A stretch of 64,000 nucleotides of DNA from an uncultured Gemmatimonadales bacterium (GTDB lineage Bacteria; Gemmatimonadota; Gemmatimonadetes; Longimicrobiales; RSA9), in the NCBI GenBank assembly GCA_963708135.1, contig OY970192.1, positions 3,040,001 through 3,104,000 of the forward strand, in the 5' to 3' direction. The notes under the pieces are model-generated. The model was given only the letters and a program-made list of their open reading frames with translations, made no database searches and was not told the DNA's origin. Below are positions 1 through 64,000 of this stretch, piece after piece. The first letter of the stretch is position 1, and every line of letters starts with the position of its first letter. The position numbers were made by a program, and so were the translations under genes.

Positions 1-512
1 GCCGCCGCGAGCGCCTCGTCCAGCGCGCCCGGCTCCCCCGCCGCGAAGCCGATCCGCTTCACCCCGAACTGCGGCAGGATGTTGTGCAGCAGGAACTCGG
101 TCCCGCCGTAGACGGGCTGGCTGTGGAGCACGGTGTCGCCGGGGCGCAGGAAGGAGAAGAGCGTGGTCGCGATCGCGGCCATGCCGCTCGAGAAGACCAG
201 CGCCGACTCCGCCTCGTCCCACAGCGCCAGCCGATCCTCCAACACCTCGAGGTCCGGGTTGTTGATGCGCGAGTATATGAGCCCCGGCTCCTCCGCCGGC
301 CCCTTCTCCCTCAGCCCGTACGCCAGCTCGAAGAACGCCTTGCCGTCCTCCGCCGACTTGAAGGCGAAGGTCGAAGTCTGGAAGATCGGCACCTTCACCG
401 AGCCCTCCGAGAGCTGCGGGTCGTAGCCGTAGCTCATCATGAGCGTCTCGGGCCTCAGCGCGTGCCCGCCGATCGACCGCTTCATGTATTTCTTGCGCTT
501 AGATTCGTCCAT
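1..512 (-). CDS. Cystathionine gamma-synthase / methionine gamma-lyase family PLP enzyme (N-terminal part, runs off window start)
   Basis: Manual translation: MDESKRKKYMKRSIGGHALRPETLMMSYGYDP...VPIFQTSTFAF...IYSRINNPDLEVLEDRLA...FSSGMAAI, Cys/Met metabolism PLP-family motifs. Confidence 0.85.
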   Translation of the reverse strand, partial: MDESKRKKYMKRSIGGHALRPETLMMSYGYDPQLSEGSVKVPIFQTSTFAFKSAEDGKAFFELAYGLREKGPAEEPGLIYSRINNPDLEVLEDRLALWDEAESALVFSSGMAAIATTLFSFLRPGDTVLHSQPVYGGTEFLLHNILPQFGVKRIGFAAGEPGALDEALAA

Positions 513-825
513 TGCGTGCCCCCTGGGTGCCGGGCCGTTGACTCGGGCCCTCGGCTAAGGGTATGGCGCGGGTGCGCGGGGGGCAAAGAGGCAGAGTGGG
601 AGAGTGGGAGAGTGGGAGAGTGGGCGAAGATTGCGGGGACCGCGCGTTGCCGGGCCAGGAGCCCGCCGGGCGCCGCCTTCACGGCGGGCGCGGGCGCCGC
701 GGCGGCGGGAGCCTTCCGGGCCCGCGAAGCGCGCCAGGCCCGGCACCCCGGCCAGGCGCAGCGCCGGCGGCCCGGGGTCCCCCCACTCCGCCACTCCCCC
801 GTTCGGGGGCGGCGTGGCGGAAGGG

Positions 826-1368
826 CTACCGCCAGCCCGCCTCCCGCAGCCCGGCCACCCCAGCGCGTGCGTAGTCGATGACGGCCCACGCGCTCACTGC
901 CACGACCAGCGGCAGGAACCACGCGAACCAGGCTGGGCGGACGAGGAGCAGCACCAGGGCGGCGAGCTGGAGCGCCGTCGCCCACTTGCCGGGCCGGCGC
1001 GAGCGCAGATGCAGCGGCAGGCGAAGGAGCAGCACGGCCAGGTAGCCGGCGGCGGTGAAGAGGTCGCGCAGCAGCAGGAGCGCGAGCTGCCAGAGCTCGA
1101 GCCGGCCGAGCGCCAGGAAGGTGCCGAGCGCCGTCAGCACGAAGACACGGTCCGCCACCGGGTCGAGCAGTTCGCCGGCACGCGAGGTCTGGCCCCACCG
1201 GCGGGCCAGCCGCCCATCCAGCCACTCCGTCGCCGCCGCCGCCAGCAGCACCCCACCTCGCGACGCATCCCCCGGCGCCAGTGCGAACGCCGGCGCCAGC
1301 GCCAGCCGCACGAACGAGAGGGCGTTCGGCAGCGTGGCCAGCCGGCCCGTCCGATCGGGCTTGCGCAT
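826..1368 (-). CDS. CDP-alcohol phosphatidyltransferase family protein
   Basis: TLPNALSFVRL...EWLDGRLARRWGQTSRAGELLDPVADR motif; hydrophobic. Confidence 0.85.
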   Translation of the reverse strand: MRKPDRTGRLATLPNALSFVRLALAPAFALAPGDASRGGVLLAAAATEWLDGRLARRWGQTSRAGELLDPVADRVFVLTALGTFLALGRLELWQLALLLLRDLFTAAGYLAVLLLRLPLHLRSRRPGKWATALQLAALVLLLVRPAWFAWFLPLVVAVSAWAVIDYARAGVAGLREAGWR

Positions 1369-1400
1369 GCCTGCCACGCCAACCGTCTCCAACCTCGGCC

Positions 1401-1610
1401 TCAATCCTCCAGGGTGAAGCCTACCTTCACCGTCACCTGCCAGTGAACGATCGAGCCGCCCTCGATGTGACCGCGAGTCTCCGTCACCTCGAACCAGCGC
1501 AGGTTGTGCAGCGTCTTCGACGCCCGCTCCACCGCGTTGCGGATCGCGGCCTCCACCCCCTCGGCCGACGACCCCGTGAGCTCGACGTGCTTGTACACGT
1601 GGTCCGCCAT
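1401..1610 (-). CDS. Dodecin (flavin-binding)
   Basis: [15 protein letters not shown]...[13 protein letters not shown]...[22 protein letters not shown]. Confidence 0.92.
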
Positions 1611-2160
1611 CGCTCCTCCCATCCACGAGAGAGCCTCTCGCCCTGCAATCCACGCGCCGAAGCAGCCCGTATCCGAATCCAGCCCGCGCGGGACCCGAAT
1701 CCGGCTTCTCCCGGCTGTGGCGGATGAACCGGGGTCGCGACCCGGGGCCTTCACCACCCCCTCCACTGTCGAGCAAGATCGAGAAGTGGACCTCATCTCG
1801 GCGGCCCGGATCCCGCTTTCGATCGGTTTCCGAGAAGAAACGCGCACCGGGCGCGGCGGCACGACCTCGCGAACGCAATCTCGCTCGGTTTCCGGGAAAG
1901 ATCGGCATGACGGGCATCTGGCCCACCTCCGCCTCCCGATCTTTCTCGCAACGACCGGATTGCCGCGCTTCCTGCCAGCACCCGATCCACGAACCGAAGT
2001 CACCGGATGGCGGGTTCCGGGCGCTGCGCCTCCTGGCTTCTGCGGCGTCGCCCGGGATTCGTGTCCCACGCCGCACCCCCCAAACATCCGGGCCGCTCCA
2101 GATGTATATACTTGGTTCCCGCTGTGCAGTCGTACCCACGCAGCAACCCAGGAGCCACGT

Positions 2161-2568
2161 ATGACCCGCATCCGCACCACCCTCGCCGCCGCGGCCCTCG
2201 CCTTCCTCGCCGCGGCGCCCCTCGCCGCACAGGGCGCCAAGCAGGCCCCGGCCGACGCGTCCGGCGCGTGGACGCTCACGTCCACCACCCCGCGCGGCGA
2301 GCGCACCTCGAAGCTCACGCTCGTGCAGAAGGGCAGCGAGCTGACCGGCAGCCTCGAGGCCCGCATGGGCGAGGTCGCCATCTCCGACGGCTCGATCAAG
2401 GACGGCAAGGTGGCGTTCACCGTCACCATGGGCCGTGGCGAGCGGACCTTCAAGATGGTCTACGAGGGCACGCTGAAGGGCGACGCCATCGAGGGCACCT
2501 ACACCACGCCCCGCGGCGACAAGGTCCCCTTCAAGGCGACGAAGGGCGCACCGCCCGCGTCGAACTAG
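2161..2568 (+). CDS. Secreted hypothetical protein
   Basis: Signal peptide [32 protein letters not shown], high-GC3 codon use. Confidence 0.75.
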
Positions 2569-2685
2569 CGGACTCGCCGGCCCCGACGCTCCCGCGCGCT
2601 GGTAGCGCGGCACGGCGTCGGGGCGTTGTCCGTCTCCGCGGCCCGGAGCTATATAGATAGCCGGCTCTTCTATCGGACGAACGGT

Positions 2686-3777
2686 ATGCCCTCCTCCCGC
2701 CGCTTCCCGCTTCTCGCCGCCGGGGCGCTCTCCGCCGCCGTGGGCCTCCACGGCACCGCCGCGCTGGCGCAGCAGCCGGACTCCGCGGTGCTGCGAGGCC
2801 GTGTGCTGGCGGCCGAATCGGGCCAGCCGCTACCCTTCGCCGTGCTGGAGCTCCCCGGCACCAATCGCCAGGTGCTCACCGACGCGGCCGGGCGGTTCCA
2901 GCTCGCGCAGCCGCCGGGGCCGTTCACCGTGCGGGCGGAATACCTCGGCTACAGCAGCGCCGATACGACGCTGCAGGGCGGCGGGGCGGGCGGCTTCGTC
3001 GAGCTGCGCCTCCAGCGGCAGCCGCTCGAGCTGGCGGCCGTCGAGGCGAAGGGGGAGGCGCGCGAGTGCACGCGGAGCGGATTCACGGATTCGGCCAGCA
3101 GCGCGAGCGTGGCGGCCCTCGCCGATGAGGTGAGGAAGAACGGGACCCGGTTCCACGTTTTCGCGGAGTCGTTCCCATTCAGGGAGCGCTTCTCCCGGGC
3201 CGGTACGTACCTGGACGACAGCGTCGCGGTGGCCACCCGGAGGGACACGGTCGTGCAGGGCTCGCAGAGTGCGTACGAGCCCGGCGGCGCGCTCGTCCGG
3301 AGAGAGGCGCCCGGCGGCCGGACGTCCTACATGCTGTGGGGTCCCTCCGCCTACGCACTGTCGGACCCGACGTTCCAGGCCAGCCACTGCTTCCGCTACG
3401 GCGGCACCGAAACGCTCGAAGGGACACCCGTCTACCGCGTGGATATCGTACCGCTGTCCAGCATCCGGGGCCCGGACGTGCGCGGGTTCCTCCTCCTCGA
3501 CAAGACGACCCTTGTGCTCCGCCGCGCGGTCTTCTACGTCGTCAACCTCCCGCACGGGCTGTTGTTCTCCGACGTCCGGCTGCAGGGCGATTTCCACGAG
3601 ATCGCACCCGGCCTCCTCGTGCCGCAGCGGATCCGGACGACCGAACGGCTGCACCACGTGAAGATCAGCGGCAGGAGCGTGAACGGCTACAGCGAGATCA
3701 AGACACTCGTCGATCTCGAATTCAGCGGTCTCCCACCCGCCACGCTACCGCCGCGGCTGCGCCGTCCCCCCGAATAG
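2686..3777 (+). CDS. Secreted carboxypeptidase-regulatory-like domain protein
   Basis: Signal peptide, then LRGRVLAAESGQPLPFAVLEL...TDAAGRFQL...VRAEYLGY. Confidence 0.7.
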   Translation: MPSSRRFPLLAAGALSAAVGLHGTAALAQQPDSAVLRGRVLAAESGQPLPFAVLELPGTNRQVLTDAAGRFQLAQPPGPFTVRAEYLGYSSADTTLQGGGAGGFVELRLQRQPLELAAVEAKGEARECTRSGFTDSASSASVAALADEVRKNGTRFHVFAESFPFRERFSRAGTYLDDSVAVATRRDTVVQGSQSAYEPGGALVRREAPGGRTSYMLWGPSAYALSDPTFQASHCFRYGGTETLEGTPVYRVDIVPLSSIRGPDVRGFLLLDKTTLVLRRAVFYVVNLPHGLLFSDVRLQGDFHEIAPGLLVPQRIRTTERLHHVKISGRSVNGYSEIKTLVDLEFSGLPPATLPPRLRRPPE

Positions 3778-3867
3778 CCCGGCACGCGCCGGCCACGCGT
3801 GCCCGCTGCCCGGCCTTCCTCTTGCACCCCTTCCCTGCGCCCTGCACCACGAGCCCGAGGAACAGCC

Positions 3868-5577
3868 TTGCCCGACCTGCAAGACCTCGCCGCCGCCCTG
3901 CGCCGCCTGGACGGCAAGGGCTACAAGGCCTACAAGGACGTGAAGGGCCGCTACGACGCCGGCCGCTTCACGCTGTCGATCGACCACGTGCAGGGCGACC
4001 CGTTCGCCGAGCCGAGCCGGCTGCGGGCGCTCGTGCCGGCGGACTCCGCGGCGCTGCCCGAGTGGGCGCTGCGCAACGAGGCCCGCCGCACGGCCGCGGC
4101 GGACTTCCTGAACCGGGCGCTGGAGGCGGCGCTCCGGCGGCGCGCGTCGGACCGCGGCTCCGGGAAGAGCGGCGAGCTGTTCGTCCTCCGCCCCGGCCAG
4201 GAGGTGCTCGTCCGGGCCGCCATGGCGGTGAGCCCCGACGGGGCCGTGGAGGCCCGCTTCCGCGCGGGGCTGCCGGCGCGGGGGCGTCGCATCCTCGGGC
4301 GAGAGGCGGCGGAGCTGCTCACCGGAGATGTGCCCGCCGCCGTCGAGGCGGCGCTGCTCTTCGAGTCGCTGGACGCCGATGCGCTGCGGCTGCACGTGGA
4401 GAGCGTGGAGGACGCGCGGGCGCTGCGGGCGGCGCTGGCGGAGCAGGGCCTCGTCGCCTTCGTGGCCGATGGCGCGCACCTGCCGCGCAGGAGCGGCATC
4501 GACGACCGGCCGCTGCCGTTCGAGGATGCCGTCCCCTTTCGCGCGCCCGACTCGCTGCACGTGACGCTCCACGCGCCCAATGCAGGCGACGTCGCCGGCC
4601 TCGGCATCCGCGCGGGCGTCACCCTCATCGTGGGCGGCGGGTTCCACGGCAAGTCCACGCTGCTGCGCGCCATCGAGCGCGGCGTCTACGACCACGTCCC
4701 GGGCGATGGCCGCGAGCGGGTGGTGGCGGTGGCGGACGCGGTGAAGGTGCGGGCGGAGGACGGGCGGGCGGTGGCGGGCACGGACATCTCGAACTTCATC
4801 GGCCGGCTGCCCGGCGGCGGCGACACGCGCGCGTTCCGGACCGCGAACGCGAGCGGCTCGACCTCGCAGGCGGCGGCCATCGCGGAGGCGCTGGAGGTCG
4901 GCTGCGCCTGCCTGCTGCTGGACGAGGACACCTCGGCCACCAACTTCATGATCCGCGACGCGCGCATGCAGGCGCTGATCGCGGACGAGCACGAGCCGAT
5001 CACGCCCTTCATCGACCGCGCCCGCCAGCTGGCCGACGAGCTCGGCGTCTCGACCCTCCTCGTCGTGGGCGGCAGCGGCGACTACTTCGACGTGGCCGAC
5101 ACCGTCATCGCGATGCGCGACTACGTCCCCGCCGAGGTCACGGCGCAGGCACGCCGCATCGCCCGCGAGCAGCCGACCCGCCGCGCGCACGAGGGCGGTC
5201 CCTGGCGGGACGTCGCGGCGCGCGTGCCGCTCCCCGCCTCGCTCGACCCGAGCCGCGGCCGCCACGACGTGCACCTGCGCACGCGCTCCGAGGAGCGGAT
5301 CCTCTTCGGCACGCAGGAGGTCGAGCTCTCGGCGGTCGAGCAGATCGTCGAGACGGGGCAGACGCGCGCCATGGGCGAGGCGATCGCGTGGGCGCGCGGC
5401 CGGGCGCTGGACGGGGAGCGCAACATGGCGGAGGCGCTGCGCGAGATCATGGCCACGCTAGAGCGCGACGGGCTGGACGCCTTCCAGCGCCACGAGGCAG
5501 GCGAGCTCGCCGCGTTCCGCATCTACGAGCTGGCCGCGTTCCTCAACCGGATCCGGGGACTCGAAACCCGCGGCTGA
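3868..5577 (+). CDS. ABC-class ATPase domain-containing protein
   Basis: IDHVQGDPFAEPS, Walker A GGGFHGKST, Walker B LLLDEDTSATNFMIRD; start codon uncertain. Confidence 0.85.
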   Translation: MPDLQDLAAALRRLDGKGYKAYKDVKGRYDAGRFTLSIDHVQGDPFAEPSRLRALVPADSAALPEWALRNEARRTAAADFLNRALEAALRRRASDRGSGKSGELFVLRPGQEVLVRAAMAVSPDGAVEARFRAGLPARGRRILGREAAELLTGDVPAAVEAALLFESLDADALRLHVESVEDARALRAALAEQGLVAFVADGAHLPRRSGIDDRPLPFEDAVPFRAPDSLHVTLHAPNAGDVAGLGIRAGVTLIVGGGFHGKSTLLRAIERGVYDHVPGDGRERVVAVADAVKVRAEDGRAVAGTDISNFIGRLPGGGDTRAFRTANASGSTSQAAAIAEALEVGCACLLLDEDTSATNFMIRDARMQALIADEHEPITPFIDRARQLADELGVSTLLVVGGSGDYFDVADTVIAMRDYVPAEVTAQARRIAREQPTRRAHEGGPWRDVAARVPLPASLDPSRGRHDVHLRTRSEERILFGTQEVELSAVEQIVETGQTRAMGEAIAWARGRALDGERNMAEALREIMATLERDGLDAFQRHEAGELAAFRIYELAAFLNRIRGLETRG

Positions 5578-5616
5578 CGGAGCCCTCCGCGTCATGCCGC
5601 CCCGCCCCGAACATGA

Positions 5617-6501
5617 TTACGCCGGCGGCGGCGCGGAGACGGGCGTCGCCTGCTCGGGGAAGTAGCCCCTGGCGTGCAGGCCGAGCAGGGCGATCGTCGC
5701 GAGCAGCGCGATGTCGGCGAAGAGGAGCGGCGCGAAGATCGGCGGCCCGTAGAGCACGCGCTCGCGCAGGGTGGCGGGCGATGGCTCGAGCAGCGGCCAC
5801 ACGTGCAGGCCGAAGCCGAGCAGGCCGACGGCGCACTGGAGCGCCATCACGCCAAGCGTCACGCGGTAGAAGAGCGCGGACTGCGGCCGCAGCATCGGCA
5901 GCAACAGGAACGACACCGCGAGCGCGGCGGAACCCACGGCCAGCCACTCCGCGGGGTTGAAGAAGCCGTTCTGCGCGTGGTCCACGAGCGCGAGGCCGAA
6001 GTCGCCGGCGAAGCCGCCCAGGGCGAGGAACAGGACCCACTGTGCCCAGGCCAGGCTGTGGTGTGGCACCATGCGGTTGAGCAGCACGAGGAATCCCAGC
6101 CCGGTGAACGCGAGCGGCGCCAGGAACGGCGCGGAGTAGACGAGGCCGCGCAGCGTGAGCGTGTGGAAGAACATGCCGTTGAGGTGCCAGGCCAGCCCGG
6201 CCACGCCCACGGCGATCGAGGCGCAGCCGACCACCAGTCCGATCCAGCGCCCCGCACCGCGGTGGAACGGGCGCACCATCACGAGGCCGGTGAAGAGGGC
6301 GAGGGCGCCGGCGGGCGCGAAGGCGAGCGGGATCCACTCGGCCGGGTTTCGGAACGCGTTCGCGGAGTGGGCCAGGAAGATGTCGAGGGTCAGGAAGGCG
6401 AGGTTCGCCGCCGCGAAGGCCTCGACGACGAGCGGCAGCGCGCCCGGAAAATGGGCGCGGACGGCCAGGAGCCGGTCCGGGCTAGCGGCCGGCCCCGGCA
6501 C
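5617..6501 (-). CDS. Polytopic membrane protein, partner of the multiheme cytochrome
   Basis: Several TM segments with repeated H-x2-N-x-F-x-NPAEW halves; overlaps the cytochrome 3' end. Confidence 0.7.
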   Translation of the reverse strand: MPGPAASPDRLLAVRAHFPGALPLVVEAFAAANLAFLTLDIFLAHSANAFRNPAEWIPLAFAPAGALALFTGLVMVRPFHRGAGRWIGLVVGCASIAVGVAGLAWHLNGMFFHTLTLRGLVYSAPFLAPLAFTGLGFLVLLNRMVPHHSLAWAQWVLFLALGGFAGDFGLALVDHAQNGFFNPAEWLAVGSAALAVSFLLLPMLRPQSALFYRVTLGVMALQCAVGLLGFGLHVWPLLEPSPATLRERVLYGPPIFAPLLFADIALLATIALLGLHARGYFPEQATPVSAPPPA

Positions 6502-7735
6502 GCTCCGCTCCGTGCCCGGCGCGCAGCGCCGCGGCCTCGGCCCGCAGCTCGACCAGCCCGCGCGTGAGCTCGTAGTTGCCGTGCCACTGCACGAAGTCGG
6601 CGCCGCCCATGAAGGCGCCGTGCTTGGCCGTCCGGCCGGCATAGTGCCAGTAGTCGAAGTAGTCGAAGTCGATCGGGCGCGAGTAGGGCGCCCCCAGCAG
6701 GCCCGCGCCGCGCAGCGAGCTCATCACGCCCTGCGCCTCGCGGACGCGCGCGTTGACGGAGACGAGCACCTGCTCGGCCTGGGCGAAGAAGCGGCGCGTG
6801 TGGGGCTCGGTGTGGCACTGGTCGCACACCGCCATCATCGCCTCGCGGCCGCGCAGGTAGTTCGGCCGCTTCGTCGAGACTTCCGCGAAGAGGTACCAGG
6901 AGAGGCGCTGCCCCACGTCGTGCGTCGAGCCGGTGCCGCCCAGCCCGCTCATGTGGCACGTCGCGCACGTGGGAACCGGCATGTCCTCCGCCGTGAGCCG
7001 GCCGGCCGGCGCCGACAGGTTCATCTGCGGGCGCAGCAGGTTGAACAGCACGCCGTGCTTCGACTCCGTGTAGATCTCGAGCTGCGAGTGGTCCGGCCCC
7101 ATGTGGCATTGCCCGCAGGTCTCCGGCAGCCGGGCCAGCGCGACGGAGGCCTGGTGCCGCCCGTGGCACGCCGTGCAGCTCCCGATCGAGCCGTCGGCGT
7201 TGGGCCTGCCGATCGAGTGACACGAGACGCAGCCCGCGCGCAACGCGACGCCGCCCTCGAGCGCCGCCAGCGCGTTCGGCGGCCGCTTCACCGCCCCCGG
7301 ATTGTGCGCCTCCGCGAGCTGGATCTGCTCCGGCGTGAACGCCGAGTCCCCCAGGATCGCGGCGTAGGCCGGCGCCGCGTGCCGGCTGCGCACGTACTCC
7401 CGGTATTCCCGCGCGTGACAGCTCGAGCAGTTCAGCGACGTCACCGTCCGCGCCAGCACGAAGCCGCGGTGCTCCAGCTTCTCCTGGCCATCCGCCGCGC
7501 CGTGGCAGTCCAGGCAGGTGATGCCCGCGGCCGCGTGCCGGCTCAGCTCGTACTCGTGCACGATCGCCGCCGTCTCCTCCCGGTGGCAGGACGCGCACTT
7601 GCCCGTCGCGCGCACCAGCTCCGGTCGCGGCTGCGCCCGCTCGATCGCCGGCCGCCGACTGTTGATCAGCAGCGCGCCGAGAATGAGCGCCGTCGCCGCC
7701 ACGACCGCGATGAACACGGCCCGGAAGGAGGCCAT
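6482..7735 (-). CDS. Octaheme cytochrome c, hydroxylamine oxidoreductase (HAO)-like family
   Basis: Eight CxxCH motifs (CASCH, CLDCH, CSSCH, CVSCH, CTACH, CGQCH, CATCH, CDQCH); CGQCHMGPDHSQLEIYTESKHG signature; N-terminal anchor. Confidence 0.88.
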   Translation of the reverse strand: MASFRAVFIAVVAATALILGALLINSRRPAIERAQPRPELVRATGKCASCHREETAAIVHEYELSRHAAAGITCLDCHGAADGQEKLEHRGFVLARTVTSLNCSSCHAREYREYVRSRHAAPAYAAILGDSAFTPEQIQLAEAHNPGAVKRPPNALAALEGGVALRAGCVSCHSIGRPNADGSIGSCTACHGRHQASVALARLPETCGQCHMGPDHSQLEIYTESKHGVLFNLLRPQMNLSAPAGRLTAEDMPVPTCATCHMSGLGGTGSTHDVGQRLSWYLFAEVSTKRPNYLRGREAMMAVCDQCHTEPHTRRFFAQAEQVLVSVNARVREAQGVMSSLRGAGLLGAPYSRPIDFDYFDYWHYAGRTAKHGAFMGGADFVQWHGNYELTRGLVELRAEAAALRAGHGAERAGAGR

Positions 7736-7905
7736 TCGTCTCGCTCCGCATGGGGTCACCGCAGCGGCCGGCGACGCGCACCCGCGCACCGCCTTCGGCC
7801 GCACCGGGACGCAAGGTAAGGGATTCGGGGCCGTGCGTCAGGTCGGGACCCTATCGGGGCCCCGCCCGACAGCGGAGGGATGGGAAGCGAGGCTTTCCGG
7901 CCGGC

Positions 7906-8262
7906 TCAGGCCCGGTCGAAGGCGTCCAGCGCCGCCGGCAACGACTCCACCACCCGCGCACCCGCCGCCGGCAGACCCAGCAGCACCGCGCTGATCAGCT
8001 CCCGCCGGCTGGCCCCGGCCCGCCTGGCCACCACCGCCTTCTCCCCGATCGCGTCCTCCAGCCCCAGCGCCGCCGCCACCGCCGCGCCCGCCAGCGCCGA
8101 CGTCTTCGCGTCCAGCGCCGACGCCTGCTCCAGCCCGCTCGTTGCCTCCAGCCACGCGTACGCATGGGCCGGCGCCTCGTCCATCAGCCGGCGCATCGCC
8201 GCGCTCACCCCATGGAAGCTCCGCCGGCGCTCCGCCGGAGCCGCGCTCAACCGCGTCGCCAT
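7906..8262 (-). CDS. Carboxymuconolactone decarboxylase (AhpD-like) family protein
   Basis: SALDAKTSALA...ARRAGASRRELISAVL pattern. Confidence 0.6.
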   Translation of the reverse strand: MATRLSAAPAERRRSFHGVSAAMRRLMDEAPAHAYAWLEATSGLEQASALDAKTSALAGAAVAAALGLEDAIGEKAVVARRAGASRRELISAVLLGLPAAGARVVESLPAALDAFDRA

Positions 8263-8809
8263 CCTCCCGCTCCTTCCAATGCGAACGCGCCGGGCTCCGC
8301 CGCTCCCGGCGGGGCCGTCCATTCCCGACGGCCGCCGGCGCCGAGGCCTCCCAGTGCACGCGGCGCGCCCCCGCGGCCGGCGCCTTCGCGCGGCCGGTTT
8401 CTGCGCACCGTGGCGCGGAATTCCGGCCGCGGGGCGTTGCGCCCCGCTCGGCCGCTGTGGGGCAGTTCGCCCCAGGGGCCCTGACCGCGCGTGGCGGTGC
8501 GCGACGGGAGCGGCCGCTACCGGGAGCTCGACCCGAGCCCGATTGGCCGCGAGCAGCATGCGCTTGCACCGCCGCGTGCCCAGCGACCGCTCCGGGCAGG
8601 GCATCCGCCGAGAGAAGTTCCGTAGCGAGGCAAAAGCTCTTGTCCGACAACGAGTTGACAACTGGTTGACAGGTGATGGCCATCATTGCCGGGCCAGAGT
8701 CGAGACAATCCCGGCTTCCAGGACCGGAGAAATCCTCCGGCCCGTTCGCCCCGGCCGGCGGACGCATGCCGCGACGGGGCGAGATTGCACACAACCAGGA
8801 GGTATCCCG

Positions 8810-9103
8810 ATGACAAGCCGCACGCTCCTGCTGGTCACAGGCTTCAGCACCCTCGTCGTGCTCGGCGCGTGCTCCGATCCGGTGGGTCCGGGCAACGTCC
8901 TCGCCGGCCAGCATCCTTCGGTCAGCTTGGATGTCCAGCCGGGCTCACAAGGCCCGGCCCGGAAGTGCGACGCTTCGGATGCGGCCGCCGCGGGTGCGCT
9001 GAACATGCTGCAGGACCCGACCATGTGGACGATTCCGATGGCACGCGACGCGGCGCAGGGAAACGACGGGATGTTCCACGCCGTGGGCGTCTCCGGCTGC
9101 TGA
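8810..9103 (+). CDS. Small lipoprotein, hypothetical
   Basis: AGGAGG RBS, lipobox LGAC. Confidence 0.6.
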   Translation: MTSRTLLLVTGFSTLVVLGACSDPVGPGNVLAGQHPSVSLDVQPGSQGPARKCDASDAAAAGALNMLQDPTMWTIPMARDAAQGNDGMFHAVGVSGC

Positions 9104-9204
9104 GCCCTTCCCGCGGGCCCGGGCAGGCTGCTCGGGCAGCCTGTCCGGCCGGGCCAGCGTCCAATCGGGGAGTGCTCCGCACGTGAGAACGGATTCCGCC
9201 GTTC

Positions 9205-9573
9205 CTAATCCCGCTTCTTCTCCCGGCCGACGAAGAGGGTCAGCACGATGCTCACGATGGTGACGACGAGCGCGCCGACGAAGGCGGGGAGGAACCCGGC
9301 CACGTGGAACTGGAGCCCGAACGCGGTGGAGATCGCGCTCGTGAGCCAGAGCATCAGCGCGTTCAGGATGAGGAGGAAGACGCCGAGGGTGAGGACGACG
9401 AGCGGGCACGTCAGGAGCACGAGCAGCGGCCGCACGACGGCGTTGACGATGCCGAACACGAGGGCCACGCCGAGCAGCCCGGGGCCGTGACCGTAGTACT
9501 CGATGCCCGGGACGATGGCCACGGCCACCCAGAGGGCGGCCGCGTTGATGACCAGGCGGAGCAGAAATCGCAT
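9205..9573 (-). CDS. Phage holin family (YvlD/DUF360-like) membrane protein
   Basis: MRFLLRLVINAAALWVA...GIVNAVVRPLLVLLTCPLVVLTLGVFLLILNALML. Confidence 0.85.
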   Translation of the reverse strand: MRFLLRLVINAAALWVAVAIVPGIEYYGHGPGLLGVALVFGIVNAVVRPLLVLLTCPLVVLTLGVFLLILNALMLWLTSAISTAFGLQFHVAGFLPAFVGALVVTIVSIVLTLFVGREKKRD

Positions 9574-9729
9574 GAGAGGGTGCGCTCCCGTGGAGGTGGA
9601 CGCTGCGGGGCCGAAGCTCCGCGCGGCGGGCCCGGCGCGCAACCCGCCGTCCCGCCCATCCCTACGGTCCGGTCGAGCGGCCCGTTTCAGGGACGGGGTC
9701 CGCTCCGCCGCCGACCCGGCAGCGGCAAA

Positions 9730-9774
9730 CACCGCGAACGCCGCCGACCTGGAAGGCCGGCGGCGTTCGCGGTG
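9730..9774 (-). terminator. Strong hairpin, probable intrinsic terminator
   Basis: 17-bp perfect inverted repeat CACCGCGAACGCCGCCG / CGGCGGCGTTCGCGGTG just after the PHI-1-like gene; U-tract short. Confidence 0.55.
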
Positions 9775-9795
9775 CTGGGTATGGCGGCAATCAGC

Positions 9796-10839
9796 TCACG
9801 AGCTCAACGCGCAGTATCCGCCGCTGGCGTTCACCCAGTTCTGCTGGACCAGGAAATCCTTCGTGCCGAGCCTCATGTTGGCCGTCGCGCCGTTGGACGT
9901 GTAGGTGGTGCCGAACGTCCATGCGCACTTGTCGGCGTTCTCGTAGCCGCGACGGTCGTACCACGCGTTGCCGTTCATGTCCGTCGTGGTCTCCTCCGTC
10001 TCGTGCGCCAGCGTGTTGACCTCGGCATCCGCGCCGTAGTCGTTGTTGGCGGAGCCGGCGCTGCCGAGAACCGAGCAGGAGCTCGGGTAGGCATAGTCGT
10101 ATGGCATGGCCGCGTACAGCACCGTCTTTGACTGCCCGTTCACGCTGACCGTGGCCCAGCCGTGGTAGGCGCAGTACTGCGAGCCGAAGCCGCCGCCGAG
10201 ATTGACCTTCCCCGCCGTGAAGATCGCGTACAGCGTGCTCGCGTCGTAGCTGAGCTTGCCCGAGTCGAAGCCGCTCTGCAGCATGGCGATCATCTGGCCG
10301 TCCGAGACGCTCTGCGAGCCGGACGGCGCGTTGGTGTTGTTCGCCCAGAAGCCGCTGTACGTCACCGAGTTCGCGATGCTCCCGCCGGACCCATCCGTGT
10401 ACGTGCTGTTGATGCCGAAGTACGGCGAGCCGCCCAGGTGGCTCAGGAAGTAGCCGATCAACGAGCCGTCCTGCGAGGCGCTGCCGGTCGCGCCCGGCGC
10501 CGGTCCGCCGTTGTAGATCGTGCTACCCGCCCAGTACACGGCCACGACCTTCGTCCCCGAATGGAGCACCGGGCCGCCGTGGTAGTCGATCCCGTTGCTG
10601 GTGCTGTGGTGGCCCCCGCCGCCCCCACCGCCCGGCCTCGCGCCATGCGCGGCGTTGAAGTCGATCGCCGCCTGCGCCCGGGTCGGCATGACGTGGACGT
10701 GGGCGTTCATCCAGCCGGGCTGGACCTGCACCGCGGCGGAAAGAGGGGGGGTGGGATCGGTCAGCGGCTGGGTCGAGTCCGAGCAGGCGGACAACGCGGC
10801 CAGGCCAACCGACGCTGCGACGAGCGCGGTTACACGCAT
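9796..10839 (-). CDS. Lipoprotein with phosphate-induced protein 1 (PHI-1/EXORDIUM)-like domain
   Basis: Lipobox LSAC; IDYHGGPVL, YCAYH, LAHETEETTTD, NAWYD, ENADKCAW, FLVQQNW. Confidence 0.75.
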   Translation of the reverse strand: MRVTALVAASVGLAALSACSDSTQPLTDPTPPLSAAVQVQPGWMNAHVHVMPTRAQAAIDFNAAHGARPGGGGGGGHHSTSNGIDYHGGPVLHSGTKVVAVYWAGSTIYNGGPAPGATGSASQDGSLIGYFLSHLGGSPYFGINSTYTDGSGGSIANSVTYSGFWANNTNAPSGSQSVSDGQMIAMLQSGFDSGKLSYDASTLYAIFTAGKVNLGGGFGSQYCAYHGWATVSVNGQSKTVLYAAMPYDYAYPSSCSVLGSAGSANNDYGADAEVNTLAHETEETTTDMNGNAWYDRRGYENADKCAWTFGTTYTSNGATANMRLGTKDFLVQQNWVNASGGYCALSS

Positions 10840-11098
10840 GTGCGTGGACCTCCATGAGAGGAACGAACGGTGTGGCTGGTTCGGTTTCGTCAGCCGCGAC
10901 GAGGGCCGGGTGAAGCACTTGCGGGGAGGCAAGCGGGATCGTGCAACCGGCCGGGCCGACAGCGAATGATGGCGCCGGTCGCGGCAGCCGTCAAGCGTGG
11001 CGGCGGCCGGCCCTAAACAGACGTTCACGGGCGACCGGGCCGCGACTGCCGCCGCCGCGCGACGGGACCGCGCCGGCGCAGCGGGTCCGGCGAGTCGC

Positions 11099-11959
11099 TC
11101 AGGACCAGACCCGGACGAGCCCCTCCTGCGCGACGGACGCGACCAGCACGCCCTGGCGGGTGAAGATGCTGCCGCGCACGAAGCCGCGGGCGCCGGCGGC
11201 CGCGGGCGAGTCGATGGAGTAGAGCAGCCAGTCGTCCACGCGGAAGGGGCGATGGAACCAGAGGGCGTGGTCGAGAGTGGCCACCTGGACGTTCGGCTGG
11301 CGGAAGGAGAGGCCGTGGGGCAGGAGCGCGGTGCCGAGCAGGCCGTAGTCGGAGGCGTAGGCGAGGATCGCCTGGTGGTGCAGGAGCTCGTCGCCGACCT
11401 CTCCGATGGCGCGGATCCACATGTGGCGGAGCGGCGGGCGCGGCTCGGGGTCGAAGGGATCGACCATGGAGACGGGGCGGAAGTCGATCGGCCGGTCCTG
11501 GGTCAGGACGGGCCGGAGCGCCTCGGGGATGCGGTCGGCCATGGCGCGGATCGCCTCCACCTCGGACTGGAGCGTCTCGGGCGCGGGCACGTCGGGCATC
11601 GGCTGTTGGTGCTCGACGCCGGGCTCGAGCTTCTGGAAGGAGGCGGACATGTTGAAGATGGCGCGGCCGTGCTGGATGGCCGTGACGCGCCGGGTGGTGA
11701 AGCTCTTCCCGTCGCGCAGCCGGTCCACGAAGTAGACGATCGGCAGCGCGAGCTCGCCGGGGAGCAGGAAATAGCCGTGCATCGAGTGCGCCGGCCGGTC
11801 CTCCTCGATCGTGCGGCGGGCCGCCACGAGCGACTGCGCGAGCACCTGGCCGCCGAAAACCCGTCCGGATCCGATGTCGCGGTTCAGGCCGCGGAAGATG
11901 TTGTACTCGATCGGCTCCATGTCGAGCAGCTCGATCAGATCCTCCGCCTGGAATCTCAT
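11099..11959 (-). CDS. tesB: Acyl-CoA thioesterase II
   Basis: RVFGGQVLAQSL, HSMHGYFL, RLRDGKSFTTRRV, ATLDHALWFHRP, VASVAQEGLVR. Confidence 0.93.
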   Translation of the reverse strand: MRFQAEDLIELLDMEPIEYNIFRGLNRDIGSGRVFGGQVLAQSLVAARRTIEEDRPAHSMHGYFLLPGELALPIVYFVDRLRDGKSFTTRRVTAIQHGRAIFNMSASFQKLEPGVEHQQPMPDVPAPETLQSEVEAIRAMADRIPEALRPVLTQDRPIDFRPVSMVDPFDPEPRPPLRHMWIRAIGEVGDELLHHQAILAYASDYGLLGTALLPHGLSFRQPNVQVATLDHALWFHRPFRVDDWLLYSIDSPAAAGARGFVRGSIFTRQGVLVASVAQEGLVRVWS

Positions 11960-11996
11960 GGCTCTCCCCCCTTCAACGCCCCCGGCCCACCAGTAA

Positions 11997-12028
<32 letters not shown>

Positions 12029-12257
12029 CCACCCACACCCTCAGCCATACCCCTACCCGCACCCTGTCGTAACGGAAGTCCCCCCGTCCCCCGCGTCAAG
12101 ATGCCGGCCCCGCCGGCGGCGCCGCGAAGCGGCGCCCGACCGCCCCCGAGCGGGGCCGCGTCAGCCTTGACCCCCGCGCCCAGGCGGCAGCAATTTCGAT
12201 GACGGTTCGGCCCCGATTCCGCTCCCTCCCCCGGGGCCCGCCGCCCGCGGAGGTTTC

Positions 12258-13208
12258 ATGCCCGCCCGTGAACAGCGTTCGATCCTGGCCATCCTCGCCG
12301 GCGTCCTTGCCATGGTCCTCGCGTGGATCGAGGCGCGCGGCGCGCACGCCGCGCTGCCCGCGTTCGCGCTGCGCGCCGCCCTCGTCGTCCTGCTGGTCGG
12401 CCCCGCCGCGGTGCTGCCGCACGCCTTCCGCTCGCGACAGCCGGCGGTGGCGCTGATGTACGCGCTGTTCCTGGGGGGCGCGTTCGCCGCGGCGGGCGGG
12501 TGGCTCGAGCGGGCCGACGAGCTCGTGCTGGCGGGTGCGTACTACGCGGTGCCGGGCGTCTTCCTGGCGCTCGCGATCGGCCTGGTCCCGATCCACTGGC
12601 GCGACCGGAGGCGCGACGCGCGGGCCACGCGCGAGGACGAGGCGCGGGCCCGGGTGGGCCGGATCCAGTGGCGCCTCTGGACGGGCTCCGCGCCCGTGGC
12701 GGATGCGGAGATCAGGGAGGCGATCGAGGCGCTGGCGGCCGCGGCGCCAGCGGACGATGAGGAGGCCGCGGCGCTGCTCTTCTCGGCCGTGGCGCCGATC
12801 GCGGGGCGGCGACCGGCGCTCGCGGAGCCGCTTCTGCGGCCGGCGCTCCGGCCGCTCACGCGGCTGGGGCTGCGGCGTGCCGAGACGGTGCTCCACTGGC
12901 TCGACCCGGCGCTGGGCCCCTGGTCGGCGATCGAGCTGGACGACACGGGCCGCACGTGGATCGGGCAGGAGCTGCCGCGCGAGGCCGAGCTGGTCCAGCG
13001 GCTGCTCGACGAGGCCGCGGCGGCGGAGCCGGGCGCGCGGCGGAGGCCGGCGGAAGCCCGCCTGCGCCTTGCCGAGGCGCTCGCGGCCGCCGAGCGGTGG
13101 GAGGAAGCGGCGAAGCTCTTCGAGGAGCTGATGGAGGAGGCGGACCCGCAGGAGGTTCGGCAGATCGACGCGGCACGCGCCCGGGCGCTCGCCCCGCGCC
13201 GGCGCTGA
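12258..13208 (+). CDS. Hypothetical membrane protein with C-terminal TPR-like helix
   Basis: GGAGG RBS, four N-terminal TM segments, ARLRLAEALAAAERWEEAAKLFEEL. Confidence 0.6.
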   Translation: MPAREQRSILAILAGVLAMVLAWIEARGAHAALPAFALRAALVVLLVGPAAVLPHAFRSRQPAVALMYALFLGGAFAAAGGWLERADELVLAGAYYAVPGVFLALAIGLVPIHWRDRRRDARATREDEARARVGRIQWRLWTGSAPVADAEIREAIEALAAAAPADDEEAAALLFSAVAPIAGRRPALAEPLLRPALRPLTRLGLRRAETVLHWLDPALGPWSAIELDDTGRTWIGQELPREAELVQRLLDEAAAAEPGARRRPAEARLRLAEALAAAERWEEAAKLFEELMEEADPQEVRQIDAARARALAPRRR

Positions 13209-13246
13209 CGTGGCCGCCGCGGGGCGTCTTCGGCCCCCCGCCCGCT

Positions 13247-13873
13247 CTAGTGGACGATCCCGGACAGATCGAGGTGGGCGTGGCCGTGGGCACCGGCGCC
13301 GTGGGCGTGCAGCCCGGCCACGGCCTCCGCGCGCAGGTTGGCCAGCGCGGCGGTGCCGTGGGCGAGCGCGGCGTCCACGCGCGCCATCGCCACGTCGGAC
13401 GCGTAGCCGAGCTGAACGAGCGTGCCGAGGGTGGCGGTGGCCAGGGCACGGCGGTCGGCGGGCGCGGTCCGCGCCACGTGCGCCACCGCATCCTCGTGGG
13501 CGCCAGCCTGGAGGGCGTCGGCGGTGACGCTCAGGTCGCCGGCCGTGGCGCCGTGGACGCCCGCCCGCGAGAGCACGGTCTGCGCGTGCTGGAGCCCGTT
13601 CAGCCGGGCCGCGACGGCCGCGGCGATGCGGTCCTCGGAGACGCCCTTGGCCTTACCCTCCGCCACCTTGCTCTCGAGGAGCGACGTCGGGATCCCGGCC
13701 TTGGCCGCGCCCTCGATCATGGCCTGGATCCGGGCCTGCGCCTGGGAGCGGGGTGCCGTGGCGCTGGTGGTGGCCGTCGCGTCCGAGGATGTCTTGGCGC
13801 TCGAGGGCTCCTGGGCCGCGAGCGCGGCCGGAACGGCCAGGCTCGCCACGAGCAGCAGGGTCGTGCGTGTCAT
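13247..13873 (-). CDS. Secreted hypothetical protein of the ECF operon
   Basis: Signal peptide, GGAGG RBS, co-oriented with the ECF sigma. Confidence 0.65.
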   Translation of the reverse strand: MTRTTLLLVASLAVPAALAAQEPSSAKTSSDATATTSATAPRSQAQARIQAMIEGAAKAGIPTSLLESKVAEGKAKGVSEDRIAAAVAARLNGLQHAQTVLSRAGVHGATAGDLSVTADALQAGAHEDAVAHVARTAPADRRALATATLGTLVQLGYASDVAMARVDAALAHGTAALANLRAEAVAGLHAHGAGAHGHAHLDLSGIVH

Positions 13874-13940
13874 GGTACCTCCCCTTCCAGATATTCCGTT
13901 CGGTCCTCAACCATCAAGACGATCGAGCGCCCCGCCGGCG

Positions 13941-14528
13941 TCACATCGGCAGCCCATCCTCCTCGAGAAGCCGGGCGCGCAGCGCCTCGCGGGCCCGGTG
14001 GACCCGCATCTTCATGGCGCTCGGCGTGACGCCGGCGATGTCCGCCATCTCGTCGTACGCGTAGCCGGCCAGGTGCTTGAGCAGGAAGGCATCGCGGAGC
14101 AGCGGCGGCAGCGCGTCGAGCGCGCCGGCGAGCGTCTCGCGCAGATCATCCTCCCCGGCCGGTATCACGGCGAGGGCGACGTCGCCTTCCGGCTGCAGGT
14201 CCAGCGGGACGTGGGAGCGGCGGATGTCGCGCAGGTAGTCGAGGCAGCGGTTCCGGACGATGCGCAGGATCCAGGCGCGGAAGCGCGACGGATCGCGGCA
14301 CACCTCGATCGCGGTGTACGCCTTCACCAGCGCGTCCTGCGCGACGTCCAGCGCCGCGTCGTGGTCGAGCCCCATGCCGCGGGCGTGGCGGTACAGCGCA
14401 TCCTGGTGGCGCCGCACGAGCGTGGAGTAGCACTCGCGCTCGCCCGCCCGCACGCGGGCGACGAGCTCGGCGTCCGTGGGCGCGGGACCGCCGCGCTCCG
14501 GGTCGGGATGGCGCCGGGCGAAGCTCAT
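13941..14528 (-). CDS. ECF-subfamily RNA polymerase sigma factor
   Basis: DAELVARVRAGE, DVAQDALVKAY, FRAWILRIVRNRCLD, region 4 YDEMADIAGVTPSAMKMRVHRAR. Confidence 0.92.
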   Translation of the reverse strand: MSFARRHPDPERGGPAPTDAELVARVRAGERECYSTLVRRHQDALYRHARGMGLDHDAALDVAQDALVKAYTAIEVCRDPSRFRAWILRIVRNRCLDYLRDIRRSHVPLDLQPEGDVALAVIPAGEDDLRETLAGALDALPPLLRDAFLLKHLAGYAYDEMADIAGVTPSAMKMRVHRAREALRARLLEEDGLPM

Positions 14529-15682
14529 CCGCGCACCACCAGCACGGCCACCTCGCCGCCCATGCCATCGTCGGTGCGGCCCGGTACCGAAGCGGGCACG
14601 AACCAGGTGCCGTCCGCGTGAACGAAAGCGTAGTGATAGACGCCGGGCGGAATCGGCACGCGGTAGATCCAGCGCCCGCCATCCCGCTGCATCGGCGCGG
14701 GCTTCCAGTGGTTGAAGTCCCCGGCGATACGCGGCCGCTCGGGCGAGTCATCGACCGGCAGCGCGATCAGCGCCGTGCCGTTCCTGTAGGCGGCGGGTAC
14801 CGGCGCCGGTGGGGTGTCGGGAGCGCCCAGTCGGTAGCTCAGCCCGATCCCCCAGGAGGTGTGCGCGGGGATGCCGTAGAGCGGGTCCCAGGTGTCACGG
14901 GCGGCGCTCGCGATGACGCCGGCGCGGTCGCTCAGCGCCAGCTCGGCGCCTACGGACCAGGGGACACCGGACCCGGGCCCTGAGAGCCAGCTCCCGACCG
15001 AGCCGCGCAACGTCAGCCGCGAGAGCGCCACCGCCGCCGCGGCGCCGCCGTACGCGGACACGCCTTCCGCGGCGTCGTAGCGCCGGGCCTCGGCGCGCAG
15101 CAGGACGGTGGGCACGGGCGTGAGCACGAGCGCGGCATCCCCGAGCCGGACGTTGCGGGAGCGGTCGGTCGAGTCGAGCGCGGCGTGAAAGCGGGACAGC
15201 CCGTAGCGCGCCTCGAGGCGGGCCGGCCCGAAGGCGACGCCGGCGACCGGCAGGGCCTCTCCGGCGAGCGCCCACCCGTGCACCGTCCGGTCCGACGTGG
15301 TGGCGCGCCGCGGCCCCGGCAACGGGAAGGGCGTGGTGGTCTCGGTGACGCGCTGCTGCTCGACGAACCCGCTGCCGGCCAGGTCGATGCCGAGGATGAG
15401 CGGGCCGGGCCGCAGCGCCAGGCGGCGGCCCACGCCGCCGCCGCCCCAGAGCGCGTCGCCCTGCGCCAGCGGGATGCCGGCGGAGAGATCCAGCCAGCCG
15501 GCGCGGTCTGTGTAGCCGGCGCCGAGCAGCAGGCCGGCCGAAGCGCCGGTGGCCGCGGCGCCGTCGTAGGTCATGCGGCCGGCTCGCGCCGAGACGCTCC
15601 ACCGCTGCGCGCGCGCGCCGCCGGCGGCGGCGAGCAGCGCGAGCAGGGTGGCGGCGGGCAGGAGCCGGGCGCCCCGGATCAC
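14525..15682 (-). CDS. Exported beta-rich protein with C-terminal glycogen-binding (CBM48-like) domain
   Basis: Signal peptide; IAGDFNHWKPAPMQR...PGVYHYAFV...DDGMGG. Confidence 0.75.
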   Translation of the reverse strand: MIRGARLLPAATLLALLAAAGGARAQRWSVSARAGRMTYDGAAATGASAGLLLGAGYTDRAGWLDLSAGIPLAQGDALWGGGGVGRRLALRPGPLILGIDLAGSGFVEQQRVTETTTPFPLPGPRRATTSDRTVHGWALAGEALPVAGVAFGPARLEARYGLSRFHAALDSTDRSRNVRLGDAALVLTPVPTVLLRAEARRYDAAEGVSAYGGAAAAVALSRLTLRGSVGSWLSGPGSGVPWSVGAELALSDRAGVIASAARDTWDPLYGIPAHTSWGIGLSYRLGAPDTPPAPVPAAYRNGTALIALPVDDSPERPRIAGDFNHWKPAPMQRDGGRWIYRVPIPPGVYHYAFVHADGTWFVPASVPGRTDDGMGGEVAVLVVRG

Positions 15683-16383
15683 AGCGCGTCCCCGGCCTGT
15701 GGCGGCAGCACGGCGATGCGGCTGTTGGACCCGCCGAACCCGTCCTCCACGCGCGACGCCACGGGATCGGCCACCCAACGCCGGCCATCCACCACGAAGG
15801 AGTAGTCGTAGAGGCCGGGGTCGAGCGGAATCTCGACCGACCAGATCCCGGGCGCGACCTGGTGCAACGAGATCGAGGGCTTCCAGCCGGTGAAATCGCC
15901 GGCCAGCGCGACATCCTTCGCGCCCGGCGCATCCAGCCGGAAGTGCACGAACACCCGCGCGGCCACGCTCGCGGCCGGCGCCGCGGCGCGCGCAGGGCCG
16001 CGCCGGCCGACCAGCAGCAGGGCCAGGAGCGCGGCCGCGCCCACCAGGGCGTACGCCGGCCGCAGCCGCAACGAGAGCGCGCGCGGCGCCCACAACCAGG
16101 CGAGCGCCTCCCGCCACGCCGACTCCCGGTGCCACCGGTCCTTCTGCCGGTGCACACGGTCCACGCTCATGTGCGCCGCCGCCGCCAGCACCTCGATGCG
16201 CCGCATCACGGCAGGCGCGAGATCGGAAGGCACCTCCCCCGGCACGGCCCGCAAGGCCGCATTGATCGCCTCCTCGTAGCACTCGCGCTCCGCCGCCTCT
16301 TCGGCGCTCAGCTCGTCCGCGTCGAGCTCGCCGTCGAGCACGCGGTGCACCCGCTCCTGCATACGTCCTCCCTCTGCTGCCAT
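15679..16383 (-). CDS. Putative anti-sigma factor with CBM48-like domain
   Basis: N-terminal anti-sigma-like helix (RVLDGEL), one TM, VALAGDFTGW...PGLYDYSFVVDG..WVADP..DGFGGSNS. Confidence 0.75.
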   Translation of the reverse strand: MAAEGGRMQERVHRVLDGELDADELSAEEAAERECYEEAINAALRAVPGEVPSDLAPAVMRRIEVLAAAAHMSVDRVHRQKDRWHRESAWREALAWLWAPRALSLRLRPAYALVGAAALLALLLVGRRGPARAAAPAASVAARVFVHFRLDAPGAKDVALAGDFTGWKPSISLHQVAPGIWSVEIPLDPGLYDYSFVVDGRRWVADPVASRVEDGFGGSNSRIAVLPPQAGDAL

Positions 16384-16549
16384 CCGGGGTCCTCGCCACG
16401 CTCCGCGCCGCGTCCCTCCTGAAGGGGCGACGAGCGAGCGCAGCGAATCGTCACATCGGCCACGGGAAGGAGCGTGCCAGCCGCGGGCCGGTCGCGCCCG
16501 CTGGCGCGCGGGAGCCCGGCCGGCCGGGTGGCGGCCGGGCTCGTCTTCG

Positions 16550-17954
16550 CTACGCGTTCAGCAGCAGGTGAACCCAGATGGCGGCGGCATACCCCAGCGC
16601 CACGGCCCAGGTCCAGCGGAGGTGCGAGCGGAACGTGTAGGCGCCGCGGGACTGCCCCATGAGCGCTACCCCCGCCGCGCTGCCGATGGCGAGCATCGAG
16701 CCGCCCACGCCGGCGGTGAGGGTGACGAGCAGCCACTGCGCGAGCGGCATGGCGGGGTGCATCTCGGATGACGGAGAACATGACGGGGATGTTGTCGATC
16801 ACCGCGGAGATGGCGCCCACGACCACGTTGGCAGGGGTGGCGCCGACGCCGGTATAGAGGGCGCGGGAGAGGCCGGCGAGGTAGCCGATCGTGGCCAGTC
16901 CGCCGACGCACATGATGACGCCGTAGAAAAACATGAGCGTGTCCCACTCGGCGCGCTGCAGGATGCGGAAGATGTCGAACACGCGCTCGGGGGAGGCGCC
17001 GCCGGCGCCGGCGGCATCCACCTCGAGGGGTGCGGCGCCCGCGATCGGCGCCGTCTCGAGCAAGGCCCGCCGGCGCAGCCAGAAGCCGTACATGTTCAGC
17101 AGCCCGAGCCCGGTCATCATCCCGAGCACGGGCGGCAGCCCGAGCAGGTTGTAGAAGGTGACCGTGATGACGATGGTCACGGCGAACAGCACCACCGCGG
17201 CCAGGCCACCGGGCCGGATGCGCACGCGCTCGGCGTCCGCCGCCGGCTTCCCGGCAGGCAGCGCGAGCGAGAGGATGACGGCGGGCACCAGCCAGTTGAC
17301 CACGGAGGGGACGAACAGCCGGAAGAACTGCCAGAAGCCCACCAGCCCGGCCTGCCACACCATCAGCGTCGTGATGTCGCCGAAGGGGCAGAAGGCGCCC
17401 CCGGCGTTGGCCGCCACCACAATGTTGATGCACGCGAGTGGCAGGAAGCGGCGGTCACCCTTCCCCACGGTCAGCGCGACGGTCCCGACCACCAGCGCGG
17501 TGGTCATGTTGTCGATCATCGCCGAGATGAAGAACGCGAGCAGCCCCGTGGCCCAGAACACGGCGCGCAGCGAGAAGCCGCGCCGCACCAGCCAGGAGCG
17601 GAACGCATCGAAGACGAGCCGCTCCTCCATCGTATTGACGAACGTCATGGCGACGAGCAGGAACAGGAAGATCTCGCCGAAATCCTCCAGGTTCCGGCGC
17701 GCGAAGGCCGCCGCGGTCAGGGTGTCGCCGCGCAGCGCGTACGCTACGCCGATCAGCCCCCAGATGATGCCCGCCGCCAGCAGCACCGGCTTGGACTTCC
17801 GCAGGTGCAGCTTCTCCTCGTTCATGACCAGGAGATAGGCGACGACGAAGAGCGCCAGCCCGGCAATGCCGGTCCAGTGCCGCGTCAGGTCCAGCGGCCG
17901 CCCCGCCACCGCTTCCGCGGCCGCCGCGGCCTGACCGAATACGACTGATGTCAT
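16550..17954 (-). CDS. nhaD: NhaD-type Na+/H+ antiporter, frameshifted near 16765
   Basis: HLRKSKPVL, AANAGGAFCPFGDITTLMVW, ISAVIDNIPVM; C-terminus (QWLLVTLTAGVGGSMLAIGSAAGVALMG) is in another frame. Confidence 0.85.
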
Positions 17955-18140
17955 GCCTGAGCGCCCTCCCGATCGGCGGCACCGGCACGCATGGCCGCGG
18001 AATGCGGCACCGCGCCGGTCCCACCACGCTAGGTCTGCGCGCGCCGACACACCAGCGGGAAAACCCCTTCACTCTGTAGGGAGTCGGGGCCGCGTGCGCC
18101 GCGGCCGCCGGGGAGCGCGGGGGCGCCGGCGGGCGGCGCC

Positions 18141-21100
18141 TCAGTCGTCGCCCGGGGCCGGAGCGGGATGAGGCTCCCCGTGCGGCCGGGCGCGGCCGAG
18201 CCGGACGAGCACGCGCTCGCGCCAGTCGTCGAGGATCTCGTAAATGGTGGGGATGACGATCAGGGTAAGCATCGTCGAGGCGATGACGCCGCCGATCACC
18301 GCGCGCCCCAGCGGCGCCCGGAAGTCCGCGCCCTCGCCCGCGCCGAGCGCCACGGGGAGCATGCCGGCAATGAGGGCGAGGGTGGTCATGATGATCGGCC
18401 GCAGCCGGATTCGGCCGGCCTCGATGAGGGCGTCGCGCGTGGTCGCCCCGCCACGCTCGCTCGACCACTTGGCGAAGTCGATGAGCAGGATCGCGTTCTT
18501 CACCACGATGCCCATGAGCAGGATCACGCCGATCAGGCTCATGAGGTTCACGGTGTCGCGCGTGACGATCAGCGCGATCACCACGCCGATCAGCGAGAGC
18601 GGCAGCGAGATCAGGATCGCGATCGGGTCCAGGAAGGAGCCGAACTGCACCACCAGCACGAGGTACATGAGCATGACGGCGATGCCGAGCGCCAGGAAGA
18701 TATCGCGGAAGACCTCCTGCTGGTTCTCGACCTGCCCGCCGTACGAGACGCTGTAGCCCGGCGGCATGGGCACCTGCCGCAGCCGCCCGCTGATCGCCTG
18801 CGTGACCTCCCCCAGCGGCCGGCCCTCCGTGTTCGCGCCCACCGTGACCACCCGCTCGCGCTGGTAGTGATCGATCTGCGCCGGGCCCACGGTGGGCGTG
18901 ATCGTCGCGATCTGCCGCAGCGGGATAGTCTCCGGGCCTCCGGCGACGCCGCCCGCCGCCGCGCCGCCCGCGCCTCCCGCGCCGCCCGCGCCGCCCGCGC
19001 CGCCCGCGCCTGCCGTGCCGCCCGCGCCTGCCGTGCCGCCGCCGCCCACCACGATCGGCAGCTGCGCGATGTCGCCGGCGTTCTCGCGGTAGCGGCGGGC
19101 GAGCCGGACCTCGACGTAGCGGGTCTGCCCGTCGGGATCGACCCAGGTTCCGGCGTTCACGCCGGCGAAGGCGGCGCGCAGGGCCTGCGCGACCTGGGCG
19201 AGGCTGACGTTCATCGTGGAGGCGAGGGCACGGTTCACGTGCACGTCGAACTCCGGCTTCTGCCCCTTGGTGGAGAGGCCAACGTCCACGGCGCCGGGCA
19301 CCTTGCGAACGACCGCGGCGAGCCGCTCGGCGAGGGCGGTGAGGCGGTTCGCGTCGGGTCCCGTGACCTGGAGCTGGACCTGCTTCTGGTTGCCGCCGAA
19401 GCCGCTGGCGTAGGTGTAGGCGGTGACGCCGGCGAGGCTGCGCAGGCGGGCCCGGATGCGGGCGCTGAGGGCGGCCTGGCCGATCGAACGGTCCGCCTTC
19501 GGCACGAGGCGCACGTAGACGTTGCCCTGGTCCCACACGGTGGCGCCGGTCGAGGCGCCGACGGTCGTGTAGGTGTAGGCCACCTGCGGGAAGCCGCGCA
19601 CCAGGCGCGCGACCTCCTCGGCCTTGATGGTGGTGTAGTCCAGGTTGGAGCCGGGCGGCGTCTCGATGGCGATGTTGAGCTCGCTCCGGTCGCTCTGCGG
19701 CACGAACTCGAAGCCGCCGACTACGCGCTGCAGCACGAGCGCGAGGATGAAGGAGCCGACGGCAATGCCGATCATGGCGGCGCGGTGGTCGAGCGCCCAC
19801 GCGATGACACCCTTGTAGCGGTCGGCCTGGTGGTCGAACCAGGCGTTGAAGCGGGCGAGCGTGCGCGCGATCGGGTTGCGGAGCTGGTGCCGCTCGAGCT
19901 GCGGGTCTGCCCAGTAAGCGGACAGCATCGGGTCGAGCGAGAAGGAGACGAACAGCGAGACCAGCACCGCGCACGCGATGGTCAGCGCGAACGGCTTGAA
20001 CCACTGCCCGGCCATCCCCGACATGAACGCGACGGGCACGAAGACGCAGATGATGGAGAAGGTCGTGGCCGCCACGGCGAGGCCGATCTCGTCCGTCCCC
20101 TCGTAGGCCGCGGTGGTGTGGTCCACGCCCATCTCGATGTGGCGCACGATGTTCTCGCGCACGACGATCGCATCGTCGATGAGGATCCCGATGGCCAGCG
20201 AGAGCCCGAGCAGCGACATCGTGTTCAACGTGAAGCCGAACGCCCACACCGCGATGAAGGAGGCCAGCACGCTGACCGGCAGCGCAAGGCCCGTGATGAC
20301 GGTCGAGCGCCACGAGTTCAGGAACATGAAGACGACCAGCACGGTCAGCAGCGCGCCCTCGATCAGCGCGTCCTCCACGTTCCGCACCGACTGGCTCACG
20401 CGCACGCCGGCGTCGCGGACCACCTCGATGGTGGTGCCCACCGGCAGCCGCTTCTCGATCTGCGCGATCCGCACCTTCACGGCATCGCTCACCTCCGTCG
20501 TGCTGTACTCGCGCGCCTTGATGATGTCGAGCCCGATGGCCTCCCGCCCGTTGTAGAGCGCGGAGGAGCGAGGCTCCGCATGCGTCTCCCGCACGTCCGC
20601 CACCTCGCGCAGCCGCACCAGCTGCCCGCCGCGCGTGGCCACCGCGATGTTCAGGAACTCTTCCGGCCTCGACAGCCGCCCCTCCAGCCGGATCGCGCGC
20701 TGCTGCAGCGGCCCGTTCACGCTCCCCACCGGCGCCGCCAGGTTCTGCGTCGCGAGCGCCTGCACCACCTCCTGCACGCTGACACCCGCCGCCTGCAGGC
20801 GCGCCGGCTCCAGCGCCACGTCCATCTCCGCGCTGTCCGCGCCCACCACGTTCACCTGCGCCACGCCCGGGATCGAGCGCAGGTCGCCAGTGATCCCCGG
20901 ATCCGCCAGGGCCGTGAGCTGCGCGGCCGTCAGCGTCTTCGATGTCAGCGTCAGGGAGACGATCGGCATCTGGTTCGGGTCGAAGTGCTGGATGATCGGC
21001 TCCATCGACTCCGCCGGCAGCTGGTTGCGGATCTCGGAGAGCGCGTCGCGTACCTCCTGCGTCGCCTGGTCGATCGGCTTCGAGAACACGAACGTGACCG

Positions 21101-21380
21101 TCACCTGCGCAAAGCCATCCACCGCCGACGAGTTGATCTTGTCCACCCCGCTGATCCCGGCGATCCGGTCCTCCACCCGGTCCACCACCTCCCGCTCCAC
21201 CACGTCCGGCGAGGCGCCCGGATAGGCGATGCCCACGAACACGATCGGCGCCTCGATGTCCGGGAACTCGTCCGTCTGCAGGCTGGCCAGCGCCGCCAGC
21301 CCGAACGCCACCAGCGCGATCATCGTCACGATGGTCACGATCGGGCGCCGGATCGCGAAGTCCGAGATGAGCATCAGCAT
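18141..21380 (-). CDS. RND efflux permease, AcrB/AcrD/AcrF family
   Basis: SLLGLSLAIGILIDDAIVVRENI, GIVVKNAILLIDF, RLRPIIMTT; Gly/Ala insertion near 18940-19050. Confidence 0.93.
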   Translation of the reverse strand: MLMLISDFAIRRPIVTIVTMIALVAFGLAALASLQTDEFPDIEAPIVFVGIAYPGASPDVVEREVVDRVEDRIAGISGVDKINSSAVDGFAQVTVTFVFSKPIDQATQEVRDALSEIRNQLPAESMEPIIQHFDPNQMPIVSLTLTSKTLTAAQLTALADPGITGDLRSIPGVAQVNVVGADSAEMDVALEPARLQAAGVSVQEVVQALATQNLAAPVGSVNGPLQQRAIRLEGRLSRPEEFLNIAVATRGGQLVRLREVADVRETHAEPRSSALYNGREAIGLDIIKAREYSTTEVSDAVKVRIAQIEKRLPVGTTIEVVRDAGVRVSQSVRNVEDALIEGALLTVLVVFMFLNSWRSTVITGLALPVSVLASFIAVWAFGFTLNTMSLLGLSLAIGILIDDAIVVRENIVRHIEMGVDHTTAAYEGTDEIGLAVAATTFSIICVFVPVAFMSGMAGQWFKPFALTIACAVLVSLFVSFSLDPMLSAYWADPQLERHQLRNPIARTLARFNAWFDHQADRYKGVIAWALDHRAAMIGIAVGSFILALVLQRVVGGFEFVPQSDRSELNIAIETPPGSNLDYTTIKAEEVARLVRGFPQVAYTYTTVGASTGATVWDQGNVYVRLVPKADRSIGQAALSARIRARLRSLAGVTAYTYASGFGGNQKQVQLQVTGPDANRLTALAERLAAVVRKVPGAVDVGLSTKGQKPEFDVHVNRALASTMNVSLAQVAQALRAAFAGVNAGTWVDPDGQTRYVEVRLARRYRENAGDIAQLPIVVGGGGTAGAGGTAGAGGAGGAGGAGGAGGAAAGGVAGGPETIPLRQIATITPTVGPAQIDHYQRERVVTVGANTEGRPLGEVTQAISGRLRQVPMPPGYSVSYGGQVENQQEVFRDIFLALGIAVMLMYLVLVVQFGSFLDPIAILISLPLSLIGVVIALIVTRDTVNLMSLIGVILLMGIVVKNAILLIDFAKWSSERGGATTRDALIEAGRIRLRPIIMTTLALIAGMLPVALGAGEGADFRAPLGRAVIGGVIASTMLTLIVIPTIYEILDDWRERVLVRLGRARPHGEPHPAPAPGDD

Positions 21381-21932
21381 GGGCGTTCGTCGCCGCAAAG
21401 CGCGGGCCCCCGGCCGCCTCCTCGACCGCGCTGGACGGGCAGGGGCCAGGGGCACGGGTACGTGGACGGCCAAGATCGGACGGGAGTCCGGCAGCGGCAA
21501 GCCGGGAGCGGGCGAGCTCGCCGGCTGACGCAGGCAGGCGGACGAAAGCCAAACCGGCGGATCGGAAGAGTTCTTCGGCGCCGCGGCCTGCAAGTCGCCG
21601 GGAACGGCAGCGGGCATGGCGGCTCGGTAGGAATCGGCGAGTGGAGCTCCCGGCGGCGGACCGGGAGGCAATCTTGATCGGTATCCGGGACGAAAGGCGC
21701 ACCGGTTGGCTCGGCGCGACGGCGCGAGGCCGATGTTGCTCGATTTCCGAGAAAAAGCGGGATCCGGAGCATCAAGGCGGGCTCGGCTTGCCGATTCTGC
21801 TCGGAGGGACAAGCCTCCCGGGCGTTGTTGCCGCCGCCCGGGTCCATGGCGGGAACGACCGGATTCCGGGGGTGCGCCCTGGATTCGGATTCGTCGGAAC
21901 GGCGGGCGGGGGCGTCAGCGAATGCCGCTCCG

Positions 21933-22445
21933 TCAGCGGACCTCGGCGTCGAGGCGGAGCGTGCGGACGGTGAGCAGGATCTCGGCGAGGAAGGCGACCA
22001 TCCCGACGGTCATGGCGGCGACGGCGGCGGCGAAGAGCGCGCTGGCGAAGCCGGCCAGCACGTGGCCGGCGAGGCTGCCGAGGAAGAGGACGATGATGAG
22101 GAGGGCCACACCGAGGACGCACCCCACGGAGCAGGCGATGGCGACGAGGATGAGGCGGGAGCGGCGGCCGAGCACGCGGAGCTCGGCTGCTGCCTCGGCC
22201 GGAGCGGGCTCGTCGCCGGAGGCCGGGGCGCTTTCGGCTTCGGGGCGGTGGGCGTCCGGGGTGGCGGCACCCGGCGCGGCGCGGCGGTCGGCGAGGGCCC
22301 GCTGCACGACGCGCGCGCGGTCCACGATGCGGCCGAGGCGGTTGGTCAGCACGAGCAGGATGAGGCCCACGCCGGAGACGAGCACGATCGGCGCGACGGA
22401 GAACTGGATCACGCGCGCGAGGTCGAGCCCCGTGGTGTCGGCCAA
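21933..22445 (-). CDS. DUF2721-like membrane protein
   Basis: IQFSVAPIVLVSGVGLILLVLTNRLGRIVDRAR. Confidence 0.75.
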   Translation of the reverse strand: MADTTGLDLARVIQFSVAPIVLVSGVGLILLVLTNRLGRIVDRARVVQRALADRRAAPGAATPDAHRPEAESAPASGDEPAPAEAAAELRVLGRRSRLILVAIACSVGCVLGVALLIIVLFLGSLAGHVLAGFASALFAAAVAAMTVGMVAFLAEILLTVRTLRLDAEVR

Positions 22446-22481
22446 CGTCGTGCCTCCCGCAGGCCCGCGGCTCGCCGGCGC

Positions 22482-22724
22482 TCAGCCCTCGGGCTCGGCC
22501 TCGAAGCGGCCGGCCACCGGGTCGAGCTCGAGCAGCGCACGGAGTACCCGGCGCACGGCGTGCCACTCGCCGGGCAGGATGTCGAGTGTGCCGTGCAGCA
22601 CCGCGGCGCCGCCCGCGCTCAGGCAGCGCCCCAGGAAGAGACAGCCGCCCGCCAGCATCGTCACGAGCATGCCGAGGGCCGGCAGGGCGAAGACCACGAC
22701 CACCACGATTCCCAGTATGTCCAT
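22482..22724 (-). CDS. Small hypothetical membrane protein
   Basis: Hydrophobic N-terminus, co-oriented with neighbours. Confidence 0.4.
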   Translation of the reverse strand: MDILGIVVVVVFALPALGMLVTMLAGGCLFLGRCLSAGGAAVLHGTLDILPGEWHAVRRVLRALLELDPVAGRFEAEPEG

Positions 22725-22832
22725 GAGCAGTATCGCTCCGTTGACGGTTTCCGGAATCCCGCGAGGGGAGGATACCGCCCCGGCCAGCGCCCCGGCGTCG
22801 GGGAGCCCACGCGATGGGTGTGGGGCGCCGCC

Positions 22833-23144
22833 CTACACCGTCTCGTCCGCGCCGGGCGCCGTCGCTCCGCCGCCCTCGTCCGCGCTTTCTTCTCCGTCCA
22901 TGGGCTCCCGCCCGGGCTCCGGCTGGGCCGCATCGCCGGGCGCGGGAGCGGTGCCGGGCGGACGCAGGCGCTCGAGGACCTCGGGAAGGACCGGCTCGAT
23001 GAGCTCGTCGTAGCAGGCGGGGCAGAGATAGAAGTAGCCGGGGTCGGCGGGCAGCTCGAGGAGATGGCCGAAGAAGACCTTCATGAGGGCCGTCATCCGG
23101 CGAGGATCCGTCTCGCCACAGCGCGCGCACGGCTCGAGCGGCAC
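22833..23144 (-). CDS. Small hypothetical protein, possible Zn ribbon
   Basis: CARC...CPAC pairs; directly after serA. Confidence 0.5.
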   Translation of the reverse strand: MPLEPCARCGETDPRRMTALMKVFFGHLLELPADPGYFYLCPACYDELIEPVLPEVLERLRPPGTAPAPGDAAQPEPGREPMDGEESADEGGGATAPGADETV

Positions 23145-23155
23145 GGGACGACCCG

Positions 23156-24427
23156 TCAGTAGAGGATGCGGGTCCGGATCGTCCCGGGCACGCCGCCGAG
23201 CGCGGCAACCATTGCGCGGTCCACCTTCCGCGACACGTCCATTACCAGATAGCCGATGCGGGAGTCGGTCATGAGGTACTGCGCCAGCACGTTGACCTCG
23301 CGCTCGGCGAAGATCTCGTTCACGTGCTGCAGCACGCCCGGCACGTTGCGGTGGAAGTGCAGGATGCGGTGCACGCCGTCGTGGACGGGCAGCTCGACCT
23401 CGGGGAGGTTGACGGCGGAGGTGGTCGAGCCGTTGTTCACGAACTTGACGAGCTTCTCGGAGACCTCGCGTCCGATCGCCTCCTGGGCCTCGAGGGTGGA
23501 GCCGCCGATGTGGGGCGTGAGCAGCGCGCTCGGGATGGACTGGAGCGGCGAGTCGAAGCGCTCCCCCTGCGCCCTCGGCTCGCGCGGGAAGACGTCCACC
23601 GCGGCGCCCGCGAGGTGGCCGGAGCGAAGAGCATCGGCGAGCGCCTCGAGGTCGACCACGTTGCCGCGGCTGTAGTTGATGAGGCAGGCGCCCGGCCTCA
23701 TCCGCGCCAGCCGCTCGCGCGTCACGAGGCCGTGAGTCTGCGGCGTGCCGGGGACGTGCAGCGTCACGACGTCGCTTTGCTCGAGCAGGGCCTCGAGGGT
23801 ACGCATGGGGCGGGCGTTGCCGAGCGCCAGCTTCGCCACGATGTCGTGGTAGAGCACGCGCATCCCGAGCGCCTCGGCCAGCACGGAGACCTGGCTGCCG
23901 ATGTGGCCGTAGCCGACGATGCCCAGCGTTTTCCCGCGCGCCTCCCGCGCCCCCTCCGCGCTCTTCAGCCAGCGCCCCTCGTGCGCGGCGAGGTTCTTCT
24001 CCGGCACACCGCGCAGCAGCGAGATGCAGTGGCTGAGCACCAGCTCGGCCACGGAGCGCGTGTTCGAGAACGGCGCGTTGAAGACGGGCACCGCCGCGGC
24101 CGCGGCGGTCTTCAGGTCGATCTGGTTCGTGCCGATGCAGAAGGCGCCCACGACCAGCAGCCGGTCGGCCGCGGCGAGCGCCCTCTCCGAGAGCTCCGTC
24201 TTCGAGCGGATGCCCAGCACGTGCACGTCCGCCAGCCGCTCCGCCAGCTCCCGCCCCGCGAGCGCGCCCGGCAGCACGGCCACCTGGAAATGCTCCTCGC
24301 GGAACCGCTCAACCGCCGCCGCATGGATTCCCTCCAGCAGCAGCACCCGGATCCGCTCCTTCGGGAACGAGGTCCGCTGCTGCTCCACCGCCGTCCCCCG
24401 CCGCTTCGTTCCCGCCCCTCCAGCCAT
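23156..24427 (-). CDS. serA: D-3-phosphoglycerate dehydrogenase
   Basis: GAFCIGTNQ, PVFNAPFSNTRSVAEL, GIVGYGHIG, LTPHIGGSTLEAQ, C-terminal ACT (HRNVPGVL). Confidence 0.95.
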   Translation of the reverse strand: MAGGAGTKRRGTAVEQQRTSFPKERIRVLLLEGIHAAAVERFREEHFQVAVLPGALAGRELAERLADVHVLGIRSKTELSERALAAADRLLVVGAFCIGTNQIDLKTAAAAAVPVFNAPFSNTRSVAELVLSHCISLLRGVPEKNLAAHEGRWLKSAEGAREARGKTLGIVGYGHIGSQVSVLAEALGMRVLYHDIVAKLALGNARPMRTLEALLEQSDVVTLHVPGTPQTHGLVTRERLARMRPGACLINYSRGNVVDLEALADALRSGHLAGAAVDVFPREPRAQGERFDSPLQSIPSALLTPHIGGSTLEAQEAIGREVSEKLVKFVNNGSTTSAVNLPEVELPVHDGVHRILHFHRNVPGVLQHVNEIFAEREVNVLAQYLMTDSRIGYLVMDVSRKVDRAMVAALGGVPGTIRTRILY

Positions 24428-24637
24428 GGACCGTCCTCCGCGTCTTCGTGTGCGCAGCCGTCCTCCCAACGTATCGCGATTCGAGGTCGGTGGGCAGCCC
24501 CCGGCGGGGAGCCCGGGGAGCGGCGGCGCTGGACCGGGCGCGCCACGGCGGACGGAGGACCAGCGCTGCGGATGACGGATCTTGCGGAGGCGGCCGTGTC
24601 GAACCCAACCCCGACCCCGAGCCGTCCGTTGAACGCC

Positions 24638-26650
24638 TCACTGCGTCGAGATGTCCGGCCGCTTCACCACCGTCAGCGTGATCGTGGACGGGTACTTCTT
24701 CGAGTGGTGGACGGCATTGTGCGCCACGACGCCGTGCGCCTCGTCGTAGTTGTGGCCACCGGTGTTGAGGTTCCGGTCGAAGCGCGGGAAGTTGCTGCTC
24801 GACACCTCGATCCGGATGCGGTGGCCCGGCGCGAAGTAGTTGCTGGTGTTCATCGGGCCGAGGGTCACCGGATAGACCTTGCCGGGCTGCATCCACACCT
24901 GCCTGTCGTAGCCGTCCCGGTAGCGCATGCGCTGGATCGTCTCGTCCAGGTTGTAGGCCGTGCCGTCGGGCGCCACGTCGATCAGCTTGGCGGTGAAATC
25001 GGTGTCCTTTGCGTCCGAGGAGACGAAGAGCTTCACGGTCACCGGACCGGTCACGTCCACGCCCTCCTTGAGCGGATCGGTGGTGTAGACGAGGATGTCC
25101 GGCCGCGCCTCCATCTTCCGCTGGTCGAGCGCGCCGCCCTGCACGGCGTTGCCCGTGCAGCAGACGTTGCCGCCGTGCGAGGGCACCGGGTCCATGGGAT
25201 CGTAGGTGAAGGCGTCCGGGTGGTCCGCGGAGGGCGCGTGAGCGGCGAGGGCGCCGTCGCCTGAAAGGGTGTTGGCCTTGCCGCCGCTCGTGAGGAAGAA
25301 GGTCTGCGGCCGCGCGCCGGCGGGAGGCCAGCTGTCCGCGGAATGCCAGCGGTTCTCGCCCATCGTGTAGTACCGCACGCGTGGCATGGTGTCGAGCACC
25401 GTGTGCTGCTCGCCCTTGAGGAAGCGGTCGAAGAAGCCGTACGTCATGTCGTTGTAGTCGAAGCGGGCGTCGCCGACGCTGCGCTCCCCGACGACGGTGT
25501 TCTCGGTCGCGCGCGTGTAGGAGCAGTGCAGCGTCGGCGCGATGATGAGCCACTGCTCCTTGCCCACCTCCGGGTCGGCCGTCTCGCGCACGTGGTTGTA
25601 CGTGGCCAGGTTCGGGCCGATCGAGACGTCGTACCAGGACGTGAACCACAGCCCGGGCACGTCGATCTTCATCGAGCCGTGGTAGAGGCCGCCGCGCCAC
25701 CAGGCGGAGTCCCCCGGCGTGCGCGCGATCATGTCGCCGCCCGTCGCCACCGGCATCGAGTCCGCGAAGATCCCGTGCGGGCCGTCCACCGCCGCGATGA
25801 TGCTGTCCTCCGGAAGGTGCCGGAGCGCCTCGGACCAGTCCACCGGCGGCAGCTGCTGCGCCATGTCGAACGCCTTGGAGGCCCGGATCAGGTCCTCCTG
25901 CGACGTGTTCGCCGGGAACATCGGCCGCACCTGGTTCTGCTCGCCGTACAGCCACGCGATGAACAGCATCTGCACCGCGCCGCCCCGGTACCAGTTGCCC
26001 TGCTCCCAGTACGGCCCCACCTGCCCCACGCCCGCGCCGAAGCCCTGCGGGTTGATCGCCGCCAGCCCGGGAGGCGACGTCGCCGCGACCCCCATCTGCC
26101 ACTCCGCCGTCGACGAGCAGCCCACGAGCCCCACCTTCCCGTTGGCCCACGGCTGCGTCGACATCCACTTGACGGCGTCGTAGCCGTCCGTGCGCGGCGG
26201 GCCAAGGATGTCGTAGTTGCCCTCGCTGAAGAAGTGCCCGCGCTCGTTCATCTCCACGTAGGCGTAGCCGCGCTTCACCGCCTCGAGCTCCCGGCTCATG
26301 TCGCGCGGCACGCCGTTGCGCACGTCCCAGTAGTTGAAGTTGTACGGCGTGCGCACGAAGATGATCGGCACCGCTCCGGTCGCGTTCTTCGGCCGGTAGA
26401 CGTCCGTCGCCATGCGTTTCCCGTCGCGCATCGGCACCATGACCTTGCGGCCGATCACCGCGACGCTCTCGAGCTCGTGCTCCACCTCCCAGCGGTGCGC
26501 CTTCTGCTCGTCGGTCATGGGACCGCGGCGCTGGGCGGCGAGCGGCCGCGCAGGCGCGAGCGCCGCGCACACCACGGCGAGGGCCGCCGCGGCGAGAGTG
26601 GCCTGGGAGCGTGCGTATCGGCGCATGGCTCGACTCCGGGTTGTGGACAT
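24638..26650 (-). CDS. CocE/NonD family hydrolase, secreted
   Basis: [46 protein letters not shown]. Confidence 0.9.
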
Positions 26651-26827
26651 CGCAGGCTGCGGCGTGGGACCTGTCAATATGCGCACGGGCGTGGTGGAAG
26701 TGTCAAGGCTCTGAAGGCGACGGGGCGCGGGGGTGGGGGCGGAGGAGGAGTAGCGCAGGGGCACGGGAGCTGACGGACTGACCGATGTCCGGTCTGGCTA
26801 TGTCGCCGCCCCTCGCCGCAGGTTTCC

Positions 26828-27859
26828 GTGTACGGCATGGACGCGGAAATCGTTGCTCTCGGAAAGGGACTGCTGGGTGTCCGGTTCGCGTTCGACCGCG
26901 CCGCCGTCGCGGCGGTGCGGGCGATCCCGGGCCGCCGCTGGAACCCGACTGAGGGTCGCTGGACCGTCCCCAACACCCCCGAGAGCAGAGCCCGGCTGGC
27001 TGAGATCTTTCCCGAAAGCGACGACGACGGTTCTCTCCGCGCGCGTCTCCTCCAGGAGCTCCGCATCCGCCGCTACAGCCCGCGCACCATCAAGGCGTAT
27101 CGAAGCCACCTGACCGGATTCGCCCGCCATCTCGGCGGGCGGCCCGGCGAGGCGACGTCGGAGGACGTGCGTGCGTACCTCCTCGCCCTGCAGGCCCGAG
27201 GCGTGTCCGCGGCGTACCAGAACCAGGCCGTCAGCGCGCTGCGCTTCTTCTTCATCCACGTGCTCCGGCGGGAGCTCGATCCGGAGGCCGTGCCCAGGCC
27301 AAAGCGCGACCGGAAGCTGCCGGCGGTACTGAGCGGCGAGGAGATCCGCCGGCTCATCGCCGCGATTCGAAATCCGAAACATCGGGCACTGCTGCTCGTC
27401 ACCTATTCCGCGGGTCTCCGCGTCAGTGAAGCGGTACGCCTGAAACTCATGGATCTGGACGAAGACCGACGAATGATTTACGTTCGCGGAGGCAAGGGCA
27501 GAAAAGATCGGCAGACTCTACTGTCCGACCGCGCGCTCACGGCAGTGCGGGAGGCCCGTAAGTCCGCCGGCTCGAGCCAGTGGCTCTTTCCGGGAGCCCG
27601 CCCCGGCCGCCACCTGACCGCCCGCTCGTTCCAGAAGGTGATCGAGCGCGCGCGCGTCCGCGCCGGCATCGAGAAGCGGTTCTCCGTCCACGCCCTGCGC
27701 CACAGCTTTGCGACGCACCTGCTCGAGGCGGGCACGGACCTCCGCTACATCCAGGAGCTGCTCGGCCACTCGAGCACGCGGACGACCGAAATCTACACGC
27801 ACGTGAGCAAGCGCCAGATCGCCCGGATCCGTAGCCCGCTGGACACGTTGGGGGAGTGA
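26828..27859 (+). CDS. Tyrosine recombinase associated with the cassette array (integron-integrase-like, lacking the IntI insertion)
   Basis: SAM-like YSPRTIKAY...QNQAVSALRFFF; catalytic YSAGLRVSE, GKGRKDR, HALRHSFATHLLE, LLGHSS, TEIYTHV; extra ~60 aa N-terminal domain. Confidence 0.92.
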   Translation: MYGMDAEIVALGKGLLGVRFAFDRAAVAAVRAIPGRRWNPTEGRWTVPNTPESRARLAEIFPESDDDGSLRARLLQELRIRRYSPRTIKAYRSHLTGFARHLGGRPGEATSEDVRAYLLALQARGVSAAYQNQAVSALRFFFIHVLRRELDPEAVPRPKRDRKLPAVLSGEEIRRLIAAIRNPKHRALLLVTYSAGLRVSEAVRLKLMDLDEDRRMIYVRGGKGRKDRQTLLSDRALTAVREARKSAGSSQWLFPGARPGRHLTARSFQKVIERARVRAGIEKRFSVHALRHSFATHLLEAGTDLRYIQELLGHSSTRTTEIYTHVSKRQIARIRSPLDTLGE

Positions 27860-27935
27860 GCTGCGGGTGGAGGGGGCGCTTGCGGACGCCCTCGCCCACG
27901 AATGGGCGCACAACGGCGCCGAGGACGCCGCTTAC

Positions 27936-27987
27936 CGAAATTCGCCAAGTACGCGCCATCACGAAATTCGTAAACTGAACGTTATCT
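27936..27987 (+). other. Putative attI-like site
   Basis: First cassette starts at GTTATCT (27981) after TAAACTGAAC with no preceding attC hairpin; direct repeat CGAAATTCG at 27936 and 27962. Confidence 0.65.
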
Positions 27988-28356
27988 GGAATGCGCTGGA
28001 GCGCTGAACAGCAATGATGTGCTCCGCCGCCCCGCCCCGGTTCCAGCGGCTTTGCGTTCGCGGTGCGATCGACGTCCCCGGCCGGGACGGGTCGGACCGA
28101 CAGGAGCTGGTGAGTCGCCGTGCTTGCGCCGGCTGCGGTTCGGCAGCGAGAGAGATTAGGGGCGTCGCCGTCGACTTTCGACCGTTCCAGGGTTGCACGG
28201 CTTCGGCCGGACAGGAGAGGCGCACTCCAGATAACAGAGCGGTGACCGCTGCGCCGCCTGGGCGGCTTGCCCGCCGGGGGAGCGGTGGCGGCGTTTAGCA
28301 ACACAACATGGGCCGGCGGGACACGGCGCTGCGCGCCGCGTCGGTAACCGCGAAAC
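27981..28356 (+). repeat. ORF-less cassette type A, copy 1
   Basis: 376 bp; GTTATCTGGAATGCGC...GCGCACTCCAGATAAC plus attC-like site. Confidence 0.9.
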
Positions 28357-28363
28357 GTTATCT
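28229..28363 (+). other. attC-like site, family 1 (representative; specific to ORF-less cassettes)
   Basis: AGATAAC-agaGCGGTGACCG...GGGACACGGCGCtgcGCGCCGCGTCGGTAACCGCgaaac-GTTATCT. Confidence 0.85.
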
Positions 28364-28732
28364 GGAATGCGCTGGAGCGCTGAACAGCAATGATGTGCTC
28401 CGCCGCCCCGCCCCGGTTCCAGCGGCTTTGCGTTCGCGGTGCGATCGACGTCCCCGGCCGGGACGGGTCGGACCGACAGGAGCTGGTGAGTCGCCGTGCT
28501 TGCGCCGGCTGCGGTTCGGCAGCGAGAGAGATTAGGGGCGTCGCCGTCGACTTTCGACCGTTCCAGGGTTGCACGGCTTCGGCCGGACAGGAGAGGCGCA
28601 CTCCAGATAACAGAGCGGTGACCGCTGCGCCGCCTGGGCGGCTTGCCCGCCGGGGGAGCGGTGGCGGCGTTTAGCAACACAACATGGGCCGGCGGGACAC
28701 GGCGCTGCGCGCCGCGTCGGTAACCGCGAAAC
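28357..28732 (+). repeat. ORF-less cassette type A, copy 2
   Basis: Tandem copy, apparently identical to 27981-28356. Confidence 0.9.
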
Positions 28733-28750
28733 GTTAGAAGACATGCCGGG

Positions 28751-28782
28751 TTGACGGGCGGTGGTACTGAGTACTATAGTAC
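28751..28782 (+). promoter_or_regulatory. Cassette-internal promoter/operator of a TA module
   Basis: TTGACG-N18-TATAGT overlapping the perfect palindrome GTACTATAGTAC. Confidence 0.6.
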
Positions 28783-28818
28783 GGAGGACGTTGAAGCCGG
28801 GAGGCTCGTATCGAATTC

Positions 28819-29139
28819 GTGGCAACCCGCAGCTTCGAGAGCTCCGCGAAGAAGCTCCTGTCCGAAGAGGACCGGAGGCAGCTTGAGTTGCTCCTGCTGG
28901 GAGATCCACGACATGGCAAGGTGATTGAGCGCACTGGCGGTTTCCGGAAGGTGCGCTTCGCTCGACCCAGCCGGCGTGAAGGGAAGAGCGGCGGTACTCG
29001 GGTGATCTACTATCTCCTCGATCGACGTGACCGGATCTACCTGCTCCTCGTGTACGCGAAGGGGGTGAAGGACACCCTCACCCGCACCGAGGAGAACGAA
29101 CTTCGGAAGCTGGCAAAGGCATTGGAGGAAGAACGGTGA
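28819..29139 (+). CDS. RelE/HigB-family toxin
   Basis: GKVIERTGGFRKVRFA...GKSGGTRVIYY...IYLLLVYAKGVKDTLT. Confidence 0.88.
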   Translation: MATRSFESSAKKLLSEEDRRQLELLLLGDPRHGKVIERTGGFRKVRFARPSRREGKSGGTRVIYYLLDRRDRIYLLLVYAKGVKDTLTRTEENELRKLAKALEEER

Positions 29140-29516
29140 CCAAGGCACGGAGGAAGGGTACGTTCGGGCAGGTGCTCATCGAGTCCGCAAGAGAGGCGGT
29201 GCAGATCGAGCGCGGTGAGGCACCCCCGGCTCGTGTCACCAAGCACACGGCTGCGGAAACGAGGGTGGCACCTCCGCCTCAATACGTGCCGGAACGTATC
29301 AAGGGAATCCGGGATGTCATGGCATTGTCCCAGCCTGTCTTCGCTGCGGCCTTGAATGTGAGTCCAGAGACAGTCCGCGCTTGGGAACAGGGGAAGAGGG
29401 AACCCGACGGCCCTACGCTTCGACTCCTCAAGGTAGCGGAGCAGCACCCCGAGGTGCTCCTTACAAAAGTGCGGGCCCGAAGGTCGAGGAAACGGCCCAG
29501 CGCCGAGATCCGGTAA
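29136..29516 (+). CDS. HTH (XRE/HigA-like) antitoxin
   Basis: LSQPVFAAALNVSPETVRAWEQGKREPDGP; 4-nt overlap with the toxin. Confidence 0.88.
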   Translation: MTKARRKGTFGQVLIESAREAVQIERGEAPPARVTKHTAAETRVAPPPQYVPERIKGIRDVMALSQPVFAAALNVSPETVRAWEQGKREPDGPTLRLLKVAEQHPEVLLTKVRARRSRKRPSAEIR

Positions 29517-29558
29517 CGTGCCTTGGAATGACGCGGTCAGCGTCATGGCCGGCACGTC

Positions 29559-29673
29559 TTCTAACACACGGTGAGCGCCTGCGCGGCTTCGCTCCGGCCC
29601 TTCGGGACACCGAATCCTCAGCGCCGCGTTGCGGCGCCACCGGTTCGGCGTCGCTCACCTGGAAACGTTATCC
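29559..29673 (+). other. attC-like site, family 2 (representative)
   Basis: TTCTAAC-acacGGTGAGCG...GGGACACCGAATC...GGTTCGGCGTCGCTCACC-tggaaac-GTT. Confidence 0.85.
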
Positions 29674-30043
29674 GGAATGCGCTGGTGCGCTGGGGAGTGA
29701 ACCTCTTGTTCCCCTCCCCGCCCCGGATCCAGCGGTTTCGCGGGACCGGTGCAATCGATGATCCTGGCACACCGGGTTCGCGAGGCAGCAGCTGGTGAGG
29801 CGCCGGGCGCATCGTTCCTGTATCCGCGGCGTCGAGAGCCCGGCCGGAGTCGAAGCGTTTGTCGGCGCTGAGTTCCGGGCCGCGCCCGCCTTCCGCTGGA
29901 GGCGGAGGGGCGCACTCCGGATAACAGAGCGGTGGCCGCTGCGCCGCCTTCAGCGGCTTGCCCGCCGGGTGAAGTGAAGTCGTAGGCTGAGAACACGGGC
30001 CGGCGGGACGCGGCGCTGGGGGCCGCGTCGGCAACCGCCAGAC
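29667..30043 (+). repeat. ORF-less cassette type B, copy 1
   Basis: 377 bp; GTTATCCGGAATGCGC...GCGCACTCCGGATAAC. Confidence 0.9.
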
Positions 30044-30420
30044 GTTATCTGGAATGCGCTGGAGCGCTGAACAGCAATGATGTGCTCCGCCGCCCCGCCC
30101 CGGTTCCAGCGGCTTTGCGCTCGCGGTGCGATGGACGTTGACGGGCCGGGATGCGTCAGAGGAGGCAGGAGCTGGTGAGGCGCCGTGCGTCGGCCCGCCG
30201 GTGCGGTTCGGCAGCGGGGCACGTGCAGGTCGCCGGCGGCGAGTTGCGACCGTTCCAGAGTGCACGGCTGTGGCAGGACGCGAGAGGCGCACTGCAGATA
30301 ACGGAGCGGTGACCGCTGCGCCGCCTTCGGCGGCTCGCCCGCCGGGTGAAGTGAAGTCCAAGCCCGAAAAGATGGGCCGGCGGGACACGGCGCTGCGCGC
30401 CACGTCGGTAACCGAGAGAC
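30044..30420 (+). repeat. ORF-less cassette type C, copy 1
   Basis: 377 bp; first ~75 nt shared with type A, then diverges. Confidence 0.9.
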
Positions 30421-30797
30421 GTTATCTGGAATGCGCTGGAGCGCTGAACAGCAATGATGTGCTCCGCCGCCCCGCCCCGGTTCCAGCGGCTTTGCGTTCG
30501 CGGTGCGATCGACGTCCCCGGCCGGGACGGGTCGGACCGACAGGAGCTGGTGAGTCGCCGTGCTTGCGCCGGCTGCGGTTCGGCAGCGAGAGAGATTAGG
30601 GGCGTCGCCGTCGAACTTTCGACCGTTCCAGGGTTGCACGGCTTCGGCCGGACAGGAGAGGCGCACTCCAGATAACAGAGCGGTGACCGCTGCGCCGCCT
30701 GGGCGGCTTGCCCGCCGGGGGAGCGGTGGCGGCGTTTAGCAACACAACATGGGCCGGCGGGACACGGCGCTGCGCGCCGCGTCGGTAACCGCGAAAC
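30421..30797 (+). repeat. ORF-less cassette type A, copy 3
   Basis: 377 bp; 1-nt insertion relative to copy 1. Confidence 0.9.
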
Positions 30798-31154
30798 GTT
30801 ATCTGGAATGCGCTGGAGCGCCAAACAGCTGATGTGGTCCCCGCCCCGCCCGGTTCCAGCGGCTTTGCGCTCGCGGTGCGATGGACGTTACGGGCCGGGA
30901 TGCGTCCGAGGGGGCAGGAGCTGGTGAGGCGCCGTGCGTCAGCCCCGCCGGTGCGGTTCGGCGGCGGGGCACCTGCAGGTCGCCGGCGGCGAGTTGCGGC
31001 CATTACAGAGTGCACGGCTGTGGCAGGACGGGAGAGGCGCACTCCAGATAACGGAGCGGTGACCGCTGCGCGCTTGGCGGCTGCGCGGGTGAAGTGAAGT
31101 CAAGCGAAACGAGGGGGCGGGACACGGCGCTGCGCGCCGCGTCGGTAACGAAAC
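30798..31154 (+). repeat. ORF-less cassette type C, divergent copy
   Basis: 357 bp with many small deletions relative to 30044-30420. Confidence 0.8.
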
Positions 31155-31531
31155 GTTATCTGGAATGCGCTGGAGCGCTGAACAGCAATGATGTGCTCCG
31201 CCGCCCCGCCCCGGTTCCAGCGGCTTTGCGTTCGCGGTGCGATCGACGTCCCCGGCCGGGACGGGTCGGACCGACAGGAGCTGGTGAGTCGCCGTGCTTG
31301 CGCCGGCTGCGGTTCGGCAGCGAGAGAGATTAGGGGCGTCGCCGTTGAACTTTCGACCGTTCCAGGGTTGCACGGCTTCGGCCGGACAGGAGAGGCGCAC
31401 TCCAGATAACAGAGCGGTGACCGCTGCGCCGCCTGGGCGGCTTGCCCGCCGGGGGAGCGGTGGCGGCGTTTAGCAACACAACATGGGCCGGCGGGACACG
31501 GCGCTGCGCGCCGCGTCGGTAACCGCGAAAA
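31155..31531 (+). repeat. ORF-less cassette type A, copy 4
   Basis: Matches type A; downstream GTT core is missing (CGCGAAAAAACCGCCAT). Confidence 0.85.
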
Positions 31532-31595
31532 AACCGCCATGTTCCGCTCGGCCTTTTGTAGCAGATTTGGGGTGATAACGACAAAGGGAGATTCC

Positions 31596-32100
31596 ATGGC
31601 GAGCGTACGATCGAGGAACTGCTGAAGTTGTGTGGGGAGCGAATCCAGCTGGTCGAAGATCTCTGGGATAGCATGCTGGGACGGAGGGATTTCCGCTCTG
31701 AGGCACAGAAGGCCGAGCTGGATCGCCGGTTAGAGGAGCACAGGGCGGATACGGATAGCGGTGCCTGGGAAGAGGTTCGTGAGCGGCTGTACAAGAAGTA
31801 CGGGTGAGTAGCGAGTTCGTTGTCCGCCTCAGGCAGAAGCAGAACTAGATGAGGCTGCGGCTTGGTATTCTGAGCGTTCGAGGGGATTGGGAGCAGAGTT
31901 CGTTCGAATAGTCGATGCCGCGTTCGCGGCGATACAGAGAAATCCGCTACAGTTTACAGTTGTACACAGACAAGTGCGGCGGGCGGTGCTTAGAAGATTT
32001 CGATACGAAGTTCTCTACAAAGAATAAGAAAAGGAGATAGTTGTGCTTAAGGTCTAACACTAGAGGAGTGATAAGAAGAGATGGCAGAGAAGAGGCTGAG
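31596..32100 (+). pseudogene. Addiction-module antitoxin plus ParE-like toxin, frameshifted
   Basis: Fragments ERIQLVEDLWDS, EAQKAELDRRLEEH, WEEVRERL; AELDEAAAWYSERSRGLGAEF...IQRNPLQF...VRRAVLRRF. Confidence 0.7.
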
Positions 32101-32327
32101 GGACTACAGGTGCAGACAGAACAAGGCGGTTAACAAACGGTTGGCGCCTGCGCGGCCTGCGGCCGCTCCGGAGAACGCGCCGCGGCGGTCTAGAAGCTGG
32201 TGAGGGATCGTGTAGTTTCGAAGGTGGTCGCGCGCTGAGGGTTATAGGCGCGGCGGGTCGCCAACCTGGAAACGTTATCTGCCAGCCCTTGGGATGCTTG
32301 AGGCATGTAAGATCCTTGAGGAGAGCC

Positions 32328-32773
32328 ATGAAGACCTACGAGATTCACCGTCGTCATAGAGCGGGACGAAGATGGCCGATTTGTGAGCTATCGTGACTGC
32401 GACTTTGCAGGGCTGCTACACGGAAGGCGATACGGAGCGAGAGGCTACGTGATCTGATTGAGGCGCGATCCGGCTTCACCTTGAGGATCGACTCGAGCGA
32501 GGATGAGCAATCCACCAGGAGGTGGGCAGCACGAGGGTACGGATCGCGGTATGACGCGCCTGCCTTCCATGACCGCGCAGAAGATGGTGCGAGCTCTTGG
32601 AGCGGCATGGCTTTGAGCGAGTTCGGCAATCAGGATCCACACCTCATCCTCCGCCACACGGTACGGACGCCGCGTCACCGTCCCCGTGCATAAGTCCAAG
32701 GACCTCGGTCGCGAGTCTTCTAGAGCCGGATCAAGAAAGGTACGCGTACCTCTCGATAGAAGACCTCTAATAG
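32328..32773 (+). pseudogene. Indel-ridden copy of the hicB-hicA cassette at 40798
   Basis: Colinear with 40856-41292 but with many 1-2 nt indels. Confidence 0.8.
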
Positions 32774-33014
32774 GTCGAACGGGCCGGCGTTTAACTAACG
32801 TTTGGCGCCTGCGCGGCCTGCGGCCGCTCCGGAGAACCCGCCGCGGCCGCCGGGAAGCTGGTGCGTTTCGTAGAGGTTTCGAAGGTGATCGCGCGCTGGA
32901 GGTTGTTGCGCGGCGGGTCGCTAACCTAGAAACGTTATGCGATCATTGCCTCGGGTTGGTGGTGCAGACGCCCTCGCCGGTTGTGATCATGTCAGGTATG
33001 ACATAGATTGAACC

Positions 33015-33365
33015 GTGAGATCGAGCGAGAAGCCGCTGGTCTGGATGCATGGGGAGGTCAAGACGCCTCCCTTCAGCGTAGGCGCGCGAATCGAGGCCGG
33101 GGTCCTGTTGCGGCGACTACAGAACGGCGAAACGCTTGGGCTGCCGCACTCTCGACCGATGCCGGTGATCGGCTCCCAATGTCACGAACTACGGATTCGA
33201 GACGAGGATCACACGTGGCGGATCATTTACCGGATCGATCCCGATGCGATCGTGATCGCGGAGGTGTTCAGCAAGAAGACTCAGCAGACGCCCAGGGCCA
33301 CGATCGAGGTGTGCAAGAGGCGGCTGAAGGCGTACGATCGGATAGACGAGGAGCAGGATGGATAA
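33015..33365 (+). CDS. RelE/ParE-superfamily (Gp49-like) toxin
   Basis: KPLVWMHGEVKTPPFS...LPHSRPMPVIGSQCHELRI...WRIIYR...FSKKTQQTP. Confidence 0.85.
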   Translation: MRSSEKPLVWMHGEVKTPPFSVGARIEAGVLLRRLQNGETLGLPHSRPMPVIGSQCHELRIRDEDHTWRIIYRIDPDAIVIAEVFSKKTQQTPRATIEVCKRRLKAYDRIDEEQDG

Positions 33366-33804
33366 GGGAAAGAGGAAGAGGCTCGAGGCGGCTGGTTGGA
33401 AGGTTGGCTCTGCCGAGGAGTTCCTGAACCTCGACGACGCTGAGGCGGCGTTCGTCGCGCTCAAACTCCGCCTGAGCGAGGAGCTGCGGGAGCGGCGAAC
33501 GAAGGAGGGATTGTCGCAAGTCGAGCTGGCGAAGCGGATTGGTTCGAGTCAGTCCCGAGTTGCGAAGATGGAGGCGAGTGATCCCACAGTGTCCGTGGAT
33601 CTGCTCCTGAAGGGGTTGTTCGCGACGGGCGCGACCCAGGATGAAATTGGTGGAGCGATCGCGAAGGGTCGCCGAGGCGTGCAGGCACGGCAGGCGCCCG
33701 AGGCAACGCGGCATAACAAGACGGTTACCGCGGCGGCGCACCTGCGGTGCGCCTTGCCCTCCGCTTCGCTCCGGGACGCCTCGCCTTCGGCTCGGTGTCG
33801 GTAA
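33358..33804 (+). CDS. XRE-family HTH antitoxin (3' end runs into the attC; true end uncertain)
   Basis: KRLEAAGWKVGSAEEFL...LSQVELAKRIGSSQSRVAKMEASDPTVSVDLL. Confidence 0.8.
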   Translation: MDKGKRKRLEAAGWKVGSAEEFLNLDDAEAAFVALKLRLSEELRERRTKEGLSQVELAKRIGSSQSRVAKMEASDPTVSVDLLLKGLFATGATQDEIGGAIAKGRRGVQARQAPEATRHNKTVTAAAHLRCALPSASLRDASPSARCR

Positions 33805-33886
33805 CGCTGAAACGTTATCCGGCATGTTCCAGGCAGCGCTTCTGTAGCAGATAGAGTTAGGGAGAACGCCGGACGAAGGAGGTCGC

Positions 33887-34360
33887 GTGTCGAAGGTTCC
33901 GATCAAGGAGCTGCTGGAGCTGTCGGTGGCAGAACGGATCAGCTCATATGACTGTGGGAGAGAGAGGTCGCTGACTCGGAGGGGGTCTCGATCAGTGAGG
34001 CTCAGTTGCAGGAAGCTCGGCGTGTATGGAGGAGCATTGTGCGGATCGGGCTCGCGATCTGGGAGCAGCTTCGGCGGGAGTTGTGAGAGAGATACGGATG
34101 AACGGGAGTTGATGTTGGTTTTGGCGCGTTGGATGTGCTGGAGGCGATAGAGTGGTACTCGGGTAGATAGAGATGGCGCTGAATTGTGCGAGTGCTTGAT
34201 GCTGCGTTGAATAGATTCAGCAGAATTGGCTTAGTTTCAGTGGTGGACGCTTGATTGGAAGCTGGTGCTCGTTCTACAAGATTGTTTACGGCTGACGAAC
34301 GAGAGATTGTGATTCTGTGGTTTTATGTGAGAGAGATAAGGCACTGGAGAGGTGGAAGTG
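33887..34360 (+). pseudogene. Heavily degraded addiction-module antitoxin plus ParE-like toxin
   Basis: MSKVPIKELLELSVAERI start, then fragmentary similarity to the 31596 module. Confidence 0.55.
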
Positions 34361-34519
34361 AGGAGCTCAGGGTGAGGTTGAACACGCGGATAACAAACGG
34401 TTGGCGCTGCGCGGTTGCGGCGCTCGGAGAATGCGCAGCGTCTGGAAGCTGGTGAGGTGATGCAGTTTCGAAGGCATGGCGCGCTGAAGGTATGGCGCGG
34501 CGGATCGCTAACTGGAAAC

Positions 34520-34892
34520 GTTATCGGAATGCGCTGGTGCGCTGGGGAGTGAACCTCTTGTTCCCCTCCCCGCCCGGATCCAGCGGTTTCGCGGGACCGG
34601 TGCGATCGATGATCTTGGCACACCGGGTTCGGAGGCAGCAGCTGGTGAGGCGCTGGGCGCATGTTCCTGTATCCGCGGCGTCGAGAGCTCGGCCGGAGTC
34701 GAAGCGTTTGTCGGCGCTGAGTTCCGGGCCGCGCTCGCCTTCCGCTGGAGGCGGAGGGGCGCACTCCGGATAACAGAGCGGTGGCCGCTGCGCCGCCTTC
34801 AGCGGCTTGCCCGCCGGGTGAAGTGAAGTCGTAGGCTGAGAACACGGGCTGGCGGGACGCGGCGCTGGGGGCCGCGTCGGCAACCGCCAGAC
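34520..34892 (+). repeat. ORF-less cassette type B, copy 2
   Basis: 373 bp, near-identical to 29667-30043. Confidence 0.88.
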
Positions 34893-34944
34893 GTTATAGG
34901 ACATTTTCCACGTTGGTCTCCCATCTGAGCAAGGAAAGTCATCG

Positions 34945-35736
34945 ATGGCTTTGAAACCCTGTCGCGAGTGCTCGCATAAGATCAGCACCGAGGCCAATTC
35001 ATGCCCGAATTGCGGAGCTAAAAATCCGACAGGATCGAGAATCTCCGCGAAACAGGGATGCCTCGGCTGCCTAGGACTAATCGTTCTTATGGTCATTATG
35101 ACGTCTCTAATCAATACGTGCGGGTCCGGTTCCACCCCGTCATCAAGCGTGATGTCGCACTCTAGAGTGAACCCGTCGGTCAATCCCGACAGTGTTTGGG
35201 CCGCCGGTAATGCCTCACAATTAGGCTCACTGTCTCGACGCGATTCAATGAGGTATGACCATATCACACGCACGACTGGCCTCACGCCAGCTGAGCCCAA
35301 ATTCCATGAACGCGTTGTCGCGATGCGAATTGCAGACGCGCGAGACGCGTCGAAGCGTCCTGAATCCAGGGGAGACGCGTTGACCTTCCTATCACTTGCA
35401 GACACTCCATTTACTTCCACACAATCCGCCGCGATCAAGTCTTTGCGCACATTGATATCGGCGTCTATAGATCGTGACACTAGGAAGGCGGGCATCCCGC
35501 TTCGCCGCGCCTATGCGGCGACGTTGAGAAACAAATTTCTCGACGACGCTCTTGATATTAAGGTTTCCGCACTCGGCGACGACGCGACTACGCTGAAACT
35601 TGAATTCGTCCTGTTCAATGACGTGTGGAGTCACAAGCTAGTAACCGGGGAGTTCCAGCAGTTGCTTCGCCAGATGGGATTCAAGCGGCTTCGGATGACG
35701 GACGGGTACGACTGGGGATACTACTGGGATCTATAG
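34945..35736 (+). CDS. Zinc-ribbon domain membrane protein (cassette gene)
   Basis: MALKPCRECSHKISTEANSCPNCG then a TM helix; lower GC than the flanks. Confidence 0.8.
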   Translation: MALKPCRECSHKISTEANSCPNCGAKNPTGSRISAKQGCLGCLGLIVLMVIMTSLINTCGSGSTPSSSVMSHSRVNPSVNPDSVWAAGNASQLGSLSRRDSMRYDHITRTTGLTPAEPKFHERVVAMRIADARDASKRPESRGDALTFLSLADTPFTSTQSAAIKSLRTLISASIDRDTRKAGIPLRRAYAATLRNKFLDDALDIKVSALGDDATTLKLEFVLFNDVWSHKLVTGEFQQLLRQMGFKRLRMTDGYDWGYYWDL

Positions 35737-35919
35737 CCGGCCACGCGAGACATTCGCACGATGGAAAACGTCCTATAACTGGACAATTGCCGCAGAGCCC
35801 GCCGGGATTGAGACCACGCGGCATTTAATAGGTAGGCCGGACGGGACATGACTCCGCTCAGGCGCGAGATCGCGTTGCTCACTCGCTTCCTCGCTGCGTC
35901 ACGTCGGCAATCGCTTAAC

Positions 35920-36297
35920 GTTATCTGGAATGCGCTGGAGCGCTGAACAGCAATGATGTGCTCCGCCGCCCCGCCCCGGTTCCAGCGGCTTTGCGCTCGA
36001 GGTGCGATGGACGTTGACGGGCCGGGATGCGTCAGAGGAGGCAGGAGCTGGTGAGGCGCCGTGCGTCGGCCCCGCCGGTGCGGTTCGGCAGCGGGGCACG
36101 TGCAGGTCGCCGGCGGCGAGTTGCGACCGTTCCAGAGTGCACGGCTGTGGCAGGACGCGAGAGGCGCACTCCAGATAACGGAGCGGTGACCGCTTCGCCG
36201 CCTTCGGCGGCTCGCCCGCCGGGTGAAGTGAAGTCCAAGCCCGAAAAGATGGGCCGGCGGGACACGGCGCTGCGCGCCACGTCGGTAACCGAGAGAC
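35920..36297 (+). repeat. ORF-less cassette type C, copy 3
   Basis: 378 bp. Confidence 0.9.
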
Positions 36298-36336
36298 GTT
36301 ACGCGCCATACTGCGGGTGAAAAGTGGGGTCTTACA

Positions 36337-37038
36337 TTGAGCAACTGGTATCACCTGTACTGCGATGAGACGGGTATCGGGTCTGGACCGTCGTTCGATC
36401 TTGGTGCGCTCCAGATGTCGCCAGCACGAGCCCGGATCCTTGCGGAAGGGCTATTGCGGGTCCGTCACGAATACGGGCTCCGAGCCGAGATGAAGTGGAC
36501 GAAGGTATCTCTTGGGATGCTGGATGCGTACAAGGCCTTCGTGGATGTATTCCTGAACTGCCAGTACACGAGGCTCTATCACCTCAAAGTCCGCAAGCGC
36601 CACGATTGGACGGCGTTTGGCCGATCTGAGAATGCACGCTTCTTCAAGGCCTACTACGTTTTCCTGAGAATGCACATGCGGTCGCATTCGCGATATGTGG
36701 TGCAGGTGGATGACAAGCCAGGCAAGCGATATCGCTGGAGCCAGGTCTACTACGCCATCAACGCCGCGGCCGCTCGTGATTACGGAGTGACGCGGAAGCA
36801 GATTGCGGACTTCCGGCCGATGGATTCCAAGAGATCGGACCTGCTGCAGCTCGTGGATGTTGTGCTGGGTGCTATGACGTCGGTTGCTTCGGCCCCAGCG
36901 AAGCTGAATCTTCTCACCTATGTGCGGGATCGTGTTGCCTCAAGGGAGGCGGAGGTGAAGAGCGGCGAGTGGTCACCTACAGTGGTCGCCAAGTCCTCCT
37001 CGGCACTGGGAAGTCGTACGGCGCGTAACAAACGGTGA
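36337..37038 (+). CDS. DUF3800-like protein (cassette gene)
   Basis: YHLYCDETG, EMKWTKVS, DSKRSDLLQLVDVVLGA; stop lies inside the attC. Confidence 0.78.
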   Translation: MSNWYHLYCDETGIGSGPSFDLGALQMSPARARILAEGLLRVRHEYGLRAEMKWTKVSLGMLDAYKAFVDVFLNCQYTRLYHLKVRKRHDWTAFGRSENARFFKAYYVFLRMHMRSHSRYVVQVDDKPGKRYRWSQVYYAINAAAARDYGVTRKQIADFRPMDSKRSDLLQLVDVVLGAMTSVASAPAKLNLLTYVRDRVASREAEVKSGEWSPTVVAKSSSALGSRTARNKR

Positions 37039-37149
37039 GCGCCTGCGCAGCTCCGCTGCTTCGGCCCTGCGGGACACCCGCCTCCGGCGGGCGTCGCTCA
37101 CCTAAGAACGTTATCTGACATGAGCCGCACGACGTGATTAGATTGGCGG

Positions 37150-37428
37150 ATGAGCCCGAGCGAGCGATTCGAGCGACCCGAGTGGTGGGAGTGGGAGCTC
37201 GCGTTCACGGCTCACGTCGAAGCACGCATGGAGGAGCGTGGATTCTCCGAGGTCGATCTGCGCGAGATGCTCGAGGATGCATTGGATCTGGAGCAGAGCC
37301 GGAATCCGAGGCGGTGGCTGGTCCGCACCCGCTCGGGCGGCGCGCCGTGGATCGTCGTGGTTGAGCCCGATCCTGATGAACAGGTGCTTCTGATCGTCAC
37401 CGCTTACCTTCGAGACGCCCGCCGATGA
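37150..37428 (+). CDS. DUF4258-like putative toxin
   Basis: FTAHVEARMEERGFS...LLIVTAY. Confidence 0.75.
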   Translation: MSPSERFERPEWWEWELAFTAHVEARMEERGFSEVDLREMLEDALDLEQSRNPRRWLVRTRSGGAPWIVVVEPDPDEQVLLIVTAYLRDARR

Positions 37429-37694
37429 AAACTCTCACCGTCCAAGTGACCTACCGCAAAGGCGAGCCCTTTGCCGCCTACATTTACCTGGCTGCGAAGC
37501 CGGGCCAGAAGAGTGCACGGACCGAAGACGTCAGTCCCGACCTCGTCATCGACTACGCGGCCGATGGCACCCCGCTCGGGATTGAAATCGTTTCGCCGGG
37601 ATTCGTCACCCTCGACGAAATCCACGCCGTCTTCGACCGACTCGGCCTGGGACGCCCGGAACCATCGGAATTGGCGCCGCTCAGGGCGGCCTGA
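37425..37694 (+). CDS. DUF2283-like putative antitoxin
   Basis: AAYIYL...SARTEDVSPDLVIDYAADGTPLGIEI; ATGA overlap. Confidence 0.78.
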   Translation: MKTLTVQVTYRKGEPFAAYIYLAAKPGQKSARTEDVSPDLVIDYAADGTPLGIEIVSPGFVTLDEIHAVFDRLGLGRPEPSELAPLRAA

Positions 37695-37846
37695 CTTCCC
37701 CAGCGGGTGGGCCAGCCCCGGCAGCGGCTCACATCAGATAACAAACGGTGAGCGCCTGCGCGGCTTCGCCGCTCCGGCCCTTCGGGACACCGAATCCTCA
37801 GCGCCGCGCTGCGGCGCCTCCGGTTCGGCGTCGCTCACCTACAAGC

Positions 37847-38224
37847 GTTATCTGGAATGCGCTGGAGCGCTGAACAGCAATGATGTGCTCCGCCGCCCCG
37901 CCCCGGTTCCAGCGGCTTTGCGCTCGCGGTGCGATGGACGTTGACGGGCCGGGATGCGTCAGAGGAGGCAGGAGCTGGTGAGGCGCCGTGCGTCGGCCCC
38001 GCCGGTGCGGTTCGGCAGCGGGGCACGTGCAGGTCGCCGGCGGCGAGTTGCGACCGTTCCAGAGTGCACGGCTGTGGCAGGACGCGAGAGGCGCACTCCA
38101 GATAACGGAGCGGTGACCGCTTCGCCGCCTTCGGCGGCTCGCCCGCCGGGTGAAGTGAAGTCCAAGCCCGAAAAGATGGGCCGGCGGGACACGGCGCTGC
38201 GCGCCACGTCGGTAACCGAGAGAC
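37847..38224 (+). repeat. ORF-less cassette type C, copy 4
   Basis: 378 bp, near-identical to 35920-36297. Confidence 0.9.
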
Positions 38225-38283
38225 GTTATGTGAAATCGCCCGGAGGCCGCTGAACCCGCTGCGGTTGAGAGACCCCACCTGAC

Positions 38284-38316
38284 TTGTCGTAGCATGGGTG
38301 CCGTGCTATCATGCTA
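38284..38316 (+). promoter_or_regulatory. higBA promoter with operator inverted repeat
   Basis: TTGTCG-N17-TATCAT; TAGCATG...CATGCTA inverted repeat. Confidence 0.7.
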
Positions 38317-38317
38317 G

Positions 38318-38611
38318 ATGATTCGATCATTCCGGGATGCGGCGACCGAGGATCTGTTCTACGGTCGTTCGACGAAGGCAGCTCGGAAAGCGCTTCCACT
38401 GTCGCTGTGGCAGAAGGCGTCGGTGAAGCTCGATGCGGTCGACTCGGCCGGGATGTTGGACGACCTACGAGTTCCGCCAGGGAATCGATTGGAAGCCTTG
38501 AAGGGAGATCGTCGCGGTCAGCACAGCATCCGAATCAACAGCCAGTACCGGATCTGTTTTCGATGGACGGACGCAGGACCGGAAGACGTAGAAGTCGTCG
38601 ACTACCATTGA
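38318..38611 (+). CDS. higB: HigB toxin
   Basis: MIRSFRD...DLRVPPGNRLEALKGDRRGQHSIRINSQYRICFRW...VEVVDYH. Confidence 0.93.
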   Translation: MIRSFRDAATEDLFYGRSTKAARKALPLSLWQKASVKLDAVDSAGMLDDLRVPPGNRLEALKGDRRGQHSIRINSQYRICFRWTDAGPEDVEVVDYH

Positions 38612-38619
38612 GGCATACT

Positions 38620-38946
38620 ATGGTCCGAGTACCGACCCATCGCCGACCGACGCACCCGGGGGAGATGCTCCTCGAGGAGTTTCTCGGCCCGATGGAGCTG
38701 ACGCAGCGGGAGCTTGCCGACGCGATCGCAGTCCCGTATCAGCGGGTCAACGAGATCGTGAACGGACGACGGGGAGTGACCCCGAGCACTGCACTGCGGC
38801 TATCGACCTACTTCGGCACGTCGACGGACTTCTGGATGAACCTTCAGCTGCGATGGGATCTGTACCACGCTCGAGAGGCCGAGGCCGACATCTTGAAGAA
38901 GATTCCTCGATACAAGTCTTCGAATCGCGACAGAGTAGGCGGATAG
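38620..38946 (+). CDS. higA: HigA antitoxin
   Basis: PTHPGEMLLEEFL...RVNEIVNGRRGVTPSTALRLS...FWMNLQ. Confidence 0.93.
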   Translation: MVRVPTHRRPTHPGEMLLEEFLGPMELTQRELADAIAVPYQRVNEIVNGRRGVTPSTALRLSTYFGTSTDFWMNLQLRWDLYHAREAEADILKKIPRYKSSNRDRVGG

Positions 38947-39152
38947 CACGATTGAAGCCGGGCAGAGGGGCGACTTCACATAACACACGGTGAGCGGCTA
39001 AGCGGCGTTCGCCGCTACGCCCCTACGGGACACCCCCCATGCGGCGGGCGTCGCTCACCTGGAAACGTTAGAAGACATGCCGGGTTGACGGGCGGTGGTA
39101 CTGAGTACTATAGTACGGAGGACGTTGAAGCCGGGAGGCTCGTATCGAATTC

Positions 39153-39473
39153 GTGGCAACCCGCAGCTTCGAGAGCTCCGCGAAGAAGCTCCTGTCCGAA
39201 GAGGACCGGAGGCAGCTTGAGTTGCTCCTGCTGGGAGATCCACGACATGGCAAGGTGATTGAGCGCACTGGCGGTTTCCGGAAGGTGCGCTTCGCTCGAC
39301 CCAGCCGGCGTGAAGGGAAGAGCGGCGGTACTCGGGTGATCTACTATCTCCTCGATCGACGTGACCGGATCTACCTGCTCCTCGTGTACGCGAAGGGGGT
39401 GAAGGACACCCTCACCCGCACCGAGGAGAACGAACTTCGGAAGCTGGCAAAGGCATTGGAGGAAGAACGGTGA
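39153..39473 (+). CDS. RelE/HigB-family toxin, duplicate of 28819
   Basis: Identical translation. Confidence 0.88.
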   Translation: MATRSFESSAKKLLSEEDRRQLELLLLGDPRHGKVIERTGGFRKVRFARPSRREGKSGGTRVIYYLLDRRDRIYLLLVYAKGVKDTLTRTEENELRKLAKALEEER

Positions 39474-39850
39474 CCAAGGCACGGAGGAAGGGTACGTTCG
39501 GGCAGGTGCTCATCGAGTCCGCAAGAGAGGCGGTGCAGATCGAGCGCGGTGAGGCACCCCCGGCTCGTGTCACCAAGCACACGGCTGCGGAAACGAGGGT
39601 GGCACCTCCGCCTCAATACGTGCCGGAACGTATCAAGGGAATCCGGGATGTCATGGCATTGTCCCAGCCTGTCTTCGCTGCGGCCTTGAATGTGAGTCCA
39701 GAGACAGTCCGCGCTTGGGAACAGGGGAAGAGGGAACCCGACGGCCCTACGCTTCGACTCCTCGAGGTAGCGGAGCAGCACCCCGAGGTGCTCCTTACAA
39801 AAGTGCGGGCCCGAAGGTCGAGGAAACGGCCCAGCGCCGAGATCCGGTAA
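39470..39850 (+). CDS. HTH antitoxin, duplicate of 29136
   Basis: One residue differs (LLKV vs LLEV). Confidence 0.88.
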   Translation: MTKARRKGTFGQVLIESAREAVQIERGEAPPARVTKHTAAETRVAPPPQYVPERIKGIRDVMALSQPVFAAALNVSPETVRAWEQGKREPDGPTLRLLEVAEQHPEVLLTKVRARRSRKRPSAEIR

Positions 39851-40038
39851 CGTGCCTTGGAATGACGCGGTCAGCGTCATGGCCGGCACGTCTTCTAACA
39901 CACGGTGAGCGCCTGCGCGGCTTCGCTCCGGCCCTTCGGGACACCGAATCCTCAGCGCCGCGTTGCGGCGCCACCGGTTCGGCGTCGCTCACCTGGAAAC
40001 GTTATGTGAAATGGCGCTGGCGTTGGTAGATTGAGAGC

Positions 40039-40326
40039 ATGAGCAACGAACTGAGGCAGCTCCAGGAGCGGATCACCCCCAAGCTGCGTGAGCACGGCGT
40101 CGTCAAAGCCGCCGTGTTCGGCTCCCGCGCTCGCGGGGATGCCGGACCCGAGAGCGATCTCGATCTCCTGGTCGAGTTCGAGAAAGGTCGAACGCTCCTG
40201 GACCTCATCGGCCTTGAGCAGGATCTCACGGAGCTGCTCGGGACCGAGACGGAGGTGGTCACCTACCGATCGCTGCATCCGCTCCTGCGGGAGCGAATCC
40301 TCGCCGACCAGGTGCCGCTCCTGTGA
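40039..40326 (+). CDS. Minimal nucleotidyltransferase (MNT) antitoxin
   Basis: VFGSRARGDAGPESDLDLLVEF. Confidence 0.9.
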   Translation: MSNELRQLQERITPKLREHGVVKAAVFGSRARGDAGPESDLDLLVEFEKGRTLLDLIGLEQDLTELLGTETEVVTYRSLHPLLRERILADQVPLL

Positions 40327-40667
40327 AGGATCCGGACGTCTTACCCTATCTCGCTCATGTCCTCGAGAGCATCGAGGCGATCGAACGGTACACGCGCGGG
40401 ATGGAGGCGGCGGCATTCCTCAACGATTCCCAAGCACAGGATGCCGTCGTTCGGCGCCTCGAGATCATCGGCGAGGCTGTGAAGAACGTCGGCCCGGAGT
40501 TCCGGGCGGCGCATCCAGAGATTCCGTGGAAGCGTATCGCCGGACTTCGAGACGTCCTAATTCACCGCTACTTCGAGGTGGATCTTGAACTGACGTGGGA
40601 GACGGTTCAAGAGCGGCTCCCGACGTTCAAACAACAGGTCCAGGCGCTTCTCCAGCAGTTGGGCTGA
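40323..40667 (+). CDS. HEPN (DUF86) toxin
   Basis: DAVVRRLEIIGEA...IPWKRIAGLRDVLIHRYF (Rx4H). Confidence 0.9.
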   Translation: MKDPDVLPYLAHVLESIEAIERYTRGMEAAAFLNDSQAQDAVVRRLEIIGEAVKNVGPEFRAAHPEIPWKRIAGLRDVLIHRYFEVDLELTWETVQERLPTFKQQVQALLQQLG

Positions 40668-40855
40668 ACCCGGACGGCGCCACTTCACATAACAACCGGT
40701 GAGCGCCTTCGCGGCTTCGCCGCTCCGGCCCTTCGGGACACCGAATCCTCAGCGCCGCGATGCGGCGCCTCCGGTTCGGCGTCGCTCACCTAGAAACGTT
40801 ATCCGCCAGCCCTTGGGATGCTATCTTGTAGGCATCAAGATCCTTGAGGAGCGCC

Positions 40856-41077
40856 ATGAAGACCTACGAGTTCACCGTCGTCATCGAGCGGGACGAAGAT
40901 GGCCGATTTGTGGCTATCGTACCCGCTTTGCAGGGCTGCTACACGGAAGGCGAAACGGAGCGAGAGGCTCGGGATCTCATCGAGGACGCGATCCGGCTTC
41001 ACCTTGAGGATCGACTCGAGCGAGGAGAAGCAATCCACCAGGAGGTGGGCAGCACGAGGGTACGGATCGCGGTATGA
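40856..41077 (+). CDS. hicB: HicB-family antitoxin
   Basis: FTVVIERDEDGRFVAIVPALQGCYTEGET. Confidence 0.88.
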   Translation: MKTYEFTVVIERDEDGRFVAIVPALQGCYTEGETEREARDLIEDAIRLHLEDRLERGEAIHQEVGSTRVRIAV

Positions 41078-41292
41078 ACCCGCGCCTGCCTTCCATGACC
41101 GCGCCAGAAGTGGTGCGGCTCCTGGAGCGGCATGGCTTTGAGCGAGTTCGGCAATCAGGATCCCACCTCATCCTCCGCCACACGGACGGACGCCGCGTCA
41201 CCGTCCCCGTGCATAAGTCCAAGGACCTCGGTCGCGGTCTTCTGAGCCGGATCATGAAGGACGCGGACCTCTCGATAGAAGACCTCAAATAG
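41074..41292 (+). CDS. hicA: HicA-family toxin
   Basis: LERHGFERVRQSGSHLIL...VTVPVH..KDLGRGLL. Confidence 0.9.
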   Translation: MNPRLPSMTAPEVVRLLERHGFERVRQSGSHLILRHTDGRRVTVPVHKSKDLGRGLLSRIMKDADLSIEDLK

Positions 41293-41446
41293 GTCGAACG
41301 GGCCGGCGGATAACAAACGGTTGGCGCCTGCGCGGCCTGCGGCCGCTCCGGAGAACCCGCCGCGGCCGCCTGGAAGCTGGTGCGGTTCGTGAGGTTTCGA
41401 AGGTGATCGCGCGCTGGAGGTTGTTGCGCGGCGGGTCGCCAACCTA

Positions 41447-42617
41447 GTGTAGTGTCTGCCAATTGAGTTGATTTAACAAGACTCCGAGCGTACTGCGGTG
41501 AGCGCCTCGCGTGCACGCTGGATCTTGCGCAAGATGTCCTCGCCTTTGGCTCGCCACCGGTACGGCTTGGGATGGAGCTTTCGTTCGGCCAAGTAGCTCT
41601 CGATGTCACTCACCAGCTCGCGTACGCTGGAGAAGCTGCCCTCCCGAATCACGTCCTGCGTCAGCTCTCCGAAGAAGCGCTCGACGAGATTCAACCAGGA
41701 CGAGCTGGTCGGCGTGAAGTGAAGGTGGAAGCGCGGATGCTTCGCAAGCCACTGGGTTACGCTCTCTTGCTTGTGCGTGCAGTAATTGTCCACGACGAGG
41801 TGTAGATCGAGATCCTTGGGCGTCTCCCGATCGATCTGCTTGAGGAAGCGAAGCCACTCGACGTGCGTGTGACGCTCTTCCGTGCGCGCGATCAATTTGC
41901 CGTCGAGGTAGTTCAGTGCAGCAAACAGCGTGATGGTGCCGTGGCGGGTGTAGTCGTGGGTCTTGGTGCGAATCTCCCCGACGCCGAGGGGTAAGCCCGG
42001 TTGGGTGCGCTCCAAGGCCTGGCACTGGCTCTTCTCGTCACAACACAGGACCAGCGCCCTCTCGGGCGGATCGAGATACAGCCCGATCACGTCCCAGAAC
42101 TTCTCCTCGAAGCGCGGATCGTTCGACAGCTTGAACGTCTGCGTCAGGTGCGGCTTGATCTCGTTTGCCCGCCAGATCCGGTGCACGCTGTCCGGCGAGA
42201 TCCCGACCTCACGGGCCATTGTGCGCACACTCCAACGCGTGCACGGCTTGGGCGGCCGAGTCGCCCGCGTGATGACCTGCTCCACCTTGTGCGCCGGGAT
42301 CGAGGGGCGCCGGCCCCGTCCTTTTCGATCCTTCAGGCCGTCCAGGCCTTCGCGCTCGAAGCGTTGGGACCACTTGTTGACGCACGCGGCGCTCACGCCC
42401 AGCTCCCGCGCCACCTGCACCTGGCCGAGACCGCGCCCGCGCCGCAGCACGATGGCGGCACGAAGGCTGTCGCGCTTGGACACGCTGGGCGCCTTCACAC
42501 GCCGCTCAAGCTCTTGCCGTTCGGCGTCGGTGATCTCGATCTTGGACACAGGTCGCGCCATGGCGCAAGGATACGCCCGGCGCCTCCTTGTGTCAAGCTA
42601 TTTGTCGGACGCTACAC
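41447..42617 (-). mobile_element. IS630-family insertion sequence inside an attC-like site
   Basis: TIRs GTGTAGTGTCTGCCAA / TTGTCGGACGCTACAC; TA duplication at 41445-46 and 42618-19 (CTAG target). Confidence 0.92.
41473..42561 (-). CDS. IS630-family transposase
   Basis: HTH N-terminus; DDE motifs CCDEKSQ, VVDNYCTH, FTPTSSSWLNLVERFF. Confidence 0.93.
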   Translation of the reverse strand: MARPVSKIEITDAERQELERRVKAPSVSKRDSLRAAIVLRRGRGLGQVQVARELGVSAACVNKWSQRFEREGLDGLKDRKGRGRRPSIPAHKVEQVITRATRPPKPCTRWSVRTMAREVGISPDSVHRIWRANEIKPHLTQTFKLSNDPRFEEKFWDVIGLYLDPPERALVLCCDEKSQCQALERTQPGLPLGVGEIRTKTHDYTRHGTITLFAALNYLDGKLIARTEERHTHVEWLRFLKQIDRETPKDLDLHLVVDNYCTHKQESVTQWLAKHPRFHLHFTPTSSSWLNLVERFFGELTQDVIREGSFSSVRELVSDIESYLAERKLHPKPYRWRAKGEDILRKIQRAREALTAVRSESC

Positions 42618-42624
42618 TAGAAAC

Positions 42625-43000
42625 GTTATCCGGAATGCGCTGGTGCGCTGAAGAGCAAGCGTGGGTGCCCCCCCTGCCACCCCGAGCCGGCGGTTTTTGC
42701 GCTCGCGGGCGTAGTGGACAATCGCGGCCGGGAGACTTCGCTGGACAGGGTGCTGGTCGGGCCGCCATGCGCTGCCAAGCCCGCTCGAGGAGTCGGTGTG
42801 CCAGGCAGGCGCCGCGCTGCTGGTGAGGCCGGTGCGGTTTCGAAGGAGCGCATGGCTGCTGCCGGCCGGGGGGGCGCACTCCGGATAACAGCGCGGTGAC
42901 CGCTGCGCCGCCTTGCCCGCCCGAAAGCGTGCAGGGACTGTGATCAGGAACTTGGGCCGGCGGGACACGGCGCTGCGCGCCGCGTCGGGCACCGCTGAAC
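42625..43000 (+). repeat. ORF-less cassette type D (most divergent)
   Basis: 376 bp; same termini and family-1 attC, different interior. Confidence 0.85.
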
Positions 43001-43377
43001 GTTATCCGGAATGCGCTGGCGCGCTGGGGAGTGAACCTGTTGTTCCCCTCCCCGCCCCGGATCCAGCGGTTTCGCGGGACCGGTGCAATCGATGATCCTG
43101 GCACACCGGGTTCGCGAGGCAGCAGCTGGTGAGGCGCCGGGCGCATTGTTCCTGTATCCGCGGCGTCGAGAGCCCGGCCGGAGTCGAAGCGTTTGTCGGC
43201 GCTGAGTTCCGGGCCGCGCCCGCCTTCCGCTGGAGGCGGAGGGGCGCACTCCGGATAACAGAGCGGTGGCCGCTGCGCCGCCTTCAGCGGCTTGCCCGCC
43301 GGGTGGAGTGAAGTCGTAGGCCGAGAACACGGGCCGGCGGGACGCGGCGCTGGGCGCCGCGTCGGCAACCGCCAGAC
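43001..43377 (+). repeat. ORF-less cassette type B, copy 3
   Basis: 377 bp, a few substitutions. Confidence 0.9.
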
Positions 43378-43444
43378 GTTAAGTGCCATCACGTGGGTTC
43401 GCCTCATGCATTAGATTGGGGCGGTTACCAACGGGAGGACTTCG

Positions 43445-43651
43445 ATGAAGTATCGGGTGCTAATCGAGCAGGACGAGGACGGGTTCTTCGTGGCCGAGGT
43501 GCCGGCGCTCCCAGGGTGTGTGAGCCAGGGTGAGACTCGGCAGGAGGCGCTTGAGAACATCCGAGAGGCGATCGCGGGCTATCTGGAGAGCCTCGAGGAT
43601 CACCAGGAACCGGTGCCTCCCTCGATTCACGAGGAGATCGTGGAGGTCTAG
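43445..43651 (+). CDS. hicB: HicB-family antitoxin
   Basis: MKYRVLIEQDEDGFFVAEVPALPGCVSQGETRQEAL. Confidence 0.9.
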   Translation: MKYRVLIEQDEDGFFVAEVPALPGCVSQGETRQEALENIREAIAGYLESLEDHQEPVPPSIHEEIVEV

Positions 43652-43876
43652 GTGGCCGAACTGCCAGTCGTCTCAGGACGCGAGGCAGTGAAGGCGTTCG
43701 GCAGGATCGGTTACGTTGTCGATCGCCAGCGAGGAAGTCACATCATACTGAGACAGGCGGAACCCCCTCATCGCCGCCTGACGATTCCGGACCACAAAGA
43801 GCTGCGGAAGGGAACGCTGCGGGCGTTGATCCGACAGGGTGGGTTGTCGGTGGACGAGTTCTTGGCGTTGCTGTAG
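43652..43876 (+). CDS. hicA: HicA-family toxin
   Basis: GYVVDRQRGSHIIL...LTIPDHKELRKGTLRALIRQ. Confidence 0.9.
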   Translation: MAELPVVSGREAVKAFGRIGYVVDRQRGSHIILRQAEPPHRRLTIPDHKELRKGTLRALIRQGGLSVDEFLALL

Positions 43877-43931
43877 GAACAGCAGAACCGCCCGTTCGGT
43901 CAGCGCCCTGGAGCTGGCTGGTCGTGACGGC

Positions 43932-44084
43932 ACTTAACAAACGGTTGGCGCCTGCGCGGCCTGCGGCCGCTCCGGGGAACCCGCCGCGGCCGTGACTAGA
44001 AGCTGGGGAGATCAGGGTAGTTTCGAAGGTGATCTCGGGCTGGAGGTATCGGCGCGGCGGGTCGCCAACCTGGAAACGTTATCC
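43932..44084 (+). other. attC-like site, family 3 (long form, representative)
   Basis: ACTTAAC-aaacGGTTGGCG...ACCCGCCGCG...AAGCTGG...TTTCGAAGG...CGCGGCGGGTCGCCAACC-tggaaac-GTT. Confidence 0.85.
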
Positions 44085-44454
44085 GGAATGCGCTGGTGCG
44101 CTGGGGAGTGAACCTCTTGTTCCCCTCCCCGCCCCGGATCCAGCGGTTTCGCGGGACCGGTGCAATCGATGATCCTGGCACACCGGGTTCGCGAGGCAGC
44201 AGCTGGTGAGGCGCCGGGCGCATCGTTCCTGTATCCGCGGCGTCGAGAGCCCGGCCGGAGTCGAAGCGTTTGTCGGCGCTGAGTTCCGGGCCGCGCCCGC
44301 CTTCCGCTGGAGGCGGAGGGGCGCACTCCGGATAACAGAGCGGTGGCCGCTGCGCCGCCTTCAGCGGCTTGCCCGCCGGGTGAAGTGAAGTCGTAGGCTG
44401 AGAACACGGGCCGGCGGGACGCGGCGCTGGGGGCCGCGTCGGCAACCGCCAGAC
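44078..44454 (+). repeat. ORF-less cassette type B, copy 4
   Basis: 377 bp, apparently identical to 29667-30043. Confidence 0.9.
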
Positions 44455-44645
44455 GTTATCCGAAAGCAGCCGCGGATACGCTATGAACGAAAGCATCGAT
44501 CTGATCGAGGGCGTGGTCATTGCGTATTCCGGTCATTCCGGCCATCGACTCCGGTCGAAGCCGGCCACCCGTTCCGGTGGCAAGCCGGCCGCTGATTCCG
44601 GAGCATTCCGGCCACCCGCCTCGGAGCGAAGCGACGCTGGTGCTT

Positions 44646-45276
44646 TCAGGCTGCGGCCTCGGTGTCTGCGTGTCGTTTCTTCGATCGTCGCATAGAAGCT
44701 CCTTTCAGGGTGATTCTGTGGGCGTTGTGGACGAGGCGGTCCAGGATGGCGTCGGCGAATGTGGCGTCTCCCACGACGTCGTGCCAGTGGTCGAAGGGGA
44801 GCTGACTGGTCACGAGGGTGGCGCGGCTGCCGTAGCGGTCCTCGAGGACTTCGAGCAAGTCCGTGCGTTCGTAGTCCTTCAGGGGCGCGAGGCCGAAGTC
44901 GTCCAGGATCAGCAGTTGGGCCTTGGCCAGGCGCTCGAGGAGCTTGGCATAGGAGCCGTCGGCGCGGGCCAGGGCGAGTTCTCCGAGCAGGCGTGAGAAG
45001 CGGTAGTAGCGCGTGGACAGACCCTGCCGGCAGGCGCTGTGGCCGAGGGCGCACGCGAGATAGCTCTTGCCGTTCCCGGTGGCACCGGAGATCAGCACGT
45101 TCTCGTGGTCGCGGATCCACTGGCAGCCGGCCAGCCGGAGGACGAGGCCGCGCTCGAGGCCGCGAGGGCTGCGGAAGTCGATGTCCTCGGGCACGGCCGG
45201 CAAGCGGAGCTTGGCCATTTGCAGGAGCCGCGTGAGGCGGCGGTCCTCGCGGAAGGTGATCTCGCGCTCGAGAAGG
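44646..45276 (-). pseudogene. istB: IstB ATPase, N-terminally truncated
   Basis: GATGNGKSYLA, LLILDDFGL, TLVTSQLP, ADAILDRLVHNA. Confidence 0.85.
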
Positions 45277-45970
45277 GGTTCAGATCCGGCTCGTAGTAGC
45301 AGGCATGCTTGACACCGGTCCTCAGATTGTCGGGCACGATCAGACGCATCACGCCGCCGAAGTAGGCGAACATGCGCACGTGCGCCCCGACCCACTGGGG
45401 CAGCTCCTGGCTCCAGCAGGCCTCCGCGTAGGTGAAGTTGCTGGCGCCGAGCACGCCCACGAAGATCTCGGCCGCGCGGATCTCGCCGGTCGTGCGGTTG
45501 ACCACCGGGACGGTCTGGCCGGCGAAGTCCACGAAGACCTTCTCGCCGGGCACGTGCTCCTGGCGCAGGACCAGGTCCAGACGTCCCCGCCACCGGCGGT
45601 AGAGCTCACAGAACTGGCTGTACTGCAGCCCGTCCGGCTCGCGCTCCTTGTACTCGACCCAGAGAAGCTGCAGCGTCACGCCGGTGCGCTTGCGCGCCTT
45701 CAGCTCGCGGTGCACTTCGGCCCAGTCCGGCAGTGGCCGCGCGATGCTGGACGGCCGCGGCAAGGGGAAGAGCAGCCCTTGGAGCTGCGCATCCGTCCAG
45801 CCAGGCGGCAGCGGCCACGAGATCCCGGCCGCCTCGGCGCGCCTGAGGTACTCCGCCACCGTGCTGCGCGCGATCCCCAGGCTGCGCGCGATCGCTCGAT
45901 TGCTCTGGCCCGCGGCCTTCAGCCGCAGGACCTCCTTGGTCTTGCGCATGGACAACCTTTCCGCCGCCAT
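45277..45970 (-). pseudogene. istA: IstA transposase, C-terminally truncated
   Basis: VTLQLLWVEY, PGEKVFVDFAG, LIVPDNLRTGV, YYEPDLNP, then jumps into istB. Confidence 0.85.
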
Positions 45971-46774
45971 CTCGCCTCCGGGTTCGAGAGAACTCGGCAG
46001 GAAAGTGACGGCCGGACGGATTCAGGTCATCCAGCGCCGCTTACGCTCCGCAGGGGGTGGCCGGAATGCTCCGGAATACCCGGCCGGCATGCTCCGGAAT
46101 CGGTGGCCGGCTTCGACCGGAATCGGTGGCCGGCTTGGGCCGGAATACGCAGGTCATCAAGGGTGGCGGAGGGGCCACCAAGAACCTCCGTCCGATTGAA
46201 GACCTGATCGCGGCTCGGAGTGGGCTGCCCTCGGTCTGTGAAGGCACTTTCAACGTGGGGTTAGAGGAACACTACCCTTTGCTCGCCGTCACAGGTGTGA
46301 TTTCCAACGATGAGTATGCCCATCACCAAGAGTGCATCAAGCTCAGGCGCTGCCGGGTTCGTATGGCGGGGTCCGCCGGAGCTGGGTTTCGCGGTGTGAT
46401 CGTGCGGCCCAGTCAGCATGAGGTTCCCGGGCGGCCCTACTGGCTCCGACTCGAAGTGATGTCCCCGCACAAGCTCCGCGATACTCTTGCAGCAGGGGAC
46501 GGCGATGTAGTGGTCGTAGAAATTGAGCAACCGGCCGCTGTGAATGAGGAATGGTGGAATAGGGCAGAGTCCCTTTAGTCAAGGCGTAGGAGCGGCTGCC
46601 CTCGGATAACAAACGGTCGGCGCCTGCGCTCGCTTCGCGAGCTCCGGAGAACCCGCCGTAGCCGTGACAAGAAGCTGGTGAGGTCGGTGTCGTTTCGAAT
46701 TGTGATTCCCGCGCTCAAGGCTGCGGCGCGGCGGGTCGCCAACCTGGAGACGTTATCCGGCATCCGCTTCAGAG

Positions 46775-47044
46775 CTACAGGCGCTTCAGGAGCTGGTCAT
46801 AATCGCCGTGGGAACCGATCCAGAACCAGATCCAGACATCGTCGCGGCGTCTGGCCAAAGCCCGGTGCTGGAGGGTGATACGTGCGGAGAAGATCGGCTC
46901 CGTCGTGTGAACCTGCTTGAACTGAAGGCTCGGATGGGCAGGATTGTCGGAGAAGAGGCGGAAGGCCTCGCGGGCTCGGTCCTGGACGTCTTCAGGAAGT
47001 GAGGCGAACGCTTTCCGAAACGCGGCGGTGGTGCGTGAGGTCAC
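46775..47044 (-). CDS. RelE/ParE-superfamily toxin (reverse orientation in cassette)
   Basis: FRKAFASLP...NPAHPSLQFKQV...WFWIGSHGDYDQLL. Confidence 0.85.
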   Translation of the reverse strand: MTSRTTAAFRKAFASLPEDVQDRAREAFRLFSDNPAHPSLQFKQVHTTEPIFSARITLQHRALARRRDDVWIWFWIGSHGDYDQLLKRL

Positions 47045-47259
47045 AGATCCGAAAGATCGAGCTCCCGGGTGTCACCGCGAGCGTCTTCGGCGAGGGCATC
47101 GTCGGCGAGTCGGGCGAGCGCGTCCTGTGAGCCCTCGAACGCGCGATCCCAGCGTCGCTCGGACTTGAGCTCCTCGAGAAGCAGAGAAGCGATTGCATCC
47201 TGCTGCTCGCGGGGGAGCTTGGATGCTTCGTCGAAGGCCTTCTTGAGTAGTTCGGTCAT
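47041..47259 (-). CDS. Putative antitoxin
   Basis: MTELLKKAFDEASKLPREQQDAIA...; overlaps the toxin start; AGGAGG RBS. Confidence 0.8.
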   Translation of the reverse strand: MTELLKKAFDEASKLPREQQDAIASLLLEELKSERRWDRAFEGSQDALARLADDALAEDARGDTRELDLSDL

Positions 47260-47558
47260 CGATCCTCCTTGGGAGGAGATGATACCCGTGCCGGGGTGGG
47301 CAGTTCAAGGAGAGCGTGGGTGTCGTGGAGCGAGAGGTTCCGGGTTTGCGGGCCGGCGGATAACAAACGGTTGGTGCCTGCGCGGCCTGCGGCCGCGCCG
47401 GAGAACCCGCCGCGGCCGTCTGGCAGCTGGTGAGTCTGTCGCAGTTTCGAAGGCGGCCGCGCGCTGGAGGCTGTAGTGCGGCGGGTCGCCAACCTGGAAA
47501 CGTTAGCCGAAACCGCGAAAGCGGGAGGACAGGGTGGACCAGGTCCAAGGTGGGGCGG

Positions 47559-47587
47559 TTGACGGCATGTAGTCGGTAGGATACACT
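47559..47587 (+). promoter_or_regulatory. Sigma70-type promoter of the addiction-module cassette
   Basis: TTGACG-N17-TACACT, 6 nt before the ATG. Confidence 0.7.
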
Positions 47588-47853
47588 TGAGCTATGATCG
47601 AAGTACGCAAGACGGAGCTCTTTGCTGGCTGGATCGACGGGCTGAAGGACGTCCGGGGGCGAGCCCGTGTGCTGGCGCGAATCGAGCGCCTTGCGGCGGG
47701 CAACCCCGGGGATGTCCAACCGGTTGGCGAAGGGGTTTCGGAGCTACGAGTGGATTATGGCCCAGGATATCGGGTGTACTACAGAAAGCGTGGGCAGAAG
47801 CTGATCATCTTGTTGGCCGGAGGGGACAAGAGCACACGGGCGAGAGATATCAA

Positions 47854-49614
47854 CCTCCCGTATTCACCACGCGTAGGTTGAGCCGATTGAGCGCGTGATT
47901 TGGAATTCGGCGGCGGCGTGCGTGGCGCCCGGGCTGATTACGGGGACAGCCCCCCTTTCCCCCGGCGCGCCGCCGACGGCTCCGTGCTCCGATCGCTCCC
48001 CGCCCGAGAAGGCCTACGCTGGAGTGGGCAGGGCCAGGGCGGCGGGGGAGCCGCGGGCCGAGTAGCGCCGGCTCATTTCTCGCCAGAAGCGCTGCCACAG
48101 GTGCGCGCGGCCCGCGTCGATGACGAGCGTGAGTCGTCGGCCGCTCACCAGCACGCGTCCCGCCGCTTTGAGCACGAGTTGGCGGAAGCGCTGGCGGGTC
48201 ATGACCTGACGTTCGCCGCACGAGACCAGTTCTGCGCCAGCTCTCAGCAGGTTGGCCGCGATGAGGCTCAGCAGCAGGCGCGCCTCGTTGGCGCCGAAGC
48301 TGTCGGTGTCGGGCTCGGGCGTGGCGACGCTCCGCCCGCGGTAGTGCTTCTTGGGCCGCGGCGCCGACGAGAGCGCCAGCGCCAGCGTGCTTTTCCAGTC
48401 CCCGAACTCCCGCTCGGCTTCTCCCCGCGCCCGGTAGCGCTCCAGCAGCGCCGGGCCGTCTACCTCTTCGGTGCTCGCGTTCGTGAGCAGGAAAAAATGG
48501 TCGAGGAACAGCTCCCCCTGCTCGTCCGAGCGCTCCAGCATCACGAGCACCACCCGGCGCGCATGGTCCCAGCGCCCGGCAGCATAGGTCAGCTCGTGCG
48601 TCCAGATCCGACCTTCGGCCGGCGGGTGTCCAGGCGGCCGCTTCAGGTACGGCGCCGCGAGTCTCTCCAGGCGTGCATTCCCACGCAGCCGGGCCACGTA
48701 GCGCACGCCCTCGTCCTCCAGCGTGGCCAGCAACTCGTTCTCCGGGAATCCCGCATCCATGCGCAGCCACACCTGCTCCGCCTGCGTCTTCGCCCAGAGC
48801 ACCGCGGGGACCACAAAGCCCAGCGCGCCTTGCGCCGTGTGCGCGTTTCCCTCTCGCAGCTCGGCCGCCAGGAAGTCTCCCAACTCCCAGCGCAGCACCA
48901 GCGGGTGGTAGCAGCAGCAGCCATAGTGCGCGTTCCACGAGCTGCCCGGCTGCAGCCCGTGCACTTCGACCGGCAGCGAATCCAGATCCAGCGTGACCTC
49001 CGCAACGCGCGGCGCGTTCCGGCCCCGCCGCCGCTCCGCACCCCGCAGCAGGAGCGTGGAAAGGCCCTGCCGGTTTCCCGGGTCGGCCAGCACCGCCAGG
49101 AGCCGCGACAGGGTTGGCTGAGAGGCCAGCCCGGAGGCCGCGCCCGCAGCCCCACCCCGCACCGGCGCCGTCCCCCGGCGCCGCGACACGGCCACGCGCA
49201 GCGCCGGATCGGCGCGCAGCAGGTCCGCATCCCGCTGGTCCGTCCATCCCTGCGCCAGCAGGAGCACCTGCGTGAGCATCAGCTCGAGGAAGTCGTGCGT
49301 GATCCGCGCGGGGTCGCGCGGGTCGTGCAGGTGGTGGTGGACCAGCGCCGGGAAGCCCAGCCGCTCCAGCAGCGCACGCAACAGCACCGCGCCCGCGTCC
49401 GAGGTCAGCCGCTCCGGTCGCGCCTCCACGCCCATCGAACGGTTGAAATCCAGCCGGAAAAGTGTACCTTGTTCTTCACCCATGGCGTGTTTGTCGTGTG
49501 GTCCGGAAGGATGGTTTGGTTTGCACCCCCATCTTACGGTCACACAGGCAGATGCGCCATGGGCGCTTACGCCCTACACAACCCCTCCACTAACCCGCTC
49601 GTGAATACGGCAGG
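47854..49614 (-). mobile_element. IS1380-family insertion sequence
   Basis: TIRs CCTCCCGTATTCAC / GTGAATACGGCAGG; 5-bp target duplication ATCAA. Confidence 0.9.
48014..49483 (-). CDS. IS1380-family transposase
   Basis: LTSDAGAVLL, LASQPTLSRL, TLDLDS, CYHPL, LRMDAGF, YRARGEAE. Confidence 0.88.
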   Translation of the reverse strand: MGEEQGTLFRLDFNRSMGVEARPERLTSDAGAVLLRALLERLGFPALVHHHLHDPRDPARITHDFLELMLTQVLLLAQGWTDQRDADLLRADPALRVAVSRRRGTAPVRGGAAGAASGLASQPTLSRLLAVLADPGNRQGLSTLLLRGAERRRGRNAPRVAEVTLDLDSLPVEVHGLQPGSSWNAHYGCCCYHPLVLRWELGDFLAAELREGNAHTAQGALGFVVPAVLWAKTQAEQVWLRMDAGFPENELLATLEDEGVRYVARLRGNARLERLAAPYLKRPPGHPPAEGRIWTHELTYAAGRWDHARRVVLVMLERSDEQGELFLDHFFLLTNASTEEVDGPALLERYRARGEAEREFGDWKSTLALALSSAPRPKKHYRGRSVATPEPDTDSFGANEARLLLSLIAANLLRAGAELVSCGERQVMTRQRFRQLVLKAAGRVLVSGRRLTLVIDAGRAHLWQRFWREMSRRYSARGSPAALALPTPA

Positions 49615-49660
49615 ATCAAGGCGGCTCTCCGCCTGGCGCGCAATCTGGAGGAGTAGGATC

Positions 49661-49960
49661 ATGGCGAAGACTGTCACGAGCCGGTACGACGTAGCGGAGC
49701 ACCTCCGGACGCCGGAAGAGATGGCCGCGTATCTGGAGGCGTGTCTCGAGGAGGCGGACGGTGATGCGGCGTTTGTCGCCAAGGCGTTGGGCGACATTGC
49801 TCGAGCCAGAGGTATGAGCCAAGCGGCTCGCGATTCAGGCCTGTCGCGGGAGAGCCTCTACAAGGCCTTATCTGGGGAGCGCACGCCTAGCTTCGATACG
49901 ATACTCAAGGTCGTCGGCGCACTTGGGCTGAAGCTCCATGCGGAGGCTGCGCAGGGCTGA
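49661..49960 (+). CDS. Addiction-module antidote HTH protein
   Basis: YDVAEHLRTPEEMAAYLEA...ALGDIARARGMSQAARDSGLSRESLYKALS. Confidence 0.9.
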   Translation: MAKTVTSRYDVAEHLRTPEEMAAYLEACLEEADGDAAFVAKALGDIARARGMSQAARDSGLSRESLYKALSGERTPSFDTILKVVGALGLKLHAEAAQG

Positions 49961-50122
49961 TAGGTCCGTCGTGACGCGGCTTCGGCTAATAGACGTTATG
50001 TGAAATCGCTTTGGGTCGTGCATGGAGCCCATGGACGGTAGGTTGAGGTCCCAGTAGCATGAATGCCCAGAGTCGCCAGTCACGGCGGCGGGCTGCCACA
50101 ACCAGGAGTCGAGTGCTTCGAC

Positions 50123-50812
50123 ATGGAGCGCAGATATCAGGATCACGAAATCCGGCAGATTCTCGATCTAGCCATCGATGAGGGAGACGCTCCTGCAGAG
50201 TCTCTTCCTGTGATCGATGGTTTGACCCTTCGTGAGTTGCAGGAGGTGGGGCGCGAGGTTGGGTTGCCTGAAGGTCGTATCACGCAGGCAGTCGCGGCAT
50301 TCGAAGCGCATGGGATATCGGTGCCTCGAGGCACCACCCTCGGATTGCCAACTTCCGTCGGTAGCATCGTGGCCCTCCCTCGTAGCCCATCTGAGCGAGA
50401 GTGGGAGCTGCTCATCGCCGAGTTGCGCACGACGTTTGGCGGAAAGGGCGTCGCGACCTCGTATGGTGGTCTGCGAGAGTGGTCACAGGGGACTGTGCAC
50501 GCGTTTGTCGAGCCAACCGAGACAGGACATCGGTTGCGATTGGCGGATTCGCGGATGACGGCGGTGGGCGGGATCGGTCTAGGAGGTTTCTTCTTGGCAT
50601 TTGCCCTCCTAATCCTCGTTGTTCTGCTCGGCAAGGACGACCCAGGCGTCAGATTCGCCGTTCCGGCGTTCTTCTCTCTGATCGGCGGTAGCCTGATCGC
50701 GGGAAGCGTGGTGGCGTTACCCAGGTGGGCCCGCGAACAAGAGAACCGCATGGCGCACATCAGCAGCCGTGCAGTATCACTGCTTGCCCCACCTGGACCG
50801 GCGGGGGAATGA
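50123..50812 (+). CDS. Hypothetical membrane protein (cassette gene)
   Basis: MERRYQDHEIRQILDLA...GLTLRELQEVGREVGL; two C-terminal TM helices. Confidence 0.7.
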   Translation: MERRYQDHEIRQILDLAIDEGDAPAESLPVIDGLTLRELQEVGREVGLPEGRITQAVAAFEAHGISVPRGTTLGLPTSVGSIVALPRSPSEREWELLIAELRTTFGGKGVATSYGGLREWSQGTVHAFVEPTETGHRLRLADSRMTAVGGIGLGGFFLAFALLILVVLLGKDDPGVRFAVPAFFSLIGGSLIAGSVVALPRWAREQENRMAHISSRAVSLLAPPGPAGE

Positions 50813-51288
50813 GCGCGCTGGCCAGTGCTCTTCAGGAGCGCATCGCGGGAAACAAGGGGAACGGATGAGGGGCATGGCCGCGCGCGAGCACGCGAAATCA
50901 CATAACAAGAGAGTTGCGCCTGCGCGGCCTTCGGCCGCTCCGGAGAACACCGGCGCTGAAATGGTGCTGTTGGAAGCGGCGGTAGATATCGTTGACGATC
51001 GCAGCCTCGTCGGGACGTGAGGACGCGCCGGCGTCGCAACTCAAAGAACGTTAAGCGCCATTGGCCGGCAAGAATGAATGATTAAAGCGTGAAGCGGGAC
51101 AAAACAATCGCCTTCCTTTTCCTCCCCGCGCTTTGGGTACCGATTGCTTCGCAAGAGAGCATTCTCATCGTCGCATGAAGTCAAAGGGACGATTCCTCAG
51201 AAAGCGCCCGTCATTGACCCCTATATTTCACGAGAGTACTCTGGTCCCAAGACGACGTAACCAGGATCTCACCAGCCGGCAGTGCAAA

Positions 51289-52668
51289 ATGACTCGTGTG
51301 TCACGGTACATCATCCTCTTCGTCATCCTGAGCTTCTGCCGGCAGGGACGCACGCTCGCGCAAAGCGCACCCCACGACTGGGCCTACCTTGATCCGGTCT
51401 CTGACTCCGTCGTGGGCATCAGTCTCTTCAAGGCGTATGCTCATCTCGGGGTCAGGCCGCACACAACCGTGATTGTCGCGATCATCGACAATGGGTTCGA
51501 CATCGAGCATCCGGATCTCAAAAGAGTCATCTGGACTAACCCGCGGGAAATCGCGGGCAATCATATAGACGACGATCACAATGGTTATGTCAACAATGTG
51601 CACGGCTGGAATTTCCGTTCTTCGCCCGACGGTGAACTCGCCGAGAACGACCAGATGGAATCAACGCGAATCTATGCACAATGGAGAGGCCGATTCGAGG
51701 CCGCCGACACAGGCGGTATGATCCCGGAGGTCAGACGGCAGCTGGATTTATACCGCACAGCGAAACAGGCATACCTCGAGAAACTGAAGGGTGAGTTGAC
51801 CGAGGACGAGCGAGAGTTCGCATACAACGCAGAATATGATCCGAGCCGGATCATCGGTGATCATGCCACAGATCCGACCGAGAAATCCTATGGAAGCCGT
51901 TCCATGAGGCTGACTCCGCAGCTTACGCACGGCACTCACGTGGCCGGCATCGTCGCAGCGGATCGCACGAATGGTGTCGGTGTAATGGGTGTCGCTGACC
52001 ATGTACTCATCATGCCTGTAGTTGCGACTACCGCTGCCGGTGACGAGCGCGACAAGGATGTCGCCAATGCGATCCGGTACGCCGTTGATAACGGCGCACG
52101 CATTATCAACATGAGCTTTTCGAAGATCTTGTCGCAGTACAAGTGCGTCGTTGATGATGCAGTACGGTATGCGGAGGCGAACAATGTTCTGATCATCCAC
52201 GCCGCCGGCAACGACGGACAGAACGACGATTCCGTGCCACATTATCCGACAGCTGATTTCTGCACCGGCGGAAGGGCAAAGAATTTCATCACGGTTGGCT
52301 GGAGCAGAGCGAAGTTTGACGAACGACTCGCGCACCCTTATTCCGACTTTGGAGCACACACCGTAGATATCTTCGCGCCGGGTAGCGATATCTATTCGAC
52401 AGTGCCCGGAGGGTATGACTACAAATCGGCCAGCAGCATGTCTACTGCGTTTGTTTCGGGTGTGGCGGCGCTGCTGCTTTCCTACTTTCCGGACCTCTCG
52501 GCTGTGCAGCTTAAAGACTTGATCCTGCAATCGGCGTTCAAGCCGGACGTGCTGGTGAACAAGCCCGGCACCAACGAAAAGGTTCCTTTTCGCAGCCTGT
52601 CGGTGAGCGGTGGCATCGTCAACGCTGGTGCCGCGGTAAGGTTGGCGCTACAGCGCTATGAGCATTGA
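51289..52668 (+). CDS. S8 (subtilisin) family serine peptidase (cassette gene)
   Basis: VAIIDNG, HGTHVAGIVAA, HAAGNDG, VDIFAPG, variant Ser motif ASSMST. Confidence 0.88.
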   Translation: MTRVSRYIILFVILSFCRQGRTLAQSAPHDWAYLDPVSDSVVGISLFKAYAHLGVRPHTTVIVAIIDNGFDIEHPDLKRVIWTNPREIAGNHIDDDHNGYVNNVHGWNFRSSPDGELAENDQMESTRIYAQWRGRFEAADTGGMIPEVRRQLDLYRTAKQAYLEKLKGELTEDEREFAYNAEYDPSRIIGDHATDPTEKSYGSRSMRLTPQLTHGTHVAGIVAADRTNGVGVMGVADHVLIMPVVATTAAGDERDKDVANAIRYAVDNGARIINMSFSKILSQYKCVVDDAVRYAEANNVLIIHAAGNDGQNDDSVPHYPTADFCTGGRAKNFITVGWSRAKFDERLAHPYSDFGAHTVDIFAPGSDIYSTVPGGYDYKSASSMSTAFVSGVAALLLSYFPDLSAVQLKDLILQSAFKPDVLVNKPGTNEKVPFRSLSVSGGIVNAGAAVRLALQRYEH

Positions 52669-52939
52669 CACATTCTCAGCAATCGTTGCCTCGACCGGTC
52701 GCGCCTGCAGCCGATCTCGGTTGAGTATCACGCTCCCGTTCAGGGTAGCGCTGAGCGCTGGATGTCGCGAAAGGTCGTCAAACGTAGCGGAATCGATCTC
52801 TTGATCTCCAACACGGCGGCGTTGCCGGACCGGCCAGCGGCGAGCCTAACGGCAGATAATAGACGTTATACGCCATGCGCCTACCCTGGCGGATAGGCGC
52901 AGAAGCATACGCGAACAGGACCGGAGGCTGGGAATCTAC

Positions 52940-53225
52940 TTGCGAGCGGGTGGGGCAGGCATTCCGTAGAGCATGCCGTGCACGCTGATGTCCTCGTCCA
53001 CATCGGGCCAGTGGATGCCCTGGCCGGCACCAATGAGGCGATAGTTGCCGCGTTGCTCCGGCGTAGCCTGCGATAGGCGCCAGGACCACGCGAGTGCTCA
53101 TTCCACGCCTCACGGATGAGAGCGAGATTGGCTTGGATTACCCCGCGGATTCGGTTTAGCTCCTTGGGGGAGAACGCATAGGACGAGGCCAGCGTCAGCG
53201 GTTCGAGCCAGAACTTAGGGCCAAG
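52940..53225 (-). pseudogene. Remnants of a DUF4160 / DUF2442 TA-like pair
   Basis: KFWLEPLTLASSYAFSPKELNRIR...EAWNEH and ATPEQRGNYRLIGAGQGIHWPDVDEDISV. Confidence 0.7.
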
Positions 53226-53245
53226 TGTTGGCGTTCCAAAGCAAA

Positions 53246-54615
53246 GAGGTATCTCCAGAAGGTGTGGAAACGAGCAGAAGGCGGTGACACCTTTCGGTTG
53301 AGCCATCAACCACGGGCCTCGTGCCGGCACGAAAGGAGCCACCGCCGTGTCAAAGGTAACCAAGGAAGCGTCCTCGTCGTCAAGCGTGATATGGGGACAG
53401 CTGGAGGGCTTTGCCCGCGAGCAGGTTCAGGTATTCGTCCAGCGGCTGCTCGAGGAAGAGATCGAAGGGCTCCTGGGCCGGCGGAAGTCGGAGCGGCGAG
53501 AGCCCGGATCGGAGCCGGTCTAGCGGAACGGCTACGGCAAGGCGCGTAGGCTGGCGTTGTCGAACGGCACGATCAAGGTTCGGCGCCCGCGGGTCCGAGG
53601 GCTGGAAGAGCGGTTCGAGAGCCGAATCCTTCCGCTGTTCAAGCGGCGCACGGAGGAAGTCAGCCATCTCCTGCCCCAGCTCTACCTGCACGGGCTGGCG
53701 CTCGGCGACTTCGAGCTCGCGCTGAGGGGGCTGCTGGGGGACGCTGCTCCCCTTTCGGCTGCTTCGATCGCTCGGCTGAAGGCGCAGTGGCAGCTCGAGT
53801 TCCAGGAGTGGCGGAGCCGTTCGCTGGCCGAGCTCGACATCGTGTACTGCTGGGCGGATGGCCTGTACGTAAAGGCCGGCATCGACGACGGCAAGGCGGC
53901 GCTCCTGGTGATCATCGGTGGGACCCGCGAGGGCGAGAAGGTCGTGCTCGCCGTGGAGAGCGGGCAGCGGGAGTCGCGCGAGTCGTGGCTGGGCGTACTG
54001 CGCGACCTGAAGGCCCGCGGCATGAACGCGCCCCGACTCCTGGTCGCCGACGGCCACCTGGGCATCTGGGCCGCGGGCGCCGAGATCTGGCCGCGGTGCG
54101 AGGAGCAGCGCTGCTGGAATCACAAGATGGTCAACGTGCTGGACCAGGTTCCGAGGAAGCAGCAGGCGGCCGTCCGCCAGCACCTGAGAGGAATGATGTA
54201 CGCCGAGAGCAGGGCTGAGTGCGAGAAAGCGCGTGACCGGTGCGTGAAGCAGTTCGAGCGGCTCTACCCCAAGGCGATGGCGGCGCTCAAGCGGGACTGG
54301 GAGCGGATGGTCACCTTCTTCTCCTTCCCCCACGAGCACTGGGTCCACCTGCGCACCACCAACATCGTCGAGTCGCCCTTCGCCTCTGTGCGGCTCAGGA
54401 CCACGGCCGCAAAGCGCTACACGCGGGTCGAGAACGCCACGGCGTTGATCTGGAAGCTGCTCCTCGTAGCGGAGAAGACGTTCCGGCGGCTCAACGCCGC
54501 ACACCTGCTCGCTGCCGTTTCCGCGGGCGCAAAGTAGGTCGACGGCATCCCCGTCACCAGTCAGTCCGAAAGGGCCGCCGCCTGACGCCGTTTACACACC
54601 TATTAACGTGACCTC
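53246..54615 (+). mobile_element. IS256-family element; transposase carries in-frame stop(s)
   Basis: Imperfect TIRs GAGGT...GGTGTGGAAACG / CGTTTACACACC...ACCTC; motifs WADGLYVK, LLVADG, QRCWNHK, HLRTTNIVES; TAG at 53521; no target duplication seen. Confidence 0.85.
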
Positions 54616-54663
54616 ATACTCTGACTCAATTGGCCTACGACTTTGTCTCTGCTAACCTCCTTC

Positions 54664-55779
54664 ATGGCCGAAACCATCCGCTCCGTACTGAGCGCACCGT
54701 ATCCGCCGGGAAGCCGCTTTCAAACCCGCGGCGAGCTGTACCGCTTCGCCCTGCGCCTGTTCTTCCTTTTGGTCGCCCTTGTCGCACCCATCATGTTCCT
54801 CCGGGCCAACTGGAGCCGCACCGGATGGGATCGAGACACCGTGCCCATTCACGTGGCTGCGCGGCGGATCCAGGACGGCAAGCCCCTCTACCCGGGTCCG
54901 AGCGGTTACACTCCGCTGAGGCCCGCTCTGGTTGGAGATCGCCTGGCCTACCCGCCGTTTCTGCCGGCGGCAGTTTCGTGGGCGGCGGACAGAGATTTCC
55001 CGGCGTTCACCCGCTTATTCTACGTTGCCGACCTGCTCGCCGTGCTCGTCTACGCGATCGCGCTGGCACGCATTGCAACCGGGCGCGTGCGGCCTCTGGA
55101 CGTCGGGGTGGCCGCGGGGGCGGTCTTCGCTAGCCCGCTGGCCCTTGGGGCGATGTCCATGGGCAACCCGGAGCCCATTCTCTGGGCTCTCTACTCCCTC
55201 GCGATCGCGTTCCCGGTATTTCGCGGCGCCGGGTTTCTGATGGCAGGCTCAGTGAAGCTGTTCGGGTTCTGGCCTCTGGCGGTGGCAGCCGTTCGAGATC
55301 GACGACGGACTCTGATCTCTGCCTCCGTTGCCGCGCTCGCCCTCGCCGCTCTAGGAATCGGCGTTCTCGGCGCTCCAGGGCTGCTTCAGGCGATGGTCAA
55401 CTGGTTCCGCTACTCCATGCCGGAGAGCGCGCAGGGGAGTTTCTTCTACGCGAACGTCTCCGTCAGCTTTGCCGTGGTGCGACTGGCTCGCCACCTCGGG
55501 TGGCAATACACCGGTGGTCCCCTTCCATTACTCGCAAGGATATGGCTCTTCGGCGCGGGCGTGACGGCCCCGCTCGTCACGGGCTGGATGACCCGTAATC
55601 GGAGCACGGATGTCCAATGCGCCGCTGTGCTCGTGGCGGCCCTGGCCTTTTCACCGATCTGCTGGTCGGAATACTCAGCCGTCCTTCTTCTACCCGGGGC
55701 CCTCTGGCTCCGCGTCCGCGCGCGGCTCCCGGAGCCGGAGCCCGCACAGGTGCCGCCCGAATCGGTCTATCATATCTGA
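54664..55779 (+). CDS. Polytopic membrane protein, glycosyltransferase family 87-like
   Basis: AARRIQDGKPLY, LAYPPFL, MGNPEP, SVKLF, FSPICWSEY; many TM segments. Confidence 0.65.
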   Translation: MAETIRSVLSAPYPPGSRFQTRGELYRFALRLFFLLVALVAPIMFLRANWSRTGWDRDTVPIHVAARRIQDGKPLYPGPSGYTPLRPALVGDRLAYPPFLPAAVSWAADRDFPAFTRLFYVADLLAVLVYAIALARIATGRVRPLDVGVAAGAVFASPLALGAMSMGNPEPILWALYSLAIAFPVFRGAGFLMAGSVKLFGFWPLAVAAVRDRRRTLISASVAALALAALGIGVLGAPGLLQAMVNWFRYSMPESAQGSFFYANVSVSFAVVRLARHLGWQYTGGPLPLLARIWLFGAGVTAPLVTGWMTRNRSTDVQCAAVLVAALAFSPICWSEYSAVLLLPGALWLRVRARLPEPEPAQVPPESVYHI

Positions 55780-55945
55780 ACACCGCTGCATGGCAGCAGA
55801 TGGCGGCGAACTTGCTCCACGGCCGCCGTGGCGACACCGCGCGGCCGTTGCCATAAGCGCGCCGCTGCCACCCCGCGTGCCCAGGGACACGGCGACGGCA
55901 GCTCGTAAGCAACGGGCTCAAAGCAAACGGATTACGGCGCACGGC

Positions 55946-56059
55946 GTACAACACGAGCGTTCCCGCTGCGCTCGCGTTCGCTCGCTTGCCGCTTCGCGGA
56001 CACCCCTGCGCTTCGCTTCGCGCCGCTGCGGGGTGTCGGGAACGCCTGGAACGTTCTAT
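55946..56059 (+). other. Last attC-like site of the array
   Basis: GTACAAC-acgaGCGTTCCCG...GGACACCCC...GGGGTGTCGGGAACGC-ctggaac-GTTCTAT. Confidence 0.78.
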
Positions 56060-56275
56060 GAGAGCGCGTGTCGGCGCATGCTCGGGTCGTGCTGGTGCGG
56101 TCCATCCCGCTATGGACGCCTGGGCCCGGCGGGAATAACGTTCGGGGTGCGCGATTCTCGAAGGCGGATTCACATTGCGCGGGCCGCGTCGTCCGCGACG
56201 GCGTGGTCGAGTGGCGGTGAGCGCAATGGTGCGGATGCGTACGGATAGGTCTCGCCCGCGGCCCCCCGGCGGGTC

Positions 56276-57217
56276 GTGAGGTCGGCTCCGGCGGCGATTC
56301 CCGGGACCGTGATCTGGGCGTACGCGGCCGGTGGGCTGGTCGTGGCCCTCGGGCTGCTCACGCTCCACCGGCGCGGCACCTGGCGAGAGCGGCGCGGCCT
56401 CGAGAGGCTGCTGCTGCTCGGGCCGCTCTTCTACGCGGCGCCTCTTGCCGGCTTCGGCACGGAGCACTTCACGCTGACGGCGACGATCGCGTCCCTCATC
56501 CCGCGCTGGATTCCGTGGCACCACCTCTGGGCGTACCTCGTGGGAGCGTGCTTCATCGGGGCCGCGCTGAGCATCGTGACCGGGGTCCGCGCGCGCCTCG
56601 CGGCAGGCCTCGTCGGCGCAACGTTCTTTCTCTTCGTGGTGCTGATGGACGCCCCGGCCTGGCTGCAGAATCCCGGCAGCCGGTTCGCGCTGGCGCTGGC
56701 GCTGCGGGAGCTGGCGTTCAGCGGCGGCGCACTGGCGCTGGCGGCCGGCCTCCGAGAGCCGGGCGGCGAGCGCGGGGCTCGCGCGCTCGCGACGGTGGCG
56801 CGGTACTTCATCGCCGTCGCCGTGCTCTTCTACAGCGTCGAGCAGCTCCTGCACGGCAACTACGTTCCCGGCATTCCACTGAACCGTGTGACGCCCGGCT
56901 GGGTCTACGGACGCGTCCTGTGGACGTACGCGGCGGGCGTGGCCTACGCCGTGACCGGCACACTGCTGCTGCTGGGGAGGTGGCCCCGCGCGGCCGCAAC
57001 GTGGCTGGGCGTGACGGTGCTGTGCGTGGAGGCAGTCGTCTACGTGCCCATCGCGGTCGTGGACCGCGCGAGCGTGGCCGGCTTCAACTACCTGGCGGAC
57101 ACGCTCATGTTCGCCGGCGCGGCGCTCCTGCTCGCGCGCGCCATGCCCGAGGGCAGCGTGGCGGAGGCGTCGCCCGCGCCGGGGCAGCTCCGGGAACGAT
57201 CACATGAGAGGGCCTGA
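56276..57217 (+). CDS. DoxX-like duplicated membrane protein
   Basis: FGTEHF...LIPRWIPWHHLWAYLVG and a second similar half. Confidence 0.7.
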   Translation: MRSAPAAIPGTVIWAYAAGGLVVALGLLTLHRRGTWRERRGLERLLLLGPLFYAAPLAGFGTEHFTLTATIASLIPRWIPWHHLWAYLVGACFIGAALSIVTGVRARLAAGLVGATFFLFVVLMDAPAWLQNPGSRFALALALRELAFSGGALALAAGLREPGGERGARALATVARYFIAVAVLFYSVEQLLHGNYVPGIPLNRVTPGWVYGRVLWTYAAGVAYAVTGTLLLLGRWPRAAATWLGVTVLCVEAVVYVPIAVVDRASVAGFNYLADTLMFAGAALLLARAMPEGSVAEASPAPGQLRERSHERA

Positions 57218-57221
57218 GCCC

Positions 57222-57365
57222 ATGTCGAAGCTCATCTACCCGGCCATCACCTCCCTCGACGGCTACATCGAGGATGAGAGCGGCGAGTTCGGCCGGGCAC
57301 GGCCCGACGAGGACGTCCACGCCTTCGTCAACGAGCTCCTGCGCCCGATCGGCACGCACCTCTAG
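57222..57365 (+). pseudogene. Truncated dihydrofolate reductase / RibD C-terminal family gene
   Basis: MSKLIYPAITSLDGYIEDESGEF...PDEDVHAFVNELLRPIGTHL* with no continuation. Confidence 0.7.
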
Positions 57366-57465
57366 GGAGAGGAGCAGATCATGGTTGGCGCAGAGATGGT
57401 CCGGCGGGGCACGTCGCTGCCATCGGGCTCACGCTGCGGCGGCCTGCGCCGCGGGCGGGGCAACC

Positions 57466-57933
57466 GTGGCTGACACGAGCAGCGCCGAGAGAGAGCTGGA
57501 CGGGTTCATCGACCGGTTCCAGCCGGAGATTGCCGACCGGACGCGTGACGCCCTGGCACGCATGAAGGCGCGGCTGCCCGGCGCGGTGCAGCTGGTCTAT
57601 GACAACTACAACGCCCTGGCCATCGGCTTCAGCCCCACCGAGCGAACGTCGGATGCGGTCTTCTCGATCGCCGTCTACCCGCGCTGGGTAAGCCTGTTCT
57701 TCCTGCTGAACGGGGCCGGGTTGCCAGATCCGAAGGGGCTGCTCAGGGGAGCCGGGAAGAAGGCGCGCCACATCGTACTGGAGCGAGCCGAGATGCTCGA
57801 GCAGAGCGATGTGCAGGCGTTGCTGGCGGCAGCGCTGGCTCACGCGCCGGGGTGCATGGCAGATCCCGCGCAGGGCCGGCTGATCATCAAGTCCGTGTCG
57901 GCGAAACAGCGGCCTCGACGGCCTGGAACGTAG
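57466..57933 (+). CDS. DUF1801-like hypothetical protein
   Basis: LVYDNYNALAIGF...YPRWVSLFF...LPDPKGLLRGAGKKARHI. Confidence 0.7.
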   Translation: MADTSSAERELDGFIDRFQPEIADRTRDALARMKARLPGAVQLVYDNYNALAIGFSPTERTSDAVFSIAVYPRWVSLFFLLNGAGLPDPKGLLRGAGKKARHIVLERAEMLEQSDVQALLAAALAHAPGCMADPAQGRLIIKSVSAKQRPRRPGT

Positions 57934-58117
57934 GCGGCAAATGCAGGCGCGGGCGGACGAGCCGAGCGACGACGAACGGCCGGGCTCCACGGCGTTGCGC
58001 ACCTGAAGCGTCGCCGCGGGCCGCAGGATCCGGCGGGCCGGGCCCGCGCCTCCATTCTTGCCCTCCGCCCGTCGACTCTGCTACTCTGAACGCCTCACCT
58101 CACTCCTGGAGCCAACC

Positions 58118-60385
58118 ATGCCAGAGAACCGCTTGCAGCGCGTCGCCGCACGGCGCGCGCTCCCGCTCGCGCTCGGCGCCCTCCCGGCCCTCGTCGCGCT
58201 CCTCGCGCCGCTCGCGCTTGCCACGGCCTCCGCGGCCCAGACGCCGGCGCTCGGCGCACCGAGCGCCCGTCCCGCGCCGACCGCCAGCGCGGCCACGCCG
58301 GCCGCGCTCCGGACGCCCTCGGCCGCGGACGCGGCGCAGCCGGGGCTGCCGGCGGACGCGGGGGAGGCGGGCGGCGCCGTCGTCGCCTCGGAGTCCGATC
58401 TGTTCCAGCCGCTGGACGTGTTTCAGCTCGAGTGGGCGGCGGACCCCGAGATCTCGCCGGACGGGCGGAAGGTCGTCTTCGTGCGCTCGGGCTACGACAT
58501 CATGCACGACCGGACGCGCGGCAGCCTGTGGCTCATGAACGCGGACGGCAGCGATCTGCGCGCGCTGACGAGCGGGGAGCGGAGCGCCGGCTCGCCGCGC
58601 TGGAGCCCGGACGGCTCGAGGCTCATCTACACGTCGAGCGGCGAGGGCGGGGCGCAGATCTGGCTGCGCTGGATGGACACGGGGCAGGAGACGGAGCTCA
58701 CGCACATGACGGGCGCGGGCCCGCGCGGGATCACGTGGAGCCCGGACGGGAAGTGGATCGCGTTCTCGAGCTTCGTCGCCGAGAAGGAGCCCTCGATCGT
58801 GCACATGCCGGCGATGCCGAAGGGGGCGAACTGGGGGCCGGCATGGAAGTACATCGACAAGCCGCACTATCGGCAGGACGAGGTGGGCTACCTGCCGGAC
58901 GGCTTCAACCACGTCTTCGTGCTCCCCGTCGAGGGCGGCACGCCGCGGCAGGTCACCTTCGGCGAGCACAACGACGGCACGCCGTCATGGTCGGCGGACA
59001 GCAAGGCGCTGCTCTTCTCCGCCGATCGCACGACGGCGTGGCGCTACGCCGGCTCGAACACCGAGGTCTACGAGGTCTCCCTGGCGGGCGGCGAGCCGCG
59101 CGCGCTGACGGACCGCGACGGGCCCGATGCCGACCCGGTGATGTCGCCAGACGGCAAGCAGATCGCCTGGATCGGCTACGATGACAGCATCCAGGGCTAC
59201 CAGGTCCGGCACCTGTACGTGATGAACGCGGACGGCGGCGCGAAGCGGGAGGTGAACGCCGGCTTCGACCGCAGCGTGTCGCATCCGGTGTGGAGCCGGG
59301 ACGGGCGCGGCCTGTACGTGCAGTACGACGACCACGGCGACACGAAGATCGGCTTCGTGGACCTGAAGAGCGACGACGTGCGCAAGCTGGCCGACCACGT
59401 GGGCGGCCTGGACATCGGCCGGCCGTACTCCGGTGGCAGCTATTCGGTCTCGCCCGCGGGCATCTACGCGTTCACGCACGGCCTGCCGGACCACCCGGCG
59501 GACGTGGCCGTGGGGCGCGCCGGCCAGGCGGCCACCCGCCTCACCGAGCTCAACAGCGACCTGTTCGGCCACAAGACGCTCGCGCAGGTCGAGGAGTTCA
59601 CCGTCAAGTCGAGCTATGACGGCAAGGAGATTCAGGGCTGGATCATGAAGCCGCCGCACTTCGACGGCTCGAAGAAGTACCCGCTCATCCTCGAGATCCA
59701 CGGCGGCCCGTACGCCAACTACGGCGACCGCTTCAGCGCGGAGGACCAGCTCTACGCCGCGGACGGCAACGTCGTCATCTACCTGAATCCGCGCGGCAGC
59801 ACGAGTTACGGCGAGGCGTTCGGCAACATCATCCACCTCGACTACCCCGACCACGACTACGACGACCTCATGTCCGGCGTCGACTACGTGGTGAAGCAGG
59901 GCTACGTCGACCCGACCCACCTCTACGTCACCGGCGGCAGCGGCGGCGGCGTGCTCACGGCCTGGATCGTCGGCCACACGGACCGCTTCCGGGCGGCCGT
60001 CGTCGAGAAGCCGGTCATCAACTGGTACAGCTTCGTGCTGACCGCGGACGGCGCGCTCCACTTCGGCAAGTACTGGATGCCGGGGCTGCCGTGGGAGCCG
60101 GGCAACCTCGAGAAGTACATGGCGCGCTCGCCGATCACGTACGTGGGCAACGTCAAGACGCCGACGATGGTGATGACGGGCGAGGAGGACTACCGGACGC
60201 CGAACGAGCAGGCGGAGCAGTTCTACGAGGCGCTGCAGCTGAGGAAGATCCCGTCCGCCATGGTGCGAATCCCGGATGCCGGCCACGACATCGCGAGAAA
60301 GCCGAGCAACCTCGTCGAGAAGGCACTCTACGCGCTGGCGTGGTTCCACAAGTACGGCGGCGAGAGCGCGACCGCGACGCAATAG
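58118..60385 (+). CDS. S9 family peptidase (acylaminoacyl/dipeptidyl peptidase)
   Basis: PD40-like repeats (WSPDG), IHGGP, GGSGGG nucleophile, EEDYRT, AGHDI. Confidence 0.92.
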   Translation: MPENRLQRVAARRALPLALGALPALVALLAPLALATASAAQTPALGAPSARPAPTASAATPAALRTPSAADAAQPGLPADAGEAGGAVVASESDLFQPLDVFQLEWAADPEISPDGRKVVFVRSGYDIMHDRTRGSLWLMNADGSDLRALTSGERSAGSPRWSPDGSRLIYTSSGEGGAQIWLRWMDTGQETELTHMTGAGPRGITWSPDGKWIAFSSFVAEKEPSIVHMPAMPKGANWGPAWKYIDKPHYRQDEVGYLPDGFNHVFVLPVEGGTPRQVTFGEHNDGTPSWSADSKALLFSADRTTAWRYAGSNTEVYEVSLAGGEPRALTDRDGPDADPVMSPDGKQIAWIGYDDSIQGYQVRHLYVMNADGGAKREVNAGFDRSVSHPVWSRDGRGLYVQYDDHGDTKIGFVDLKSDDVRKLADHVGGLDIGRPYSGGSYSVSPAGIYAFTHGLPDHPADVAVGRAGQAATRLTELNSDLFGHKTLAQVEEFTVKSSYDGKEIQGWIMKPPHFDGSKKYPLILEIHGGPYANYGDRFSAEDQLYAADGNVVIYLNPRGSTSYGEAFGNIIHLDYPDHDYDDLMSGVDYVVKQGYVDPTHLYVTGGSGGGVLTAWIVGHTDRFRAAVVEKPVINWYSFVLTADGALHFGKYWMPGLPWEPGNLEKYMARSPITYVGNVKTPTMVMTGEEDYRTPNEQAEQFYEALQLRKIPSAMVRIPDAGHDIARKPSNLVEKALYALAWFHKYGGESATATQ

Positions 60386-60466
60386 GCGGACGGGAGATCG
60401 CGGAGGCGGCAGGATGCCGGCGGCCGCGAGACCGCAGGGCCGGCGCGGACCGGCGGTCCGGGCGCC

Positions 60467-63175
60467 TTACTCCGCTCGCAGCGCCTCCATCGGGTCCACG
60501 CGCGTGGCGCGGCGGGCGGGGAGCCACGCCGCGAGCGCGGCCACCCCGAGGAGCACGGCGGCAGCGAGCGCGAACGTGCCCGGGTCCGTGGGAGCCACGT
60601 CGTAGAGGAAGCTCCGGAGCGCCCGCGCTCCTCCCCATGCGGCGGCGCCCCCGGCCAGGGCCCCCAGGGCAGCGGGAATGAGCCCGCCGCGCACCACCAG
60701 CGCCACGACCTGGCCCGGTTCGGCCCCGAGGGCGATCCGGAGTCCCAGCTCCGGGGTCCTGCGGGTCACGGCGTAGGACACGACGGCCCAGACGCCCATG
60801 CATGCCATGAGCAGCGCGAGCGCGGCGAACGCGGCGAGGAGGGCGCCGAGCACGCGGGTGTCGGCGGTGGCCGTCGCCTCCCACTGCGCGTCGGTGGTCA
60901 CGTCGTGGATCGGGATGCCCGGGTCGATGGCGGCGAGCGCCGCACGGGCGCTCAGAATGGCGCTCAGCGGCTCGCCGCGGGTCCGCGCGACGATCCGGCC
61001 TGCGCCGGGCTCCTGGCGCTGCTCGACGTACGCGTCCGCCATCACGCCGTTCTCGGGCCGATCGTAGAGCACATCGCCCACCACCCCGATGACCTCGGCG
61101 GTGGCGCCGCGGTCCGCCGGTGTTAGGTCGAGGCCGAGCGCCACCGGGCTGCCCAGAGCGTGGCCCTCGGGGAAGAGCTCGCGCGCGGCCGTCTCGCTCA
61201 GCACGACCACCGGCGGGGAGCCCTTCCGGTCACGGGGGCCGAAGGTGCGGCCACGGCGGAGTGGGACGCCGAGCGTGCGGAAGAACTCATCGCTCACGTA
61301 GTTGACGCCGATGCGCGGCCGGCTCCCCTCGTCCCACGTGCGCCCCCCGGCCCGACGCACGCCGGTGATCACGCAGTGTCCGCCGAGCGGCGCGACGCAG
61401 GTCACCGCGGCCGACCGGATGTCCGGTAGTGCCCGGAGCCACTCGAGGTAGCGCTCGTTGAAGCCCGCGACGTCGCCCGCCCAGCGGCTCGTCCCGGGGA
61501 TGTCGAAGGCGAACGTCACGAGATTGCCGGAACGGTAGCCGCGGTCAACCGACTGGAGCTGGCGGAGCGAGCGCAGCAGGAGGCCCGCGCCCACGAGCAG
61601 CACCAGCGCGAGGGCGACCTCCACGGCCACGAGGCCGCCGCGCAGGTCCACACCCCGCCGCCCCCGCCATTCCCCGCCGGCGCCGGCGCGCAGCTGAATG
61701 GCGGGACTCACCTGGCTCGCCGCCAGCGCCGGCAGCGCGCCAAGCAGAAGCGCCGTCAGCAGCGCGACGAACAGTGCGAATGCGACGACGCGGCCGTCCA
61801 CGCTCACGGCGCCGAGATCGAGCCCGCGGACGCTCCAGCTCCCGTTCAGGAAGCGTGCGGGCCACGCGGCGGCGAGAGCGCGCGCGCCCCAGCGCGCCAG
61901 GAGCAGCGCCGCGCCCGCTCCGGCCAGTGAGAGCGCGAGCGCCTCCAGGAGGAAGCCGCGGGCCACGCGCCAGCGGCCCGCGCCGAGCGCCACGCGCACG
62001 GCCGACTCTCGCGCCCGCCCGCTGGCGCGGGCGAGCAGGAGGGCGGCGAGGTTGGCGCAGGCGGCGAGCAGCAGGAGCGCGGCCGCGGCGCTCAGCACGA
62101 GTACCGTCCGGCGCGCCTTCGGGTTCACGCGAGCCGCGACGTAGCTCTCCGCAGCCGCCCCCTGCACCAGGGTGGGATCGCCCGCCGGGGCTGCCTCGTC
62201 GATCGCCCGCCCCAGCGCCGCCATGGGCGCGCCGGCGGAGGCGAGCGATGCGCCCGGCGCGAGCCGCCCCACGACCCGCAGCCAGTGGATGCCCCCCAAG
62301 CGGGTGAGCGCCGGCGCGATGAGCGCGGCGCCGGCGCGGACGGGGAGGAACAGCCGGGCGCGGCCGCCCAGCCCGCGGAACCCCGGGGGCGCCACGCCGA
62401 CCACCGTGACCGGGCGCCCGTCCACCGTGACCACGCGCCCCGCCACCGCCGGGTCGGCGCCGAACCGCTCTCGCCAGAGGGAATGCTCCAGGATGGCGAC
62501 GGGTGCGGCCCCCTCGGCGTCGTCCGCCGGCGCGAAGCCCCGCCCCAGGGCCGGCGCGACCCCGAGGACCCGCAGGTACCCCGGCGTGACCAGCTCCACC
62601 GGCAAGTAGGCCGCCTCCCCGACCCCGAAGAGGGTCACCGAGCGCTCCCCGTAGGCCGCCGAGCCCACGAGCGGCAGCGCCCGGCCGGCGGCCAGGATCT
62701 CGTAGTCGGAATAGGACCACGGGATCGAGCGGGGCGGCGCCGGCCGGACGCGCGAGGATTCCGTGAGGTCGAGGAGCACGAGGCGGTCCGCGTCCCGGTA
62801 CGGGGGCGGCGCGAGGAGCGTCGCCTCGAGCGCCGCGAACACGGAGGCGTTCGCCCCGATCCCGAGCGCCAGTACGGCGAGGGCCGCCAGCGCCAACCCG
62901 GGCGTGCGCCGGAGCCCGCGCAGCGCGAACCGCGCGTCCTGTACCAGCGCCTCCCACCACCCCAGCCCCCACGCGTCGCGCATCCCGTCCTTCAACCAGG
63001 CGACGTTGCCGAACGCACGCTCCGCCGCCCGCCTCGCCTCCTCGGGCCCGAGACCCCGCGCCAGGTTGCGCTCCGTCTCCCGGTCCAGATGATAGCGGAG
63101 CTCCTCGTCCAGCTCCGCCTCCGCGCGGCCGCGCAGCAGAAGCGCCCGCAGCCAGACCGCCATGCGTCTCCACAT
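60467..63175 (-). CDS. Duplicated MacB/FtsX-type ABC permease (ADOP-like)
   Basis: ELDEELRYHLDRE, LALGIGANASVF, ACANLAALLLARA, ELGLRIALGA, PARRATRVDPMEALRAE. Confidence 0.9.
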   Translation of the reverse strand: MWRRMAVWLRALLLRGRAEAELDEELRYHLDRETERNLARGLGPEEARRAAERAFGNVAWLKDGMRDAWGLGWWEALVQDARFALRGLRRTPGLALAALAVLALGIGANASVFAALEATLLAPPPYRDADRLVLLDLTESSRVRPAPPRSIPWSYSDYEILAAGRALPLVGSAAYGERSVTLFGVGEAAYLPVELVTPGYLRVLGVAPALGRGFAPADDAEGAAPVAILEHSLWRERFGADPAVAGRVVTVDGRPVTVVGVAPPGFRGLGGRARLFLPVRAGAALIAPALTRLGGIHWLRVVGRLAPGASLASAGAPMAALGRAIDEAAPAGDPTLVQGAAAESYVAARVNPKARRTVLVLSAAAALLLLAACANLAALLLARASGRARESAVRVALGAGRWRVARGFLLEALALSLAGAGAALLLARWGARALAAAWPARFLNGSWSVRGLDLGAVSVDGRVVAFALFVALLTALLLGALPALAASQVSPAIQLRAGAGGEWRGRRGVDLRGGLVAVEVALALVLLVGAGLLLRSLRQLQSVDRGYRSGNLVTFAFDIPGTSRWAGDVAGFNERYLEWLRALPDIRSAAVTCVAPLGGHCVITGVRRAGGRTWDEGSRPRIGVNYVSDEFFRTLGVPLRRGRTFGPRDRKGSPPVVVLSETAARELFPEGHALGSPVALGLDLTPADRGATAEVIGVVGDVLYDRPENGVMADAYVEQRQEPGAGRIVARTRGEPLSAILSARAALAAIDPGIPIHDVTTDAQWEATATADTRVLGALLAAFAALALLMACMGVWAVVSYAVTRRTPELGLRIALGAEPGQVVALVVRGGLIPAALGALAGGAAAWGGARALRSFLYDVAPTDPGTFALAAAVLLGVAALAAWLPARRATRVDPMEALRAE

Positions 63176-63507
63176 CAGCCGCTCCCCAGGATCAGCCCCA
63201 GCGCCTCCGAGAACCGCTCCCATGACGCCCGCTCCAGCTCCAGCTGCTGGAGCCCCGCCTTCGTCAACTCGTAGTAGCGCGCCCGCCGGTTGTTCTCCGA
63301 CCGACGCCACTCCGCACGGACGTAGCCGCGCGCCTCGAGCCGCCGCAGCGCCGGGTACACCGACCCGTAGTTCACGTCCAGGATCCCCCGCGACACCACC
63401 TGGATCGACTGCACCAGGTCCCACCCGTTCGCCGCCCCCGCCCGCAGCAGCTTCAGCACGATCAGGTCGAGCGTCCCCTGGAGCAGCTCCGCTTTTTCCT
63501 CGCCCAC
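63175..63507 (-). CDS. PadR-family transcriptional regulator
   Basis: LLQGTLDLIVLKLL...GSVYPALRRLE...SENNRRARYYELT. Confidence 0.9.
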   Translation of the reverse strand: MGEEKAELLQGTLDLIVLKLLRAGAANGWDLVQSIQVVSRGILDVNYGSVYPALRRLEARGYVRAEWRRSENNRRARYYELTKAGLQQLELERASWERFSEALGLILGSG

Positions 63508-63796
63508 TGCCTCCGCCTTTCCCTCCTGGCGGCCGTGCTGTCTGCCCCGCGCGCCGGCCCGCGCCCCCTTGACCATCCAACAGGAAGTTGCCGCGCGACC
63601 TATTGGATGTCAATAGGAAGAGAGGCGTGCGTCGACGCCCGGGAACCCTATATTTCGGGCGCTGCCGCTACGCGGCCCCGGGGACCTCCGCGTCTCCGCG
63701 AGAGACGATCCCGAGACGAGCCGACCGCGCGCCACGAAGGCCGAGCGACCGCCGACGAGGCGCCACCCCGGACACCCTCGAACGGACTCCGAAGCG

Positions 63797-64000
63797 ATGA
63801 ACCGACACCCAGCGCTCTCGACCCTCGCCCTGGCCACAACCGCCCTCCTCGGCGCCCTCCCCCTCGCCGCGCAGCGCCCGAGGCTGTCGCCGCCGGTGCG
63901 GGCGTTCGCGCGCGTGGACACGCCCGTCGTCGCACTCACGCACGTGCGGGTGATCGACGGGACGGGGGCGCCGGCGCGCGACGACCAGACGGTGGTGATC
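63797..64000 (+). CDS. Amidohydrolase family protein (5' part)
   Basis: Signal peptide, then VALTHVRVIDGTGAPARDDQTVVI. Confidence 0.7.
   Translation, partial: MNRHPALSTLALATTALLGALPLAAQRPRLSPPVRAFARVDTPVVALTHVRVIDGTGAPARDDQTVVI

Follow-up and report, generated by a model that had tools for sequence, protein, structure and literature searches.

Chromosomal integrons with an inverted integrase gene comprise a tyrosine recombinase gene at one end that reads toward the array, an attI junction, and cassettes with G|TT edges bounded by attC sites, whose R″ and R′ boxes read RYYYAAC and GTTRRRY, respectively; the arrays are rich in toxin-antitoxin cassettes. As stated in an excerpt of PMC4792948, the I2 segment of the integrase IntI serves to accommodate the extrahelical bases of attC, and these bases prevent the second strand exchange. 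In their absence, the unpaired spacer can still set the strand choice, according to an excerpt of PMC2727003. Clusters that comprise two or more attC sites but lack an IntI-domain protein in their vicinity are termed CALINs; they are described as common and mostly devoid of nearby intI pseudogenes in the part of PMC4889954 that treats them. XerC/XerD and archaeal XerA are tyrosine recombinases with a two-domain fold without insert and are linked to a single dif site.

Here, we analyzed a stretch of 64,000 nucleotides (the window) in which a cassette array follows a recombinase gene; the host is a soil bacterium. The locus has all of the above traits of the inverted-integrase integrons, including the orientation of the recombinase gene, which is likewise that of the canonical integrons of the phylum. 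However, the enzyme, a member of a short family (SF), lacks the IntI-specific segment of about 40 residues, carries an N-terminal HARP-like domain and belongs to a separate branch beside IntI, and its attC sites are devoid of extrahelical bases in the L box. With a probability of roughly 75%, we interpret the locus as a chromosomal cassette platform of the sedentary type that functions in the manner of an integron and is run by an SF recombinase grouping with IntI.

The recombinase gene and two regions of its product are located as follows.
26828..27859, + strand: tyrosine recombinase gene (SF), open reading frame of 343 aa with matches to PF00589 and PF13495
26828..27013, + strand: N-terminal HARP-like domain, residues 1-62, beta-beta-alpha-beta-beta-alpha in the predicted structure (pLDDT about 90)
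27536..27607, + strand: site of the IntI extra domain, residues 237-260, with 24 residues as compared to 66 in VchIntIA

In a profile search the protein matched PF00589 (E 3.9e-43) as well as PF13495. R198, K223/K226, H288, R291, H314 and Y323 are all present, and the catalytic residues are unchanged across 18 aligned SF members (alignment A5); judged by its sequence, the window recombinase is intact. The nearest fold in a structure comparison is VchIntIA (2a3v). The SF is large and conserved, as 7990 of 8000 scored candidates have E <= 1e-10, with 46-63% identity among the best 120 listed.

The alignment with 2a3v places residues 237-260 of the query opposite residues 174-239 of VchIntIA. Moreover, the integron integrase model TIGR02249 aligns over model positions 5-178 and again over 235-315, skipping positions 179-234. 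With these positions and the 2a3v alignment as stand-ins for intI_Cterm, no match to the IntI-specific segment (I2 region, between patches II and III) was found in the window recombinase. In the window protein, GKGxKDR and HxLRHSFA are 59 residues apart; this spacing is 58-61 in 32 SF rows, as compared to 100-103 in IntI (11 rows) and 62-68 in Xer (10 rows), and none of the SF members examined contains the insert. These three lines of evidence bear out the preliminary description, made from the sequence alone, of an enzyme without the IntI-specific segment, and the distance of about 23 residues given there between GKGRKDR and WLFP is indeed 23. The scores for TIGR02249 (216.9, cut-off 265) and NF011946 (154.5, cut-off 435) stayed below threshold, as did those for the XerD and XerC equivalog models (206.3 versus 329.6 and 200 versus 335.15, respectively). 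The archaeal XerA model NF040815 yielded 225.5, just above its cut-off of 220; the title of this model itself hedges, reading 'tyrosine recombinase/integron integrase'.

In the tree, SF and IntI together are split from the Xer rows (ultrafast bootstrap 98, SH-aLRT 85). The IntI rows form one group (support 100/100), SF is monophyletic in just 62% of the bootstrap trees, and the sole archaeal XerA row (L180) falls among the Xer rows at 98/85, outside SF and IntI. By this placement SF groups with IntI, as a separate branch that is probably the closest relative of the integron integrases and stands apart from XerC, XerD and XerA, from which it also differs in being linked to arrays instead of a single dif site. 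The enzyme had initially been called XerD-like, a view that the tree does not uphold. A role as housekeeping Xer was likewise rejected, since the same genome encodes a separate XerD (model score 332.6) and a XerC-like gene. The preliminary description had named a canonical intI elsewhere in the genome as an argument against its reading; of the 11 TIGR02249 matches in the complete 5.45-Mb genome none lies above the cut-off, and thus neither a canonical intI nor a remnant of it was found.

HARP is a fold known to bind DNA junctions. In SMARCAL1 and T4 UvsW this junction-specific domain resides on a motor protein, whereas the SF version is fused to a tyrosine recombinase; the two appear alike in fold and, weakly, in sequence. 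With the window domain, Pfam HARP (PF07443) yielded 11.2 bits (E 0.28; gathering cut-off 25 bits), and among 21 homologous N-domains it matched 10 when E values up to 10 were admitted, with 4.3e-6 as the best value. The fold matches of the window domain are weak as well, with a maximum Z of 5.6 for the UvsW N-domain and a Foldseek E of 0.028 for the SMARCAL1 HARP. Most SF members have the domain; since it is missing in the array-bearing locus L088 and degenerate in L042, it cannot be essential. The preliminary description of the enzyme did not mention this additional domain.

Downstream of the recombinase gene, the following elements make up the array.
27936..27987, no strand assigned: attI-like region with two CGAAATTCG repeats (27936-27944, 27962-27970) and the first junction G|TT (27981-27983)
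27982..56053, + strand: cassette array, 30 cassettes with attC-type boundaries, co-oriented with the recombinase gene
41443..42621, - strand: IS630-like element (DDE_3 transposase) that interrupts attC 22, with at least 7 other copies or parts in the genome
44520..46151, - strand: IS-like element within cassette 27, only helix-turn-helix matches in Pfam
47846..49620, - strand: IS1380-like element (DDE_Tnp_1_4) within cassette 29, 4 other genomic copies
49983..49999, + strand: attI-type junction ATAGACGTTAT without recognisable attC body, junction at 49993
52853..52869, + strand: second attI-type junction ATAATAGACGTTAT without recognisable attC body, junction at 52863
53240..54537, + strand: IS256-like transposase (Transposase_mut, domain match) within cassette 30

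The G of the first junction, at 27981, lies 122 nt past the stop codon of the recombinase gene, in line with the distance of about 120 bp reported before for the start of the 28-kb array. Similar attI-like sites are located 100-300 nt past the stop codon in 18 related loci, and the site beside the gene is therefore considered a putative attI. Whereas 32 cassettes had been counted originally, the boundaries used here give 30; the junctions at 49993 and 52863 could raise the number to 32. The attC sites are confined to one side of the recombinase gene, and core genes occupy the other. Most coding cassettes read along the + strand and have the attC at their 3′-end, and many encode toxin-antitoxin pairs (RelE/HTH, Gp49/HTH, DUF4258/DUF2283, NTP_transf_2/HepT, HicA/HicB, ParE-like). 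The IS-like element in cassette 27 has three further genomic copies with 80-82% identity.

Entire cassettes have been duplicated and relocated as units. Cassette 3 (28734-29667) and cassette 20 (39068-40001) share 99.9% identity across 934 nt and have different neighbours, and 13 cassettes are copies of a single cassette of about 376 nt that occurs in 4-5 variants dispersed through the array. Duplicated cassettes share the downstream attC and differ in the upstream attC, and the identity stops at the G|TT of the R′ box. One cassette copy was found outside the array in the same genome. Given that the copies are 99.7-100% identical, the movement appears to be recent. The shuffling noted in the preliminary description is thus confirmed, with its edges at G|TT.

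Each cassette ends in an imperfect palindrome of the attC type (R″ TAAC ... R′ GTTA). A covariance model trained on 11 window sites, which it matches by construction, detected 28 attC sites, all on the + strand between 28229 and 56059 and none elsewhere in the window, and in the whole genome one more outside the array. Two further sites, attC 8 and attC 14, were found by other routes. The sites are listed below; all lie on the + strand and were detected by the covariance model unless stated otherwise.
28229..28363: attC 1
28605..28739: attC 2
29559..29673: attC 3
29919..30050: attC 4
30296..30427: attC 5
30670..30804: attC 6
31046..31161: attC 7, shortened
31404..31535: attC 8, R′ box lost; found by a route other than the 11-site model
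32128..32280: attC 9
32789..32940: attC 10
33711..33820: attC 11
34388..34526: attC 12
34768..34899: attC 13
35773..35926: attC 14, found by script only and missed by the covariance models
36173..36304: attC 15
37023..37116: attC 16
37736..37853: attC 17
38100..38231: attC 18
38978..39073: attC 19, the same site again outside the array at G000:C1:329626-329721
39893..40007: attC 20
40687..40804: attC 21
41308..41457: attC 22, split by the IS630-like element, R′ end at 42617-42631
42883..43007: attC 23
43253..43384: attC 24
43932..44084: attC 25
44330..44461: attC 26
46604..46758: attC 27
47358..47508: attC 28
50900..51056: attC 29
55946..56059: attC 30, the last of the array, with a weak model score (15.5 bits, E 0.048) and a perfect 9-bp L stem

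In the R and L boxes 89% of the pair cells are paired, a value biased toward structure because the alignment was fitted to the model, with changes on both sides in 10 of 17 pairs; when the 3′ partners were slid by 1-3 columns, just 22-51% were paired. The unpaired central spacer is strongly asymmetric, comprising 3-6 nt on the R″ side and 5-8 nt on the R′ side, and a conserved G-T-C-G step precedes L′.

The canonical IntI arrays of the same phylum carry extra bases on the R″-L″ arm in all 91 attC sites (exactly two in 79), and extrahelical bases are likewise present in 4 of 4 sites of the class 1 control. In contrast, 36 of 45 sites of SF arrays have none in the 16 aligned columns. In a second count this held for 46 of 60 sites; 13 of the other 14, all except the shortened attC 7 (31046), have their gaps past the 8-bp L stem. 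In addition, the scores of the R2 model described below reached 82 bits on SF loci but did not exceed 26 bits on canonical loci. As both the I2 segment and the extrahelical bases are absent, recognition by SF must differ from that by IntI. As far as sequence can tell, the joint absence of the insert and of its DNA ligand speaks for a distinct and functional cassette system and against a relic.

SF homologues with attC-like sites almost only downstream and on the same strand occur in Gemmatimonadota, Bacillota, Bacteroidota, Spirochaetota, Ignavibacteriota and other phyla. In relatives, co-oriented attC sites follow the homologue at all six loci with usable downstream DNA (L042, L043, L044, L045, L046, L049); at a seventh, L050 (G009:C31), the homologue lies at the far end of the array in convergent orientation. 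The cross-phylum set comprised 80 loci, and the models R1 and R2 were trained on the window's own sites; all matches of R2 (15/15) are located downstream on the + strand. A model-free structural scan yielded 40 matches downstream on the same strand versus 4, 9 and 4 in three control regions, two of which cover twice as much DNA; this corresponds to 0.138 per kb versus 0.007-0.015. A stricter scan yielded 22 matches versus 0, 1 and 1. Moreover, a test for complementarity between the cassette start and the flank of the attC of that cassette was positive in 19 of 58 loci and in none of 49 mirror controls (13/58 versus 0/47 at a second setting); this pairing spans 9-12 nt or more. Contig breaks within 2.5 kb lie downstream of the homologue in 28 loci and upstream in 3. 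Of the 31 homologue loci whose downstream DNA extends over at least 3 kb, 15 showed no attC in any scan used; inspection of five of these by eye revealed a matching R″ box in two and none in three. The linkage of homologues to arrays, proposed at the outset as a check, is thus frequent, as seen with the six loci of relatives and the R2 matches, but not universal.

These data bear on whether the array is a CALIN, a relic left by a canonical IntI that was later lost or acted in trans, the adjacent recombinase being unrelated. The frequency of canonical integrons in the phylum (124 of 301 genomes, with up to 3 unpublished genomes in this count) and of CALINs lacking intI pseudogenes would fit this explanation, and by the definition of IntegronFinder the window locus would probably be filed as a CALIN. 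However, the attI end is occupied by an intact and conserved SF recombinase both at this locus and in many further genomes, the gene-then-array layout recurs in many phyla, an attI-like junction directly follows the gene, the extrahelical bases of the canonical sites are missing and the genome contains no intI or remnant above the cut-off. We therefore consider a relic unlikely. Given that canonical integrons are common in the phylum, a foreign IntI may nevertheless have acted in the past on this one array.

With regard to the mechanism of the cassette platform, the SF enzyme would excise cassettes by attC x attC recombination and insert the circles at attI. We are inclined, somewhat less firmly than for the platform as such, to assume that, as in integrons, the folded bottom strand is used and undergoes a single strand exchange. 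The strand choice would be set by the asymmetric unpaired central spacer together with the G-T-C-G step before L′, and the HARP-like domain may contribute to the binding of the hairpin, of a junction or of the attI repeats. Alternatively, SF could serve the array as an Xer-like double-strand recombinase, with L′-R′ as simple site, two ordered strand exchanges and no folded strands. L′ and R′ do flank a 5-8-nt spacer as an inverted pair, and both I2 and the bases that block the second exchange in IntI (excerpt of PMC4792948) are lacking. We nonetheless give this mode little credit: the L′-R′ spacers differ among sites within one array and are thus ill-suited to the classical two-strand exchange, which requires homology there, and the pairing of R″/R′ and L″/L′, kept by compensatory changes, as well as that of the cassette start with its attC flank are sensible only for a folded strand. 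Finally, a decayed, inactive IntI that lost its extra domain beside a frozen array, as might be suggested by the grouping of SF with IntI and by the IS elements that litter the array, one of them inside an attC, is highly improbable in view of the size and conservation of the SF, its invariant catalytic residues, the lack of the insert in every member examined and the near-identical cassette copies.

A literature search yielded no description of the SF class of cassette recombinases; the nearest printed statement is that recombinases located close to attC sites but devoid of the IntI domain "are not IntI". The preliminary description had suggested a separate cassette-capture lineage that integron finders would miss or call a CALIN, and this suggestion is supported by the tree, by the cross-phylum linkage and by the CALIN definition of IntegronFinder. 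Since the same pairing of SF recombinase and array recurs in many phyla, it appears to represent a second integron lineage that has been overlooked.

The complete genome to which the window belongs (5.45 Mb in a single contig, with Gemmatimonadota titles on its closest public relatives) encodes a tyrosine recombinase of 343 amino acids, comprising a SAM-like core-binding domain (PF13495) and a catalytic domain (PF00589). The gene and the features discussed with it are as follows.

Recombinase gene, array and junctions in the window
26828-27859 (+): tyrosine recombinase gene
28229 to 56059 (+): span of the attC model matches
31404-31535: attC found by another route, R' box lost
35773-35926: attC found by another route
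27982-28357, 28358-28733, 29668-30044, 30045-30421, 30422-30798, 30799-31155, 31156-31529: first seven copies of an ORF-less cassette of about 376 nt
34521-34893, 35921-36298, 37848-38225, 42626-43001, 43002-43378, 44079-44455: the other six copies
41443-42621: IS630-like element
49983-49999 and 52853-52869: junctions without an attC body

The IntI profile TIGR02249 aligned with the recombinase over two separate segments (model positions 5-178 and 235-315) with a score of 216.9 vs. a cut-off of 265, and residues 237-260 align opposite residues 174-239 of VchIntIA (2a3v). Moreover, the spacing between GKGxKDR and HxLRHSFA comprises 58-61 residues in the family of insert-less recombinases represented by the window protein, termed here the short family, 100-103 in IntI and 62-68 in Xer, as determined for those rows in which both motif patterns matched (32 of 41, 11 of 21 and 10 of 13, respectively). 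The catalytic residues of the short family are invariant. Thus, profile gap, structural alignment and motif spacing agree that the enzyme lacks the IntI-specific insertion, as claimed in the preliminary description. That description had also named a canonical intI elsewhere in the genome as evidence against its claim; none of the 11 TIGR02249 matches examined in the complete genome exceeded the cut-off. The genome possesses its own XerD (332.6 vs. 329.6) and an XerC-like gene.

A covariance model trained on 11 palindromic sites of the window yielded 28 attC matches, all on the + strand downstream of the recombinase gene and none elsewhere in the 64 kb; of the earlier attC scripts, the first was too strict (5 sites) and the second noisy. 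The sites display the attC anatomy of R'' (xTAAC), L'', variable middle, L' and R' (GTTAx). In the alignment, which is model-fitted and leans towards the model, pairing is seen in 89% of the pair cells, and 10 of the 17 pairs have changed on both sides, whereas pairing drops to 22-51% once the 3' partners are shifted by 1-3 columns. The first cassette junction, between AACG and TTATCTGG (G at 27981), is located 122 nt past the recombinase stop and is preceded by two CGAAATTCG repeats. Likewise, a GTTRRRY junction lies 100-300 nt past the stop in the 18 related loci printed, often with repeats of the type (A)GTTCGnAnAT upstream, and the junction-proximal repeat is similar to the TCG...AAC step found in the L' arm of attC. 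The two window junctions without an attC body are of the type ATAGACGTTAT and resemble the attI junctions of two Paenibacillaceae loci (L058 and L059; AAATAAGACGTTAT), and might be secondary targets or sites that have degenerated.

The array of attC-bounded cassettes beside the recombinase was confirmed; cuts between G and TT yield 30 cassettes, not the 32 counted initially. Cassettes 3 and 20, each encoding a RelE-like and HTH pair, are 99.9% identical over 934 nt, and 13 of the 30 are copies of the ORF-less unit, which occurs in 4-5 variants scattered among different neighbours and makes up the first two cassettes. The shuffling of identical cassettes read from the sequence earlier is borne out by such copies, whose edges fall at G/TT. 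Since duplicates share the downstream attC and their identity ends at G/TT, the cassette unit consists of the ORF and its downstream attC, as in integrons. We rejected an edge placement at the left (R'') box, since duplicates do not have the upstream attC in common. The coding cassettes lie mainly on the + strand, many of them encoding toxin-antitoxin pairs, and GC3 of the cassette ORFs is about 0.72-0.83 compared to at least 0.9 in the flanking genes.

Rfam, searched at gathering thresholds, gave no match in the window, the ORF-less cassette included, and blastn of this cassette against all fetched loci revealed no similar sequence. RNAalifold predicted 61 pairs, 17 of which show changes on both sides; the unit could serve as a promoter cassette or regulatory site, or encode a small RNA. 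The arrays of two further loci (L088 and L102) likewise start with repeated ORF-less cassettes.

Four IS elements reside in the array. One of them, the IS630-like element, is inserted precisely into an attC's unpaired spacer, with AACCTAG on one side and CTAGAAACGTTAT on the other, and at least seven further copies or parts of it are present in the genome. In addition, a full copy of cassette 19 (a HigB/HigA-like pair with its attC; 98.6% over 853 nt) was found 2.7 Mb away and outside any array, at 329617-330469 of the genome's contig (G000:C1; about 4618-5470 of the fetched locus L053, - strand), where it abuts an IS1380-like copy. This copy may have arisen by secondary-site insertion or by an IS-mediated move. 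In a search of sequencing runs, no RNA data set was listed, and the one DNA data set was a soil metagenome in contig form, with a word share of 0.16.

Homologues with 46-62% identity are encoded by eight related genomes (G002, G004, G006, G009, G010, G012, G014 and G039); two unpublished genomes with homologues were left out of use, and the flanks of 12 places were fetched. Co-oriented attC matches were observed downstream in 6/6 loci with usable downstream DNA (L042-L046 and L049). The contigs of L041, L047 and L048 terminate at the gene, and the short contigs L051 and L052 contain no attC matches. At L050 (G009:C31) an array has a divergent family member at its far end, convergently oriented. 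At least five members of the family are encoded in genome G009; two of them stand in tandem, 3.2 kb apart with an attC between (L049, G009:C22). Two tandem copies also occur on one short contig of an archaeal bin (G325:C31), and G010 encodes both canonical IntI and short-family members (contigs C193, C14 and C89).

A pattern search of the public species genomes gave 603 matches, 597 of which encode relatives; many phyla are represented among the best 80 loci. In these 80 loci, matches to R2, a covariance model trained on the window's own attC sites, with E values up to 1 were located downstream and on the + strand in 15 of 15 cases. With default filters R2 misses the attC of AT-rich phyla, and self-similarity and structural scans were therefore employed. 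The former disclosed downstream direct repeats with TAAC...AACGTTAG ends in seven loci (L054, L066, L080, L088, L089, L102 and L133). The structural scan, for which no sequence of the window was used, gave 40 matches in 290 kb downstream on the same strand, compared to 4 and 9 matches in 588 kb of upstream regions and 4 in 290 kb on the opposite downstream strand; a stricter version gave 22 vs. 0, 1 and 1. Integron cassettes start with a sequence complementary to the 5' flank of their own attC. This complementarity, traced from a GTT up to 450 nt past the stop, was detected in 19 of 58 loci and in none of 49 mirror controls, and with a second setting in 13 of 58 and none of 47, respectively. 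Moreover, contigs end within 2.5 kb downstream in 28 loci and in the mirror case in 3, the behaviour expected of repetitive arrays in short-read assemblies.

Taken together, among the 31 loci having 3 kb or more downstream, at least one line of evidence was obtained for 16, at least two for 11 and none for 15. The scans are insensitive, the strict one having found 2 of 8 sites in L071, and by eye an R'' box matching the cassette start was seen in 2 of 5 loci examined among the 15. Linkage of homologues to arrays was seen at the six usable related loci and, by at least one line of evidence, at 16 of 31 across phyla; the scans gave no sign of it at the remaining 15, and L050 is arranged differently. 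Some IS elements and introns target attC sites, and the enzyme was also considered as the recombinase of such an element. This explanation was rejected, as attC are present on one side only and core genes on the other.

Of 301 genomes sampled from the phylum, 124 encode canonical IntI scoring over the TIGR02249 cut-off; up to three unpublished genomes are included in this count. Twenty canonical loci (L154-L173) were fetched from published genomes; most of these have a co-oriented array 3' of intI, i.e. the inverted-integrase layout. The attC arms were aligned inward from the R boxes, and the rows dropped were hairpins of less than 70 nt and repeat elements with a score below 16 in the arm alignment or below 2 of 4 in the R extension. 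In ten canonical arrays, extra bases were present on the R''-L'' arm in 91/91 sites and never on the other arm; 79 of the 91 sites carry exactly two, in the pattern GTT-N-6 bp-N. A class 1 control from an E. coli plasmid likewise showed extra bases in all four detected sites, and the canonical pattern agrees with the arm lengths given for the VCR in part of the published account (34 nt for R''-L'' vs. 31, with the extrahelical bases in L''; PMC2727003).

By contrast, 36 of 45 sites from ten short-family arrays have no extra base on either arm over 16 columns. Among model-defined short-family sites, 46 of 60 are devoid of extra bases; in 13 of the other 14 the gaps lie beyond a clean 8-bp L stem, the exception being the shortened attC 7 (31046). 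R2 scores reach at most 26 bits in canonical loci compared to up to 82 bits in short-family loci of the same family. According to a passage in PMC4792948, the IntI-specific extra segment I2 exists to accommodate the extrahelical bases, and the joint loss or absence of I2 and these bases is therefore coherent.

The recombinase also carries an N-terminal domain (residues 1-62), for which a beta-beta-alpha-beta-beta-alpha fold is predicted at a pLDDT of about 90. Pfam HARP matches 10 of 21 short-family N-domains (best E 4.3e-6; E 0.28 for the window protein). The top fold matches, all weak, are the T4 UvsW N-domain (Z 5.6 and 5.5), SMARCAL1 HARP and XPB N-domains; Foldseek lists SMARCAL1 HARP first (E 0.028) and returned no match for the N-domain at E 0.001 or better. 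A link of HARP to XPB was reportedly drawn by Mason et al. in 2014. L088, L061 and L068 lack the domain, and in L042 it is degenerate.

The relationship of the enzymes was inspected in a tree of 75 rows (IQ-TREE careful search, LG+G4), comprising 41 short-family proteins, 21 IntI with IntI1 among them, and 13 Xer, among them XerC and XerD of E. coli and a single archaeal XerA; 36 of the best 80 loci and 8 loci of relatives were used, and four rows with stops or odd matches, one fragment and one long-branch paralogue were omitted. Xer is set apart from short family and IntI at 98/85, and IntI is monophyletic at 100/100. The short family forms one group in 62% of the bootstrap trees; otherwise IntI is nested inside it. 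Given that the insert is missing from the Xer rows, the most parsimonious interpretation is that it was likewise absent from the common ancestor of short family and IntI. Both branches keep arrays.

Integrons are defined, and detected by software, via the IntI-specific domain, which is regarded as essential, as it grips the extrahelical attC bases. In their section on such proteins, Cury et al. (2016; PMC4889954) list 50 recombinases without intI_Cterm beside attC sites, four of which took an intermediate position relative to IntI and Xer and had fewer than three attC each, and conclude that they 'are not IntI'. A passage in Smyshlyaev et al. (2021; PMC8138268) states that the insertion 'is not fully conserved' in an integron-like subgroup. 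Neron et al. (2022; PMC9024848) describe integrons as extremely rare in Firmicutes and Bacteroidetes; a complete integron is reported once for Firmicutes and once for Bacteroidetes proper, in Salinibacter ruber. A literature search by titles and beginnings of abstracts, mostly in journals open without subscription, returned no description of the short-family class or of a HARP-recombinase fusion.

In summary, the integron-like array beside an insert-less recombinase is a confirmed observation, and the separate cassette-capture lineage proposed in the preliminary description is supported and extended, with a mechanism that we infer. In a further-reaching reading, to which we give a probability of about 0.55, insert-less HARP-domain recombinases together with attC lacking extrahelical bases would constitute an ancient second integron lineage, with members in Gemmatimonadota, Bacillota, Bacteroidota, Spirochaetota, Ignavibacteriota and some archaeal bins. 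Integron finders would then gain an additional enzyme profile and attC model, and synthetic biology a possibly simpler cassette recombinase. The short family would add cassette platforms to clades reported to be nearly free of integrons; many CALINs and the seeming scarcity of integrons in Gram-positives and Bacteroidota would, if this reading is true, be artefacts of an insert-based definition. A conserved sister family that keeps arrays without the insert or extrahelical bases would reveal a second route to the recombination of folded attC. Cassette capture at attC hairpins would thus be older than the I2 insert, and the lock between I2 and the extrahelical bases would be a later refinement of one branch.

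Follow-up and report, generated by a model that had tools for sequence, protein, structure and literature searches.

The 13 paralogous units of about 376 bp found in the window (the whole stretch of 64,000 nucleotides that was analysed) are best explained as mobile cassettes that carry no gene and belong to the integron-type array of a soil bacterium; the adjacent recombinase would have amplified them. We assign this interpretation a probability of roughly 55%. Each unit consists of a 16-nt R′ arm, a non-coding interior of approximately 220 nt, and an attC site of approximately 140 nt, and the units occupy 13 of roughly the first 27 slots of the array. Several readings had been offered in a preliminary description of this DNA, and the one of selfish parasites of the recombinase is the best fit; a role as fixed-length spacers, also named there, is conceivable.

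All 13 units, which belong to four subfamilies (A, B, C, and D), were found at the starts named in that description, and all are located on the plus strand. The first slot is taken by A1 (27981..28356, 376 bp), in which the R′ arm covers 27981–27996, the interior 27997–28219, and the R″ arm 28220–28235; its attC within the array spans 28220–28372. The second slot contains A2 (28357..28732, 376 bp), which is 100% identical to A1. Further members are B1 (29667..30043, 377 bp), C1 (30044..30420, 377 bp; an extra mismatch in the R″ arm, CACTGCAG), A3 (30421..30797, 377 bp; a 1-nt insertion compared to A1), and C2 (30798..31154, 357 bp), which has diverged from the other C copies and carries deletions within its attC loop. 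B2 (34520..34892, 373 bp) carries four single-base deletions in total, one of them in the R′ arm. C3 (35920..36297, 378 bp), C4 (37847..38224, 378 bp), D1 (42625..43000, 376 bp), B3 (43001..43377, 377 bp), and B4 (44078..44454, 377 bp) complete the family. The crossover sequence ...AC|GTTA is present at both ends of 12 of the 13 units. The exception is A4 (31155..31530, 376 bp), whose 3′ crossover reads GAAA|AAACCGCC in place of GAAAC|GTTA. Since this site was lost (near 31527–31531), A4 is fused to the next cassette. The family occupies slots 1 and 2 and is interleaved with coding cassettes.

The 16-nt termini GTTATCYGGAATGCGC and GCGCACTCCRGATAAC, for which compensatory change had been claimed, are 94% complementary, and one T–A pair is replaced by C–G in four of nine sequences. 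Judging from the pairing pattern, these conserved "termini" are the extended R′ and R″ arms of each cassette's own attC. In 10 of the 13 family units, the two ends of the same unit pair along 16 nt with no more than one mismatch, and the same own-end pairing (14–18 nt, at most one mismatch) was detected in seven non-family cassettes, whereas pairing with the end of a neighbouring non-family cassette covers merely 5–10 nt. In the fold of the attC bottom strand (−48.7 and −45.2 kcal/mol), the R stem is long, the L stem contains bulges, and the tip is branched. The described CGCTGG/CCRGCG pairing was recovered in all nine sequences tested; five of its six pairs are invariant and one is changed on one side only. 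The claim of a private attC holds within the genome, where each of the 14 matches is located in the array; in the relative G012, a coding cassette has an attC of the same type.

The array starts 122 nt past a tyrosine recombinase gene (26828..27859, plus strand), and the first R′-type boundary is at position 27981. The gene is co-directional with the cassettes and encodes an Xer-like protein of 343 aa with an extra N-terminal part of approximately 70 aa. The region in between (27860..27981, plus strand) was read from the sequence as a putative attI, which would end at the first crossover (...AACTGAAC|GTTA). The recombinase reached 225.5 bits against NCBIfam XerA_Arch (cut-off 220) and 216.9 bits against the integron integrase profile TIGR02249, which is under the cut-off of 265; the latter match was split into two stretches and left profile positions 179–234 unmatched. 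In the comparison with IntI4 (2a3v), query residues 237–260 stand opposite chain residues 174–239, and about 42 residues are absent. All six orthologues tested obtained around 200 bits on TIGR02249 with the same pattern, and a profile search of the whole genome revealed no protein above the TIGR02249 cut-off. Canonical integron integrases recombine attC sites by means of the IntI-specific domain. It comprises about 35 aa near patch III and characterizes the canonical integrases in the part of the study by Cury et al. (2016, 10.1101/030866) used here. The predicted sequence of the adjacent recombinase lacks this domain, which places the locus outside the IntI-based definition of a canonical integron; for the same reason, attC recombination by this enzyme is an assumed reaction, a point against the favoured reading. 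Its N-terminal part (~70 aa) is conserved among the orthologues and matches no Pfam family. The recombinase is present in 31 relatives. Orthologues were present in 15 of 301 genomes of a wider phylum sample (G000 included), and an attC-profile site was found beside one of 20 orthologue loci (L137) when flanks of only 1.5 kb were considered.

For the gene-less cassettes, the following route is proposed. In a circle cut at G|TT, the first 16 nt would complete the long R′/R″ stem of the cassette's own attC. The adjacent tyrosine recombinase would excise the cassette by attC × attC recombination and reinsert it at attI, and if the donor copy is kept through replication, each round could add one copy. 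Persistence and multiplication would be owed to the recombination site and not to a product. The interior would be mostly drifting filler in which a small number of islands are conserved; the one in D1, if no other, would be derived from attC. Exchange between members may have generated mosaic subfamilies.

The relationships among the copies are consistent with this route. Identities within subfamilies range from 94% to 100%, except for C2 (84–86% to the other C copies), and from 56% to 82% between subfamilies. The strong divergence of the interiors that had been described is evident: 39–48% of the aligned positions differ between subfamilies, with 6–8 indels. The attC interior differs at 15–25% of positions, the R arms show 0–2 changes, and islands in the interior are kept across all four subfamilies. 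A1, A2, and A3 (slots 1, 2, and 6) have the same sequence except for one inserted base, and B1 and B4 show no difference although they are 14 kb apart. Such near-identical copies in separate slots suggest recent movement of the cassettes. Subfamily C appears as a mosaic, being A-like over the first 77 columns and in the attC 3′ arm and B-like in the attC loop. In the whole 5.4-Mb genome, 14 matches were obtained, every one in this array. The comparison with MITEs made previously was abandoned: the terminal inverted repeat of the family is the attC R stem, and the copies are confined to attC crossover points within a single array, with none elsewhere in the 5.4 Mb, which identifies them as ordinary cassettes and not as transposon derivatives.

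It is very unlikely that misassembly of a repeat-rich region produced the observed copy number or order of the cassettes. The genome was obtained from a metagenome, and short-word contigs are interrupted at the repeats, with some bins lacking cover; both observations would fit an artefact. However, the copies are diagnostically distinct and set between unique cassettes, independent contigs cover the family at a depth of about 8–9, and four subfamilies cannot stem from the collapse or expansion of one repeat. These contigs originate from the one DNA run that is listed with this stretch, possibly the source sample; no RNA run is listed. They cover the family partly, at the same depth as the flanks, and the copy number is beyond their reach. 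Alternative cassette joins were present among the contigs. A contig joint connecting 27984 to 32145 has only 21 letters on one side and is, like the bins without cover, not interpretable.

The units had been described as ORF-less, and the pattern of substitutions and indels agrees with this. Interior indel lengths are not multiples of three in three of four cases between A and C, five of five between C1 and C2, three of three between B1 and B2, and six of six between A and B. Synonymous changes between subfamilies account for at most 32% in every frame (the B1–B2 pair with five codons was too small and was left out). ORFs longer than 150 bp occur by chance in the GC-rich DNA of the family, but none is conserved. 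A small protein or micropeptide encoded by the cassettes is largely refuted by these data. Both strands contain long open frames (e.g., 94 aa on the plus and 88–151 aa on the minus strand) and an ATG at positions 11–13 is conserved; however, open frames are expected at 66–70% GC, the frame is lost between A and C and also within B or C, and the ATG frame, which starts inside the R′ arm, reaches a stop after 7–8 codons in A and B and in the majority of the C copies. None of the 11 translated ORFs had a Pfam match. The long open frames in this GC-rich cassette DNA should not be annotated as genes. A tRNA/tmRNA scan of the region from 26 to 54 kb yielded no genes.

The proposal of a structured RNA or ssDNA family could not be upheld. 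Rfam searches at the gathering threshold and at E ≤ 5 returned nothing but a chance match to Rubella_3 (E 1.1), and the fold z-scores of the interiors, calculated for each strand under DNA as well as RNA parameters, ranged from −2.09 to +1.95 and revealed no excess. The RNAalifold covariation term amounted to only −1.88 kcal/mol, and beyond the attC stem the alignment, which has low power (four lineages), showed no compensatory pair. The single pair of this type belongs to the attC R′/R″ stem and thus lends no support to a structured RNA. An interior that encodes a small regulatory RNA or acts as a cis-acting RNA element, by analogy with some ORF-less Xanthomonas cassettes, is considered unlikely. 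Regulatory RNAs in such cassettes are mentioned in the part of a review considered here (PMC8876359) and set a precedent. In addition, all four subfamilies have retained the islands, and the CGCTGG/CCRGCG pairing shows one change from T–A to T–G that the plus strand alone would tolerate. The lack of Rfam matches, fold excess, and covariation speaks against an RNA, as do the absence of a promoter-like site and the 39–48% divergence with 6–8 indels between subfamilies. Searches of the interior against the rest of the window on both strands produced only short matches (E ≥ 0.001) and no antisense target.

The statement that the family lacks a sigma-70 promoter was corroborated: a consensus scan of 27700–31700 identified one site, which is located in a toxin–antitoxin cassette. 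Cassettes that drive or separate the expression of their neighbours as promoters or insulators, as might be envisaged by analogy with ORF-less Treponema cassettes, are a rather improbable explanation. Their position in slots 1 and 2 and between coding cassettes would suit such a role, and promoter activity of ORF-less cassettes from oral metagenomes is a precedent according to the portion of the report drawn on (PMC6557892). On the other hand, the family cassettes in 27700–31700 contain no site resembling the sigma-70 consensus, the only one scanned for, and the GC content of their interiors is very high. Four matches resembled terminators, compared to 2.9 expected, and these correspond to the L″ hairpin on the minus strand.

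The length of the units is less readily accommodated. The reported 376–378 bp apply to 10 of the 13 units, but not to C2 (357 bp), B2 (373 bp), and A4, which lacks the 3′ crossover. Interior and attC loop vary in opposite directions, with interiors of 238, 242, 242, and 248 nt and loops of 80, 77, 77, and 70 nt in A, C, B, and D, respectively. When random signs were assigned to the aligned indels, the probability of a net change of at most 1 nt was 0.31 for A–C, 0.16 for A–B, and 0.06 for A–D, which suggests that length is conserved modestly beyond chance. An interior of pure filler would not predict the kept total of 376–377 bp, and this counts against gene-less filler; the kept total despite opposite variation of the two halves is unexplained by the gene-less-cassette reading.

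A second feature is the motif GCTGGTGAG. It had been described as kept in the family, and it is enriched, with 20 copies in the window compared to 0.88 expected; 13 are located within the family, all on the plus strand. The motif is common to the family and the centre of the main attC class of the array (class III), and 17 of the 20 copies, all 17 on the plus strand, are found in one or the other. At the homologous position, D1 carries GCTGGTCGG instead, and its perfect copy is found 67 nt further 3′. Approximately 40 nt of the D1 interior around 42819–42843 (GCTGGTGAGG-N7-GTTTCGAAGG) match the class III centre (nhmmer, 13.1 bits, E 3e-5; the maximum among 300 shuffled interiors was 4.0), whereas A, B, and C have just the 9-nt motif in common with class III and no significant profile match (E 0.45–1.5). 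Among the first 40 of 53 class III sites in arrays of other genera, 13 contain CTGGTGAG followed by GTTTCGAA after 17 nt, and one more has a spacing of 18 nt; D1 possesses the same pair with the same 17-nt spacing. A decayed attC was considered as the origin of the interiors and rejected, as the profiles of classes I, II, and III gave a significant match only between D1 and class III, and not for A, B, or C. The likeness of the GCTGGTGAG region to the class II L″ box was seen by eye and is without statistical support.

The conserved islands and the motif common to the family and class III also count against the favoured reading, as something beyond attC may be under selection. One candidate is a function of the cassettes in recombination itself, in which GCTGGTGAG, together with GTTTCGAA in D1, would be an accessory site for the N-terminal part of the recombinase or a host factor, the constant length of the units would determine how adjacent attC sites are arranged in space, and the array or the recombinase would benefit. 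This is conceivable but unlikely. The strand-specific placement of the motif (17 of 20 copies in the family or class III, all on the plus strand), the CTGGTGAG-17 nt-GTTTCGAA pair in class III sites of other genera and in D1, the conserved N-terminal part of about 70 aa with no Pfam family, and the conserved total length are in favour of it. However, the conservation of the class III motif may reflect common descent of the sites alone, the 9-nt motif is all that A, B, and C share with class III (E 0.45–1.5), and C2 (357 bp) and B2 (373 bp) demonstrate that the length can change. The same features allow a broader interpretation, which we consider doubtful: a parallel cassette system instead of a canonical integron, operated by an Xer-like recombinase that has a new conserved N-terminal part and lacks the IntI-specific domain. 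The 376-bp units would be its most efficient substrates, and the fixed length and the GCTGGTGAG (+GTTTCGAA) module, which also occurs at the tip of the lineage-wide attC class, would reflect accessory-site and geometry requirements.

Outside the array, the family was not encountered. A DNA search of 60 relatives gave no match to the interior and short matches to the attC part only (query 240–373); seven of the nine matched loci have no attC-like boundaries. Of the 57 profile matches in 11 related arrays, 54 were confined to the attC part. Exact patterns, which miss diverged relatives, retrieved 45 stretches from species genomes with GGAATGCGCTGGNGCGCTG, none preceded by GTTATC and hence regarded as chance matches, and 15 stretches from metagenomes with GTTATCYGGAATGCGCTGG, none alike beyond 19–37 nt. 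No match was obtained from the plasmid and phage collections by a distant-mode search. The relative G065 contains a different short paralogous family (~317 bp), which likewise occupies slots 1 and 2. An ADOP-family permease encoded elsewhere in the genome of our array is a tentative pointer to Acidobacteriota.

The array provides another case outside Vibrio in which cassettes devoid of a gene appear to multiply. Two additional features lend themselves to bench experiments, namely a total length held within 1–2 bp while the halves vary oppositely, and a short motif that the family has in common with the tip of the array's principal attC class. The surrounding recombinase/array system may hold more interest than the gene-less cassettes themselves. 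In several genera, cassette arrays are immediately preceded by a recombinase without the IntI-specific region, and such arrays would be called integrase-less by current integron finders.

Among known systems, the ORF-less cassettes of the co-directional Treponema-type integrons (Tansirichaiya et al., 2019, PMC6557892) are comparable in lacking ORFs. As far as the portion drawn on describes them, the promoter-bearing ones differ from the present family, in which neither a sigma-70-like promoter nor an AT-rich stretch was detected. Closer counterparts are the paralogous non-coding cassettes of Vibrio arrays, one family of which comprises 45 copies, and for which selfish elements or a regulatory role were proposed (Boucher et al., 2006, PMC1382264). 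In the parts of that study considered here, they share with our family a normal attC, no conserved ORF, many paralogues per array, a suspected mosaic evolution or gene conversion, and homologues only in a narrow lineage, to which correspond here array-only copies, no interior match in relatives, and no synonymous-site pattern. The operational definition given there (no BLASTX match, no ORF >150 bp) does not literally cover our units because their interiors contain chance ORFs >150 bp. Compared with the same parts of the study, the host genome here has a GC content of ~70% and another attC class, the family is divided into four subfamilies whose interiors are 39–48% apart at a total of 376–377 bp, and the adjacent recombinase lacks the IntI-specific region. 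Amplified gene-less cassettes are thus already known from Vibrio, and the family described here is a new example and not a new kind of element.

Thirteen of the cassettes in this array carry no gene, and their amplification is most likely the work of the neighboring recombinase. The GC content is 58–68% between 28 and 56 kb of the window and about 70–77% elsewhere. A tyrosine recombinase (343 aa) is encoded at 26828–27859 on the plus strand. A gap of 122 nt separates its gene from the first of some 30 crossover sites (...AAC↓GTTA; arrow, crossover point), the last of which lies at 52865 or beyond; recombinase gene and cassettes are co-directional. The coding units between the crossover sites contain genes on the plus strand, of kinds typical of chromosomal cassette arrays: DUF4258/DUF2283, MNT/HepT, HicB/HicA, Unstab_antitox, DUF3800 and subtilase genes, all on the plus strand, and a RelE/HTH cassette present twice on that strand (28733–29666 and 39067–40000; 99% identity in the 300-nt stretch compared). 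Other cassettes are partially repeated (32464–32554 and 40987–41077, 98%).

The gene-less units fall into four subfamilies, as noticed in the preliminary description: A (27981, 28357, 30421, 31155), B (29667, 34520, 43001, 44078), C (30044, 30798, 35920, 37847) and D (42625). The near-constant length of 376–378 bp described there applies to most units (A, 376/376/377/376 bp; D, 376 bp), but not to one copy each of C (377/357/378/378 bp) and B (377/373/377/377 bp). Between subfamilies, the interiors differ at 39–48% of the aligned positions plus 6–8 indels, the attC interiors at 15–25%, and the R arms by 0–2 changes. Copies of one subfamily are nearly identical despite their different slots; A1 and A2 fill the first two slots, and B1 and B4, 14 kb apart, show no difference. 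Subfamily C is a mosaic, resembling A in the first 77 columns and the attC 3′ arm and B in the attC loop. Near-identical copies in different slots together with a mosaic subfamily are as expected from recent recombinase-mediated copying plus exchange between members. In the whole 5.4-Mb genome, A1 had 14 matches (D1 being found as two pieces), and since every one lies within this array, the proposed MITE-like label is wrong.

A4 has lost its crossover site at 31527–31531 (GAAA↓AAACCGCCATG) and is fused with the next cassette, whose 5′ end resembles the 5′ end of a cassette in the related genome G065 (GTTAACCGCCATGTTC). An insertion sequence (41445–42610; DDE_3/IS630-type transposase, 41473–42561, minus strand) sits in the TA of ...AACCTAGAAAC↓GTTA and interrupts the attC of the HicA cassette that immediately precedes D1; contigs cover this element at a depth of ~45, vs ~8–10 nearby. 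One contig of a single DNA run joins 33805 to 40793, skipping 6,987 nt, with 16 differences from the window, which points to a strain variant whose cassettes are ordered differently.

The absence of a conserved reading frame was confirmed. Nearly all interior indels were of lengths other than multiples of three (3/4 for A–C, 5/5 for C1–C2, 3/3 for B1–B2 and 6/6 for A–B), and synonymous changes made up at most 32% of the changed codons in any of the six frames in comparisons between subfamilies; for B1–B2, the codon comparison comprises only about five changed codons. The frames of the motif translating to HQLL (minus strand) and of the 5′ block differ between A and C. A conserved ATG at unit positions 11–13 lies inside the R′ arm and opens a frame of 7–8 codons in A, B and most C units. 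None of the 11 longest ORF translations matched a Pfam family at E ≤ 0.1.

Each unit opens with 16 nt (GTTATCYGGAATGCGC) whose complement, GCGCACTCCRGATAAC, lies about 140 nt upstream of the unit end; the pairing includes one constant A/C mismatch that becomes G-T on the bottom strand. These paired termini are the R′/R″ stem of the unit's own attC after circularisation at G↓TT. Pairing with the own end (14–18 nt, at most one mismatch) also occurs in seven cassettes outside the family; pairing with the end of a neighboring non-family cassette comprises only 5–10 nt. The compensatory change from TCTGGA/TCCAGA to TCCGGA/TCCGGA is present (one pair, 4 of 9 sequences) and, given the origin of the termini, is therefore covariation in the attC stem. 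The attC bottom strands fold into a structure with a long R stem, a bulged L stem and a branched tip. R arms are unusually long in cassettes of the whole array (27981–52865), where 14–18 nt at a cassette's 5′ end pair with the R″ flank of that cassette; top-strand position 11 commonly has an A/C mismatch, which is G-T in the bottom strand.

A structured RNA or ssDNA family, also proposed earlier, gained no support from Rfam, fold z-scores or covariation, tests of low power with four lineages only. The Rfam search of the whole 64 kb yielded nothing at gathering thresholds; a match within 27.8–31.7 kb (E 1.1) was rejected as chance. Fold z-scores were −0.19, −2.11 and +0.16 for whole-unit RNAs and ranged from −2.09 to +1.95 for interiors (both strands, DNA and RNA parameters), and the RNAalifold covariation term of nine sequences was −1.88 kcal/mol. 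The CGCTGG/CCRGCG helix can pair, but five of its six pairs are invariant and the remaining one is altered on one side. In agreement with the preliminary description, the family units scanned lack a sigma-70-like site.

Three features deserve to be followed up, namely the constraint on length, a shared motif and the unusual recombinase. Interiors of 238, 242, 242 and 248 nt in A, C, B and D are accompanied by attC loops of 80, 77, 77 and 70 nt, resulting in totals of 376, 377, 377 and 376; in each of the four subfamilies, CCRGCGG lies 62 nt from the start. When the aligned indels were given random signs, the probability of an absolute net change of at most 1 was 0.31 (A–C), 0.16 (A–B) and 0.06 (A–D), in a rough test on non-independent subfamily pairs. 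This suggests that total unit length is under constraint; one guess at the cause is a minimum size for recombination together with a deletion bias.

The window contains the motif GCTGGTGAG 20 times, vs 0.88 expected; 13 of these copies belong to the family and four to the central part of class III attC sites, and these 17 are all on the plus strand. Class III sites (~165 nt) end at 32274, 32934, 34520, 44078, 46752 and 47502 and are also found at loci L121–L124 and L084 of other genomes. The class is lineage-wide, with 53 profile matches (E ≤ 1e-3, up to 168 bits) in arrays of other genera; among the first 40 inspected, CTGGTGAG is followed by GTTTCGAA 17 nt later in 13 and 18 nt later in one more. 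This pair sits in the class III centre, the part that generally forms the variable tip in an attC. The D1 interior has it at the identical 17-nt spacing and matches class III with 13.1 bits (≤4.0 in 300 shuffles). Judged by this match, the D1 interior, at least, therefore contains attC-derived DNA or shares a candidate bound site with class III.

The recombinase passed the cut-off of the XerA-type model and missed that of the integron-integrase model. About 42 residues are absent where the integron integrase IntI4 carries its specific domain, and the N-terminal part (~70 aa) is conserved but belongs to no Pfam family. Of 72 other genomes in the taxonomic family, 31 contain orthologues (39–65% identity; L092–L120), the unpublished G015 and G016 being counted in; the IntI-specific region is likewise missing in all six tested. 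Of 11 stretches examined, downstream of ten orthologues and at locus L084 of G012, seven contain attC sites; of the remaining four, three are cut off by a contig end after 1.6–2.9 kb and one lies beside an incomplete recombinase gene. Database proteins resembling the recombinase at E ≤ 1e-30 number >7,000 from several phyla. Genome G297 (C1), from the same taxonomic order, contains seven copies of a 297-aa homologue without the N-terminal part (L141, L144, L146–L150), as if on a multi-copy element. No canonical integrase was found in the present genome; the only other trace lies 196 kb upstream of the window, a 160-aa ORF (L087, G000:C1:2844087–2844447) whose similarity to integron integrase models is confined to their C-terminal part. 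A second, weak match, to the IntI-specific region, is located upstream of it, and an ADOP-family permease gene adjoins. The ORF appears to be what is left of a canonical intI.

Relatives of the units were not found in the genomes, metagenomes, plasmids and phages searched. Sixty related genomes yielded short matches to the attC part only, and attC-like boundaries were absent at 7 of 9 matched loci. Species genomes contained 45 stretches with an exact 19-nt pattern, not one of which follows GTTATC; another exact 19-nt pattern, which included the R′ box, hit 15 stretches in metagenomes, none alike beyond 19–37 nt. Nothing matched in collections of plasmids and phages. With a profile built from the 13 units, the 11 downstream stretches gave 57 matches (E ≤ 1), 54 of them in attC columns alone. 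A short paralogous family distinct from the present one likewise fills slots 1 and 2 of an array in G065 (L122, G065:C2; positions 311–949, 1701, 8837). It comprises units of 317 bp ×3, one truncated to 273 bp, and a 321-bp relative, and its R arms also read ...CCATGCGC / GCGCAC....

Recombinases without the IntI domain near attC sites were judged not to be integron integrases by Cury et al. (2016, 10.1101/030866), who report them with <3 attC sites. None of the papers listed in literature searches describes a domain-less recombinase with an attC array in its title or abstract, which is not proof of absence. Gene-less paralogous cassettes are already known: Boucher et al. (2006, PMC1382264) describe non-coding families in Vibrio arrays, one with 45 copies in one strain, report them from vibrios only and without a synonymous-site pattern, and offer selfish elements or a regulatory role as explanations. 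Regulatory RNAs and promoters are reported for some ORF-less cassettes (review, PMC8876359; PMC6557892). The present family is thus a further example of gene-less paralogous cassettes, not a new kind.

Follow-up and report, generated by a model that had tools for sequence, protein, structure and literature searches.

A probable integron-like gene-cassette array with bulge-free attC-like sites beside a tyrosine recombinase lacking the IntI-specific insertion

Can a long array of gene cassettes be run by a recombinase without the insertion specific to integron integrases, on sites without extrahelical bases? This question is raised by a locus in the 64,000-nucleotide stretch of DNA analysed here (the window), from an uncultured Gemmatimonadales bacterium. 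Some 30 cassettes, with bulge-free sites and an insert-less integrase, in a soil bacterium bear on how integrons arose. The array is quite probably a sedentary integron-like gene-cassette platform, made up of a recombinase, an attI-like site, about 30 cassettes and bulge-free folded attC-like sites. The recombinase gene is followed, about 120 nt past its stop codon, by the attI-like site and then by the cassettes, all on one strand, each ending in an attC-like site that would have to fold on itself (Table 1).

Thirty sites were placed between 28232 and 56058, all on the forward strand, 28 of them whole and two disrupted. Cassette ORFs and sites share this strand next to the integrase gene, which is the one-orientation arrangement characteristic of integrons, and 24 of the 30 genome-wide matches to a stricter site signature lie inside the array. 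No Rfam match was obtained within 26-58 kb of the window. The three site families of roughly 90-155 bp proposed by a sequence-only reading of this DNA were recovered, at lengths of 88-151 nt from TAAC to GTTA: B (12 sites plus one truncated), A (6) and C (7 plus one split by an insertion element). Three singletons have to be added to them.

Table 1. Positions of the recombinase gene, the attI-like region and the cassette sites in the window.
Feature	Position	Strand	Remarks
Tyrosine recombinase, 343 aa	26828..27859	+	co-oriented with array; Pfam PF00589 and PF13495
HARP-like N-terminal domain	26828..27031	+	beta-beta-alpha-beta-beta-alpha; predicted fold, pLDDT 86
attI-like region	27860..27984	+	palindrome CGAAATTCG twice (27936-27944, 27962-27970), then AACG|TTA
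Cassette array	27982..56055	+	many toxin-antitoxin pairs; GC 0.58-0.69, flanks 0.69-0.77
Site, family B	28232..28360	+	
Site, family B	28608..28736	+	
Site, family A	29562..29670	+	
Site, family B	29922..30047	+	A-T to G-C swap in L stem
Site, family B	30299..30424	+	
Site, family B	30673..30801	+	
Site, family B	31049..31158	+	internally deleted; GTCG-to-GTT distance just 10 nt
Site, family B, truncated	31407..31532	+	without ACGTTA end
Site, family C	32131..32277	+	
Site, family C	32792..32937	+	
Site, singleton	33714..33817	+	one extra G, 5' arm, base of L stem
Site, family C, degraded	34391..34523	+	ATCG replaces GTCG
Site, family B	34771..34896	+	
Site, singleton	35776..35923	+	arm 2 is GACATGAC/GTCACGTC
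Site, family B	36176..36301	+	
Site, family A	37026..37113	+	shortest, 88 nt
Site, family A	37739..37850	+	
Site, family B	38103..38228	+	
Site, family A	38981..39070	+	
Site, family A	39896..40004	+	duplicate of 29562-29670
Site, family A	40690..40801	+	
Site, family C	41311..42627	+	split by IS630-like element; TA duplicated
IS630-like element	about 41441-42620		inside family C site; transposase 41473-42561 on minus strand
Site, family B	42886..43004	+	
Site, family B	43256..43381	+	
Site, family C	43935..44081	+	
Site, family B	44333..44458	+	
Site, family C	46607..46755	+	arm 1 CTCGC/GCGAG, not CGGCC/GGCCG
Site, family C	47361..47505	+	
Site, family C-like	50903..51053	+	
Last site, singleton	55948..56058	+	CAAC-ACGA-GCGTTCCCG-CTGCG ... 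GGACACCCC/GGGGTGTC-GGGAACGC-CTGGAAC-GTTC; GTCG 14 nt before GTT

The recombinase carries all of its catalytic residues (R198, K226, H288, R291, H314 and Y323) in invariant alignment columns. Judged by its sequence, it resembles integron integrases but lacks their specific insertion of about 40 residues (I2). IntegronFinder and Messier & Roy reportedly recognise the integrase by an additional IntI-specific domain of about 35 residues near patch III; by profile, structural alignment and motif spacing, this domain is absent from the window recombinase. The TIGR02249 profile scores the protein at 216.9 bits, below its cut-off of 265, and aligns in two pieces (profile positions 6-178 and 235-315 of 315) with 179-234 unmatched. 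When aligned with VchIntIA (2a3v), residues 237-260 of the window protein (24 residues) stand opposite 174-239 of the chain (66 residues). The GKGxKDR and HxLRH motifs are separated by 59 residues here and by 58-65 in 69 relatives, compared with 65-68 in the Xer proteins of the same genome and 100-102 in five canonical IntI. This adjacent recombinase without the IntI-specific insertion, which provides the decisive context, had been left out of the sequence-only reading. Insert-bearing integrases form one clade; the insert-less ones fall outside it, yet nearer to it than to XerC/D, and the window protein groups with IntI, apart from XerC/D, in both trees (support 100). The same protein lineage is probably the 'Integron-like' tyrosine recombinase subgroup of Smyshlyaev et al. 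2021 (PMC8138268); the available part of that paper describes no sites or arrays for insert-less members. No description of an insert-less integrase with bulge-free cassette sites was found in literature searches.

For comparison, a site finder was run on the DNA flanking 80 insert-less recombinases from many phyla (the relatives), and the controls were sites that follow canonical IntI genes in the same phylum as the window.

An attC site is defined by its R''/R' boxes (RYYYAAC/GTTRRRY), its L''/L' inverted repeats and a central spacer that stays unpaired. The window sites have TAAC/GTTA boxes, an unpaired spacer of 3-4 × 5-7 nt and an L stem of 8-10 bp. The layout previously read from the letters is present, namely TAAC and 3-4 nt, then a stem of 8-10 bp, C(C)TGCG and, directly against the closing stem, a G(G/A)AC...GTC hairpin, and the near-invariant GTCG-N13-GTT is found in 25 of the 28 whole sites, with 14 nt in the last one. 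Its expected shortening or alteration in an error-rich zone is seen in the sites at 31049-31158 and 34391-34523, and the zone itself is real, as a metagenome contig shows 12 A>C changes and 7 additional C relative to window positions 31551-31964. The loose form GTCG-N12-15-GTT matches 51 times in the window versus 34.6 ± 5.8 times after shuffling (0 of 100 shuffles reached 51). The class is marked by a TCG 17-23 nt before the site end, found in 27 of 28 window sites, 57 of 114 sites of relatives and 3 of 80 canonical sites. Of 14 distinct variants, 7 have the A.C mismatch that was also proposed, at second-arm position 4, and the covariation asked of this arm appears among the same 14 as two-sided changes (GC to CG and back at positions 6-9). 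The L-like stems GGTGAGCG/CGCTCACC and GGTTGGCG/CGCCAACC do pair without a bulge; the family B stem GCGGTGACC/GGTAACCGC retains a 1 × 1 G.A mismatch. Among 136 sites in 42 loci, picked by sequence marks only (TAACA ... [AC]CGTTA), the comparison indicates that intrastrand pairing, and hence folding, is under selection, because L-stem complementarity reaches at least 7/8 in 73% of sites versus 2.9% of cross-locus pairings.

The R''-L'' arm of canonical attC sites is described as carrying two or three extrahelical bases (PMC2727003). In predicted folds, a one-sided bulge of 1-2 nt on this arm, within 24 bp, occurs in 1 of 27 window sites, in 12 of 114 sites beside insert-less relatives, where the finder (8-mer, at most one mismatch, near the R box) may under-detect bulged sites, and in 77 of 80 canonical sites processed by the same pipeline, whose bulges the same finder did recover (61 have two, 6 bp apart). 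On these predicted folds, the window sites lack the extrahelical bases of attC, and the proposal of a distinct attC-like class without the classical extra bases holds.

Canonical attC sites had been taken to be unbranched, which is incorrect, long ones being described as branched. A multiloop is predicted on both strands in all 27 folded window sites, but it also forms in 126 of 135 versions with shuffled interiors; branching therefore does not define the class. Vibrio cholerae repeats (VCR), for example, exceed 100 nt and have a large, branched and variable terminal structure, which is described as dispensable for strand choice (PMC2727003). They differ in their L stem of 19-22 nt, with three extrahelical bases before the branch, from the window sites, where the branch comes after 8-10 uninterrupted pairs.

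Inverted-integrase sedentary integrons, including the canonical ones of the phylum, offer the closest layout: integrase gene, attI and co-oriented cassettes in the same order, the same G|TT crossover, AAC/GTT in the R''/R' boxes and toxin-antitoxin cassettes. Their L box is likewise recognised by shape rather than by sequence, and their R'' flank matches the start of its own cassette. The asymmetric unpaired spacer is commonly 2 × 5 in the canonical controls and 3 × 5 or 4 × 7 in the window. The differences lie in an integrase without I2, in sites without extrahelical bases, in a shorter closing stem (median of 12 pairs versus 32 in canonical sites of the phylum) and in the conserved TAACA, ACGTTA and TCG landmarks. 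It could be argued that the array is a CALIN, an ordinary integron array built by a canonical IntI and then deprived of its integrase, next to an unrelated recombinase. Canonical IntI is common in the phylum (124 of 301 genomes score above the TIGR02249 cut-off), its arrays are likewise downstream of, and co-oriented with, intI, and the genome does carry a canonical intI, its only one, as a frameshifted C-terminal remnant 196 kb from the array. A scan for the site signature detected no cassette sites beside this remnant, however, and bulges, the feature that IntI is said to read, stem length and the TCG landmark all set the window sites apart from the canonical ones. Moreover, canonical IntI and the insert-less gene are distributed almost in complement within the phylum, with 128 and 1 of 194 genomes, respectively, in families f4 and f5, and 2 and 8 of 47 in family f2. 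Together with the recurrence of the same site design after insert-less recombinases across phyla (33 of 36 loci, see below), this makes a CALIN very improbable.

The cassettes look like mobile units. One toxin-antitoxin cassette is present twice (28734-29670 and 39068-40004), in copies that are 99% alike and follow sites from different families. Around crossovers, each spacer goes with the site upstream of it, and what follows GTTA goes with the cassette downstream. The five nucleotides that precede TAAC are fully complementary (5/5) to the beginning of their own cassette at 18 of 27 sites in the window and at 38 of 70 in relatives; for the following cassette, the figures are just 4 of 27 and 8 of 70. 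Finally, position 33805 is joined to 40793 in a contig from metagenome run X1 (1242 nt at a depth of 8.5, with 16 differences over 889 nt), which was assembled from a related strain rather than seen in reads; taken at face value, it is another cassette order, with its joint at the crossover region. Duplicates, R'' flank pairing and alternative order point to the G|TT crossover and circularisable cassette units of integrons.

A real platform might nevertheless work on double-stranded DNA, as Xer does at dif, with both strands exchanged in AACGTTA and the hairpin incidental. The core of the window protein (SAM-like and catalytic domains, without insertion) is that of XerC/D and archaeal XerA: the XerA structures 4a8e and 5hxy align with it end to end, and it passes NF040815 (225.5, cut-off 220). 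The AACGTT palindrome is common to nearly all sites, and IntI itself is described as retaining double-strand activity on attI × attI (PMC4792948). Unlike Xer proteins, the window recombinase adjoins a cassette array rather than a single dif site. L''-L' complementarity and the match of R'' to its own cassette are strongly kept while the sequences vary, which double-strand exchange would not need; to the right of GTTA, the sequence varies from cassette to cassette and no conserved right arm is found. A double-stranded mechanism therefore has little probability.

For a platform using folded sites, the mechanism could be as follows. The predicted folded site consists of the R box (TAAC/GTTA), the asymmetric spacer (3-4 versus 5-7 nt), an L stem of 8-10 bp and free sequence, and a long interior; the window recombinase would move the cassettes by exchanging strands, like an integron integrase, at the G|TT within the 3' box. 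Its substrate would be the bottom strand: tyrosine recombinases cleave on the 5' side of the spacer, and it is in the bottom strand alone that the crossover lies on the 5' arm. Bottom-strand folding had also been proposed from the mismatches; it is the more stable fold in all six family A sites, but in only 11 of 27 window sites overall, compared with 98 of 114 sites of relatives and 58 of 80 canonical sites. The bottom-strand z-score is the more negative in all four sites folded without constraint. In place of flipped-out bases, the asymmetric spacer may determine polarity together with the landmarks (TAACA, ACGTTA and a TCG whose distance is constant).

This organisation recurs in the relatives, where gene, attI-like site and co-oriented array are found together. 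Paired palindromic repeats followed by (A/C)GTTA lie 50-200 nt past their stop codons; in the window, the first crossover (27981/27982) is 122 nt past the stop codon. Around the 80 relatives, 138 sites were located in 300 kb downstream versus 36 in 617 kb upstream, the downstream ones being co-oriented (114), opposite (15) or symmetric (9). As many as 24 of the 80 contigs end less than 350 nt past the gene. Where at least 3 kb is available downstream, co-oriented sites of the same design, with the same pairing, occur in 33 of 36 loci, in other phyla too, and 25 have two or more. Three loci of the window's own phylum have 22, 11 and 4 downstream sites (L152, L156 and L155). No co-oriented site was found in the other three long-downstream loci (L034, L039 and L057), nor any site in 13 kb at L154, and in one genome (G224) a 297-aa relative is present in seven almost identical copies, of which the two inspected lack downstream sites. 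Because of these loci, part of the family may serve other elements. The window recombinase could belong to a separate mobile element, such as an IS with an accessory tyrosine recombinase targeting cassette sites, that landed at the array edge; the repeated gene of G224 fits this picture. The window gene is single-copy in its genome, its upstream neighbour is a peptidase S15 gene and not a transposase, and the attI-like site directly after it recurs with the array, all of which renders a chance landing extremely unlikely.

I2 is described as recognising the extrahelical bases, with which it co-evolved, their origin being a chicken-and-egg problem (Escudero et al. 2016, PMC4792948). It is possible, although doubtful, that insert-less recombinases and bulge-free folded sites represent a working sister (or stem) lineage, in which folded single-stranded capture predates I2 and extrahelical bases. 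If so, this lineage would be the 'functional intermediary form' asked for by Escudero et al., and the asymmetric spacer, together with fixed sequence landmarks, would ensure strand choice and prevent cleavage of the second strand.

A further difference from XerC/D is an extra N-terminal HARP-like domain, present in 50 of the 80 insert-less relatives. The window's domain comes closest in fold to the N-terminus of T4 UvsW (Z 5.8, rmsd 2.1, 56 aligned); for SMARCAL1 HARP the value is Z 4.2, and both Z values are under the tool's caution level of 8. PF07443 matches the N-terminal domains of 9 of 11 members at E <= 10 (best E 3.1e-6) and the window's own at E 0.28, with 11.2 bits, below the 25-bit gathering cut-off. 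HARP is described as a five-stranded sheet packed on two helices (PMC4666394), and the secondary-structure order of the window domain, in its predicted model, fits HARP.

Integron integrases are defined, and are detected by software, through an insertion that reads the flipped-out bases of folded cassette sites. The recombinase that precedes the array in the window fails the integron-integrase model TIGR02249: it scores 216.9 bits, short of the 265 cut-off, and nothing in it matches profile positions 179-234. Its XerA alignment runs from end to end, and it has 24 residues opposite 66 of VchIntIA. The array starts 122 nt past its stop codon, and the palindrome CGAAATTCG occurs twice ahead of the first CGTTA. 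Judging from sequence and predicted folds, array and recombinase would form an integron-like platform, from which the IntI-specific insertion (I2) and the extrahelical bases of the sites are jointly absent. The only IntI-type sequence elsewhere in the genome is a frameshifted C-terminal remnant, 196 kb away. This decayed gene (genome G000, C1:2844021-2844534, - strand) retains, in two frames, the C-terminal ~150 residues with part of the insertion, and abuts an FtsX-like permease gene.

The G+C content, about 72% in the window, falls to 58-69% across 28-56 kb. Repeat finding in this region yields families of 90-150 nt, starting with ...TAAC and ending with ...AACGTTA, on the + strand and spaced every 0.36-5 kb. 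The sites fall into three families, distinguished by their L stem (the inner paired box), and singletons. GTCG and GTT are separated by 13 nt in 25 sites and by 14 nt in the last one, and 24 of the 30 genome-wide matches to a stricter site signature are inside the array. On these grounds, the layout, the families and the GTCG-N13-GTT spacing described in the sequence-only reading are correct.

Features of the recombinase locus and the cassette array in the window
Feature	Position	Strand	Description
Recombinase ORF	26828-27859	+	SAM-like and catalytic domains, every catalytic residue present
Whole sites	28232 to 56058	+	n = 28
Family A			L stem GGTGAGCG/CGCTCACC; 6 sites
Family B			L stem GCGGTGACC/GGTAACCGC; 12 sites and a truncated one
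Family C			L stem GGTTGGCG/CGCCAACC; 7 sites and a split one
Singleton sites			n = 3
Truncated site, family B	31407-31532	+	no ACGTTA end
Site split by IS630-like element, family C	41311-42627	+	element sits in the 3' spacer
IS630-like element	~41441-42620		TA duplicated; ends GTGTAG(T/C)GTC
DDE_3 transposase of the element	41473-42561	-
RelE/HTH cassette, first copy	28734-29670		behind a family B site
RelE/HTH cassette, second copy	39068-40004		behind a family A site

No Rfam family matched in the array region, including a cassette family of 357-378 nt that occurs 12 times, at 27982-31155 and as copies at 34521, 35921, 37848, 42625, 43002 and 44079. Eight copies, three of them identical, lie within the first 3.2 kb of the array. 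Their reading frame is not conserved, as variants differ by indels of 1, 4, 7 and 11 nt, and their conserved islands (e.g., AGCTGGTGAG) recur inside family C sites. A similar run of ~343-nt units is found at L152, an additional locus from another genome. Two stretches of the array are irregular. Against window positions 31551-31964, beside the truncated family B site, a metagenome contig shows, over about 400 nt, 12 A>C substitutions and 7 C insertions, and a nearby ParE/antitoxin-like cassette appears frameshifted by eye; these anomalies are probably an assembly error in the window record. The last two sites are separated by a 4.9 kb gap (51056-55947) with a subtilase S8 gene, a Mutator-family transposase fragment and a GT87 glycosyltransferase, which may be a compound or disrupted cassette.

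The sites were folded with DNA parameters, forcing the TAAC/GTTA pairs, and the closing helix was walked. The 27 window sites folded in this way present a 4 bp R box, an internal loop of 3-4 x 5-7 nt, and then 8-9 pairs; family B has a conserved 1x1 mismatch. The control consists of 80 sites at 14 canonical-IntI loci of the same phylum; each site lies downstream of intI and shares its orientation. These sites have a 4-5 bp R box and a spacer that is commonly 2x5; beyond it, the 5' arm carries single-base bulges at a distance of 6 bp from each other. The median length of the closing stem is 32 pairs, and 51 of the 80 sites end as a plain hairpin. The same pipeline places a bulge in 77 of the 80 controls (two bulges in 61); it therefore detects extrahelical bases where they are expected. 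A one-sided bulge of 1-2 nt on the 5' (R''-L'') arm is predicted in only 1 of the 27 window sites, which bears out the earlier proposal that the classical extra base is lacking. The sites of the relatives described below carry one in 12 of 114 cases. The spacer asymmetry points the same way in controls and window sites, and the idea that it mirrors the canonical arrangement was rejected.

Strand preference gives a less uniform picture. The bottom strand is the more stable in 11 of 27 window sites and in 98 of 114 sites of the relatives, and its z-score is the more negative in all four window sites folded without constraint. Total folding energy was discarded as a strand indicator in the window, owing to the mixed 11/27 result. 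Bouvier 2009 (PMC2727003) found that, once a VCR is stripped of its extrahelical bases, strand choice can still be imposed by the unpaired spacer; this makes a bulge-free site mechanistically plausible.

Branching had been put forward as a mark of these sites. All 27 folded window sites do open into a multiloop after the closing pairs, on both strands, but this does not define a class: the VCR terminal structure is itself termed branched in passages of the same study (Bouvier 2009, PMC2727003), 29 of 80 canonical controls have a multiloop, and so do 126 of 135 shuffled-interior versions of the window sites. Shuffled interiors of the relatives' sites behave likewise (470/570), and branching as a selected feature was rejected. 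In the window, 14/27 sites have an arm abutting L', an enrichment over the shuffled versions (28/135); no such enrichment is seen in the relatives (24/114 against 131/570). Within the window, two-sided changes argue for both predicted arms. Arm 1 alternates between GCGGC/GCCGC, GCAGC/GCTGC, CTCGC/GCGAG and CGGCC/GGCCG; arm 2 occurs in 14 variants that swap GC<->CG at positions 6-9, and 7 of these variants have an A.C at position 4. For arm 2 the sliding control gives a weak result: on average 8.46 of 10 positions pair in register, and 8.04 and 7.69 do so after a shift of 1.

The cassettes themselves indicate where exchange would take place. The two copies of the RelE/HTH cassette are 99% alike and lie behind sites of different families; the spacer before CGTTA always stays with the upstream site, and the bases after GTTA stay with the downstream cassette. 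This pattern points to cassette sites with a crossover at G|TT. In 18 of 27 window sites, the 5 nt that precede TAAC are fully complementary to the start of their own cassette, against only 4 of 27 for the next cassette; the corresponding figures are 38/70 and 8/70 in the relatives. Such own-cassette pairing would be the signature of circularising units. Cassette ORFs are on the + strand, and many encode toxin-antitoxin pairs (RelE/HTH, Gp49/HTH, DUF4258/DUF2283, MNT/HepT, HicA).

Evidence for rearrangement was sought in assembled contigs from three soil metagenome runs. A contig of run X1 (1242 nt, depth 8.5) joins position 33805 to 40793, i.e., another cassette order, with the joint at the crossover region. 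It comes from a related strain, as it differs from the window at 16 positions in 889 nt, and the sequence shared on the two sides of the joint is too little for a repeat-driven misassembly. Three other joints were set aside: 27984->32145 (side 21) and 42622->46750 (side 31) are too short to rely on, and 47397->41348 may represent a switch between like sites. The array is large and apparently recently active.

Related insert-less recombinases were collected at 80 loci, with 39-56% identity to that of the window. Their hosts belong to Bacillota, Bacteroidota, Ignavibacteriota, Spirochaetota, Gemmatimonadota, Chloroflexota and Latescibacterota, with one Undinarchaeales archaeon. The insertion region has 58-65 residues in all 69 relatives of at least 280 aa, against 100-102 in five canonical IntI. 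Sites of the same design number 138 in 300 kb downstream of these genes, against 36 in 617 kb upstream; the downstream ones divide into 114 co-oriented (3' spacer longer), 15 opposite and 9 symmetric sites. The contigs of 24 of the 80 relatives break within 350 nt past the gene; where at least 3 kb is available downstream, 33 of 36 loci have at least one site and 25 at least two. L-stem complementarity of at least 7/8 is seen in 73% of sites found by sequence marks alone, against 2.9% of cross-locus pairings. Sequence marks can be compared between window, relatives and canonical controls: TCG 17-23 nt before the site end (27/28, 57/114 and 3/80, respectively), TAACA at the site start (21/28, 99/114 and 35/80), and [AC]C before GTTA (26/28, 101/114 and 18/80). 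In most relatives, the gene is followed, at 50-200 nt from its stop codon, by an attI-like site made up of paired palindromic repeats and then (A/C)GTTA. At a Spirochaetota locus, six further sites (L068:17276-20162) form a second run, opposite in orientation, 3 kb past the first nine-site array.

Within the window's phylum, TIGR02249 scores above its cut-off in 124 of 301 genomes, a tally that takes in three genomes flagged as unpublished. The insert-less gene is present in 13 of the 300 other genomes, mostly from families where canonical IntI is rare; downstream sites number 22, 11 and 4 at three of these loci. One genome (G224) has seven near-identical copies of a 297-aa insert-less relative (e.g., C1:652502-653335; loci L157, L158), and no attC-like sites occur within 10 kb downstream at the two G224 loci inspected. 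A multi-copy mobile element may account for part of the insert-less family.

In a quick tree of 91 rows, one canonical row being from an unpublished genome, Xer, canonical IntI and the insert-less set each form one split (support 100, 100 and 94), and IntI with the insert-less set stands apart from Xer (support 100). A second tree included 47 insert-bearing representatives, clustered at 50% identity, after removal of the insertion and N-terminal columns. There, the 57 insert-bearing rows and the Xer rows are each a clade (support 100 for both); all insert-less rows lie outside the insert-bearing clade, and may be either its sister clade or a grade (supports 74 and 55). These representatives all come from one query of the window's phylum, and class 1 or Vibrio integrases may be missing.

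Passages of Escudero 2016 (PMC4792948) describe I2 as recognising the extrahelical bases, blocking the second cleavage and having co-evolved with these bases, the origin of both being a chicken-and-egg paradox resolvable by intermediates. According to part of Smyshlyaev 2021 (PMC8138268), the insertion is not fully conserved in an 'integron-like' tyrosine recombinase subgroup. Searches of open-access full texts found no description of arrays tied to insert-less integrases. The same kind of site stands beside related recombinases in Bacillota, Bacteroidota, Spirochaetota, Gemmatimonadota, Chloroflexota and one archaeon. If these platforms work, integron-type gene capture would extend far beyond what current surveys report, and into phyla regarded as nearly integron-free, because such arrays are scored as integrase-less or missed. 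The role of I2 and extrahelical bases would also become testable by comparing two natural systems, and a bulge-free, structure-specific recombination system would become available.

Residues 1-68 of the window's recombinase are predicted to fold as beta-beta-alpha-beta-beta-alpha (pLDDT 86). Fold comparison places this segment closest to the N-terminus of T4 UvsW (Z 5.8), with weaker matches to XPB N-termini (Z 4.0-4.5) and the SMARCAL1 HARP domain (Z 4.2); every Z lies under the caution level of the tool. Pfam HARP matches 9 of 11 relatives' domains (best E 3.1e-6), and the window's own gives E 0.28, short of the cut-off. The HARP-like domain is present in 50 of the 80 relatives, in none of 28 canonical IntI of the phylum, and in some insert-bearing IntI (4 of 150 representatives with a custom profile; 3 of 12 long ones with Pfam, E < 0.01). 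A role as an I2 stand-in reading the branch was rejected: 30 of the 80 relatives do without the domain, and their sites are as branched (multiloops in 40/45 against 52/68). The domain is, therefore, a lead only, and not the way the enzyme manages without I2. Among the insert-bearing representatives (P0121-P0270), 82 of 150 have at least 400 aa and extend by 100-180 residues at the N-terminus. A few of these give weak HARP matches; most extensions are without a Pfam family among the 12 proteins scanned.
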